Positions 1 through 37,111 of a stretch of DNA of 37,111 nucleotides are shown piece by piece. The notes under the pieces were generated by a model that made no database searches, was not told the origin of the DNA, and was given only the letters and a program-made list of their open reading frames with translations. The translations under genes were made by a program, and so were the position numbers. The DNA comes from Deltaproteobacteria bacterium. GTDB taxonomy: Bacteria > Desulfobacterota > Desulfobacteria > Desulfobacterales > ETH-SRB1. Within the stretch, counting starts at the first letter, position 1; every line of letters begins with the position of its first letter. The stretch lies in contig JAIVWD010000005.1 in NCBI GenBank assembly GCA_049190315.1, forward strand, positions 1 to 37,111, read 5' to 3'.

Positions 1-130
1 CATCCGAAACTCCTGCCATGATATCCCTGACGAAAATGTTGTCTTCCGCAAGCTCATCATAACCATGGTCGGATATTATAACCTCCTTACCTTCAATCAG
101 TCTCAGAATTCTCTCGAATGTCTCATTCAT
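1..130 (-). CDS. DUF4258-like small protein (putative toxin-like), 5' part only; runs off the window edge
   Basis: Manual translation from ATG at 130: [43 protein letters not shown]..., resembling the DUF4258 N-terminus (ISxHxxDExxED). Not in the ORF track because it is truncated. Confidence 0.6.
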
Positions 131-143
131 ATTTTATATAAAT

Positions 144-1207
144 GGGGGTATGCACTTGACTCCTACCACTACAACATGTTGTGGTGGTGCTAAAATGGCA
201 CATCGTGCAGTTCAATGACATTTTCAGTGCATGTTTCTTTCTGTGTTGCCTTACCGACAACGATTTCCTCATACGATACAGGATCGGCAAGAAGCGACTG
301 CTGAAGTAAGCGATAAAATAGTTTGCCTCGGGATTCCGAACTTCGTCTGTTGAAGCGGAATGTAAATTCATCAAGGTAATAGTTGAGATGAGTAGAACGT
401 ACTGCCCCCTGATAAGTACCCAACAACCAACGCTTTAGAAGTGAAATAGTGAGATGAGCAATTTTTAAATCCATGGAACCGACAACGATATGTTCATACC
501 CCTTAGCAGAAATCGACTGATAAGCGCTCCAACCATCAGTACGGATACGACTGCCTGTGTGAACGTGTGTGCTTATAAACTCATTAAGACTTTTAGCTGA
601 TGCATTGGATATATGCTGAAGACGAATCCTGCCGATTCCCTTACCTGTTGCGGACGTCTCACTCTTATCCTCTACAGCTACCGCCACCAGAGCTTTATTC
701 TCAGCACAGCGCCCCCGTTTGCCGGAACGTTCACCTCCAATGTAGGTTTCATCAATTTCAACTGTCCCGGAAAGGTTGTCACGCCCCTGCCTTACCATAG
801 CATGTCTCAATTTATGCAACCACTTCCAGGCCGTATGATAACTTCCCAGTCCCAAAATTCTTTGCAGACCCAATGCATTGGCTCCGTATTTCTGATTTGT
901 AATATGCCACATTGCCTCAAACCAAAGGCGCAGAGGTTTTTTCGTATCGTGAAAAAAAGTGCCGGCAGTCACAGATGTCTGACGATAGCATTTTCGACAT
1001 TCATACAGCCCCCGTGTGGTTCGACGCTTTTCCTTATTACCGCATATAGGGCATTCAAATCCGTTCGGCCAGCGCAAGGTCGCGAGATAGTCAATACACG
1101 ACTCTTCTGTCGAAAAGCGATCTATGAATTCAGTAAGGTTTTTGGGGAAATCCTCCATAATACCACATACTACATATTGTGGTATCGGGAGTCAAGTGCA
1201 TACCCCC
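144..1207 (-). mobile_element. IS1595-family insertion sequence
   Basis: Perfect 20-bp terminal inverted repeats GGGGGTATGCACTTGACTCC (144-163) / GGAGTCAAGTGCATACCCCC (1188-1207) enclosing one transposase; no target-site duplication visible. Confidence 0.92.
190..1158 (-). CDS. IS1595-family DDE transposase
   Basis: N-terminal RWPNGFECPICG...CRKC zinc ribbon; catalytic motifs VEIDETY, RTDGW and YLDEFTFRFNRR. Confidence 0.95.
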   Translation of the reverse strand: MEDFPKNLTEFIDRFSTEESCIDYLATLRWPNGFECPICGNKEKRRTTRGLYECRKCYRQTSVTAGTFFHDTKKPLRLWFEAMWHITNQKYGANALGLQRILGLGSYHTAWKWLHKLRHAMVRQGRDNLSGTVEIDETYIGGERSGKRGRCAENKALVAVAVEDKSETSATGKGIGRIRLQHISNASAKSLNEFISTHVHTGSRIRTDGWSAYQSISAKGYEHIVVGSMDLKIAHLTISLLKRWLLGTYQGAVRSTHLNYYLDEFTFRFNRRSSESRGKLFYRLLQQSLLADPVSYEEIVVGKATQKETCTENVIELHDVPF

Positions 1208-1861
1208 ATATTTACTAATAACCGGTATTCTCGGAGCATTATCAAGTTCTTCACCTGATCTTTTTCTTTTAAGCAATTCATCTATTTTGATTCGTAGTTC
1301 CTTGTCATCAACCGTTTTTCTCAGCAGAATCTCAAATTCCATCGGCACAGGGCAATTATATCTTTCGATCCACCGGCAGGCTAATATAGGCCGTAATACA
1401 TAGAAATATTTCTTGATCCAGATCTCTTCACCTTTTAGATAGTCCCGGAAATTACCCTTTGCCATATGAAGATAATGGTAATAGCAATTTCCTGGCGAAT
1501 AATATTTTGGCAAAAGATCTTTAATCAATTTGGTATAGTTATCTATTTTATATACAATTGGTGATTGGAGCCATTCCAATAATGGTGGATTTGATTTGCG
1601 TAATAATTTTAATGTTTTCTGTAAATCCCAACCATTAATATCAAAAACTCCATCAGCAGGCTTTTCTATTACATCTCTTCGATCTTCTATGCTCAGATAC
1701 CAATTAAGATCGTGGAAATAAATAAACCTTACATCATAATCACTATCTTGTGATTCAAATCCCCATGCTCTACTGCCTGATTCGCATGCATATATGATTT
1801 TAACATTATATTCCTTCTCAATGATTGAGAGTTTTTTAGTTATTTTTTCTTTCATATTCAT
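1208..1861 (-). pseudogene. RlaP/YcgL-type nucleotidyltransferase (Pol beta superfamily), 3' end replaced by IS1595
   Basis: ACESGSRAWGFESQDSDYDVRF signature, KSNPPLLEWLQSP, KKYFYVLRP. After ...RIPVISKY the frame enters the IS terminal repeat (GGMHLTP...) and stops at 1130. Confidence 0.8.
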
Positions 1862-2281
1862 CGAATGTCCGGGCCAACAGGCTGGCTTTTGTGCACAGAC
1901 AAACTCACAGCGGGTTGAGATAATTTCAGCATGCGTTCATCCAATTGTTCTCCGGCAAGTCATTATACTGCGACAGGCGTGAGGGTAAAAACACTTAATA
2001 CACCAATTCCCCCTTTAATACAACAAAATCGAATTATCTTTAAAAAAATTATACGGTTATAGCGAAAATCTGCAAAATTTTAATACCATCTCAGATCACA
2101 ACCTGAAAACTTGTCTATTATTATACAGAATACAGCTATGACCTTCTTCGCAGGAATGACGAACTGTAAACCCTCCACAGATGATTTGTTTCATAAGGCT
2201 AAAATGTTACCTTCTTATAAGTTGTATTTTGTTAATTGTTATCATATAAAAAAATTAAATATAAAACCCTATTGGAACAAA

Positions 2282-2378
2282 ATTGAATATTGTCGATTGA
2301 ATATTGAATATTTGAGGAATCGCTTCGCTCTGTTTTTTTAAAAATTGACAGAATTCCTTCAATATTCAATCTGCAATA
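2282..2378. repeat. Inverted heptamer (ATTGAAT) array element with internal GGAAT and GCTTCGC cores
   Basis: Left arm ATTGAAT-ATTGTCG-ATTGAAT-ATTGAAT; right arm TTCAATATTCAATCTGCAATA is a ~21-bp inverted copy with 2 mismatches. Confidence 0.75.
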
Positions 2379-2392
2379 TAAAAGACTCATCA

Positions 2393-2427
2393 CCGCCCGT
2401 CTCGCAAGCGAGAGCGTTGCGGGCAGG
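2393..2427. repeat. Small GC-rich palindromic (REP-like) unit
   Basis: GCCCG-TCTCGC-AA-GCGAGA-GCGTTG-CGGGC hairpin in an AT-rich intergenic region. Confidence 0.55.
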
Positions 2428-2512
2428 CTAATGCAACTGACGACGGACAACTGGTTTAAACCCGAAACGCAGTTTATAACCATGCAAAGTATATGTTTGG
2501 AAGGTGGTTACT

Positions 2513-4156
2513 ATGAAATTTATAAATAAGATTATATTTTTCGTTTTATTGTCTTTGATTGTTTGTATTAATCCTCAGATAGTATGGGCATCAAAAATTA
2601 TTCAGTCAAGAATTGATGCTGTTACTGTATATCCGGATCGTGCCATGATTACGAGAACGGCTGATGTTGATTTAGTTAAGGGTAACCAGGAACTAATAAT
2701 TGATAATCTGCCTGCATATATAATTGATGATTCTGTTAGAGTTATGGGGCAGGGAAGTGTTAAGGCAAAAATAAGTGGAGTAAAGGTAAAAAGGATCTTT
2801 TTACAGGAGCACCAGCAGAAGAAGATAGAGGAATTGCGCAGAGAATTAGAAAAACTTAATGATGGAAAAAAGCAATTAGAAGATACTCTGGAAAGCCTGA
2901 ATACCCAGAAGGAGTTTATTGAATCAATCAAGATCAGCTCTTCAGATAAAATATCGAAAGAGCTTTATATTCAAAAAGCTGATACAAAAAACTGGGATAA
3001 AGTTTTAGATTTTATATATCAAAGACTTGGCAGGATAAATGAGCAGACAATTTTATTTGAGCAGAAAAAACGCGGTCTTCTCAAAGAAATTAAGGCCATA
3101 GAGGCTGAGCTGAATAGATATAGAAGCAAAAGATTGCCTGAAAAAAAGCTTGTAGAAATTGCCATCGAGGCTGCTGCTAAAGGTAGAATGACTTTAGAAA
3201 TTAATTATCTTATCCCTGGTGCCAGGTGGATTCCTGCTTATGATGTCAGAGTTGATTCGGAGAGTTCCGCTATTTGCTTAAATTATTATGGAATAATTAC
3301 ACAGAAAACAGGAGAAGACTGGAAGGATGTTAAACTGTCGCTGTCAACTGCCAAGCCACACATCTCAGGACTTTTGCCTGAATTAGATCCCTGGTATATT
3401 GATTTTCAACGGCCTGTTTTCAAGCAAGCCGGGAAAAGAGCGATGGCTGATACGGTTATGCAGGAAGCCTATAAGCTATCTTCACCTCAAGAGGAATTAA
3501 AACAGGAAACAGCATATGCTGAATCAAGAGGCACATCTGTTACGTTTAATATCAAAAAAAGAGAGACAATACCCGGAAAAGGCGAACCTTTTAAGACAAC
3601 AATTACCCAGGAAGAGCTCCAGGCAAAATTGAGCTATATATGTACGCCAAAGCTGTATGAATTTGCCTTTTTGAAGGCAGAGGTAGTTAATGCAACAGCA
3701 TATCCATTTCTGCAAGGAGAAGTCAGTATATTTTTAGGGGAAGATTATGTCGGCAAATCCAGAATTGAGACTATTCCCCTGAATAAAAGTTTTGATTTGC
3801 ATCTCGGGGTGGATGAGCGGATACATGTTGAAAGAAGGTTAATAAGAGAAGATACTGATAAGTCTTTTATTGGAAAAAAAGCAGTCCATAAATTTATGTA
3901 CAGGATTACTTTAGAGAATCTTATGAAAGAGGAGAAGACAATTATTGTTCATGATCAGGTTCCAGTCCCAAAGCATGGGGATATTCAGGTTAAACTGGTA
4001 AAATCCGTTCCCGCTCCTGTTTATAGAGAAGATATTCAAGATGGAAGCCCCGGTCTTCTCGAATGGAAACTCAACCTTTCTCCACAAAAGACTGAAACAA
4101 TCGAATTTGAATTTTCTGTTTCCTTTCCCAAGGATAAGAGAATAAGTCTATATTAG
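2513..4156 (+). CDS. DUF4140/DUF4139 (MuiA-like) exported protein
   Basis: Signal peptide, IDAVTVYPDRAMITR, coiled coil, ARWIPAYD, ITQKTGEDWKDVKLSLSTA. ATG at 2513 follows GGAAGGTGG (track start is GTG at 2504). Confidence 0.88.
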   Translation: MKFINKIIFFVLLSLIVCINPQIVWASKIIQSRIDAVTVYPDRAMITRTADVDLVKGNQELIIDNLPAYIIDDSVRVMGQGSVKAKISGVKVKRIFLQEHQQKKIEELRRELEKLNDGKKQLEDTLESLNTQKEFIESIKISSSDKISKELYIQKADTKNWDKVLDFIYQRLGRINEQTILFEQKKRGLLKEIKAIEAELNRYRSKRLPEKKLVEIAIEAAAKGRMTLEINYLIPGARWIPAYDVRVDSESSAICLNYYGIITQKTGEDWKDVKLSLSTAKPHISGLLPELDPWYIDFQRPVFKQAGKRAMADTVMQEAYKLSSPQEELKQETAYAESRGTSVTFNIKKRETIPGKGEPFKTTITQEELQAKLSYICTPKLYEFAFLKAEVVNATAYPFLQGEVSIFLGEDYVGKSRIETIPLNKSFDLHLGVDERIHVERRLIREDTDKSFIGKKAVHKFMYRITLENLMKEEKTIIVHDQVPVPKHGDIQVKLVKSVPAPVYREDIQDGSPGLLEWKLNLSPQKTETIEFEFSVSFPKDKRISLY

Positions 4157-4169
4157 TGGCAGGTATTTC

Positions 4170-4751
4170 CTATTTTGGGGAATAGTCCCCTTTTTTTAAA
4201 GCAGTAATAAGTTCTTGTCTGGACCGCACAGGCTCGTTGAAAAGTGTGATAACTTTCCCCAGTTCTTCAAGGCTATGTGCATCGCTTCCACCAACCTCAT
4301 GGATAGAGTAGATACTTCTCCATTTGTTCAGAAGTGCATTCTCGCTATTGCTGTTTCTCCCATTACGGCTTTCAACTATTCTGCACATTCCGTCAGCAAT
4401 CAGGTATTCCTGAGTTGGACGACTATGACGGAATGGATGCGCTGCTATAGCGACACCTCCAATTGAATCAACCCAGCGAAGAACTTCTGTTGCAGAAAGG
4501 TCGGGCAATACTTTATCAAATGGCCCGAATAAAAGAAAATCGCCATCTGAAGTGAAATATTCTACTCCAAAAATTATACAGAGCCCATTAGGCTGCATAC
4601 CTTCCTGTAGAAGATTTTGAACCTCAATGGTGTTGTGATCAGTGATGCATACACCATCAAGCCCACATGCCTGTGAGTAATTAATTATTTCATCAAGAGT
4701 CAGTTTACTGCATGGAGAAATAGTTGAATGAATATGTATATCAATTTTCAT
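4170..4751 (-). CDS. PHP-domain phosphoesterase
   Basis: DIHIHS, ITDHN, GVE, AAHPFR and GGSDAH metal-binding motifs. Confidence 0.9.
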   Translation of the reverse strand: MKIDIHIHSTISPCSKLTLDEIINYSQACGLDGVCITDHNTIEVQNLLQEGMQPNGLCIIFGVEYFTSDGDFLLFGPFDKVLPDLSATEVLRWVDSIGGVAIAAHPFRHSRPTQEYLIADGMCRIVESRNGRNSNSENALLNKWRSIYSIHEVGGSDAHSLEELGKVITLFNEPVRSRQELITALKKGDYSPK

Positions 4752-4767
4752 AATTTTAATTAATCGG

Positions 4768-5103
4768 TTTAAACCATTACCTCTGGTAGTGGTACCATAA
4801 AAAGGTTTTACCGTTACAGTAATTATTTAAGAGTGCCTAAAGTGCACTAAAGTGCCTAAAATGCCTAAAGTTAAGGAATCCTGCCATTTTATAACTGCCT
4901 GTCGGCAGGTGGGTTACTCTATGCTCTCAATGCGCTGGCAAGAGAGTGATTGCAAATCCTTGTGGCTTTGTTTATCAATCAGCACGCCGAAGGCGTACCA
5001 CAACTTTAGGCACTTTAGCTCACTTTAGGCACTTAGTGGTCTGTCAGGGTACCTTTGAGGGCTAATATAAACAAGCCACCTCCTCTGGGGTGGTAATTTG
5101 ACT
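4768..5103. mobile_element. Putative non-autonomous IS200/IS605-type element (paired subterminal hairpins, no transposase)
   Basis: Two similar hairpins with TCT loops in direct orientation: ACCATTACC-TCT-GGTAGTGGT (4773-4793) and GCCACCTCC-TCT-GGGGTGGT (5075-5094). The minus strand reads GTCAAATTACCACCCCAGAGGAGGTGGCTTG, like IS200/IS605 ends. Confidence 0.5.
4832..5035. repeat. ~200-bp element with inverted nonamer (AAAGTGCCT) tandem arms, copy 1
   Basis: AGTGCCTAAAGTGCACTAAAGTGCCTAAAATGCCTAAAG...CTTTAGGCACTTTAGCTCACTTTAGGCACT; an inverted second copy lies at 35532-35737. Confidence 0.85.
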
Positions 5104-5170
5104 ATGCTGTTTAAGCATGTTGAAGTCAAACAGGATTTATCTATACAAACCTTGTAGATTATCGTTAATG

Positions 5171-5370
5171 CCTAAGTTGAGCGATTTTTTGCGAAGAAAT
5201 GTGGTGCAGATCGAGTAAAAAATCGCTCGACTTAGGTAATATCAATGGACAATAAGTTCTTTTTAAACTATAATTATAATAGTCGTTTTGCCTCTAAGGC
5301 CCAAAGTCTCAAAGCAAGGGCGGCATCAGGATCTCGGCACATTTCTTCGCAAAAAAATCGCTCAACTTAG
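5171..5370. mobile_element. MITE-like element with ~40-bp terminal inverted repeats plus an internal third arm
   Basis: CTAAGTTGAGCGATTTTTTGCGAAGAAATGTG (from 5172) versus CACATTTCTTCGCAAAAAAATCGCTCAACTTAG (5338-5370); extra inverted arm AAAAAATCGCTCGACTTAGG (5217-5236). Confidence 0.7.
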
Positions 5371-5391
5371 CTTTTATAAGGAGTTTCTTTT

Positions 5392-6720
5392 ATGCCTTCA
5401 CATTGTATTTTGATACTCCTTGACGGTCTTGGTGATAGATCATTTTCATGTCTGGGATATAAGACCCCTCTTCAGGCAGCACACACACCACACTTAGATA
5501 CCCTGGCAAGCATAGGCGCAAATGGCCTTTTTCATGCCGATAGACCAGGCATTGCTCTGCCCAGTGAAAATGCTCATTTCTCTCTTTTCGGCTACGAACT
5601 CGATGAGTTCCCAGGCCGGGGTGCTCTGGAGGCTTTGGGTGCAGGCGTTGAAATATCTGTTGATGATGTTGCTGTTTTGGCTCACCTGGCAAGCGTTAAA
5701 GTTAAAGACAACACGCTTATACTTCAAAAAAGCCGACCAGATGCAAGTTCTGATGTGATATCAGCTTTGATTCAGGATATTTCTCACTATGAATATGAAG
5801 AAATCAAGTTTTGCTTTAAACATACCAGCGGTCTTAATGGAATACTGATCTTAAAAGGAACGGTTTCTCCTTATTTTACGGATTCCGATCCTGTTTTGGA
5901 GGGCAATTGTCTTATTGAAATTCAGCCGTTGCAGGATTTTGAAAAAGATCTTACTGCAATAAAAACAGCCAGGGCACTTAAAAAATATCTAATATGGTGC
6001 CATAAGAAACTGAGCGGAAATCAGGCGAACAGTATTAAAAATTCGAGAGGCGCTGTTCCGATTAATGCTCTGGTTACACAGCGTCCAGGGCGATTAAAGA
6101 CTGTGCAGTCATTTAAAAATCGCTGGGGATTGAAGGGACTTTCTATTTCATCCGGTCTTATATATTGGGGACTAAGTGCTTTTCTCGGGATCGATGTAAT
6201 GAAGGCGCGTGAAACAGATAATATCGAAGGTGACTTTACAGAGAGACTTAAGCTGGCCATGGAAAGTAAAAACAAGTATGATTTTATTCATGTACATACT
6301 AAAGCACCTGACGTGGCAGCTCACACAAAAAATCCTTATGCTAAAATTGCCGCCATTGAAGCGCTTGACCGTGGGCTTGGCAAAATTATTGACTCTTTGC
6401 TTAATGACAAAGAATCTCTGATAATCATTACTTCTGATCATTCTACTCCGAGTTCCGGAAAACTAATTCATTCAGGAGAACCGGTGCCGTTGTTAATTGT
6501 GGGTGAAGGGGTTCGCCGTGACTCTATAAAGTCATTTGATGAGGTTAACTGCGCCGGTGGGTCATTGGGGTTTGTACACGGCAAAGAATTTATGTATCTT
6601 GTATTAAACTATCTTGATCGTGCAAAACTTAAAGGTTTGATGGACACGCCTGTTGATCAGGCATTCTGGCCGGGCAAAACCAAACCTTTTCGGTTAGAGA
6701 ATCAGAATCAAAAATGCTAA
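5392..6720 (+). CDS. apgM: ApgM-like cofactor-independent phosphoglycerate mutase (alkaline phosphatase superfamily)
   Basis: LILLDGLGD, KTPLQAAHTPHLD, PSENAH, GRGALEALG, HTKAPDVAAH, TSDHSTP, HSGEPVP; AAGGAG ribosome-binding site upstream. Confidence 0.8.
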   Translation: MPSHCILILLDGLGDRSFSCLGYKTPLQAAHTPHLDTLASIGANGLFHADRPGIALPSENAHFSLFGYELDEFPGRGALEALGAGVEISVDDVAVLAHLASVKVKDNTLILQKSRPDASSDVISALIQDISHYEYEEIKFCFKHTSGLNGILILKGTVSPYFTDSDPVLEGNCLIEIQPLQDFEKDLTAIKTARALKKYLIWCHKKLSGNQANSIKNSRGAVPINALVTQRPGRLKTVQSFKNRWGLKGLSISSGLIYWGLSAFLGIDVMKARETDNIEGDFTERLKLAMESKNKYDFIHVHTKAPDVAAHTKNPYAKIAAIEALDRGLGKIIDSLLNDKESLIIITSDHSTPSSGKLIHSGEPVPLLIVGEGVRRDSIKSFDEVNCAGGSLGFVHGKEFMYLVLNYLDRAKLKGLMDTPVDQAFWPGKTKPFRLENQNQKC

Positions 6721-7268
6721 AAACAGGAGTCATACACGGTCGTTTCCAAATATTGCACAATGACCATATGAAGTATTTAATGGCCGGCAAGTCTTGTTGT
6801 CAAAACCTTGTTGTCGGCATAACAAACCCCGATCCAACGCTTACCTGCGATGATAAAACTGCTCCGGGAAGAAACAATCCATCAGCCAATCCAATGTCAT
6901 ATTATGAAAGATATATCATAATAAAAACCACTCTTTTAGAATATGGCTTTGGCATCCAGGAGTTTTCAGTTGTTCCACTGCCGATCAACCTCCCTGATTT
7001 GTATAAGTATTATGTTCCATTGGATGCCACTTTTTTTTTGACCATATATGATGAGTGGGGAGAAAAAAAATTAAGCGTGTTTGAATCCATGAACCTGAAA
7101 ACCAAAATACTTTGGCGCAGACCTTTAAGTAAAAAAGGGTTATCAGGGACTCAGATACGTCAATATATTATTTCAGGACAGCCCTGGGAACACCTGGTGC
7201 CACATACATCAGCTCGAATAATGAAGGAGATGGGTATCATAGAACGTATTAAGAAGTTTGTGCTGTAA
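6714..7268 (+). CDS. NadM-like cytidylyltransferase/NMN adenylyltransferase family protein
   Basis: GVIHGRFQILHNDH (HxGH-like), VVGITN, NPMSYYER, SGTQIR, WEHLVP; overlaps the upstream gene by 7 bp. Confidence 0.8.
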   Translation: MLKTGVIHGRFQILHNDHMKYLMAGKSCCQNLVVGITNPDPTLTCDDKTAPGRNNPSANPMSYYERYIIIKTTLLEYGFGIQEFSVVPLPINLPDLYKYYVPLDATFFLTIYDEWGEKKLSVFESMNLKTKILWRRPLSKKGLSGTQIRQYIISGQPWEHLVPHTSARIMKEMGIIERIKKFVL

Positions 7269-7288
7269 AAAAGATATAACTAAATTGA

Positions 7289-8593
7289 GTGATTTTTATG
7301 AATTTCATAGCTATAATTATTCTGGCCGCAATCGTTGTTGACTTTGTATTGAGTGGACTGGCTGATATACTGAATCTAAAGGGTTTAAAGACCGAACTCC
7401 CGGAATCGTTCAAGGGTTATTATGACGCAGACAGTTATCGCAAGTCTCAGGAATATCTGCGTGTTAATACAAAATTCGGATGGATTACATCTTCCTTTAA
7501 TATGTTATTAATCCTGATATTCTGGTTCGGGAAAGGCTTTCCAGTATTAGATCAATGGGTACGATCCTGGAATTTTGGATATATCATGACAGGCCTGTTA
7601 TACATAGGCTTATTGCTTTTATTTAAAGCAATTTTATCATTGCCTTTCAGCATTTATTCTACATTTGTTATTGAAGAGCGTTTTGGGTTTAATAAGACTA
7701 AATGGTCCACATTTATAATGGACCTAATAAAAGGATTTTTGTTATCGGTCCTGCTCGGCGCACCTCTTCTGGCAGGCATACTTGCTTTTTTTGAATATGC
7801 CGGGGCAAATGCCTGGCTGTATTGCTGGATAGCAGTAACAATATTTATGCTTGTTATTCAATTTATTGCACCAACATGGATTATGCCTCTTTTTAACAAA
7901 TTCAATCCTCTTGAAGATGGAGACCTGAAAAATGCTATCATGTCATATGCGCGTTCTATAAAATTCTCCCTTGAAAATGTTTTTGTAATGGATGGCTCTA
8001 AACGTTCTGCCAAGTCAAATGCTTTTTTCACAGGTTTTGGCAAGCACAAGCGGATTGTTTTGTTTGATACATTAATTAAACACCATACTGTGAATGAGCT
8101 GGTGTCAGTGCTTGCACATGAAATGGGGCATTTTAAGAAAAAGCATATACTACAGACAATGATTATCAGCATTGTTCAACTGGGAATAATGTTTTTTTTG
8201 TTGTCTGTTTTTGTCTCCTATCAGGGTCTTTTTGATGCTTTTTACATGGAACAAAAATCCGTTTATGCAGGATTGATTTTTTTCAGCATGCTGTATTCGC
8301 CCATTGAATTTTTTACAGGAATTTTAATGCAAATGCTTTCCCGTAAAAATGAATATGAGGCAGATAGATTTGCTGTGGAAACCACTCAAGATCCCCAATC
8401 CATGGCAGATGCATTGAAAAAACTTTCGGTTAACAATCTTTCAAACCTTATCCCGCATCCGTTTTATGTTTTTTTAAACTATTCTCATCCGCCGGTTTTG
8501 GAAAGAATTAAAGAAATTATGACTGCAGGGATCGGGGATCAGGGATCGGGGATCAGGGAGCAGTTGAAGGCTGAAGGTGGTGGAAGGAGTTAA
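7289..8593 (+). CDS. M48 family (Ste24-like) membrane metallopeptidase
   Basis: Multiple TM helices, DGSKRSAKSNAFFTG, HEMGH zinc motif, NEYEADRFA, YSHPPVLER. Confidence 0.93.
   Translation: MIFMNFIAIIILAAIVVDFVLSGLADILNLKGLKTELPESFKGYYDADSYRKSQEYLRVNTKFGWITSSFNMLLILIFWFGKGFPVLDQWVRSWNFGYIMTGLLYIGLLLLFKAILSLPFSIYSTFVIEERFGFNKTKWSTFIMDLIKGFLLSVLLGAPLLAGILAFFEYAGANAWLYCWIAVTIFMLVIQFIAPTWIMPLFNKFNPLEDGDLKNAIMSYARSIKFSLENVFVMDGSKRSAKSNAFFTGFGKHKRIVLFDTLIKHHTVNELVSVLAHEMGHFKKKHILQTMIISIVQLGIMFFLLSVFVSYQGLFDAFYMEQKSVYAGLIFFSMLYSPIEFFTGILMQMLSRKNEYEADRFAVETTQDPQSMADALKKLSVNNLSNLIPHPFYVFLNYSHPPVLERIKEIMTAGIGDQGSGIREQLKAEGGGRS
8526..8577 (+). repeat. Heptamer tandem repeat (TCRGGGA then GCTGAAG-type) within the M48 3' end
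   Basis: CAGGGA TCGGGGA TCAGGGA TCGGGGA TCAGGGA GCAG..TGAAGGC TGAAGG, translated as GIGDQGSGIREQLKAEG. Confidence 0.75.
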
Positions 8594-8595
8594 TT

Positions 8596-9384
8596 ATGGG
8601 CCAAAAAAATATTAGGCTGATTTCGTGGAATGTTAATGGACTTAGAGCCGTGATGAAGAAGGATTTTCATAAATCTTTAAAGAATATGGATGCAGACATT
8701 GTTGCTTTACAGGAAACAAAGATTCAGGAACCTCAGCTTACAGAAGAAATGAAGAATATTGACGGCTATGAATCATACTGGTCTTTTTCCACTGTCAAGA
8801 AAGGATACAGCGGCATTGGGGTTTATACAAGGATAAAACCCAGGAATGTTAAATATGGTATCGGCGTATCAAAATATGATGATGAGGGGCGTATTATTGA
8901 AATGGATTTTAAAAACTTCATTTTTTTTAATATATATTTTCCAAACGGACAGATGAGCGAGGAAAGACTTCAGTACAAACTTGATTTTTACAGGGATTTT
9001 TTTGAATATATTGATGCTTATAAGGATAAAGGAAAATGTTTGATAATAGCCGGCGATTACAATACCGCTCATAATGAGATTGATTTGAAACACCCGAAGG
9101 CAAATGAAAAAAGGTCCGGCTTTCTGAGGATTGAGCGCGACCGGATGGATATGATAGTTAGAAACGGCTATGTTGATACGTTCAGATATTTATATCCGGA
9201 TAGAGTAAAATATTCATGGTGGACATACAGGTTCAATGCCAGGGCTAATAATGCAGGCTGGCGTATTGATTACTTCTTTGTAACGCAGAATATTATTGAT
9301 AAAGGGTGGCTCAGGGAAGCATTTATTGATAACGATGTTTATGGATCTGATCATTGCCCGGTAGGTATAGATGTGAAGATTTAA
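8596..9384 (+). CDS. xth: Exodeoxyribonuclease III / AP endonuclease
   Basis: SWNVNGLRA, LQETK, GYSG, EGR, YFPNG, GDYNTAH, YSWWTYR, GWRIDY, GSDHCP. Confidence 0.95.
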   Translation: MGQKNIRLISWNVNGLRAVMKKDFHKSLKNMDADIVALQETKIQEPQLTEEMKNIDGYESYWSFSTVKKGYSGIGVYTRIKPRNVKYGIGVSKYDDEGRIIEMDFKNFIFFNIYFPNGQMSEERLQYKLDFYRDFFEYIDAYKDKGKCLIIAGDYNTAHNEIDLKHPKANEKRSGFLRIERDRMDMIVRNGYVDTFRYLYPDRVKYSWWTYRFNARANNAGWRIDYFFVTQNIIDKGWLREAFIDNDVYGSDHCPVGIDVKI

Positions 9385-9468
9385 GTGCCCGGTGGTAAGC
9401 CCGAGGCTATCTATCCGCTGAACACGTCAAAGCTTTTTCGGTGTATTCAAGTCGGAGGAATGAAAGTC

Positions 9469-10497
9469 ATGCGAAAATTCATTTTTCTATTTCTTATCTT
9501 AATTGCGTTGCTGGGCGGAATATTTTTTTCCGCTGATACAATTTTGGAAAAAATATCTCTAAAGTCTCTTAATCATCTCAATAAAAAAGCAGCCGAATCG
9601 GGCATTATTTTTTCCAAGATGCATTTCAAGGATGTGAGGCTTCACCCTATTGATACCGTGACATGGCGGGATTTTTCAGCCCAGGGCTATCGGAAAAAAG
9701 ATGATAATGCATCAAAACAGTTTTTTACTTTTCACATTGACGAGATAATCATTCGTTTGGAAAGCTTTTCAGAGAACACTTTAACACTTCTCATGAAGGG
9801 CATTACGGTTGAGCCGCATTCGGATGAACCTCTAAGTCCTTTAATGAACAGCGGGCACGCACCTCGGTTGGAAAATGGCGAGTTTGGCATGAAGTTTCAC
9901 CTAAATTATTTCTCGCCGCCTCATGCCCGCGAACAGATACGCCGCATAGCCGAAAATTTGGTATTATTTTTTCAGCAAGGCAGATCAAGCATGCCTTTAA
10001 CTTTTTCCGGCATAAGTACTTTTAACATTGCAAAAGAGGCTGTTAGCACCAGACTGACAACAGAACGGATTGGAAGGGAATATATCCTGGTCTTAAATCG
10101 AGAAACTCTTATAGTTATCTCAAGCATATTGGAGGAAGAATTAACCGATTCCGAAGTCGATCTGTTTGCACGCAATCCCTTTCGGGCGCCACAACTGCTA
10201 CGTATTCGTAATGATGCGCAACTTACTGCGAAATTAGAACATGCCCGCAATCCGTCAGTGCCGGAAGACTCCTTTCGCCACGTTTTATGGAGTTATCTTC
10301 TTACCAGGGCGTATGGCCCTCAATTTGCCGAAAAAACCACAGATGCCCATGAGTTGGGTGCAATTGACAATACTGAAGCTGAACGGCGCAAGGATAAGAT
10401 CAATAATGCTATTGGCCGGCAATACGCCCTGGAGCATCGGAGCCGGGAGGACATCCTCTGCCTCCTTATGACAGATCCGAAAGTGATATGGGACTAA
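9469..10497 (+). CDS. Membrane-anchored hypothetical protein with C-terminal DUF6973-like domain
   Basis: N-terminal hydrophobic anchor; C-terminal DSFRHVLWSYLLT...DAHE...KDKINNAIGR. GGAGG at 9454-9458 favours ATG 9469 over the track start at 9385. Confidence 0.6.
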   Translation: MRKFIFLFLILIALLGGIFFSADTILEKISLKSLNHLNKKAAESGIIFSKMHFKDVRLHPIDTVTWRDFSAQGYRKKDDNASKQFFTFHIDEIIIRLESFSENTLTLLMKGITVEPHSDEPLSPLMNSGHAPRLENGEFGMKFHLNYFSPPHAREQIRRIAENLVLFFQQGRSSMPLTFSGISTFNIAKEAVSTRLTTERIGREYILVLNRETLIVISSILEEELTDSEVDLFARNPFRAPQLLRIRNDAQLTAKLEHARNPSVPEDSFRHVLWSYLLTRAYGPQFAEKTTDAHELGAIDNTEAERRKDKINNAIGRQYALEHRSREDILCLLMTDPKVIWD

Positions 10498-10693
10498 GGC
10501 TCAATTGATGAATTATTTGATGCGTTGCACGGAAGGTTGTAAACCATGAAAACAGCTTGTGTGGCTTTTGCTTCCACACTACCAGAATACACATCATGTC
10601 CAACTATAATTTTACGTGGTGCACTTTGAAGTTGAATTCACCAAAACAAAACCAACTTTTAGGCTATGAATTCAGAAACAGGGCACAGAGAGC

Positions 10694-11650
10694 ATGGCAA
10701 TACGAGAAATACAATATGTTTTTGAGTTTCTAAAAAGAGCAAAGGTAGGACAATCTCTACAATTGGCCTCGGACTGTATCGCACTGTTAAAGAGCAAGCC
10801 GAGAATTCGAAAACTTAGCATAGATAAGGAAATACGGTTTTGGTTTTCACAAAAAGAAAAGCTTCTTGAGGCATTCGTTAACGGGCATGTAACATTTATC
10901 GATGATTTTGGTCTTAACAAGAAAGGCTTGAATGAACTTAAAGCCTTGTCAAAGTATTCACCTGAAGTCCGCCTTGCTGAGATTGATCAGGACGGGTTTT
11001 TGTTATCGTATTTTGGTGCCATAGAAGGCGTTCCAACCGTTTCGAAAGAGAATTTTATAAAAAGAAAGAGGTATACTCTTGAAGCAGTTCTTCTGAGCAA
11101 TAAAGTCGGGTTAAAGAAAAGATATAACGGAAACAAATTGGCATTTCTTAATGAACTGAATGCACTTCATGATTTGGCTACAGCCGGCTGCAACTTGCCT
11201 TCCATAATGGATGTCGATTTTTGTAACTTAAGCATAACATTTTCATATATCTTAGGACCTGTTCTGCGCGAAGTGTTGGCAAAAAAAGGCGCCATAGTAC
11301 GTGATCGGGATGTCAATAATGATCCTCGTTTTACATTTTTATCCCCAGACAAGAGATGGATTAAACGGATAGAAGAAGGAAGACGCTATCTCAATGATGT
11401 AGTCGGCCAGGGTTTTATTGAAGATTTATATGGACAATTACTTAGAATTCACGCATCGGGTTACTTATGGAATGATGTAAAATATGGGAATATTATCATT
11501 GAAAAAAAGTCTGGAAAACCATATTTGATTGATTTTGAAAGGGCGCTAAATTGTAGCAATTTTAGTAAGACCTTTTTTGAGGTAATGTGCGACCAAGAGA
11601 AAAGGAATCTCAAACTCCATTTTGGCATCGATAATTGGGCTGTTGTGTAA
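10694..11650 (+). CDS. Protein-kinase-like fold enzyme (Kdo/WaaP/RIO/Bud32-like) at the start of the EPS arm
   Basis: VGLKK, FLNELNAL, IHASGYLWNDVKYGNIII and YLIDFE motifs. Confidence 0.7.
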   Translation: MAIREIQYVFEFLKRAKVGQSLQLASDCIALLKSKPRIRKLSIDKEIRFWFSQKEKLLEAFVNGHVTFIDDFGLNKKGLNELKALSKYSPEVRLAEIDQDGFLLSYFGAIEGVPTVSKENFIKRKRYTLEAVLLSNKVGLKKRYNGNKLAFLNELNALHDLATAGCNLPSIMDVDFCNLSITFSYILGPVLREVLAKKGAIVRDRDVNNDPRFTFLSPDKRWIKRIEEGRRYLNDVVGQGFIEDLYGQLLRIHASGYLWNDVKYGNIIIEKKSGKPYLIDFERALNCSNFSKTFFEVMCDQEKRNLKLHFGIDNWAVV

Positions 11651-11708
11651 GAATCTATTTTCCCAATCAGTTGCTATTGCGGCTTGTTACCAGTAACTTT
11701 TCCCAAAT

Positions 11709-13247
11709 ATGAATAAAGAACAGATAGTAAAAAAGAGTCTTAGTGCAACGAAATATACCGTTGTTTTCAGGGTATTGTCTCAAGCAACATCCCTTGTTGT
11801 TACTGTTCTTCTTGTCAGAGCGCTTTCCGAACATGATTATGGGATATACAATCTACTATATTCAGTAATCGGTTTATTAGGAATGGTCGCATCCTTCGGG
11901 CTTGCTAACACCCTTCAGCGATACATTCCAGAATATTACAGCAAGGGAGAATTTAGAATCGCCAACAATTTGTATCGAGTCGCCTCGATTATACGCCTTT
12001 TTTCCAATGTTGCCGTTCTTGGTTTGGGATTGATTTTCTGGGAACTTGTCGCCCCTTATCTGAAAATCGTAGCCTACAAGAATTGTTTTATGCTTTTTAC
12101 ATTAATTGTGTTGCTCCATATGCAGAGGGAGCTTCTGGAAATCTGTCTCGGTTCCTATTTTCTTCATAAATATTCTCAGGGGTTTTCCCTTGTCTTCGTC
12201 CTTATCAAGGCTGCAGGATATGCTTTGGCAATAATGACGGAAATGGATCTCTGGTTCATACTGACAATGGACCTTTTAGCCTACTTCATTATTTTTTGTG
12301 TTCTTCAAATCATTTACTACAAAAAGATTCCAATCTCTAAAGGGCATATGGAAAGGATAGGCTGGGGCGAGAAAAGGCGGCTTGTCCGTTACGCTCTATT
12401 CTATAATTTCAATGATACCGGAGCAGGGCTTCTTAATGCAGACTTTGATAATTTTATCATCGTTATGTATTTGAACCCTGTGGCGGTTGGAGCATATGCC
12501 TTTTGTCAAAGAGTAACCAGGATGATCCAGAGACTTATTCCGGTCAACTATCTTCTTGATGTGATACGACCTGCCTTTTTTTCCTTGGGATCACTCGCGG
12601 ATACGAAGAAGATCAATCAATTTTATCAGTCACTGATCAAGATAAACTACATCTTCAATATCCCGATTTTCTTTTTTATCGCTATATTCGGGGAGGAATT
12701 AATTAGGATTCTTTTTGGTGGGAAATTTCTGGGATATTACCATGTTCTCATAGGTGTATATTTTTTCTCTATGATAAATGCCTTTCAAGGGCCTCTCGGT
12801 CTTGTCGCGCAGTTGAAAGAGAAAGCAGATATCATTCTCTACAGTAAAGTCTTTGCTGTCTATAATCTGATCGCTGACATTTTGCTGATTAAATACTTTG
12901 GTATCTGGGGAGCAGTTGGTGCTACCGGTAGTGCCGTACTGGGAAAGAATCTTTTTATCTGGTATTTCATTAGAAAAGAGGCAAGTTTTAAAGGAATGGG
13001 AGAATATTTTTATAAGAGTATTCTTTTCTGGGTCTGTGTTGCGTCTGTGGTTTTGGGCATAAAAACCCTTGTCTTAAATCACGTCATTGAATTTATCATT
13101 GGATTCATCATTTTTGGTATAAGTTTTCCACTGCAATTCCGCTGTGGCCTTTTCAGCTACTCTGAGAGACAGAGTTTTAGAGTCATTACTAATGAAAATA
13201 CGAAATTAAGTTATATAGCGAAGTTCTTAGGAATTCAGACTGCATGA
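11709..13247 (+). CDS. wzx: Wzx-type oligosaccharide flippase (MOP superfamily)
   Basis: About 14 TM segments; LVRALSEHDYGIY, FGLANTLQRY, DNFII...AVGAY, GIWGAVGAT. Confidence 0.85.
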   Translation: MNKEQIVKKSLSATKYTVVFRVLSQATSLVVTVLLVRALSEHDYGIYNLLYSVIGLLGMVASFGLANTLQRYIPEYYSKGEFRIANNLYRVASIIRLFSNVAVLGLGLIFWELVAPYLKIVAYKNCFMLFTLIVLLHMQRELLEICLGSYFLHKYSQGFSLVFVLIKAAGYALAIMTEMDLWFILTMDLLAYFIIFCVLQIIYYKKIPISKGHMERIGWGEKRRLVRYALFYNFNDTGAGLLNADFDNFIIVMYLNPVAVGAYAFCQRVTRMIQRLIPVNYLLDVIRPAFFSLGSLADTKKINQFYQSLIKINYIFNIPIFFFIAIFGEELIRILFGGKFLGYYHVLIGVYFFSMINAFQGPLGLVAQLKEKADIILYSKVFAVYNLIADILLIKYFGIWGAVGATGSAVLGKNLFIWYFIRKEASFKGMGEYFYKSILFWVCVASVVLGIKTLVLNHVIEFIIGFIIFGISFPLQFRCGLFSYSERQSFRVITNENTKLSYIAKFLGIQTA

Positions 13248-13272
13248 ATCAAACATCTTTAGGGGACTGACT

Positions 13273-14124
13273 GTGTGTATAGATAAACCAAGTTTTTCGT
13301 GTGATCTGTGTGGTTCTGCTGAGCACGACGTCAAAAAATCCTTAAACAGGCGCATGGGACTTGAAAGTTCGAAATTTAACGTAGTTAAATGTTTAAATTG
13401 TGGCTTGTTAAGCCTGCATCCAATTCCAGATGAAACAGAGTTTACGGCTATATATGCTGACTATGCCCACAAAAAGCACCGCATTTCTGTTGAAAAACAG
13501 CGATTATACATTTACATCGACAAACTTGAGAAATTAAAACAATATGCTATTGGCAATAAACTATTAGATATTGGAGCAGGATTGGGTACTTTTGTAAAGT
13601 GCGCCAAGGAATATGGTTATGATGCAACTGGTATCGAATATGATGAAGAACAATGTGGGTTAAGCAAGAAGTTATATAACATCGATCTTGTAAATAGAAA
13701 GTTTGAGGACATTTGCAAAAGCTTCTTTGAAAATGGTTTTGACGTTATTAACATGCACCATGTGTTGGAACACGTTCAATCGCCAAGGAAGCTTTTGAAC
13801 AGGGTGCATTCAATTTTGAAACCAGGCGGTGTTTTGCTGATTGAAGTGCCAAATCAGTTCTGTAATGTAAGAACAGAGATAAAATACCACTTATTCCGTC
13901 GGTTTAAATATCCTAGTCACTCATTACATCACCTCTATTTTTTTTCTATAAAAACGCTCAGGTTGTATTTAAGCCCATTTAAAATATTAGAGTTAAATCA
14001 ATTTCGGCCAAAAAGAAGAGAGCTGCCACTTTTAGAAAGAATACCCAAAGACTTGTACAGGCATTTGTTTTCAAAGTTTGACATCGGTGGTAGCAGTTTT
14101 ATTGAAGCCTATTTGCGAAAGTAA
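13273..14124 (+). CDS. Class I SAM-dependent methyltransferase with N-terminal CxxC...CxxC
   Basis: CDLC/CLNC, LLDIGAGLG, HVLEHV, LKPGGVLLIEVPN, HHLYFF; GTG start. Confidence 0.88.
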   Translation: MCIDKPSFSCDLCGSAEHDVKKSLNRRMGLESSKFNVVKCLNCGLLSLHPIPDETEFTAIYADYAHKKHRISVEKQRLYIYIDKLEKLKQYAIGNKLLDIGAGLGTFVKCAKEYGYDATGIEYDEEQCGLSKKLYNIDLVNRKFEDICKSFFENGFDVINMHHVLEHVQSPRKLLNRVHSILKPGGVLLIEVPNQFCNVRTEIKYHLFRRFKYPSHSLHHLYFFSIKTLRLYLSPFKILELNQFRPKRRELPLLERIPKDLYRHLFSKFDIGGSSFIEAYLRK

Positions 14125-14460
14125 TACGTCATTTCCAGAGGATGGCCTGGCGGCAACCAGTATATGCCAACGATTGCAAGGCAACACCCGCTTTTTATGG
14201 TGAGAGGTTAATATGGCTTTTTGGTTGTTTGTCTTCCATGTTGCACATCAATTTTAGTTTGGCTACCCTCTTAAAGGGATTCCTTTTTTCCTGGAAAAAC
14301 TTGATTTTGAAATGGGAGGCAGCAATCAATAAATGCACGCAGCTATAGGAATGAGATTGCAAAACATTATAGAAAAATGGGCTCAACTCGTGTTCCATGA
14401 TAAATCATATAGGTTGATGCCTCAAAGTCATCAAAACTTTGCCGGGGGTGTTGGCACTAA

Positions 14461-15549
14461 ATGAAAAAGCGAATCGTTTTCCTTACAGAACATCATTGGG
14501 ATGTGGAATTTGGTGGAGCAGAGTATCAAATCAAACTAATAATTGATCAACTGAAATGGTTATATGATATTTATTATGTAGCTCGTAACGTAACATTTAA
14601 TGTCAAGCATATGAAACAAATAAAAATACCTCATATTGGGTTGTTAAATAGACTTGGGCCTAATTATTTTCTTGATATTACTAATGTTTATCATATATTA
14701 AGAAAGCTTAATCCAGACTTCATATATCAAAGGGTGAGCTGTGCTTATACAGGAATCGCCGCTTATTATGCCAATAAATACAATAAAACTATGATATGGC
14801 ATATTTCTTCTGACAACGATGTAAAACCTTGGGAATTCAATTTAAAAAAACAAATAATTTTCGATTATATCGATAAGAAATTTGCAGAATACGGGATAAT
14901 GAATTGTTCAAAGATAATTGGACAAACCAAGTACCAAAATAAACTTCTAAAAAAATATTATAGTAAAAAATGTGAAGTTATCATTTCAAATTTCCATCCC
15001 CTTCCTGCTCATGAAATACAAAAAAAACATCCTGTCAAGATCTTATGGGTTTCGAATATTAAATCTATTAAACGTCCAGAAATATTTGTTGAAGTTGCAA
15101 AACATTTTGAACAATTTCGTAATGTAAAGTTCTGCATGATTGGTGGAAAGCAAAACAAGAAGCTTACAACTCAACTTGAAGAAGAAATTAATAAAATTAA
15201 GAACTTAGAATATCTGGGTGAAAAGACATTAAAAGAAGTTAATAACCTGTTTTGTCAAGCACATATTTTTATCAATACAAGTGATTCTGAAGGATTCCCA
15301 AACACATTTATTCAGGCATGGATGAGGCGTGTCCCAGTTGTTAGCCTTAATGTTGACCCTGATAACGTATTAAAAAATCATGGAATAGGGTTTCATTCCG
15401 GCAGTTTAGAACAACTATTTAAGGACACAAAGAGACTTATAGAAGATGAAGAACTCAGAGAAACCATGGGGAAAAGAGCACAAGAGTATGCTTTTAAACA
15501 TCATTCACTCGCTAATATAGAAAATATTGTGGATTTATTCGACAAGTAG
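14461..15549 (+). CDS. Glycosyltransferase family 4
   Basis: GGAE N-terminal motif; NTSDSEGFPNTFIQAW (EX7Q) VPVV. Confidence 0.9.
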   Translation: MKKRIVFLTEHHWDVEFGGAEYQIKLIIDQLKWLYDIYYVARNVTFNVKHMKQIKIPHIGLLNRLGPNYFLDITNVYHILRKLNPDFIYQRVSCAYTGIAAYYANKYNKTMIWHISSDNDVKPWEFNLKKQIIFDYIDKKFAEYGIMNCSKIIGQTKYQNKLLKKYYSKKCEVIISNFHPLPAHEIQKKHPVKILWVSNIKSIKRPEIFVEVAKHFEQFRNVKFCMIGGKQNKKLTTQLEEEINKIKNLEYLGEKTLKEVNNLFCQAHIFINTSDSEGFPNTFIQAWMRRVPVVSLNVDPDNVLKNHGIGFHSGSLEQLFKDTKRLIEDEELRETMGKRAQEYAFKHHSLANIENIVDLFDK

Positions 15550-15570
15550 TTGCATAATTGTTTTTAGTAT

Positions 15571-15721
15571 CTTAAGAGTCCATAGTTCTTTCTAACCCCA
15601 TGAATTTTAAAGAAATATCCTATTGACCGAACCGTCATTCCCGCGAAGGCGGGAATCCAGCAAAATCAATGGGTTATGGATTCCTGCCTTCGCAGGAATG
15701 ACAGAACTTTGGACTCTTAAG
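15571..15721. mobile_element. MITE with 19-bp TIRs and 7-bp TSD carrying a REP doublet
   Basis: CTTAAGAGTCCATAGTTCT / AGAACTTTGGACTCTTAAG (18/19 match); TTAGTAT directly repeated at 15564-15570 and 15722-15728. Confidence 0.85.
15634..15702. repeat. REP-like inverted doublet
   Basis: GTCATTCCCGCGAAGGCGGGAATCCA...TGGATTCCTGCCTTCGCAGGAATGAC; a half copy CTTCGCAGGAATGAC lies at 2146-2160. Confidence 0.85.
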
Positions 15722-15757
15722 TTAGTATAAATCAGGATATATATTATAGGCACTAAA

Positions 15758-16930
15758 TTGAGAACTATTTACTGGATAGATTCCGACCGATTTGACACCA
15801 AATTAGATAAAAGCACATGGTTGGAAACAGGTGAGGTTTTGGCAGGGGAAAATTTTTCTGTCACTCTCTTGTGCGGCTTTAGAAAGGAAAAATATATCCC
15901 CAAGGGTTATAGATTAAAGATAAAATATTTTAGAGCTATTGATGTTCCATTCTTATTCAGATGTTCACTTCTTATAAATATATTTTTCTGGCTTATAAGA
16001 AATATCAGACAAGACGATATCATCATTGTTTCACCACAAGACTTATGGATCGCTTTCTTTCTTAAATTACTAAAGAAATGTAATTTACATCTGGATATAA
16101 GAACCGTACCTGTCGACATTTATAACATTATTGATCGTATCGATTACCTGCTTTTCTGGAAAATCCCCTTAACACTTTTTCATAAAATCCCAGACAGTTT
16201 GTCATTTATTACTGAACTGCTAAGACAAAGTGTAGAGCGGGAGTTCTGTCTGCGTTTTCAAGATTTCGTAATATGGCATTCCGGTGTGAATACACGACAT
16301 TTTAAAAGGTTGGAAAAAGAATCTGGGCAACAATCAAATAAATTTATTCTTACCTACTTGGGGGATATCACCAAAAACAGAGGAATAAATTTGGTATTAG
16401 AAGCGCTTTCCATTTTAAAGAAAAACTATCAGGAAAACATAGTATTTCAAGTTATTGGTAATGGCGCTGATTTGGCAAATCTCAAAAGTATTAGTTCAGC
16501 CCTTAAGATTAACAAAACAGTCAACTTTAAAGGCTATATCCCATATGAATTTATTCCCAAACACCTTAGAAATACCGGTTGTTTTATATGTCCGCTTCCC
16601 AACAGGCCTGAGTGGAATGTCTCAAGTCCAATAAAGGTTTTTGAGTATCTTGCTTGTAAAAAACCTATCATACTTACTCCAATTGCTGCACACAAGAATA
16701 TTGTTGAGAATGAGGATTTTATAGTCTGGACTGATGGCGACAAAGTAGAAGATTTTGTTAGAGCTATTGAATATGCTTATGAAAACTGTAATATTTTAAC
16801 AGAAGCCGCAAAAAAAGCTCCTGATGTTGTTAGAAAAAATTATGAATGGAGAGTTCAGGGTAAAAGGCTCGCTGATTATCTGAAGAGAAAATATCATGCC
16901 AGTACAACTATATATTATTTATCCTTATGA
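15758..16930 (+). CDS. Glycosyltransferase family 4
   Basis: SGVN, YLGDITKNRG, SSPIKVFEYLACKKP; TTG start. Confidence 0.88.
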   Translation: MRTIYWIDSDRFDTKLDKSTWLETGEVLAGENFSVTLLCGFRKEKYIPKGYRLKIKYFRAIDVPFLFRCSLLINIFFWLIRNIRQDDIIIVSPQDLWIAFFLKLLKKCNLHLDIRTVPVDIYNIIDRIDYLLFWKIPLTLFHKIPDSLSFITELLRQSVEREFCLRFQDFVIWHSGVNTRHFKRLEKESGQQSNKFILTYLGDITKNRGINLVLEALSILKKNYQENIVFQVIGNGADLANLKSISSALKINKTVNFKGYIPYEFIPKHLRNTGCFICPLPNRPEWNVSSPIKVFEYLACKKPIILTPIAAHKNIVENEDFIVWTDGDKVEDFVRAIEYAYENCNILTEAAKKAPDVVRKNYEWRVQGKRLADYLKRKYHASTTIYYLSL

Positions 16931-18101
16931 TCCCATTGGCATAAAAATTGGAGGAGCAGAAACCTTTATTAAAGGGTTTATTAAGTATGCGCCGGAAGAT
17001 TTTGATATAAATTTTATAGGAATAACTTCAAACGTCGAAGAACGACCAGTTAATAGATGGATGAAGTTATATTTAGGCAGTAAAAAATTTAATTTTTATC
17101 CATTATTATTTGAGCGTGATGAAAATAAGAAAACAACAATTCCTTTATCTTTACGTTTTACATTAGCTTTAAAGTTAGCGAATATAAAAGTTGAGAAAGG
17201 AGTTCTTTTTTTTAATAGAATCGAGCCTATGATATTGTTTAGGAAAATAAAGTTGCCTAAGATTGCAATTATTCATAGTGATATTGAAAAGCAAGTTGGA
17301 GAAAGCGAAGTATTATGGAGCAAATTTCCCTATATGTATTTTCTATATGAAAGTTTTATTTTAAAAAATTTAGATTATCTTTATACTGTCAGCAAAAATT
17401 CGTTGAAATTTTACCAATCAAGATATCCCCAAAAAAAAGAAAAATTTTCATTTTTACCAACATGGGTAGATGCGGAAATATTTTATTCTAAGAATGGCTC
17501 TAAAGCTTTAATGAGAAAAAAATTAAAACGTGTAAATGAAACTTTGCCGATTGATGGGAAATGGATCCTGTTTGTAGGAAGATTACAAAAAGCTAAAGAG
17601 CCGATGAGGTTAGTGGATAGCTTCTTTGAATGCTATAAGAAAAATAAAGAATCATATCTTATTATTATTGGCGAAGGGAATTTGCGAAGGAAAATAGAAG
17701 CGTACGTAGAGAAACTAAAAATACAAAAAAATATTTTTTTTCTTGGGAATATGCCTCAAAGGGTATTAGCTGATTTTTATAGAGCTTCGAATGTGTTATT
17801 ATTGGCAAGCAACTTTGAGGGCATGCCCATGTGTGTTTTGGAAGCGTTGGGGAGTGGTGTGCCTGTGGTAACAACTGAGGTGGGAGAAGTGAAACGCATT
17901 GTAAGAAATGGATTTTCCGGTGAAGTAGTTAAGAGCTTTTCGCCATTGATTATTGCGCAAGCGCTCTTAAAGGTACTGCATGATTCCGTCATATATTCGA
18001 AAAGTAATTGTGTTGAATCTGTCTCAGCATATACACCCCAAAAGGCCTTAGGACCGGTCTATGAAAGAATCCGAGAATTATATAAGAAAAAATACTCGTA
18101 A
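16896..18101 (+). CDS. Glycosyltransferase family 4
   Basis: IGGAE, LFVGRLQKAK, SNFEGMPMCVLEALGSGVPVV. Confidence 0.92.
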   Translation: MPVQLYIIYPYDPIGIKIGGAETFIKGFIKYAPEDFDINFIGITSNVEERPVNRWMKLYLGSKKFNFYPLLFERDENKKTTIPLSLRFTLALKLANIKVEKGVLFFNRIEPMILFRKIKLPKIAIIHSDIEKQVGESEVLWSKFPYMYFLYESFILKNLDYLYTVSKNSLKFYQSRYPQKKEKFSFLPTWVDAEIFYSKNGSKALMRKKLKRVNETLPIDGKWILFVGRLQKAKEPMRLVDSFFECYKKNKESYLIIIGEGNLRRKIEAYVEKLKIQKNIFFLGNMPQRVLADFYRASNVLLLASNFEGMPMCVLEALGSGVPVVTTEVGEVKRIVRNGFSGEVVKSFSPLIIAQALLKVLHDSVIYSKSNCVESVSAYTPQKALGPVYERIRELYKKKYS

Positions 18102-18269
18102 CTACTCAGGTGGATAGGCTGAAGGCTGAAGACTGTTAGGAAAAAGTGCATTTTGAAGCCATGTTTGGTGCAAGAATCAGATGTTTCCGCTAAAGTATGG
18201 CAATCGTGCTCTTCTGACCCCTTCAGCCTTTAGCCTAAACAGCTTCAGCCTGACTATGTGAGTAGTCAC
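18098..18269. mobile_element. MITE with GTAACTACTCA termini, internal inverted heptamer arrays and 8-bp TSD
   Basis: GTAACTACTCA (18098-18108) / TGAGTAGTCAC (18259-18269); inner GGCTGAA-GGCTGAA-GACTG versus CTTCAGC-CTTTAGC-...-CTTCAGCC; flanks AAATACTC / AAATATTC. Confidence 0.8.
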
Positions 18270-18308
18270 AAATATTCTTAAAAGATAGAAAAAGGTGTCA
18301 AATATTTT

Positions 18309-19013
18309 ATGGCTGTAATTGGATATTATATTCTTTTTTTGTTTTTAGCCTTTCTGATATATTTTTTTCCAGTGCCTTTACGCTACTTACAGCAAGCAAA
18401 ACTTCAGCGGAAATGCTCACAAAAAAAATACCTTGTACTAAGCTATGATGATGGTCCAGGGAAAAATCTTACTCCGAAGTTACTTGAATTGCTTGCCGAA
18501 CATAATATAAAAGCGACTTTTTTCCCGCTCGGAAAAAATATTGAGCAACATCCGCAGATAGTTGAAAAAATCATTGCCGCAGGCCATGAGATAGGCTGTC
18601 ATGGCTATAATCATGTCAATGCCTGGAAAAACTCACCATGGAAGGCAATAGCCGATATAAAACTTGGTCTAAAATCTCTTTCGTTCTTTAATGCAACGTG
18701 TAGTTTTTTCAGGCCCCCACATGGGAAAGTCGTATTTCCAACATGGTGGCTATTGAAGAAACATAATTTGCAATTGGGTTGGTGGACAAAAGTGTCAGGT
18801 GATACATATAATGAATTACCTGATCCTGCTGATTTTGTAGAAGATGTAATTAGAAATGGCGGTGGAGTAGTTCTTTTGCATGACATCCACCGCAGTGAAG
18901 AAAGAATAAAATTTGTATTAAAAACTACGGATCTTCTGATTACGAAAGCAAAAGAAAGTCGGCTATCAATAAAACCATTAGGTTCCATATGTACCTCGAA
19001 ACGCAATTTATAA
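18309..19013 (+). CDS. Polysaccharide deacetylase (CE4/NodB), N-terminally anchored
   Basis: LSYDDGP, KATFF, GHEIGCHGYNH, FRPPHG, VVLLHD. Confidence 0.92.
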   Translation: MAVIGYYILFLFLAFLIYFFPVPLRYLQQAKLQRKCSQKKYLVLSYDDGPGKNLTPKLLELLAEHNIKATFFPLGKNIEQHPQIVEKIIAAGHEIGCHGYNHVNAWKNSPWKAIADIKLGLKSLSFFNATCSFFRPPHGKVVFPTWWLLKKHNLQLGWWTKVSGDTYNELPDPADFVEDVIRNGGGVVLLHDIHRSEERIKFVLKTTDLLITKAKESRLSIKPLGSICTSKRNL

Positions 19014-19151
19014 CCTTCCGAGGTATAGTCAAGATTCCTGTAATCATTTATTTCTGCCCTTGAAGGGCTGTTGGTCGGTTGGAAAAATGATAATTTAAGG
19101 CATATAAATTTGTACAGCTCTGAAGATAATGGTCAGGAGCAAGGGGTGGTC

Positions 19152-19601
19152 GTGAAAAAAGTGGTAATGTTAGTCTCCTCATCAGGTGGGCATTGGGTGG
19201 AATTGAGGCGGATGGAACCGGCATTTGAAGGACTTGAAAAGATCTATATCACTACAGATGCTGAATACAGGTTGCAGGTTGGAAACAGTTCTTTTTATGT
19301 TGTCCCTGATGCGACTCGCTGGGATAGGTTTAGGATAGTATGGCTTGCGTTGCACATGTTGTGGCTCGTGGTTATCCTGCGTCCGGACATAATAGTGTCA
19401 ACAGGGGCTTTGCCTGGTTTATTCGCTCTGTTTTTCGGCAAGAAGCTTGGCAAAAAAACCATCTGGATCGACAGTATGGCCAATGTTGAGGAGCTTTCAA
19501 TGTCTGGTAATAAAGTAAGTAGATATGCCGACCTCTGGCTGACTCAGTGGGAGCATCTGGCCCGGCCTGAAGGGCCGCATTTTGTCGGTGCAGTAATATG
19601 A
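19152..19601 (+). CDS. Alg14/PssD/Cps14F-like glycosyltransferase subunit
   Basis: SSSGGHWVEL, RPDIIVSTGA, WIDS, LSMSG, TQW. GTG at 19152 is the likely start (track start 19071). Confidence 0.85.
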   Translation: MKKVVMLVSSSGGHWVELRRMEPAFEGLEKIYITTDAEYRLQVGNSSFYVVPDATRWDRFRIVWLALHMLWLVVILRPDIIVSTGALPGLFALFFGKKLGKKTIWIDSMANVEELSMSGNKVSRYADLWLTQWEHLARPEGPHFVGAVI

Positions 19602-20107
19602 TTTTTGTAACAGTTGGAGCGCAACTTCCATTTAACAGACTTGTGCGGGTTGTCGACGAGTGGGCAAGGCTATCCGGTCGCAGTGATGTCTTTGCCCAAA
19701 TCGGTAAAACAAGTTGGAAGCCGTCTTACATACAGTCAACTGCTTTTCTTAAGCCAGATAAATTCAGATATATGATTGAGTCTGCTGATATAGTCATTGC
19801 TCATACCGGCATGGGCTCGATCATTTCAGCGCTTGAACTATGCAAGCCAATTCTTGTAATGCCTCGAAAGGCCGCACTCAAAGAAACCAGAAATGATCAC
19901 CAAATTGCCACCGCCAGACGTTTCCTTGAAATGAAATATGTTTCTGTGGCTTTTGATGAAAAGGAACTGCAGGAAAAACTCAACAACATTAATGATGTTG
20001 ATATAAAGAATTTTAGCAAGATTGGTTCTACAGCCTCCCCAAAACTTATAAAAACCATCCACGATTTTATTGAAAACTCCCCGAGAAGCTCCTGTCAATC
20101 TGTTTAG
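19598..20107 (+). CDS. Alg13/PssE/Cps14G-like glycosyltransferase subunit (GT28 C-terminal)
   Basis: MIFVTVGAQLPFNRL, AHTGMGSI, ETRNDHQ; 4-bp ATGA overlap with its partner. Confidence 0.9.
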   Translation: MIFVTVGAQLPFNRLVRVVDEWARLSGRSDVFAQIGKTSWKPSYIQSTAFLKPDKFRYMIESADIVIAHTGMGSIISALELCKPILVMPRKAALKETRNDHQIATARRFLEMKYVSVAFDEKELQEKLNNINDVDIKNFSKIGSTASPKLIKTIHDFIENSPRSSCQSV

Positions 20108-20259
20108 GAATACTAATATTGGCGGTGGGTGTAATTCTGCAATTTCGTTTTCGACTTTTCGATCCAAAGGATCTTGAGTTGTTTCGCCGGAATATAAAGA
20201 GTCCGATTCTCACTAAAATATTGCAATTAATAGGGTGATAATATTGGTTCTCAGACCTA

Positions 20260-20440
20260 AGGGCTCGGTAAAAAATAACTTGGCATTTTTACATCCCGAC
20301 TTCACCATATCTTTAACCGATCTTCATTCGCAAAAATCCTCGAAATAGCTCGCTATTCCTGCGGTTTTGCTCAATTAGATCAATTAAATCTACGGCAAAT
20401 TTGGGCGCAAATTCTACCAACTTATTTTTGACCGAGCCCT
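20260..20440. mobile_element. MITE (IS5-like termini), copy 1, between the two convergent EPS arms
   Basis: AGGGCTCGGTAAAAAATAACTTGG / CCAACTTATTTTTGACCGAGCCCT TIRs flanked by TA on both sides; near-identical inverted copy from 37008. Confidence 0.85.
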
Positions 20441-21366
20441 TATTGCCCTAAAGAAACAAGAATCTTTTTTATTCTCTTTTTTAGTTCTCTCCACGATGGA
20501 AATATTCCATGTAATTGGGCAACCATTTCATTAAGCGTGGCATCATCTGAGACTGCCATAACCTTCAAGGCGTAAACGTTTGTATTGAGTGTATTCCATC
20601 CAACATCGACAGTCCTGGCGGATTGGTAGCCGGCTTTTTGCAAATAATCTATTTCACGGTCACCATAATCGCCGTTCGGATAGGCAAAGTGGGTTACCGG
20701 CGAGTTCAAGATATTCTCTAAGTCCTCTTTGGCGCCGACAATTTCCTGTAAGCTAAGGTCATCAGAGCACCTGACCAGAATAGGATGGGTACGAGTATGG
20801 CTTTGAAAGTCGATACCATTATGTTTCATTTCTAATATTTCTTTGATCGACAAGGCCTGTCGAACAGTGAATTCTTTTTCCGGGGTATAACCATTGAATG
20901 AAAAGAGTTTTTTGAGACGAACCGAGTTCGGCAGTTCCTTGAGTTGCTTTGCCTGTTCGGTAAAATCAATAAACCAATAATGGCGAGATGTACCAACTAT
21001 CTGGGAACAGATGTATATTGTAACCGGAACGTTATATTTTTCAAGCACCCCTAATATAGAGAAGTTCCGCTTATGTCCATCGTCGAATGTGATTATCAGA
21101 CTTTTGGGAGGAATCATTTGTCGGTCGTTGCTTCGAATAGCGTCAACGAGACGTTGTAAGGAAATAATAGTAAAGTGTTTTGTTATATAGGCCAGGTGGC
21201 TCTCAAGTATGTGAGGCTCCGGGGCATGGTACATTATGATGGTTGCTTTTGTACGGCAGATTGTTTCCCTGATCAGGAGAGCCAACCCTGAGTACCGTAT
21301 TAAGAAGGCAAGAAATCTCCTCATTGTTTGTCCCTTAATTAGAAAGGTTCTTATCGTTTTAATCAA
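20440..21366 (-). CDS. Polysaccharide deacetylase (CE4, IcaB/PgaB-like)
   Basis: IIMYH, ITFDDG, SHTRTH, FAYPNG. Confidence 0.9.
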   Translation of the reverse strand: MIKTIRTFLIKGQTMRRFLAFLIRYSGLALLIRETICRTKATIIMYHAPEPHILESHLAYITKHFTIISLQRLVDAIRSNDRQMIPPKSLIITFDDGHKRNFSILGVLEKYNVPVTIYICSQIVGTSRHYWFIDFTEQAKQLKELPNSVRLKKLFSFNGYTPEKEFTVRQALSIKEILEMKHNGIDFQSHTRTHPILVRCSDDLSLQEIVGAKEDLENILNSPVTHFAYPNGDYGDREIDYLQKAGYQSARTVDVGWNTLNTNVYALKVMAVSDDATLNEMVAQLHGIFPSWRELKKRIKKILVSLGQ

Positions 21367-21387
21367 CCTGCGCAGGATGGATTCGGT

Positions 21388-22644
21388 TCAGAGAGGTGAC
21401 TCTTTGTTCTGCTCACTTTTGCTATATGAAACGGTATAACCAGCCAAAAAAAAGAAAAGAAAAACCATGAGATTTAAGTCGATAGTCTGAAAATAAAAGA
21501 ATGATAAGGCGAAAATAGTAATCATTGTTAACATGCCCAATGAAAAGGTGCCGATAAAATCAGATCGTTTGCAAAGTTTTATAGCATCCCAAAAAATCAT
21601 CAATACCAGGAAGAAGAAAATAAGCGTCCCTAAAATACCGATCTCCCAGAAAAGCTTTGTAATCGAAACCTCACCCACCTTATACATCTCGGCTTCTCGT
21701 GAATATTTTCCGGTCATAGCCTTTGTGAACGAGATGGAAACATTGCCGACACCATGTCCAAAAAGTATTTGCGGGCCTCGTAATGCCTTATCAATCGCAT
21801 AAAAAATGGGGTCGATTCGCTCGGCCATATATTTTTCGACCCGGCTTTGATCCGTAACAAAACGGGTGATACCATGCCCCCATCGTTTCATCTGAAAATG
21901 GTCATAAATATTTTTCAGGGTAAAGCCAACTACGGAAAATAACACAATAAGAAAAACGGCTTTCATAATAGTCTTTCTTTGTTTTTTGAGAAAGATCAAA
22001 GGAAAAATAAAGGCTAACGGTAAGAGCACAAAGGTAACCTTGGTCTCATTTAAGGTTGTGGGTAAAAAGACAATGCATATTGAAATAAGAAAAAAACGTA
22101 AGGAGATCTTTTCCATGAGGTAAAATGCTATAAGAAAAGAGATTACCCAGATCAAAAAAATAGACAATATTCCTGTGGCGCCATAGCCAAGGGTGCCGCC
22201 CATTGGATCTCCTGACAAAGATTCTTTGAACTCGTAGAAACGCTGCCAGACAACAACCGGTAATTGCGTACAGGCCAGGACAAGGATGAACAGAAGTATT
22301 TTCTTCATCGAAGCATCCTCGAACTTGAAAACAGCAGGAAGGAGAAAAAGTGGAATAAATTTAAAGTAGGTTCTTATGCCGGCGAGTATTGTTCCCAAGG
22401 GGACGTCATTGAGAAATAATCCCATACATATATGTAAAAAATAGATCAGGAGAAGAATGACATATTTAATAGGGATGTTTATTTTTTCATGGGTTGCTGC
22501 AATCACCAGAATATAAAAGGCTGTTACAGCGGAGACTATCTCTGGAATCCAGGTAACAAAGCGGATACCAATACCGTAGACTTCAAAGAGCCAATCAAAA
22601 ACAAATATACTGGAGAATAGGATATAAATAAGAAGGTTAATCAT
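21388..22644 (-). CDS. Wzy-like polysaccharide polymerase / O-antigen ligase-like membrane protein
   Basis: About 10-11 TM helices, GGTLG loop, LFGHGVG and WEIGILG; lies directly after the PCP/kinase genes. Confidence 0.65.
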   Translation of the reverse strand: MINLLIYILFSSIFVFDWLFEVYGIGIRFVTWIPEIVSAVTAFYILVIAATHEKINIPIKYVILLLIYFLHICMGLFLNDVPLGTILAGIRTYFKFIPLFLLPAVFKFEDASMKKILLFILVLACTQLPVVVWQRFYEFKESLSGDPMGGTLGYGATGILSIFLIWVISFLIAFYLMEKISLRFFLISICIVFLPTTLNETKVTFVLLPLAFIFPLIFLKKQRKTIMKAVFLIVLFSVVGFTLKNIYDHFQMKRWGHGITRFVTDQSRVEKYMAERIDPIFYAIDKALRGPQILFGHGVGNVSISFTKAMTGKYSREAEMYKVGEVSITKLFWEIGILGTLIFFFLVLMIFWDAIKLCKRSDFIGTFSLGMLTMITIFALSFFYFQTIDLNLMVFLFFFLAGYTVSYSKSEQNKESPL

Positions 22645-22658
22645 TTAAAAGAATAGTA

Positions 22659-23357
22659 TTAAAATATGTTATAAAACCAGGCGGGAATTACCTGAACAAC
22701 ATTGTTGAGGATAACGCCGCCAATAAAACATTCATTGGCAATAAGCATATTTTTGGCTTTTTCAGCTACCTCCTTCTGTAAACTTAAGGACTTTATAACC
22801 ATAAATGTAACATCTGAAGCTATTGCAGTAGAAAGTGAGTCCGCTGAAGTGAGGACTGGCGCTGAATCGATAAAGATGTAGTCATACCGGTCACGTATTT
22901 CGGTGAGTAATTCAGCAAGTCGTTCTTGCTCTATGCTACCGGATAGAGAGTTAAATTCTTTTCCACAAGACAATAAAAATATTTTGTCAGAATCAATGGG
23001 CTGCACGGTTTCGCTCAGACCTTGGCCACCCTTTAATAGATCAGTTAATCCTCGTTGATGAGATAAATTGAATATTGTATGTAAGGCTGGATTTTGAAAG
23101 TTGGCATCTATAAGCAGTATTTTTTTGCCAATATTTTTTTTAGCTATGTAATTTGTCAGGTTGGCGAGAATAGTCGATACCCCCTCTTTCCCACGGGTAC
23201 AGACGAAGTTAAAAACTTTATAAGCGTTTTTGTTGTTAAAAAAGATTATCTTTTTTTCAAGATCGCCAATTTGTTGCCTGTTCTTCAAGTCCAGGAATCG
23301 CCCACCTGATTTTGGTGGTCCTTCACTTTTTAACATTGCCTCATATGTTCTTGCCAT
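22659..23357 (-). CDS. CpsD/CapB-family BY kinase domain, probably a pseudokinase
   Basis: TRGKEGVST (Walker A lacking Lys), LLIDANF, GLTDLL, YDYIFIDSAP, GVILN. Confidence 0.85.
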   Translation of the reverse strand: MARTYEAMLKSEGPPKSGGRFLDLKNRQQIGDLEKKIIFFNNKNAYKVFNFVCTRGKEGVSTILANLTNYIAKKNIGKKILLIDANFQNPALHTIFNLSHQRGLTDLLKGGQGLSETVQPIDSDKIFLLSCGKEFNSLSGSIEQERLAELLTEIRDRYDYIFIDSAPVLTSADSLSTAIASDVTFMVIKSLSLQKEVAEKAKNMLIANECFIGGVILNNVVQVIPAWFYNIF

Positions 23358-23387
23358 TGCCGGGTGTCTCCATTAATTGTCTCGTAA

Positions 23388-24848
23388 TTATTTAATTTCG
23401 GAAAAGCTGCTGATAACGGGTAATGATAGAAGTATTTCTACATCGTCGGCTGTTTTCAGCCTATGGTCCAGTGCTTCAAGGATAAATGGAGTGCAAAGTG
23501 CAGCCAAAAGCCCTAAGTAAATAGAAATAAACAGCAGTAGCATTTTATTTGGCCAAACAGGATTACTTGAAGCACGGGGATGGTCGGCTATTGTTACGTT
23601 GGCCAGGTCCCGGTTTCTCTGTTCCGAGTAAACACGAGAGTCTTCGGTTTTTGAGGCATATAAAATGTAGTTGTTTTTATTAAGATCGACATTTCTTTTT
23701 AATTCTTGAAGCCTCTGTTCGTTTTCTTGAAGCTTGTTGGCTATAGCTTTCAATTGCATGATTTTTTTCTGCAGTGATCGCTTTTTCATCCCGAGACTTG
23801 CAAGTTCCAGCTCATCTGTTTTTATTGCCCTGAGCACCACATTGCGAATGTCATTTTCAATCATTTTTATCTGGCCGTTAATTTCTTGATATTCTCGACT
23901 GGTTTTCGTAAAATTTTTATTTATTTCACTTCGTTTTATAAAAAGAGGAACCATCCCTTTTTCCAGCTCAAAGATTGCAGGTATCATTCGCATTTCTTTG
24001 GTTATCAGTAGTTCATTATTATTAGAGAAAGCATTAGTTAAAAGTTCGATCCGGCTTTTTGCTTCATCGTAAACTATTTCAAGCAGATGTAATTCCTTGG
24101 TTAATTCGGCCAGAAGGGTAATATTCGCTAAATTCTGTTTGTCTATGTCTACAATATTCAGATTTTTTTTAAATTCTTTGAGTTCTCGTTCGGCATCTTC
24201 AAGCTTTATCTTATAGTTCATAGCCTGGTCGTTATAGAATTTTTGCCCCTCATCTATACTAAATACGGCATTATGGTGTTTGATGTATATTTGCAAAAGT
24301 CTATTTAAGACAGTTGTGGCTCTTTCGGGATCTTGTGCCTCGAGACTGACGAAAATTATACTCGATGAGAATACCGCTTCAATTTCCAGTGAGTTTTTTA
24401 AAAGAGATACTTGTGCTTCAAGAGGAGTAAGTGCTTTATCTTTCAGATTTATCAGGACGAGAATAAAATCAATTACATCACCGATGAAATCTGTTATTTT
24501 GTCAAAAACTCGTTTTTTTTCAGAGAGCCCCAACTTCTCATCTTCAAAGGACATAACGGTTTCTTCAAGAACACTGTCGCTTTGAATTAACTCAATCTCA
24601 GTATTAACATCTTCTTTTGTTGCAGCGCTGATGATTTGCCTCTCGTCTTCACCTGCGGTAATGACAACGTTTTGGTTGGTTTTGGGAAGAAGTATGACTT
24701 TAGCTGTACTTTTATAAACCGGAGTAGTGGTATATGCATAAAACATTATAGCGCCGACGATCAGGATAAAAACCTTGATCGCATGTGGCTTCCAGTAAAA
24801 CCAGATACGAAAGAAATCCCTTGCAGATTTTAATTTTGTAATAGCCAT
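23388..24848 (-). CDS. Polysaccharide co-polymerase (Wzz/GumC/Wzc N-terminal type)
   Basis: Two TM helices flanking a coiled coil; PVYKSTAKV, NTEIELIQS, PVWPNK, EALDHRLKTADDVE..L.LPV. Confidence 0.88.
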   Translation of the reverse strand: MAITKLKSARDFFRIWFYWKPHAIKVFILIVGAIMFYAYTTTPVYKSTAKVILLPKTNQNVVITAGEDERQIISAATKEDVNTEIELIQSDSVLEETVMSFEDEKLGLSEKKRVFDKITDFIGDVIDFILVLINLKDKALTPLEAQVSLLKNSLEIEAVFSSSIIFVSLEAQDPERATTVLNRLLQIYIKHHNAVFSIDEGQKFYNDQAMNYKIKLEDAERELKEFKKNLNIVDIDKQNLANITLLAELTKELHLLEIVYDEAKSRIELLTNAFSNNNELLITKEMRMIPAIFELEKGMVPLFIKRSEINKNFTKTSREYQEINGQIKMIENDIRNVVLRAIKTDELELASLGMKKRSLQKKIMQLKAIANKLQENEQRLQELKRNVDLNKNNYILYASKTEDSRVYSEQRNRDLANVTIADHPRASSNPVWPNKMLLLFISIYLGLLAALCTPFILEALDHRLKTADDVEILLSLPVISSFSEIK

Positions 24849-24869
24849 ATTAAACTACCTTTAAATTTT

Positions 24870-25886
24870 TTATAATGGACTGTGGTCTAATAAAGTTCCG
24901 CCAATATTATAGTCTGCACTGAAGAAGTCAGGAACCATTCCGTTTATGTATTGTTCAACAAAGAGATTTCTTCTGGCAATGGCGGTTTTGGGAACATATA
25001 CCACATCGTACTGATTGAGAATGATGTCCTGACTGACGTTTCCATAATAAAGGATTTTTTCAAGGTTTACTAATCTGCCCCAGGGTCGTCTTTCTTTATC
25101 GCGGCTGATAATGAGAATTGTTCTTCTATCACCACTATCTAAGGGGCCGCCTGCCCTGGAGAGAATCTGAGTTACCGTTATCTGTCCTTCCATCAAATAA
25201 TAGTCAGGTTTAGCGACCTCACCCATTACATAAACCAGGTTTGCTTTCATAACCTTCAAAATGATGGAGACGGTAAGATTGTCAATGAGTTTCTTATATT
25301 CGGCTGTGACTATGGCTTTTAACCGGGGTATGGTCTTACCTTTTGCCAGTATGTCATCGAGCATTGGAAAAGAAAGATATCCATCCGGCCTCACGGTCGT
25401 GAGCTTACTTTGACCGCGGGGAGCGGTAGTGATCGCTATTTTCAAGTGGTCAATTGCCCTGTTGTATTTAATTAAGGTTATGGTGATCACAGGATCCTTG
25501 AAATCTTCACTATAGAGTTTTGTGAGTTTTTCTTGTAATTGACTGGGAGTCAAGCCTAATGCATACACGTCACCCTTGCGGGGCATGGAGATGTTTCCGT
25601 CTGGTCTGATCGTAAGTTCGCGGTCGATATTCCCGTGATAAGTAAATTCAACCCTGAGGACATCGCCGACCGATAAGTAGTATTCCTTGGTGTCCGGTTT
25701 TGGTGTGTAGTGATAGATGATTTCAATTACATCTCCGGGGCCGACTTCGTATTCATATTCGACTCTGGGCATTGGGGGGCTATAGACAGTATCTTCTGAG
25801 ATGCCGACCTCGGCGGGACCAGCACAGGATAAGCAAAAGAATCCTATAGTTAACAGAGCGATAGCGGTTTTGAGATTTTGGATCAT
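24870..25886 (-). CDS. OPX/Wza-family polysaccharide export lipoprotein
   Basis: Lipobox LSC; two PES-like motifs (IRPDGNISMP, VRPDGYLSFP); SLBB VYVMGEV; DVVYVP. Confidence 0.9.
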   Translation of the reverse strand: MIQNLKTAIALLTIGFFCLSCAGPAEVGISEDTVYSPPMPRVEYEYEVGPGDVIEIIYHYTPKPDTKEYYLSVGDVLRVEFTYHGNIDRELTIRPDGNISMPRKGDVYALGLTPSQLQEKLTKLYSEDFKDPVITITLIKYNRAIDHLKIAITTAPRGQSKLTTVRPDGYLSFPMLDDILAKGKTIPRLKAIVTAEYKKLIDNLTVSIILKVMKANLVYVMGEVAKPDYYLMEGQITVTQILSRAGGPLDSGDRRTILIISRDKERRPWGRLVNLEKILYYGNVSQDIILNQYDVVYVPKTAIARRNLFVEQYINGMVPDFFSADYNIGGTLLDHSPL

Positions 25887-25927
25887 TTTTTTCCTCTCTT
25901 AAATAATAAGTCTTTTATCAGGTTCTC

Positions 25928-27550
25928 TTATTTTTTTTCATTTAAAAACGGCAGAAATCTGAAATCAAGATTTTTTAGTGCTTTTTTAGCTTCATTTCTA
26001 TCTGAAAAAATATCCATATAAACTCTGAAGACTAAATTTTGACCCTGCCGGGAAGGTATAAAAAATGCATCTTTGCCATTTGTCAGTAATCTTTGGGTGG
26101 CCTTTTGAGCAGACCTGAAATTATAAAACGAGGCATAATGAATATGATAGGTGTTACCTTCTCCTGTTACAATCATGGAATCTTTGGTGATCTGCGGCAG
26201 CACTATTTTTTGGCCACAATAGATCTGATGGACATTTTTTATGTTATTGTTTGCCATTTGAATGAGATCGATTACGGTCTCAGAAGTCGATCCATACTCT
26301 GCTAAAGCAACGGAAGTAAGCCATTCATTAGGCTGAATAGTCTGTACTTTTTCAGGTAGCTCCGAACTTGCAATATCGTTTGGCCGGGATAGAATAGTTT
26401 TTGCTGAAGAACTAAAATCCTTCCTTGCCATCGTAACACTATCAGGTGATATCTGGATCACCTTCTTTTTGAGGGTTTCTTGGCTGCTTTGTCCAACCGT
26501 CCTTACAGGACTAACTTGGCCCCCTATCTCATCCAGAGAAGAAGGGTCTGAGAACTTTGCGGCTATAATAGGTATGGACTTGCTTGCTGAGCGGTTGTCT
26601 AACGAGCGATTTGTCACAGTACGGAGGTCTTCGCTATTTGTGAAACCACTGATCCTCATTATTACAAGCAACAATAGAGCTATGCCGGCAAAAGCCCATA
26701 CTCTCCGTCTTACGTAGAAAAATGAAAGATAATTTCGATACTTTTGGGAACCCGTCCGCATGTCACTGATCACTTCTTTAATAATCTTTCTTTTAATAAT
26801 TCCGGCTTCAAGGGCATAGCCGATAAGAAGTGCGTTATCGCATATCTGATTAATCAGCCTGGGGGTTCCGCCGCTTACTTTCCAGATCAGGGACAATGCA
26901 TTGTCATTAAAGAGTTGATGCGAGCGGTCGACTATTTTTAAGCGGTGCAGAATATATTCTATGGTTTCTTTTTTATCCAATGGATTGAGTTGGCGATTTA
27001 TAACTATACGTTGTTTGAGAGGCTTTTGGGTTTCTCTGTCCAATAAATTATGTATTTCATTTTGGCCGACCAGGACTATTTGAATGAGTTTAATTGTGTT
27101 GTTCTCAATATTGGACAAAAGTCTTATTTCTTCCAGGGATTTTTTCGAGAGCAGATGGGCCTCGTCAATGATGATCACGGCACGTCGGCCTTCCTCATTA
27201 AGAGTCTCCAGCTTGCTGCGCAGCATGTCAATGGTTTGGAGACGGTTTTTCCCCTCAATCGTTACTCCCAGCATTTGAACAAGATGGTTAAAGATATCGT
27301 CAAATGTGATCCGTGGATTGATGATATTGATAACGATATGGCGAGGATTCAGTTCTTTTAAAAGAGAGCGGATCAGGGTGGTTTTTCCGGTGCCGACATC
27401 CCCGGATACAAGGATAAACCCTTTGGCCGACTCTATCCCGTATAAAAGAGAAGATAATACCTCTCTATGTTGTTTTGACAGGAAGAGAAACAAAGGATCT
27501 GGCGTGTTCTCAAAAGGTTTATTTGACAGGTTATAGTACCTTGTATACAT
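25928..27550 (-). CDS. ExeA-like AAA+ ATPase with TM segment, LysM-like and SPOR-like domains
   Basis: PFENTPDPLFLF, GDVGTGKTT, IIDEAH, LVGQ, SGGTPRLINQICD; C-terminal LysM-like (IQPNEWLTSVA...IYCGQKIVLP) and SPOR-like (YHIHYASF...FRVY) segments. Confidence 0.85.
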   Translation of the reverse strand: MYTRYYNLSNKPFENTPDPLFLFLSKQHREVLSSLLYGIESAKGFILVSGDVGTGKTTLIRSLLKELNPRHIVINIINPRITFDDIFNHLVQMLGVTIEGKNRLQTIDMLRSKLETLNEEGRRAVIIIDEAHLLSKKSLEEIRLLSNIENNTIKLIQIVLVGQNEIHNLLDRETQKPLKQRIVINRQLNPLDKKETIEYILHRLKIVDRSHQLFNDNALSLIWKVSGGTPRLINQICDNALLIGYALEAGIIKRKIIKEVISDMRTGSQKYRNYLSFFYVRRRVWAFAGIALLLLVIMRISGFTNSEDLRTVTNRSLDNRSASKSIPIIAAKFSDPSSLDEIGGQVSPVRTVGQSSQETLKKKVIQISPDSVTMARKDFSSSAKTILSRPNDIASSELPEKVQTIQPNEWLTSVALAEYGSTSETVIDLIQMANNNIKNVHQIYCGQKIVLPQITKDSMIVTGEGNTYHIHYASFYNFRSAQKATQRLLTNGKDAFFIPSRQGQNLVFRVYMDIFSDRNEAKKALKNLDFRFLPFLNEKK

Positions 27551-27563
27551 AAGCCTCGAAGCC

Positions 27564-27664
27564 GGTTTCAGAGTTCAAAGGTTCAGTTTGTGCTTTTCAT
27601 ATCAATCTTCATTGCTTTCTAACCTTGAACCGTGAACCTTGGAACTTTGAACCTGGGTAGTTAC
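27564..27664. repeat. Heptamer (CCTTGAA/CCGTGAA) inverted array ending in a TGGGTAGTTAC terminus
   Basis: GTTTCA-GAGTTCA-AAGGTTCA ... CCTTGAA-CCGTGAA-CCTTGGA-ACTTTGA-ACCTG-GGTAGTTAC; the right end resembles the terminus of the 18098 MITE. Confidence 0.65.
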
Positions 27665-27709
27665 ATTATTTCAATTGCAATTTTTCCTGGTATATTGATC
27701 GCTTTTCCC

Positions 27710-29026
27710 CTATTTACTGAATTTAAACTCAATACGCCTGTTTAAAGCCCGTTCTTCCGGGGTTTCGTTGCCGGCCTTCGGGATGGTAAAAGAATGCCAG
27801 CTTATTGACAATCTTTCAGATGAGATACCTTTTTCCAGAAGATAATTCAGACCCGCCTGGGCGCGCTTTTTAGAAAGTTGGACATTGTATTCCATGGTGC
27901 CGAAATTATCTGTATGGCCCCTTATCTTCAGCTTCAAGAACGGATGCTTATTGAGCATTTCCACCACTTTGTTAAAGATGGCATGACCTTCAGGCTTAAG
28001 GTTGTATTTATCAAAGTCAAAAAGAACGTCCGCTAAGACTACCAGTTTCCAGCAGCCATTTTCATCAACCTTAAGTTCAGAGGGAGTGTCAGGGCATAGG
28101 TCCTTGTCATCCGTTACCCCGTCGCCGTCACTGTCCGGAGGGCGTTTGGTTAGAAATACTTCCCTGACAAAATCATTCATGGCTTCCTGATTTAATAAGG
28201 TGTCGGCGTTTACTGCCAAACCGCATTGACCGGCATGGGCAATCCTTTGGAATAACTCTTTCCCTGCAGAGTCATTGCCGATCTGAATAGTGTATATACA
28301 TATGTTTTCGCCATATGCTGCTTTTAATTCTTCAGCCGCCAATACAGCTCTTTCATTCATGCCCTTGCCATCGCTTATGATAATAACGGCAATTTTTCCT
28401 TCCTTTGCAAACCAGTCTTTTATTGTAGCAAGAAGCGCGAGGTCAAGGGGACTGGCGCCGTTGACATCGATGATTTTTCTCAAAGCATGGCCGAATCCTT
28501 TTTTGGAATAGCTTTCCGGACCATGACTTCTCGTGGTGTAGAGTGGAGAACCGAATGTTCTGATAGCGCTGGTGAGTTCCAGGTCAGGTATGGTCTGGTT
28601 GAAACAGTAGATGATTTTTTTGGCAAATTTAAATTTGGTATATACATAGTCTTGATGACATTGCAGGCATTTTGAGGTTAGAGAACCATTTTGTTTGGCA
28701 ATCTTGTGGCCGCCATGGGTTACGGCATGCTGGTTTGCGAATTCCATCTCTTTGTACTGGGCATGACACGTGATACACTCGATCGAGGCCATATAGAGTT
28801 CGGTCATGGATGCAGAAGGGTCAAAGATAACCATGAAGTTGTCCACTTTTTTTACAAGGTCATCGGAAATCTCAATGGGTTTGCACTCATCAGTTTGAAC
28901 AAGATGGTAATTAGAATCAGGAGTAATTTTTTCCTTAGTGGTCGGTTGTGAATGGTGGGTGGGGCATCCGAAAAGAATTGTCAAGGTCAGGAGTAACACT
29001 GTTTTTAAAACAGATTCATAACGCAT
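27710..29026 (-). CDS. Lipoprotein: vWA domain with inserted two-CxxCH module, TSP3-like Ca-binding repeat and OmpA C-terminal domain
   Basis: Lipobox LFGC; MIDAS DPSAS and IIISDG; CITCH and CLQCH; DSDGDGVTDDKDLCP; FDFDK, GHTD, YNVQLSKKRA, NRRIE. Confidence 0.85.
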   Translation of the reverse strand: MRYESVLKTVLLLTLTILFGCPTHHSQPTTKEKITPDSNYHLVQTDECKPIEISDDLVKKVDNFMVIFDPSASMTELYMASIECITCHAQYKEMEFANQHAVTHGGHKIAKQNGSLTSKCLQCHQDYVYTKFKFAKKIIYCFNQTIPDLELTSAIRTFGSPLYTTRSHGPESYSKKGFGHALRKIIDVNGASPLDLALLATIKDWFAKEGKIAVIIISDGKGMNERAVLAAEELKAAYGENICIYTIQIGNDSAGKELFQRIAHAGQCGLAVNADTLLNQEAMNDFVREVFLTKRPPDSDGDGVTDDKDLCPDTPSELKVDENGCWKLVVLADVLFDFDKYNLKPEGHAIFNKVVEMLNKHPFLKLKIRGHTDNFGTMEYNVQLSKKRAQAGLNYLLEKGISSERLSISWHSFTIPKAGNETPEERALNRRIEFKFSK

Positions 29027-29085
29027 TGAAAAATCTCCAGTAAATTATTCATTTACGTTGTCAGAATGGTAATAAAGGCAATAAA

Positions 29086-29110
29086 CTCGAGGAGGCCTCG
29101 AGACTTTTTT
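29086..29110. terminator. Possible bidirectional intrinsic terminator
   Basis: CTCGAGG-AGG-CCTCGAG stem, followed by a T-tract on + and by TTTATT on -. Confidence 0.35.
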
Positions 29111-29147
29111 ATTCGCTGAAGAAATTTGTTCAATCTCGTTTGGGTCT

Positions 29148-29200
29148 GATTCCCCGCAGCTTGCTGCGGAACAGGATCCAAGGCTTGCCCTAGGGTTCAA
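29148..29200. repeat. GC-rich hairpin pair (REP-like or IS200/IS605-end-like)
   Basis: CCGCAGC-TT-GCTGCGG (29154-29169) followed by CCAAGGCTTGCCCTAGG. Confidence 0.45.
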
Positions 29201-29286
29201 ACCATTGATTTCTCATCATAGATGAATTTATTAAACTATTTTATGTTATGTTTTATGTCAAACAAAAAATATTCATTAAGAAAAAA

Positions 29287-30906
29287 TCAATCGTTTTCAC
29301 ATCTGTTGAGTCCTTCTTTTGCCCTGGCATAGAACTGATCATCTGAATGAGACTCCAGACATTTCTTATACTTTTGTATGGCCTCCTTGACTTGTCCCAG
29401 TTTTTCATAGCTCTGAGCCGCAAGAAAATTGGCATGCGGATACTGTGGTCCCAGCTTCAGAGCTCTTTTAGCCTCATGTAATGCCTCATCATACCTGGAT
29501 AGTGAAAAGTAGATTTCTCCCATTGTGTAGTAAACATCGGGGTATGACACTTTTTTAGACAAGAGGTATTCCCCATGCCTTAAGGCTTCCTGAAATTTGC
29601 CCAGATTCTTCAAAGTCTTGCACAGGTTAATGCGAGCCTGAACGTATTCCGGATTTAAACGAATCGCCTCGTGGAAGACCTTTTCAGCTTCCTTTGTTCG
29701 GTTTAGTCTTAGATACAGGGTTCCAAGGGTGTTATAGAGGTCCGGATATGTAGGATGTTGCTTCAAATAATCTTTAACAAGAGGAATGAACGTTTCCCAA
29801 AGTGACGTATCCTCTTTGGAAAATTCCTTTATCTTTATGAAAGAGAGCATTTCAGAAAACGTTGGCATGATATCTAAATGCTTATTAATTTCCTTTATTG
29901 CTTCCATAAGGGATTTATCACCACCGAGAATTTGGTCAAGTGCTTCAGATTTTTTTTTCCTATAATATGATGGTTTGGCGACTATATCGCGCATGGTGAG
30001 TATTGTACCCTTCAGGTTTTTATCATCAGGGTCAAGGCGACCAGCCCCCTCAAGTTCTTCCAGTGCCGCATCAAATTTTTCCTCACGGCAATATAGTATT
30101 GCAAGTTTTATTTTTGCATTCTTATAGTCGGGGTTAATCTGCAGCGATCGCTTAAAGCACTTAACAGCCTTGCCAATTTCATTACGACTTGCGAAAATGA
30201 TCCCCAAAAAATACTGTATATCTGAATATTCAGGAAATTTTTCATTCAAGAAGGAGAAGTTTTTGAGAGCTTCGTCAAATTTGCCCAAATAGGTTTGGGT
30301 GATCCCCAATTTTATTCGTGCATCCACGTAATTAGGGTTAATCTCCAGTGCCTTTTGAAATGCGTTTATAGCTTCGATAAGATTTGTCTCCCCCAAAAGG
30401 GCAAGACCCATATGAAAATGGACATCAGCATAATCGGGATGTTTTGTTAATATTTCTTTGTAAATTGACATAGCCCTATTCCACATTTTAAGATTATGGA
30501 GTGTGATTGCGAGCTTAAACTTGGTTGGCAGATGGTCCGGGTTGAACCGAAGAATATGGTTGAAAGCCTTTACAGCGTCTTTACACCTTCCAATATTATT
30601 CAAACAAACACCAATGAAGTAATAAAGATCAACATGTTCGGGGTTTAATTCAAGGGCCTTCTGAAATTTCTGGAGCGCACTTGAAGTATTACCGGTTGCA
30701 AAAAGCACAATCCCCAGGTTACGATACGCTTGAGCACGGTAGAACTGGGCCAGATTACGTTCAAGATTTAAAAATGGTGATTTTCTTTCTAATACATTTT
30801 GAAACTGTTCAATGGCTTCTCTGTACATATGGCGGTTGTAATAGTGCATCCCCTTTTGATAGCCTTTGTCTATGCCAAAATTAAACAAATGTTTTAAAAA
30901 GCTCAT
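29287..30906 (-). CDS. Tetratricopeptide repeat protein
   Basis: Many TPRs (ALELNPEHVDLYYFIG, YADVHFHMG, ALEINPNYVDARIKLG, YPDLYNTLG); no signal peptide. Confidence 0.92.
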   Translation of the reverse strand: MSFLKHLFNFGIDKGYQKGMHYYNRHMYREAIEQFQNVLERKSPFLNLERNLAQFYRAQAYRNLGIVLFATGNTSSALQKFQKALELNPEHVDLYYFIGVCLNNIGRCKDAVKAFNHILRFNPDHLPTKFKLAITLHNLKMWNRAMSIYKEILTKHPDYADVHFHMGLALLGETNLIEAINAFQKALEINPNYVDARIKLGITQTYLGKFDEALKNFSFLNEKFPEYSDIQYFLGIIFASRNEIGKAVKCFKRSLQINPDYKNAKIKLAILYCREEKFDAALEELEGAGRLDPDDKNLKGTILTMRDIVAKPSYYRKKKSEALDQILGGDKSLMEAIKEINKHLDIMPTFSEMLSFIKIKEFSKEDTSLWETFIPLVKDYLKQHPTYPDLYNTLGTLYLRLNRTKEAEKVFHEAIRLNPEYVQARINLCKTLKNLGKFQEALRHGEYLLSKKVSYPDVYYTMGEIYFSLSRYDEALHEAKRALKLGPQYPHANFLAAQSYEKLGQVKEAIQKYKKCLESHSDDQFYARAKEGLNRCEND

Positions 30907-30941
30907 TATCGCTTCTCCTATCCTACCGGTTGGCTGACTCT

Positions 30942-32402
30942 TTATCGTGCGCCCCTGCGCGAAAGGACGGCAGGGATTGTTTTTATAAGGATTTTCAAGT
31001 CAAGAGCAAACGACCATTTTTCAATATACATAAGGTCAAGTTTCATCCATTCATCAAACCTGATATCGTTTCTTCCACTCACCTGCCAGAGACAAGTTAT
31101 TCCCTGCTTCACAGATAGCCTCTTCTTTTCCCAAGGCCTATATTGGCGGACTTCCGTGAATATAGGCGGCCTTGGTCCAACCAGACTTATATCACCTTTG
31201 AGAACATTGAAAAGTTGGGGGAGTTCGTCCAGGCTTGTTTTTCGCAAAAATCGGCCGATCCGTGTCAAGCGCGGGTCATTTATAATCTTAAAGGCAGGGC
31301 CATCCATCTCGTTTAAATGCCACACTTTTTCCAGAAGCTTCTCTGCATCTGCGACCATCGAGCGGAATTTATACATGATAAAACGCCTGCCATGCTTGCC
31401 AATCCTTTCCTGGCGGAACAATATAGGACCAGGAGAATCCATCTTTATGAGAATGGGCATGACCACCCATAGGGGCAGGCAAAGAAAAATAAGAATGGCT
31501 GATGCCATAAAATCAAAAAGGCGTTTTATGAATTGTATTGTCGGATTTTGGAAAACATACTTAAGAAATACCATTGAAACACCCCCAAGATGTTCTACGA
31601 AAATATTTCCGTCCTCTTCTATATGAGTAGATGTGGTAAAGGCAAAATCCAGGCCTTCTGCCTTGCAACGTTGTACAACCATGTCTATCTTTGACAAGTA
31701 ATCTTTATTACCTTCAAAAAGAATACAGTCAACAACGTTATTCTTAAGAACGGCGTCCAAATGGTCTACTCTGCCGATAACAACATGATTCGAAATCCTG
31801 TCCCCAACCTTTTTCTTGCCATTTGAAAGAAACCCAACCACTCTCATGCCCCACTCAGGATGCGTATCAATGATATGAGCAGACTTTAAAGCCTTATCAT
31901 TTGTTCCAACGATTAAGACGAACTTTATGAGATTGCTTTTTCCCCGGTCATGCCGCATAAGCCAAGAAACAGACATTTTGTTGATGGCAAACAGAGGCCA
32001 TGAAAGGACAACAAACACGATTACAAAACAAATACTGCCCTTGAGAGCAGGGAACACAAACAAAAGAGCAAGAAAGATTCCAGCCATCAGCAAGCAGGGT
32101 ATTGCTGACCGAAGTAAAATCTTTTTGAAGTAAGGGCTGCTGGTATGATAGTCCCTGTAGACAAAGTAGATTTGGGCAATCGGTAACAGCAAAAGCAGAG
32201 GGACAAGATTCAAATACCGATTCCAGTAAAAAGGCAGGTCAAAACGGGTGAGATAGGAATGATGGGGTAGTGGAAACAGGTCGCCGGTCAGGTTCGTGAT
32301 TTCAAATGAGAGTGGGGCGCTGATAGCATATATAATAATAACAATTGCGTAATTTATTAACAACTGAAGTGGAGCAAAATATTCTTCCTGTTCTCTTAGC
32401 AT
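30942..32402 (-). CDS. Priming polyprenyl-phosphate glycosylphosphotransferase (WcaJ/WbaP family)
   Basis: Four N-terminal TMs, VLIVG Rossmann-like domain, KRLFD, YKFRSM, DPRLTRIGRFLRKTSLDELPQ, GPRP, GITCLWQVSGR. Confidence 0.93.
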   Translation of the reverse strand: MLREQEEYFAPLQLLINYAIVIIIYAISAPLSFEITNLTGDLFPLPHHSYLTRFDLPFYWNRYLNLVPLLLLLPIAQIYFVYRDYHTSSPYFKKILLRSAIPCLLMAGIFLALLFVFPALKGSICFVIVFVVLSWPLFAINKMSVSWLMRHDRGKSNLIKFVLIVGTNDKALKSAHIIDTHPEWGMRVVGFLSNGKKKVGDRISNHVVIGRVDHLDAVLKNNVVDCILFEGNKDYLSKIDMVVQRCKAEGLDFAFTTSTHIEEDGNIFVEHLGGVSMVFLKYVFQNPTIQFIKRLFDFMASAILIFLCLPLWVVMPILIKMDSPGPILFRQERIGKHGRRFIMYKFRSMVADAEKLLEKVWHLNEMDGPAFKIINDPRLTRIGRFLRKTSLDELPQLFNVLKGDISLVGPRPPIFTEVRQYRPWEKKRLSVKQGITCLWQVSGRNDIRFDEWMKLDLMYIEKWSFALDLKILIKTIPAVLSRRGAR

Positions 32403-32675
32403 TGGCTCTTAAGTCATGTAATGATTTGTTGGCAACTGACCATTGGCTTAACTTCTGCGCTATTCACGACAGAAATTGTGAACTTGCAAAATGTGAAGTA
32501 TCGGCAAGAATTTTAGATCTCAAGCTTTTTACCCCTAAATGAGGGTTAATAGCTTATATTTTATTTTTTATAAAGCCATTATAACTATAATATAATACCA
32601 CAAATTGTAAAAAGATCAAAGGAGAAATTGAAAACTAAATACTCAAAATAGTATCAATCATCCCCTTGATTCACC

Positions 32676-32704
32676 TTGACACGTGGCAGTTTTATAAGTA
32701 ACTT
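32676..32704 (+). promoter_or_regulatory. Putative sigma70 promoter of ileS-lspA-lgt
   Basis: TTGACA (32676-32681), 17-bp spacer, TAACTT (32699-32704); GGAGG at 32733-32737. Confidence 0.55.
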
Positions 32705-32741
32705 TTAAAGTTCAAAACCTATAATTAATTATGGAGGATGC

Positions 32742-35552
32742 ATGGACTATAAGAAGACACTCAACCTTCCGGTTGCAAAGTTTCCCATGAAAGCTAATCT
32801 ATCTAAGCGTGAGCCTGACCAGTTGGAATCATGGAAGGAGAGCTGTTTATACGATAAGATAAGAAATGCTTCCAAAGGGCGGGAAATGTTTATCCTGCAT
32901 GATGGCCCTCCTTATGCAAATGGTAATATTCATATTGGTACGGCTCTTAATAAAATTCTGAAAGATATTATTGTGCGTTCACGTCAGATGTCCGGTTTTG
33001 ATGCTGTTTATGTGCCGGGCTGGGACTGTCACGGGCTTCCTATTGAGCATAATGTTGACAAGGAGCTTGGATCTAAGAAAAAAGATATTTCTCAGACAGA
33101 TTTCCGCAGATTATGCAGATCATATGCAGAAAAATATGTTGATATCCAGCGTGAAGAGTTCAAGCGTCTTGGTGTTATGGGGGAATGGGACAATCCCTAT
33201 TTGACGATGAATTACAATTATGAATCTATAATTGCACGGGAGTGCTGCAAGTTTGCTCTGGATAACAGTCTTTTCAGGAGCAAAAAACCTATACACTGGT
33301 GTTGCAGTTGTAAGACAGCTCTTGCGGAAGCGGAAATCGAACATCATGACGAGCCTTCGCCCTCAATATTTGTTAAATTTCCTTTAATAGACGACCCTGG
33401 TATTACCGCGTTGAAAGATAAAAAGGTCAATTTGATTATATGGACTACAACGCCCTGGACCTTACCCGCAAATCTTGCCGTGGCGCTTCATCCTGATTTT
33501 GTTTATGCAGTTGTTGAAACAGGAGATGATGAGGTTTTTATTCTTGCAAAAGATCTTGTTGACAGTTGCATGAGAATTTTTGGAATTTCTGATTTTTCCA
33601 TAATCGCAGAGATTGATGCTAAAAAGCTTGAGCATAAAAAATGCCGTCATCCTCTCTATAACAGGGAATCCCTTATTATCCTTGCTTTGCATGTCACACT
33701 GGATGCAGGGACCGGATGTGTTCATACTGCTCCCGGGCACGGGCGTGAGGATTATGAAATCGGGCTCTTATATGATCTGGACCCTTATTCTCCGGTAAAT
33801 GAAAAAGGCTGTTTTACTGATGATGTTGAGTTCTTTAAAGGCCAGTTCGTATTTAAAGCCAATAACGGTATTATTGATAAATTGAAGGATTCCGGGGTAC
33901 TTGTTGCCCAGGAATCAATTTCGCATTCCTATCCGCACTGCTGGCGTTGCAAGAAGCCTGTTATATTTAGAGCAACTCCGCAGTGGTTTATATCTATGGA
34001 CAAAACAGGCCTGAGAGAGAAAGCTCTTGATGAAATAGACAGGGTTGAATGGATTCCTGCCTGGGGTAGAGAAAGAATTCACGGAATGATTAAAAATCGA
34101 CCGGACTGGTGTGTGTCCAGGCAGCGGGCATGGGGTGTGCCTATAACTTTATTTTATTGTGAAAAATGTGAGTCTGTATTCATAAATCATGAAACAGTAA
34201 ATAAAATTTCAGAGCTTTTTGAAAAACATGGAGCAGATATCTGGTTTGAAAAACAAGCCGAAGAATTTCTTTCGCAGGACGCTGTGTGTCAAAAATGCGG
34301 GCATAATAAATTTATTAAAGAAACAGATATTCTGGATGTCTGGTTTGATTCAGGTGTGAGCCATGCGGCGGTTCTAGAACAGCGCTCGAATTTAAAATGG
34401 CCTGCTGATCTTTATCTCGAAGGAAGTGATCAGCACAGGGGCTGGTTTCACAGCTCACTTTTAACAGCCGTTGGTACAAGAGGCAGGGCTCCTTACAAGT
34501 CGGTATTAACTCATGGTTTTGTTGTTGATGCAAAAGGAAGAAAGATGTCCAAATCCATTGGGAATGTTATTGCTCCAAAGAAAGTTATTGATAGATATGG
34601 AGCTGAAATTCTTCGTCTATGGGTTTCTGCATCTGATTACAGGGATGATATAAGGATTTCTGAAAACATCTTAAAACAATTAAGCGATTCATACAGGCGG
34701 ATCAGAAATACCTGTAGATTTATGCTTGGTAATTTATATGATTATGATCCGAAAACAGACAGGGTGCCATATGAGTCAATGCCTGATATTGACAAGTTTG
34801 CTTTGCACAAGCTGCAGGGACTCATTGAGAAAACTCTGAAAGCCTATGAAACTTTTGAGTTCCATGTTATATACCATGCGCTTCACAATTATTGTACTCT
34901 CGATCTTTCTGCTTTTTATCTGGATATTCTTAAAGACAGGCTTTACACATCACCTCCGCAATCAATTGAACGAAGAAGTGCTCAGACCGTAATACATACA
35001 ATACTGGATTCTGTTGTCAGGATTATGGCTCCCATACTTTCTTTTACGGCAGAAGAGGTTTGGGAGTTTATGCCGGATATCAAAGAAAAAGAATCCAGCG
35101 TTCATCTTTCTTCTCTGCCAAAAGCAAATGAGAGCTGGAAAAATGAAAAACTGGCGCAAAAATGGGAAGCTATAATCAGGGTAAGAGGTGAAGTGACAAA
35201 AGCTCTTGAAGAGGCAAGAGCAAAAAAGAAAATAGGGCATTCTCTTGATGCAGTTGTTACAATCAGTGCAAATGAAGAACTGTATGAAGAACTGTATGCT
35301 TATGAAGAAGACTTGAGAACCATATTTATTATTTCAGGAGCTTCTCTTATTAAAGGAGAAAAATTAGATAAAGCTTATAAAAGCACGGATATCGAAGGAC
35401 TTGATATACTCGTTGAGCCGGCGAGTTCTGATAAATGTGAACGCTGCTGGATACACGATCCTTCCGTCGGCTTAAATTCTGAGCGCCCAACTATTTGCAG
35501 CCGCTGTGAAAAGGCGCTGGAGAAAATTAAAAAAGTGCCTAAAGTGAGCTAA
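32742..35552 (+). CDS. ileS: Isoleucine--tRNA ligase (type 1)
   Basis: [50 protein letters not shown]-terminal CERCW...CSRC zinc finger. Confidence 0.98.
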
Positions 35553-35737
35553 AGTGCCTAAAATGCCTAAAGTTGTGGTACGCCTTCGGCGTGTTATATA
35601 TATTCAGGGCTTGATTATAACTTCAGTCGGAAATAAAGTGAGCAAAATTGTATGGAAAAAATTAAAATTGGTAGTGCCCAAGGCACATTCCTTAACTTTA
35701 GGCACTTTAATATACTTTAGCTCACTTTAGGCACTTA
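35532..35737. repeat. Nonamer-arm element, copy 2 (inverted), overlapping the ileS stop codon
   Basis: AAAGTGCCTAAAGTGAGCTAAAGTGCCTAAAATGCCTAAAGTTGTGGTACGCCTTCGGCGTG closely matches the reverse complement of the copy-1 right arm, with one extra unit; right arm ATTCCTTAACTTTAGGCAC...CTTTAGGCACTTA. Confidence 0.85.
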
Positions 35738-35743
35738 CGTTTT

Positions 35744-36226
35744 ATGCAAAACAAATACTTAAAACTTGCTGTCATTGCCGGATCAGTAATTATTCTTGAT
35801 CAGATTACAAAAGCCATTATCTTATACTCCATGTCTCTGTATCATTCCATTCCAGTTGTGCCAGGATTTTTCAGCATAACTCATATTCATAATCCGGGCG
35901 GAGCGTTCGGATTTATGGCTAATCAGAGTCCGGTTGTGCGCAGCATGGTTTTTCTTTTTTTCTCAGCATTGGCTGTATGTTTAATCTTCTATTTCTACAA
36001 GAAAACACCGAAGGAATATTCATTACTTGCAGCGGGTTTTGCGCTAATTTTTGGAGGCGCCATAGGCAATCTGATTGATAGAATACGCTTCGGGAAAGTA
36101 GTTGACTTCCTTGATTTCTATATAGGCAATTTTCACTGGCCGGCTTTTAATATTGCGGACAGCGCTATTTCTATAGGAATGGTTATTTTTGCATATCACT
36201 TTTTCTTTAAAAAACTGCCTTATTAA
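35744..36226 (+). CDS. lspA: Lipoprotein signal peptidase II
   Basis: DQITK, NPGGAFG, GGAIGNLIDR, VVDFLD, WPAFNIADSAI. Confidence 0.97.
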   Translation: MQNKYLKLAVIAGSVIILDQITKAIILYSMSLYHSIPVVPGFFSITHIHNPGGAFGFMANQSPVVRSMVFLFFSALAVCLIFYFYKKTPKEYSLLAAGFALIFGGAIGNLIDRIRFGKVVDFLDFYIGNFHWPAFNIADSAISIGMVIFAYHFFFKKLPY

Positions 36227-36230
36227 AATG

Positions 36231-36264
36231 GTAACCCTGAACCGTGAACCTTGAACCCTGTTAC
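36231..36264. repeat. Minimal GTAAC-(heptamer)n-GTTAC unit between lspA and lgt
   Basis: GTAAC-CCTGAAC-CGTGAAC-CTTGAAC-CCT-GTTAC; flanks TTAAAATG / TAAACATG. Confidence 0.6.
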
Positions 36265-36269
36265 TAAAC

Positions 36270-37034
36270 ATGCATCCTATTCTTTTGAAAATTGGTGGCA
36301 TTACTCTTCATACTTATGGTTTTTTTGTTGCCATGGGATTTCTTGGCGGAATTTTGCTGGCAAGGAGCGAAGCAAAAAGGTTGGGTGTTGATCCTGAGAA
36401 GGTAATGGATCTTTGTTTTTATATCCTTATTGCCGCTATTGTGGGTTCGCGCCTGTTTTACGTTGCAGTTAACTATGAGCTTTTTCTTTCAAATCCCCTG
36501 GATGTTTTTAAGATATGGAGCGGAGGGCTGGTTTTTTATGGCGGTTTTATAGCGGCATTCTTTACAGCATTTATTTATTTAAGGATACACAAAATGCCTG
36601 TCTGGACAACAGCAGATATAGCAGCGCCATCTCTGGCCATAGGTCATTTTTTAGGAAGGCTGGGCTGTTTTTCAGCAGGATGCTGTTTTGGCAGGGAATG
36701 CGATCTCCCATGGGCAGTGACTTTTACACATCCGGAAACTCTTGCACCTATTGGCATACCAATCCATCCAACTCAACTTTATTCTTCCATAATCAATCTG
36801 ATTATTTTCTTTTTTCTCTGGTTTTTCCGAAAACGTACTAAATTTCATGGTCAGTTATTCTGGATATATGTTTTACTCTATGGAATTACACGTTCATTTA
36901 TAGAGATATTTCGTGGTGATTTCAGGGGGAATCCTGTTTTTGAGCTGTTATCAGTTTCCCAGACAATAGGAATATCCATGTCTGTTATTGCCGTTATTAT
37001 GTTAATTAGGGCTCGGTCAAAAATAAGTTGGTAG
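36270..37034 (+). CDS. lgt: Prolipoprotein diacylglyceryl transferase
   Basis: GSRLFY, IWSGGLVFYGG, GRLGCF, HPTQLY, RSFIEIFR; located in the ileS-lspA operon. Confidence 0.95.
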   Translation: MHPILLKIGGITLHTYGFFVAMGFLGGILLARSEAKRLGVDPEKVMDLCFYILIAAIVGSRLFYVAVNYELFLSNPLDVFKIWSGGLVFYGGFIAAFFTAFIYLRIHKMPVWTTADIAAPSLAIGHFLGRLGCFSAGCCFGRECDLPWAVTFTHPETLAPIGIPIHPTQLYSSIINLIIFFFLWFFRKRTKFHGQLFWIYVLLYGITRSFIEIFRGDFRGNPVFELLSVSQTIGISMSVIAVIMLIRARSKISW

Positions 37035-37111
37035 AATTTGCGCCCAAATTTGCCGTAGATTTCATCGATCTGATTGAGCAAAACCGCAGGAATAGCGGGC
37101 TATTTCGAGGA
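37008..37111. mobile_element. MITE (IS5-like termini), copy 2, truncated by the window end
   Basis: AGGGCTCGGTCAAAAATAAGTTGGTAGAATTTGCGCCCAAATTTGCCGTAGATTT... is the reverse complement of ~20337-20440 with a few substitutions. Confidence 0.85.

Follow-up and report, generated by a model that had tools for sequence, protein, structure and literature searches.

Tandem runs of 7–9-base units between bacterial genes have reportedly been noticed for decades, in cyanobacteria, giant sulfur bacteria, Xanthomonas and Geobacter, and their origin is said to be unexplained. To our knowledge, the widespread S23p/four-helix-bundle protein family has no known role outside diversity-generating retroelements. 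A few described systems bear on these subjects. The intervening sequences (IVS) of 23S rRNA that carry an ORF encode S23p (PF05635; Warrier et al., 2016, PMC4990558). In the consulted sections of that paper an IVS is a selfish insert of a few hundred nucleotides bounded by inverted repeats, with tandem heptamers beside the ORF whose number depends on the strain, and with an ORF that is prone to decay. In Geobacter metallireducens, paired "global regulator binding sites" are made up of tandem runs, of four octanucleotides or of five heptanucleotides, that lie on opposite strands and a variable distance apart (Aklujkar et al., 2009, PMC2700814), and convergent heptamer arrays form 70–75 inverted pairs per genome in Xanthomonas (Rehm et al., 2015, PMC4692102).

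In this paper we looked at three intergenic elements in the window, by which we mean the whole 37,111-nt stretch of DNA that was analyzed. The preliminary description of this DNA recognized no described system with such a layout, a statement that does not hold, as the same design is found in the 23S rRNA IVS, in G. metallireducens and in Xanthomonas, judging from the consulted sections of the three papers; rRNA IVS and unexplained paired arrays were the only precedents found in the literature. Our elements share with the IVS all the properties given above, including the protein family. They differ from it in lying between ordinary genes, in having long arrays on both sides and in being mostly gene-less copies that number in the hundreds, and for their unequal inner cores and mini-hairpin we found no IVS counterpart in the consulted sections of Warrier et al. 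(PMC4990558). The G. metallireducens sites are similar in their inverted short-unit arrays, variable interior, intergenic placement, several related classes per genome and related phylum; unlike our elements they are taken as protein-binding sites, and no gene-carrying form, cores or insertion polymorphism were found in the consulted part of that report (PMC2700814). The Xanthomonas arrays also differ in length from one close species to the next at a conserved type of site, but they have one G-rich unit that was studied as a quadruplex former, and the consulted part of that paper mentioned neither a core nor a link to a gene (PMC4692102).

All three elements lie where they had been placed and have the layout that had been described, as read from the sequence (Table 1). 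The claim that the third one repeats the type of 4832–5035 stands for its 9-mer arms; its inner part is inverted, there is a hairpin on both cores and the spacer is unrelated. The variant left core with an inserted hairpin is present in 29 copies, every one adjoining 9-mer arms. The short element, 2282–2379, has homologues of 75–96% identity in all 26 genomes of the host's family. In a non-sensitive comparison no gene remnant was recognized in the interiors of the three window elements, and no four-helix-bundle gene lies inside them.

Table 1. Positions of the elements, their parts and the surrounding PATE in the window.
Feature	Position	Strand	Basis or remark
Short family member with 7-mer arms, whole element	2282..2379	-	Long hairpin fold with bulged mini-hairpin, z -5.5
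Right inner core of the 7-mer element	2312..2332	-	Left core plus 8-nt GAA-loop mini-hairpin at 2321-2328 (predicted)
Center of the 7-mer element, A+T only	2333..2346	.	Sequence read
Left inner core of the 7-mer element, 13 nt, without hairpin	2347..2359	-	Exact core-pattern match
PATE left end with hairpin (IS200/IS605-derived, gene-less)	4763..4831	+	Same end precedes IS200-family tnpA on another contig
Family member with 9-mer arms (4832-4872, 5004-5035)	4832..5035	+	Fold z -6.4
Left inner core of the 4832-5035 element, 13 nt	4873..4885	+	Exact core-pattern match
Right inner core of the 4832-5035 element, GAA-loop hairpin at 4985-4995	4980..5003	+	Sequence read
PATE right end with hairpin	5036..5100	+	Sister copy absent from two congeners, no duplication
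Family member with 9-mer arms (35532-35572, 35696-35737)	35532..35737	-	Sits between ileS and lspA
Hairpin-bearing core, longer type, of the 35532-35737 element	35573..35593	-	97% complementary to 4983-5018
Second core of the 35532-35737 element, left-core type with its own inserted hairpin	35670..35695	-	Sequence read

In the 3.27-Mb genome, well over 100 intergenic hairpin repeats (roughly 190 miniatures) make up the family of the three elements. In each repeat, inverted arrays of 9-mers or 7-mers enclose a pair of conserved and unequal inner cores, one of which bears a GAA-loop mini-hairpin. The 13-nt left core has 37 exact copies in the genome and its 18-nt version has 24, while the reversed control gave 0 across all of the 401 genomes that were searched. 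For the two hairpin cores the counts are 86 and 143, where base composition predicts ~12 and ~2. Arms and cores are freely combined: the plain left core adjoins four arm classes (51, 16, 13 and 17 copies), the short hairpin core six (16, 26, 10, 16, 2 and 2) and the longer hairpin core two (117 and 12). This agrees with the earlier proposal that the cores recur with other arm units, which they do with at least four classes. The inequality of the two ends is conserved across arm classes, and the core-to-core spacers range from 7 to ~230 nt, nested insertions included. The modal number of four units is seen in 181 of the 283 9-mer arms that have at least one unit, and 137 of the 283 touch other recurrent modules. 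The two arms of an element had been said to match; they do usually belong to one unit family, but the order of the units usually differs, and about 6 distinct elements among ~120 paired ones are heterotypic chimeras with arms of two classes. By a crude parse of 99 paired 9-mer elements, only one has identical unit strings in both arms, and the commonest pairing, of two different orders, is found in 14. Crude ORFs take up 79% of the genome, yet 66 of the 69 oriented copies fall outside them. The copies looked at were all between or beside protein genes, with none at helix 25 or 45 of the 23S rRNA.

The earlier suggestion to look for an ORF between the arms, with the four-helix-bundle among the candidates named, led to a positive result. 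Contig C92 (locus L156:1413-1931) holds a palindromic copy of ~520 bp, in the order 9-mer arm, hairpin left core, ribosome-binding site, 117-aa ORF, stop, core and inverted 9-mer arm. The encoded protein is a four-helix-bundle of the PF05635/TIGR02436 family (86.5 bits against TIGR02436, cut-off 24), i.e. the S23p family of 23S-rRNA intervening sequences, and it faintly resembles Avd, a protein of diversity-generating retroelements. It has four close homologues (81–93% identical) in three genomes of three other genera, and at all five loci the gene is enclosed by the same 9-mer arms and cores, which the cassette and the miniatures thus have in common. The genome has 23 PF05635 matches, whereas 1 of 14 control genomes has any. 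Nearly all intact genes of the family are wrapped in inverted short-unit arrays, with units of 7, 8 or 9 nt (11 of 12 genes, ten by repeat search and one by eye); the twelfth full-length gene is at a contig start. Proteins that are at least 75% identical have the same or nearly the same arm units (3/3 groups), while those below 55% identity have unrelated ones. In two sister families, gene-less elements retain pieces of the gene, for example the gene's 3′ half in a 257-nt element on contig C4. From the full-length form with the same arms and cores, and from the gene family wrapped in arrays, we therefore read the window elements as gene-less miniatures of a palindromic, mobile-looking, IVS-type four-helix-bundle cassette, a reading to which we give a probability of roughly 0.78.

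Only one gene-carrying copy with these cores was found in the genome vs. roughly 190 miniatures, and no member of the clade of its protein was found in 12 congeners, though these hold many miniatures; the miniatures can therefore do without the gene in their vicinity, and perhaps altogether. A search for a gene inside a copy with 7-mer arms found none. One congener has a four-helix-bundle gene, for a protein 35% identical to that of C92, with a 7-mer element on either side; there the cores are located outside the arms.

The elements are small, non-coding and multi-copy with terminal inverted repeats, as MITEs are, and they also share with MITEs and PATEs the insertion polymorphism and, probably, the derivation from a gene-carrying parent by internal deletion. 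What sets them apart is a parent without a recognizable transposase and ends that are tandem-unit arrays varying in number, order and unit, in line with the earlier statement that neither a classical MITE with fixed terminal repeats nor a plain REP fits. The parent that was found carries the four-helix-bundle gene and not a transposase gene. One possible option is an ordinary MITE of a DDE transposon, with the tandem units as multiple transposase-binding sites like those of Mu, Tn7 and IS21 and the four-helix-bundle gene as a passenger. Such an origin would fit the 4–6-nt direct repeats at three joints of array-armed elements, the modal four units and the unequal ends. Yet no transposase gene was found between such ends in the genome, where a core-spacing search and array pairs 0.7–8 kb apart gave ordinary genes; the four-helix-bundle gene is the sole gene recurrently enclosed, and a separate transposase would be required for each arm class, which makes this option quite unlikely. 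A eukaryotic analogy, and only an analogy, is given by the Drosophila foldback (FB) transposons, which have long inverted ends of short tandem repeats, varying in number by arm and copy, around a variable middle; they are far larger and unrelated in sequence.

Between congeners, the miniatures come and go in one piece, arms included: complete elements, with their two arms and two cores, occupy sites that are empty in congeners. The only clean filled/empty pair for the family is a 9-mer copy that is present here and absent in congener G005, with a 4–5-nt direct repeat at the joint and an insert that extends 16 nt past one arm (12 nt when 4 nt of it are assigned to a target duplication). Two further copies are missing from two to four congeners, a sister-family copy at 18090–18269 is cleanly skipped in a DNA contig from a different run, where the joint shows 5 shared letters, and other pairs are blurred by neighboring modules or replaced spacers. 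The arm arrays themselves vary by whole units and by reordering: the number of units differs at orthologous sites in other assemblies, their order is permuted between arrays, and paralogues carry one, two or many units. These changes, together with the 1383 of 1990 arrays that have no partner, could also suggest that the arrays grew in place by slippage in gene spacers and that the small hairpins landed separately, with no single element involved. Against this stand the ~180 arms of one four-unit make-up, the complete elements that appear at once where congeners are empty and the excess of inverted over direct array pairs (297 vs. 26), and we consider growth in place highly improbable.

Another question is whether a Y1 (HUH) enzyme could move the elements as single-stranded hairpin DNA, in the manner of REP/REPIN repeats, with the GC mini-hairpins as recognition sites and a RAYT-like Y1 enzyme or an IS200-type TnpA as the mover. 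Some copies do ride in an IS200/IS605-derived element. The PATE at 4763–5100 carries the 4832–5035 element as cargo; homology to a congener ends at 4762, contigs of other runs skip 4760–5103, and a sister copy, a whole PATE with its cargo, is missing in two congeners. The outer element, and it only, has the features of a PATE, i.e. hairpin ends in common with a tnpA copy and a duplication-free insertion beside a fixed short target. The genome has 15 Y1_Tnp matches. Paralogous proteins of 320–350 aa combine a RAYT-like N-terminus (73.4 bits, cut-off 80) with a DnaA-C-like HTH tail and form a group with 1–21 matches in each of the 26 genomes of the host's family. Its genes are flanked by 17–27-nt inverted repeats with reiterated end units ahead of these, a similar design, and the GAA-loop mini-hairpin is described as a very stable single-strand DNA motif in the consulted part of one report (PMC13037366). 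The elements also recall REP/REPIN-RAYT systems in their GC-rich hairpins in inverted doublets, their hundreds of intergenic copies in a mosaic of modules and the plentiful RAYT-like genes of the lineage. However, no cores were found beside 13 Y1 genes whose flanks were read in the genome or at the 13 of 30 related loci that were scanned, and nothing in REP elements corresponds to the tandem-unit arms. IS200/IS605-type ends adjoin 20 of the 283 9-mer arms and are missing from most copies, and the clean insertion has a 4–5-nt direct repeat, while IS200/IS605 transposition makes none. A Y1 enzyme as the mover thus seems unlikely to us.

The preliminary description also raised a structured RNA with a freely varying closing stem. 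Both strands of the elements fold far beyond shuffles (z -5.5 and -6.4; 0/200 shuffles as good), and in the consulted sections of Warrier et al. the inverted ends of the related IVS form a stem that is cut by RNase III in rRNA (PMC4990558). The long hairpin might be kept as an RNase III site, stabilizer or attenuator in transcripts, and 40 of 55 placed elements do lie between co-directional genes. Contigs of RNA runs cover elements, but the cover is of the same order as their copy-number excess in DNA runs. Orientation relative to neighboring genes shows no bias (23 same, 17 opposite), a search of the whole window against Rfam 15 at gathering score gave no match, and no promoter- or terminator-like site (GC stem and T run) was found inside the three window elements. 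The pairing of the cores is not maintained by compensatory change, some heterotypic copies have arms that cannot pair into a stem, and 11 congeners have entirely different elements in one and the same orthologous spacer. A function at the RNA level is therefore very unlikely, and an RNA gene was ruled out because orientation is unbiased, Rfam, promoter and terminator matches are absent, spacers vary in length with nested insertions, and copies are polymorphic with their arms.

A mechanism for miniatures of a four-helix-bundle cassette can be outlined. They may have arisen through internal deletion, like MITEs from insertion sequences, and the ends, arms and cores together, would be what the mobility machinery recognizes. 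The same cores next to different arms could come partly from co-divergence of the arms with the gene lineage and partly from recombination between elements at common cores, while slippage and unequal exchange would keep the arrays changing. Our best guess is that a factor acting in trans moves the elements and that the four-helix-bundle protein is its cofactor and not the catalyst; we know of no strand-cutting activity of this protein. A rather doubtful variant, drawn by analogy, is a small retro-mobile element, in which RNase III would excise the hairpin from transcripts, as it does the IVS from rRNA, an Avd-like protein would bind the RNA and recruit a reverse transcriptase, and the copy would re-enter gene spacers with arms made by reiterative end copying. 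Arms that lengthen, shorten and change their unit order around constant cores would be explained in this way. Compatible with this variant are the faint resemblance of one paralogue to Avd (23.6 bits, cut-off 80), the six reverse-transcriptase matches in the genome, the unit-wise arm changes and the miniatures that thrive with no gene nearby.

This genome ties unexplained intergenic short tandem repeats and the four-helix-bundle gene family together in one place. Given a cassette with hundreds of miniatures, gains and losses of single copies among 12 sequenced congeners, and an organism present in public metatranscriptomes, the target of the protein, the cutting and joining factor and the making of the arrays become directly testable. 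For annotation it is also relevant that the elements occupy a large share of the gene spacers and break assemblies, and that one of them provides the stop codon of an essential gene.

The hairpin repeats that lie between the genes of this genome, in which inverted arrays of 9-mers or 7-mers (the arms) surround two unequal inner cores, are best read as gene-less miniatures of a cassette of the 23S-rRNA intervening sequence (IVS) type. The preliminary description had placed three such elements in the window, and their positions and layout are as it stated (see the table). Copies were found in the draft genome (3.27 Mb in 357 contigs, 41% G+C, the window being one whole contig) by sequence patterns and reference-based searches. 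Exact matches to the 13-nt left core number 37, and its 18-nt version is present 24 times (none for the reversed control). For the two GAA-loop types of hairpin core, composition predicts about 12 and about 2 occurrences, and 86 and 143 were counted. Junctions between a 9-mer arm and an inner core number 385; at least one full unit is present in 283, and 181 of these 283 hold exactly four. Tandem arrays with a period of up to 20 amount to 2376 in the genome (766 of period 7 and 415 of period 9), with 139 distinct heptamer units across the arrays, and array pairs are inverted in 297 cases and direct in 26.

Features of the window, with strand where it applies
Position	Strand	Feature	Details
137-1214		IS1595-family insertion sequence	322-aa transposase (DDE_Tnp_IS1595 and zinc ribbon); 46-nt inverted repeats
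2282-2379	-	Hairpin repeat, first element	7-mer arms
4832-5035	+	Hairpin repeat, second element	9-mer arms
5166-5236		71-nt MITE	20-nt inverted ends
8526-8563		One-sided heptamer array	In gene spacer
15561-15731		Small inverted-repeat element	32-nt ends; inner GC hairpin
18090-18269		Sister-family element	Fixed terminal repeat outside heptamer arms
20337-20451 and 36997-37111		115-nt inverted repeat	Second arm at the extreme contig end; 93% complementarity between arms
27621-27654		One-sided heptamer array	In gene spacer
35532-35552		End of ileS frame	Enters 9-mer arm for 21 nt; stop codon is arm-derived
35532-35737	-	Hairpin repeat, third element	9-mer arms
35553-35743		ileS-lspA spacer	Site of third element; congener counterparts are loci L036-L046
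36233-36260		One-sided heptamer array	In gene spacer

Read from the arm inward, the right core corresponds to the left one plus an inserted 8-nt mini-hairpin. The whole element is thus a long but imperfect palindrome: its centre is A+T-rich or variable, and a mini-hairpin bulges out on one side. In a common variant, such as the third window element, the hairpin is found at both sides. The ends are unequal: the left and right cores keep a two-letter difference across the arm classes that is uncompensated on the partner strand. It had been proposed that the cores recur with other arm units, and this is borne out in the genome: arms of four classes are found beside the plain left core, of six beside the short hairpin core and of two beside the longer hairpin core. 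Both arms belong to one class in 113 counts versus 8 mixed ones, which represent about 6 distinct elements. The order of the units is mostly unlike between the two arms of an element and is permuted from copy to copy, and the number of units at orthologous sites in other assemblies varies by one to three.

An open reading frame for a four-helix-bundle protein between the arms had been suggested as a thing to look for, and one was found on contig C92, within exactly the 9-mer arms and cores of the family. An arm and the hairpin-bearing left core come first, then a ribosome-binding site, a 117-aa ORF and its stop, and lastly a core and the other arm; the ORF encodes a four-helix-bundle protein of TIGR02436. 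Three other genera, with one genome each, hold four close homologues (81-93% identity), every one of them within the same arms and cores. The clade of this protein was not found in 12 congeners, yet these congeners hold miniatures. Autonomous copies were also sought from the distance between left and right cores, from inverted array pairs separated by 0.7-8 kb and from neighbouring core matches. These searches recovered nothing but ordinary genes lying between distinct elements; the C92 copy escaped them because its second core is a variant.

A profile search of the genome for PF05635, the S23p-type family to which TIGR02436 corresponds, gave 23 matches, and only one of 14 control genomes had any. 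Twelve of the genes are full-length, and ten of these have inverted arrays on both sides, with units of 7, 8 or 9 nt and a distance of about 375-500 nt between the arrays; of the other two, one is array-flanked by eye and one lies at a contig start. Paralogues that are at least 75% identical have arm units that are common or nearly so; those less than 55% identical do not have them in common. Gene-less members of two sister families (other array-armed elements of the same genome) retain part of the gene, either its start or its 3' half. No gene-carrying form with the hairpin-repeat family's own 7-mer arms was seen among the 12 full-length genes, and two further genomes gave adjacency only. In the congener G004, two 7-mer elements of the family, their cores lying outside the arms, flank a gene whose product shares 35% identity with the C92 protein; the C92 protein is less close to the paralogues of its own genome (13-27% identity) than to this product. 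On contig C50 (about 1978-3627), a reverse-transcriptase gene is immediately preceded, on its own strand, by a weak PF05635 match, which is the arrangement of a diversity-generating retroelement.

The swapped arms are best explained by divergence along gene lineages together with recombination at the shared cores. The arms would diverge along the gene lineages while the cores stay, and recombination at the cores, which is directly shown by chimeric copies, would also bring the same cores beside different arms. Further change of the arms may come about through slippage or unequal exchange.

Another reading of such conserved cores within variable stems is a structured RNA. The family is no RNA gene. 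Rfam at the gathering score gave no match in the entire window, and scans for consensus promoters and terminators gave no site inside the three window elements. Crude ORFs make up 79% of the genome, and 66 of the 69 copies that have a defined direction fall outside them; where the neighbouring genes are co-directional, 23 copies point with them and 17 against. The interiors range from 7 to about 230 nt and contain nested insertions. Contigs from RNA libraries do cover the elements; this cover is similar in order of magnitude to the repeat excess of the DNA runs, shows neither ends nor strand, and says nothing about expression of the repeats.

The ileS-lspA spacer is a turnover hot spot. In a comparison of 11 congeners (spacer masked in one, contig end in another), each readable one has a different, unrelated array element there, between flanks that are 86-98% identical; in one congener the spacer is only 60 nt. 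Elsewhere, a 9-mer copy on contig C2 is missing in the congener G005 and has a 4-5-nt direct repeat at its joint. The insert extends 16 nt beyond one arm, or 12 nt if 4 nt are taken as target duplication. A copy on contig C4 is missing in four congeners, and a further copy, together with flanking modules, is found in three genomes and missing in two. About half of the 9-mer arms adjoin other recurrent modules, which indicates that the repeats are mosaic. The second window element sits within a gene-less IS200/IS605 derivative, the hairpin ends of which match a tnpA-carrying copy on another contig; a sister copy of this composite is missing in two congeners, without duplication. The sister-family element of the window has a cleanly empty counterpart site in a DNA contig from a different run, where five letters are shared at the joint; gene-carrying copies of its family lie on contigs C224 and C182. 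Within the genome, no paralogous empty site was found for the hairpin-repeat family, and the sister families gave only short variants.

One possible mover is a Y1 transposase, the HUH-type enzyme of IS200/IS605 and REP elements. The studied genome has 15 Y1 matches, RAYT-like proteins with a DnaA-C-like tail are present in all 26 genomes of the family, and the RAYT-like Y1 genes carry reiterated end units in their own flanks. No physical link to the cores of the repeats was found in the flanks of 13 of the genome's own Y1 genes or in the scanned 13 of 30 related loci, and the candidate is considered unlikely. A staggered cut would better suit the short direct repeats seen at three joints. The RAYT-like genes on contigs C6, C76, C179, C170, C275, C298 and C248 encode diverged paralogues of 320-350 aa with the Y1 domain and the DnaA-C-like tail, each with its own 17-27-nt inverted repeat in the flanks after reiterated copies of the repeat's outer part; one such flank repeat has 16-31 genomic copies.

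Of 401 genomes sampled across the class, 45 contain the 18-nt left core; it occurs in 17 of 19 within the window's own family and patchily elsewhere. Exact 21-nt matches in other assemblies come from records that name uncultured Desulfobacteraceae and relatives. In other families of the order (loci L086-L105), the 18-nt core occurs with non-tandem inverted ends, within another MITE family or small repeats, or beside different GC hairpins. Viral contigs of the whole collection gave seven exact matches to the 18-nt core, which by a rough estimate we judge to be near chance.

Very small mobile repeats of cyanobacteria were reportedly described by Elhai et al. in 2008. Our search of the openly available literature found nothing that ties gene-less array hairpins between genes to the S23p/PF05635 gene family. 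The Coxiella rRNA IVS is described as a selfish insert that carries an S23p ORF, inverted repeats and two or three tandem heptamers in strain-dependent number, and an older idea that the IVS ORF serves mobility is cited (PMC4990558). Three further papers list paired tandem-unit sites as putative regulator sites in Geobacter metallireducens (PMC2700814), convergent heptamer arrays in Xanthomonas (PMC4692102) and direct heptamer repeats in giant sulfur bacteria (PMC4679880).

Other small elements of the window were also compared. The 71-nt MITE is missing in the congener G010 and in the contigs from each of the four runs compared; the joint has 4 shared letters, and a relative on another contig has heptamer arrays inside its ends. 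In place of the first one-sided heptamer array, two congeners carry about 240-260 nt of different sequence. In a contig of run X7, 19 different letters stand where the window has the small element with 32-nt ends, and a related copy of this element is a clean insertion on C2.

Follow-up and report, generated by a model that had tools for sequence, protein, structure and literature searches.

A putative diheme c-type module in the MIDAS loop of a vWA-OmpA lipoprotein from an exopolysaccharide export cluster of sulfate-reducing bacteria

The window, by which we mean the whole 37,111-nucleotide stretch of DNA analysed here, comes from a cold-seep relative of sulfate reducers and encodes a 438-residue lipoprotein (27710..29026 in the ORF list, on the minus strand like all features described below) whose vWA domain is interrupted by a loop insert that, judging from its conserved residues, probably carries two covalently attached c-type hemes. 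While c-type cytochromes, vWA domains and OmpA-type anchors are each known, a heme-c module placed inside the MIDAS loop appears to be new: searches of Pfam, NCBIfam and the full-text literature returned no description of one. If the hemes are real, the protein would be a compact natural case of redox chemistry right beside a metal-dependent adhesion site. Its gene lies in an exopolysaccharide (EPS) export cluster, and the sulfate reducers that have this cluster come in part from cold seeps, where, according to passages in PMC10553843, electrons are believed to pass between partners through a matrix that bears cytochromes. A heme-bearing lipoprotein in this setting would thus be a concrete and testable candidate for linking electron flow to matrix production. 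Indeed, the idea is directly testable because the cultured and sequenced Desulfobacula toluolica has an orthologue (CCK81804.1), annotated merely as OmpA/MotB-related.

Architecture of the lipoprotein

The N-terminus of the protein, MRYESVLKTVLLLTLTILFGC, ends in a lipobox-like LFGC, and inspection of the sequence predicts a signal peptide and lipobox (28964..29026) with Cys21 as the site of lipidation. The phenylalanine at position -2 falls outside what we take to be the strict lipobox consensus, [LVI][ASTVI][GAS]C. The Gly-Cys pair is conserved across the family (G20 in 94%, C21 in 95%), Cys21 being present in 67 of 70 insert-bearing and 50 of 53 insert-less alignment rows, and the family's lipoboxes follow an xxGC pattern (FSGC, LFGC, LSGC, LVGC). 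The protein is therefore predicted to be an exported lipoprotein. It also keeps two conserved cysteine pairs, C243/C268 and C311/C325, of a kind typical of exported proteins. A protein of the same length, P0001, is found in public collections with 99% identity to the query.

At the C-terminus, residues 335-430 (27737..28024) form an OmpA-like peptidoglycan-binding domain, matched by Pfam PF00691 with an E-value of 9.6e-20 (71.2 bits, where the cut-off is 27.2); the top Foldseek matches of this part are the C-terminal domains of OmpA, Pal and YfiB. T372, D373 and R388 are invariant, as is the motif GHTD...YN..LS..RA, and we take the three residues to serve in diaminopimelate binding, as in OmpA-domain structures. 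Both the lipobox and the peptidoglycan tether had been proposed in the preliminary description: the former is probable from LFGC and its conserved cysteine, and the latter is backed by the strong PF00691 match. An Asp-rich, TSP3-like linker (DSDGDGVTDDKDLCPDT...; 28049..28138) precedes this domain and contains C311 (70 of 70 insert-bearing rows) and C325 (67 of 70). The Pfam TSP_3 match to the query is weak (E 0.017), but many relatives have precomputed PF02412 annotations.

Between the lipid anchor and the linker lies a vWA domain with an integrin I-domain-like fold, which structural alignment places at about residues 57-296 (28139..28858) and which the insert splits. Sequence models do not recover it in the query: Pfam gives no vWA match up to an E-value of 1, nor does it when the C-terminal half of the domain is searched alone. 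A phmmer search with the vWA part of the insert-less orthologue L007 found no match in the PDB. The insert-less relative P0059, however, reaches 35.9 bits on Pfam VWA (PF00092), whose cut-off is 23.8. The assignment of the query is instead confirmed by the predicted fold. Its AF2 model (mean pLDDT 82.4) aligns with BatB (3ibs) in VIA-align over 176 residues with a Z-score of 19.9 and an rmsd of 2.4, and with many vWA domains, including those of the anthrax-toxin receptor and integrin, at Z-scores of 17-20 over model residues of about 59-294; across the vWA structures matched, the Z-scores are 17.4-19.9 and the aligned part of the model extends to about 54-296. Foldseek matches the vWA part to 4jdu (E 1.4e-7).

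The MIDAS loop, DPSASMT (D69-x-S71-x-S73; 28802..28822), is intact. D69, S71 and S73 are found in all 70 insert-bearing rows together with S192 and D219, two residues that we presume from fold position and general knowledge of vWA domains to complete the site. Among the 53 insert-less rows, D69 is kept in 52 and D219 in all; position 71 is Ser in 51 and Thr in one, position 73 is Ser in 49 and Thr in three, and position 192 is Ser in 39 and Thr in 14. The invariance of the MIDAS residues in the insert-bearing proteins argues that the metal site beside the insert is still under selection.

A loop insert with two CxxCH motifs

The insert was delimited by aligning 120 listed relatives, of which 54 lack it. 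In these, the MIDAS loop runs straight into an xxTKFxFAK helix, while in the query about 50 residues (79-129; 28640..28792) intervene in the beta1-alpha1 loop, between DPSASMTELY on one side and TKFKFAKK on the other. This putative diheme module contains a first heme-c attachment motif, CITCH (C84-x-x-C87-H88; 28763..28777), a second, CLQCH (C120-x-x-C123-H124; 28655..28669), and the segment HAVTHGGH between them. Both motifs occur in 66 of the 120 relatives, at 45-88% identity to the query. The preliminary description had reported the two motifs after the MIDAS motif, within a segment of about 47 residues interrupting a vWA domain; the motif positions are exact in the 438-residue frame, the alignment gives the slightly longer bounds above, and the fold comparison backs the vWA assignment.

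Conservation within the insert is confined to a handful of residues. Only C84, C87, H88, H100, C120, C123 and H124 are invariant across the 67 distinct insert-bearing rows; over the same rows, the commonest residue of each remaining column makes up 0.50 of it on average, these columns accommodate up to 18 residue types, and the xx positions of the motifs themselves admit 6-13. The motifs are 36-37 residues apart in 60 of the 67 distinct rows and 51-58 apart in the other seven. His100 (28727..28729), which lies between the motifs, is present in all 70 insert-bearing rows. Outside the insert, in the stretch leading from the lipid anchor to the vWA domain, position 41 (28904..28906) is His in every one of the 68 insert-bearing rows that cover it and in none of the 53 insert-less rows. 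The preliminary description had named histidines that vary among insert-bearing homologues as a finding that would refute its reading; the reading survives this check, the histidines of both motifs, H100 and H41 all being invariant among insert-bearing relatives. Together they would supply the four histidines that two bis-His c-type hemes need, with H41 and H100 as candidate distal (sixth) ligands. His411, next to W410, was also considered as a ligand; it had looked specific to the insert-bearing clade, until the insert-less P0059 was seen to share the WHSF motif.

The insert could be assigned to no known cytochrome family. Pfam cytochrome models all scored below their cut-offs, the best being PF22113 (MtrC domain II/IV; E 0.034, 14.1 bits against 30), followed by PF14537 (c3_2; E 0.19) and PF14522 (c7; E 0.42). 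Similarity to cytochromes of the PDB was not significant either (E 0.36, for MtrC, and above), and residues 38-132 retrieved from the ESM Atlas only unnamed clusters that offered no lead (best score 0.81). The lack of significant similarity counts mildly against heme binding; heme c can be bound by proteins that match none of the known cytochrome models.

One gain and three later losses or degenerations

In an IQ-TREE tree computed without the insert columns, the 71 heme-type rows fall in one clade of 74 (SH-aLRT 100). The three exceptions, P0060, P0143 and P0224, are all nested inside it, two of them on long branches (0.69 for P0143 and 1.29 for P0224, against a median of 0.11). The insert was thus gained once, and lost or degenerated three times later. 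P0143 keeps the four cysteines and has both motif histidines replaced, by Tyr and Arg; it is represented by just one 90% cluster, made up of two sequences, and its long branch lies within the heme-type clade, so that it looks like a degenerate derivative. The beta1-alpha1 loop takes other forms as well: that of P0224 is free of cysteine and about 55 residues long, and that of P0068 is short and Cys-rich.

Where records name the carriers, they are mostly Desulfobacula, Desulfotignum, Desulfobacter and Desulfobacterium. Within the Desulfobacula-type family the gene is present in 10 of 151 genomes (about 7%). A locus search by full-protein alignment was dominated by matches to the OmpA domain and recovered full-length proteins only in L005 and L007; a degenerate DNA pattern for (I/V/L/M)FDPSASMT, whose other matches were mostly chance, located the gene in L126, L169, L172, L176 and L228. 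Three order-level matches (G001, G308 and G390) seemed to reach into the insert region, and their fetched sequences proved to be insert-less.

Genomic setting

On one side of the lipoprotein gene in the window lies an ExeA-like AAA ATPase that ends in a SPOR domain (25928..27550; Pfam AAA_22 and SPOR), a relative of the XrtA/PEP-CTERM-associated ATPase, followed by genes for an OPX exporter (Poly_export and SLBB), a chain-length determinant, a tyrosine autokinase, a 418-residue membrane protein and a polysaccharide deacetylase (20440..25886). Upstream are a TPR protein and a polyprenyl glycosylphosphotransferase, the priming enzyme (29287..32402), the transferase matching TIGR03025 with 384 bits, where 295.6 are required. 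The possibility that the 418-residue protein is an outer-membrane beta-barrel working with a short OPX protein was set aside, the five-sequence consensus of the former being strongly hydrophobic and resembling that of a polytopic membrane protein.

This setting is a consistent one. All six genomes examined carry the insert-bearing gene within a Wza/Wzc-type EPS export cluster, and the ExeA-like ATPase adjoins the lipoprotein gene in each of them, so that the linkage to an EPS locus first suspected from the window extends beyond it. The five further genomes keep one gene order: ATPase, lipoprotein gene, OPX exporter, chain-length determinant, tyrosine kinase and 418-residue protein; the run from OPX to the 418-residue protein follows the lipoprotein gene in L005, L242, L243 and L245, and in L244 the sequence stops at a contig end. 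The window contains the same cluster genes, but its ATPase is on the opposite side of the lipoprotein gene. The insert-less orthologue of L007 has the same gene arrangement as the window. By contrast, of 29 insert-less loci at the order level, 28 have no EPS gene within 1.5 kb, and neither has any of the three insert-less paralogues. From this neighbourhood, the lipoprotein is likely to belong to the export machine.

The NCBIfam models of XrtA-associated proteins all score below their cut-offs at the locus (TIGR03015, 260.2 against 324.5; TIGR03027, 126.7 against 180; TIGR03007, 109.4 against 278.9; TIGR03018, 73.9 against 230.7), so that the cluster is related to the XrtA/PEP-CTERM system without being assigned to it by these models. 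An exosortase gene is found elsewhere in the genome, on contig C106.

The host has genes for cytochrome c maturation, including ResB beside a CcsA-like gene (C50), two copies of CcmE and four PF01578 genes. It is rich in very large multiheme cytochromes, with 26 CxxCH motifs in one ORF and 20 and 16 in others. Overall, 26 of 7999 stop-to-stop ORFs of at least 80 residues have at least two CxxCH motifs. Exactly two are found in the lipoprotein ORF alone, which is also the only ORF on its contig with at least two. The gene is present in cold-seep metagenomes, and contigs from RNA libraries of four runs in two cold-seep studies cover it (for instance X15, spanning 27626-28994, and X17, spanning 27658-29210), with DNA carry-over possible and neither strand nor level given for these libraries.

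A proposed redox function and its alternatives

Taken together, these observations suggest a model in which a lipoprotein, held to peptidoglycan by its C-terminal OmpA-like domain, would act as an accessory part of the EPS export cluster, which is of the Wza/Wzc (OPX/PCP) type. The MIDAS-forming loop of its periplasmic vWA domain has gained a module of some 50 residues, which would bind two bis-His hemes, with H88 and H124 as the proximal ligands and, most likely, H100 and H41 as the distal ones. Sitting at the ligand-binding face, the hemes could report periplasmic redox poise, and their oxidation state could gate the binding of the vWA domain to a partner in the export machine or to the acidic polymer. 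In this way matrix export, or envelope tethering, would be coupled to electron supply; in cold-seep consortia, the periplasmic redox state may in turn mirror the electron supply of a syntrophic partner. As an overall explanation, redox gating of vWA binding, with a sensor role suggested by the position at the MIDAS face and by the gene context, is plausible, if slightly short of an even chance. Its most specific form, a heme-gated MIDAS switch by which periplasmic redox decides whether the anchored lipoprotein engages the export machine or the polymer, is speculative and on balance doubtful. Were it true, matrix production and envelope tethering would be coupled directly to electron flow, bypassing transcription.

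The evidence for heme binding would serve equally well if the hemes formed a fixed electron-transfer station at the peptidoglycan, or a reductant for matrix or cargo, with the vWA domain as a scaffold or docking surface. A host rich in very large multiheme cytochromes and the presence of the gene in cold-seep metagenomes would fit such a station. So would two points described in parts of PMC10553843: the conductive matrices of EPS and cytochromes proposed for sulfate reducers that live syntrophically at seeps and, in a citation of earlier work, the need of Geobacter for the Xap polysaccharide to localise its cytochromes. The cluster, however, encodes no partner cytochrome, as the contig scan for ORFs with at least two CxxCH motifs shows, and the MIDAS site, superfluous for an electron station, is invariant. 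Moreover, two hemes generally span some 1-2 nm, too short a distance to cross the periplasm alone, and most of the named carriers (Desulfobacula, Desulfotignum, Desulfobacter and Desulfobacterium) are, to our knowledge, not known for extracellular electron transfer. We therefore regard an electron-transfer station as unlikely.

It is also conceivable that no heme is bound, and that the four cysteines instead coordinate zinc in a ribbon or knuckle, or form two disulfides bracing an enlarged loop at the MIDAS face, with the histidines as additional ligands or structural residues. Two CxxC pairs about 36 residues apart are, as a matter of general knowledge, a common zinc-ribbon pattern, and a six-sequence profile of the insert found as its best PDB match a C2H2 zinc finger, at a non-significant E-value of 0.13. 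The spacing of C84, C87, H100 and H104 in the query (C-x2-C-x12-H-x3-H) fits such a finger; the fourth ligand is, however, not conserved, position 104 being Tyr in 37, His in 24, Phe in 5 and Arg in 2 of 70 rows. A Cys4 site, on the other hand, has no need of a His after each CxxC, yet H88 and H124 are kept in 67 of 67 distinct rows, and H41 and H100, invariant as well, complete exactly what two bis-His hemes would require. P0143, with its four cysteines and no motif histidines, indicates that one form of the loop can be sustained by Cys-only chemistry, be it zinc binding or disulfide formation, and the inserts of P0224 and P0068 mark this loop as a hot spot for insertions of other kinds; the apparent degeneracy of P0143, nested on its long branch among heme-type proteins, weakens the former point. 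The AF2 model places C84-C87 and C120-C123 in short helices, which are usual for CxxCH and unlike zinc knuckles, a weak argument given the low pLDDT of the insert (52-66). On this evidence, a zinc- or disulfide-braced loop seems rather unlikely, and two c-type hemes are the preferred reading of the insert.

If hemes are bound, they could still be purely structural, a cofactor-stabilised loop without redox function that is retained for folding or stability. Three lineages (P0060, P0143 and P0224) have lost the insert or let it degenerate with the rest of the protein kept, and the insert-less orthologue of L007 occupies the equivalent position in its cluster, which implies that the core job of the protein does not need hemes. 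That 71 of 74 clade members nonetheless keep all heme-signature residues at 45-88% identity, that two of the three exceptions are on long branches, and that the maturation of two hemes would be a costly way of bracing a loop make a merely structural role improbable. Finally, functionless motifs arising by chance in a variable loop can be dismissed, given their invariance over 67 distinct sequences amid freely varying neighbouring columns, their single-gain clade and the rarity of ORFs with two or more CxxCH motifs in the genome.

Relation to known systems

EPS clusters of the XrtA/PEP-CTERM and Xap types have similar ATPase, exporter, chain-length determinant and tyrosine kinase neighbours, and the portions of the literature retrieved on them mention neither a vWA-OmpA nor a cytochrome component. 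The anchor is of a known kind: Pal, the PA1041/Pba anchor, YiaD and YfiB combine a lipid anchor with a C-terminal OmpA-like domain as the lipoprotein does, and the query scores against the NCBIfam models for three of them, in each case below the cut-off (YiaD, 103.2 bits; PA1041 family, 102.6; Pal, 69.6). These families, however, are without a vWA domain or heme motifs. In Geobacter, peptidoglycan-anchoring lipoproteins of the OmpA family control vesiculation and cytochrome cargo, according to sections of PMC13442872.

Among vWA and I-domains, BatB (3ibs), the anthrax toxin receptor and CR3 (1ido) superimpose on the model with Z-scores of 17.5-19.9 and an rmsd of 2.3-2.8 over 162-176 residues at 11-19% identity, and share with the query a complete DxSxS...S/T...D metal site; the literature searched contained no vWA member whose beta1-alpha1 loop bears an insert that binds heme. 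The closest relatives are the insert-less vWA-TSP3-OmpA lipoproteins of Desulfobacterales (such as P0059, P0071 and the L007 orthologue), which are 30-57% identical to the query and have in common with it the lipobox, the complete MIDAS, the Asp-rich TSP3-like linker with its two cysteines and the OmpA-like domain. They differ in having neither the insert nor His41, and most copies lie away from EPS genes.

The insert, in turn, is most reminiscent of bis-His multiheme cytochromes such as c3/c7, MtrC domain IV and NrfA, with which it shares a spacing of about 36 residues between CxxCH motifs, an intervening His and a high heme density, at some 25 residues for each heme. In the best sequence match from the PDB, MtrC residues 535-587, both motifs are aligned; across cytochrome matches the similarity is not significant (E 0.03-1). 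The putative heme module described here differs from these cytochromes in being no independent domain: it is built into a loop of an alpha/beta fold, and one of its presumed ligands, H41, lies outside the insert.

Architecture of the 438-residue predicted lipoprotein

The gene under study (27710..29026, minus strand) encodes a 438-aa protein whose N-terminus finishes in a lipobox-like LFGC, with the Cys at position 21. Both CxxCH motifs lie where the preliminary description had placed them, CITCH (residues 84-88) at 28763-28777 and CLQCH (residues 120-124) at 28655-28669, each read on the minus strand. DPSASMTELY precedes the insert, HAVTHGGH falls between the motifs and TKFKFAKK follows. The sole Pfam match above cut-off is an OmpA domain (residues 335-430, 71.2 bits). 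An Asp-rich linker matches TSP_3 weakly, and Pfam reports no vWA match to the protein itself; the insert-less relative P0059 matches PF00092 at 35.9 bits (cut-off 23.8).

Structure prediction identifies the N-terminal domain as a vWA domain that is split by the insert. The AlphaFold2 model, computed from an alignment of 63 relatives, has a mean pLDDT of 82.4, with values >85 over most of the two domains, 52-66 at residues 80-130 and <50 in the linker at residues 20-39. The C-terminal domains of OmpA, Pal and YfiB are its top Foldseek matches. After re-scoring with VIA-align, vWA domains rank first over model residues ~54-296, including BatB (3ibs; Z 19.9, rmsd 2.4, 176 aligned) and the domains of anthrax-toxin receptor, TRAP, factor B and integrin I-domains (Z 17.4-19.8). 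The MIDAS residues D69, S71, S73, S192 and D219 are invariant in all 70 insert-bearing aligned sequences (rows), and the same positions are kept or conservatively replaced in 53 insert-less rows.

Conservation of the insert and its putative hemes

In a search of ~5.8 billion proteins, 1056 of the 8000 candidates scored were relatives with E ≤ 0.001; among the best 120 listed, 66 have exactly two CxxCH motifs at equivalent positions and the other 54 have none. Since insert-less proteins pass in the alignment from DxSxSM(x)E-xY directly to xxTKFxxAK, the insert can be delimited to residues ~79-129. Across 67 distinct insert-bearing rows, its only invariant residues are C84, C87, H88, H100, C120, C123 and H124. 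In the other insert columns the top residue reaches a mean fraction of 0.50 and as many as 18 residue types occur, and the 'xx' positions within the motifs accept 6-13. The motifs are spaced by 36-37 residues in 60 of these rows and by 51-58 in the other 7, the extra length arising in a variable loop downstream of a conserved GG. Outside the insert, H41 is a His in every one of the 68 insert-bearing rows that cover it and in none of 53 insert-less rows, and no exception occurs in the 63-sequence alignment. His conservation among insert-bearing homologues, on which the preliminary description had made its heme assignment depend, is thus complete for H88, H124, H100 and H41, and four is the number that two bis-His hemes would need.

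The CxxCH motifs are confirmed and far exceed chance expectation, the probability of a coincidental origin being practically negligible. Heme binding by the insert is judged likely because exactly the residues of the heme-c signature are invariant, two further His are invariant as well, the protein is exported and the host is rich in cytochromes. A non-heme Cys site in the insert is rather improbable, even with several points to its credit. No cytochrome family in Pfam or the PDB resembles the insert significantly. The Pfam matches to residues 80-130 are all non-significant (MtrC domain II/IV, E 0.034; c3_2, E 0.19; c7, E 0.42), as are those of A2, a six-sequence insert profile, which are headed by a C2H2 zinc finger (E 0.13) ahead of diheme cytochrome DHC (0.5) and NrfA (~1). 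In the window protein, the spacing C84-x2-C87-x12-H100-x3-H104 resembles such a finger; however, position 104 is Y in 37 sequences, H in 24, F in 5 and R in 2. As the relative P0143 shows, the loop can persist in a Cys-only form. Taken together, the comparative evidence gives good support to the interpretation of the insert as a putative diheme module.

The host genome (3.27 Mb, 357 contigs, 41% G+C, stated completeness 95.9%) contains 26 stop-to-stop ORFs with at least two CxxCH motifs, the maximum being 26. Given these ORFs together with four PF01578 genes, a ResB gene adjoining a CcsA-like gene and two CcmE copies, the host can, as judged from its genes, mature c-type cytochromes. Cytochrome or maturation genes of note are found on contigs C10, C126, C48, C50 and C281. 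Some multiheme ORFs are very large (26 and 16 CxxCH on C10, 20 on C126); the System II pair of ResB and CcsA is on C50, and System I parts, CcmE beside PF01578 genes, are on C10 and C281.

Evolution and distribution

A first tree of 123 rows (120 different), built with insert columns removed (IQ-TREE quick, LG+G4), grouped all insert-bearing rows with the insert-less P0060, the separating branch having SH-aLRT 100. A wider search, against 1.84 billion representatives clustered at 50% identity, gave 165,030 relatives with E ≤ 0.001; its top 150 matches included 144 additional proteins, and no CxxCH occurs in any of these. It also supplied P0143 (CEECY...H...CEECR), which keeps four Cys and the H41 equivalent, has lost both motif His and forms an isolated two-sequence cluster at 90%, and P0224, with a Cys-free, low-complexity loop of ~55 aa at the insert position. 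The tree rebuilt with both has a 74-row clade (SH-aLRT 100) of which 71 rows are of the heme type, having both motifs, with P0143, P0224 and P0060 nested within it; the positions of rows on long branches are uncertain, the branches of P0143 and P0224 measuring 0.69 and 1.29 versus a median of 0.11. The sister lineages are insert-less proteins, among them the orthologue at locus L007. On these sequences, the simplest reading is that the heme-type insert was gained once and then degenerated three times independently.

The β1-α1 loop of this vWA family (28640-28792 in the window) is an insertion hot spot, as exemplified by P0224, P0143 and P0068, the last with a short Cys-rich loop. P0059 falls outside the heme-type clade, yet it is 57% identical overall to the window protein and shares the identical OmpA-domain stretch ERLSISWHSFTIP; it may be a recombinant of heme-type and insert-less lineages.

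The distribution of the insert-type gene is patchy. In a 401-genome sample of the window's order, 171 genomes have a vWA-OmpA relative and none besides the window's own has the insert-type gene; no match was found in three same-genus genomes. Within the family of a Desulfobacula-labelled genome the gene occurs in 10 of 151 genomes, five of the ten having been entered as known carriers. Each of five carrier genomes has at least one insert-less paralogue. By IleRS, the host shares 90% identity with one deltaproteobacterial MAG, 65-75% with many Desulfobacterales MAGs and just ~60% with Desulfobacula and Desulfotignum.

DNA of the 438-aa gene occurs in 20 of the 24 public runs listed (12 studies), labelled cold-seep or marine-sediment metagenome. 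RNA-library contigs cover it at ≥95% identity in four runs from two studies, two of them from one sample; as contigs, they do not allow strand, expression level or DNA carry-over to be judged. They span 27626-28994 in run X15 and 27658-29210 in run X17. Because their ends lie near both intergenic regions (near 29044-29102 and 27626-27668), they hint at a possible separate transcription unit for the gene. The stretch separating it from the TPR gene contains a terminator-like hairpin (29086-29102) and, on the minus strand, a promoter-like site (29072-29044), both of kinds no commoner than in shuffles. One RNA-library contig, from X17, lacks one base inside the gene, at 28576, which may be a frameshift strain variant or an assembly error.

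The exopolysaccharide export cluster

The minus-strand neighbours comprise, in order, a priming glycosylphosphotransferase (TIGR03025, above cut-off), a TPR protein, the 438-aa gene, an ExeA-like AAA_22 ATPase with a SPOR peptidoglycan-binding tail by Pfam (25928-27550), an OPX exporter (Poly_export and SLBB), a chain-length determinant, a tyrosine autokinase, a 418-aa protein without Pfam or NCBIfam family (21388-22644) and a polysaccharide deacetylase. Glycosyltransferases and a flippase are encoded on the opposite strand. XrtA/PEP-CTERM-associated NCBIfam models match four neighbour genes, all below cut-off, and an exosortase gene lies on another contig of the host genome.

Insert-bearing copies were located in five further genomes: one labelled Desulfotignum (L005) and four (G401-G404) found via contigs, among them ones labelled Desulfobacterium, Desulfobacter and Desulfobacula. 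In each of these genomes the gene sits between the ATPase and the OPX/chain-length/kinase/418-aa genes, one locus ending at a contig end, so that the proposed link of such homologues to exopolysaccharide loci extends beyond the window. The gene order of the window recurs around the insert-less orthologue in L007, whose neighbours are 47-65% identical to the window's. Its contig (L007:5162-11394) is labelled as a Promethearchaeota archaeon MAG, yet carries this bacterial-type export cluster, and is probably a mis-binned bacterial contig. Within ~1.5 kb flanks, no exopolysaccharide neighbours were found at 28 of 29 order-level insert-less loci or beside three insert-less paralogues from carrier genomes.

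The 418-aa protein has counterparts (43-53% identity) immediately following the tyrosine kinase at four other loci. Its five-sequence consensus, with a GRGAGN motif, is very hydrophobic, so that it is probably a polytopic membrane protein and perhaps a Wzy-like polymerase. The periplasmic tail of the ATPase seems variable, since alignment covers just the first ~250-270 residues in four of five Desulfobacteraceae-type loci, the full 540 aa in locus L244 and ~570 residues in L007. Near the contig start, an IS1595-family transposase (190-1158, minus strand; 193.8 bits, cut-off 75) is overlapped at its end by a 243-aa ORF without family.

A possible mechanism

The OmpA domain would hold the protein to peptidoglycan and the lipid would hold it to the membrane. 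Conserved adjacency to OPX/PCP genes and to the SPOR-tailed, peptidoglycan-binding ATPase, which we liken to ExeA of type II secretion, suggests that the protein is an accessory serving to anchor or position the export machine in the wall. vWA domains, such as integrin I-domains, bind ligands at the MIDAS face, and because the MIDAS residues stay invariant, metal-dependent binding appears to be still selected. As the insert departs from the fold in the β1-α1 loop, the bearer of DxSxS, any hemes would have to lie on or beside that face. Bis-His hemes are usually of low potential, and in the periplasm of a sulfate reducer they could track the redox poise of the cytochrome pool. The mechanism that we tentatively prefer, at somewhat less than even confidence, is that the hemes gate binding at the MIDAS face according to redox state. 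That they form an electron-transfer station, the relay of the preliminary description, is unlikely, and that their role is structural is very unlikely.

Comparison with known systems

A full-text literature search, with subscription-only papers outside its reach, returned no description of a heme motif in a vWA-OmpA protein. SEEP-SRB1 genomes are noted to have OmpA/OmpF homologues (PMC5539420). Polysaccharide clusters and a conductive matrix have been discussed for seep sulfate reducers, the terms 'von Willebrand', 'vWA', 'peptidoglycan' and 'diheme' being absent from the main text (PMC10553843). Two other papers treat OmpA-like anchors and vesiculation in Geobacter (PMC13442872) and Cyc2, unrelated to a vWA-OmpA heme insert (PMC13647500). 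The Desulfobacula toluolica orthologue (CCK81804.1 / WP_014958992.1 / K0NBQ7) is annotated merely as OmpA/MotB-related. Likeness of the 438-aa protein to the OmpA-type anchor lipoproteins YiaD, PA1041 and Pal is limited to the domain level, with scores below the NCBIfam cut-offs. The protein would be a variant on known kinds, namely a putative c-type heme module grafted into the vWA-OmpA anchor lipoprotein of an exopolysaccharide export cluster.
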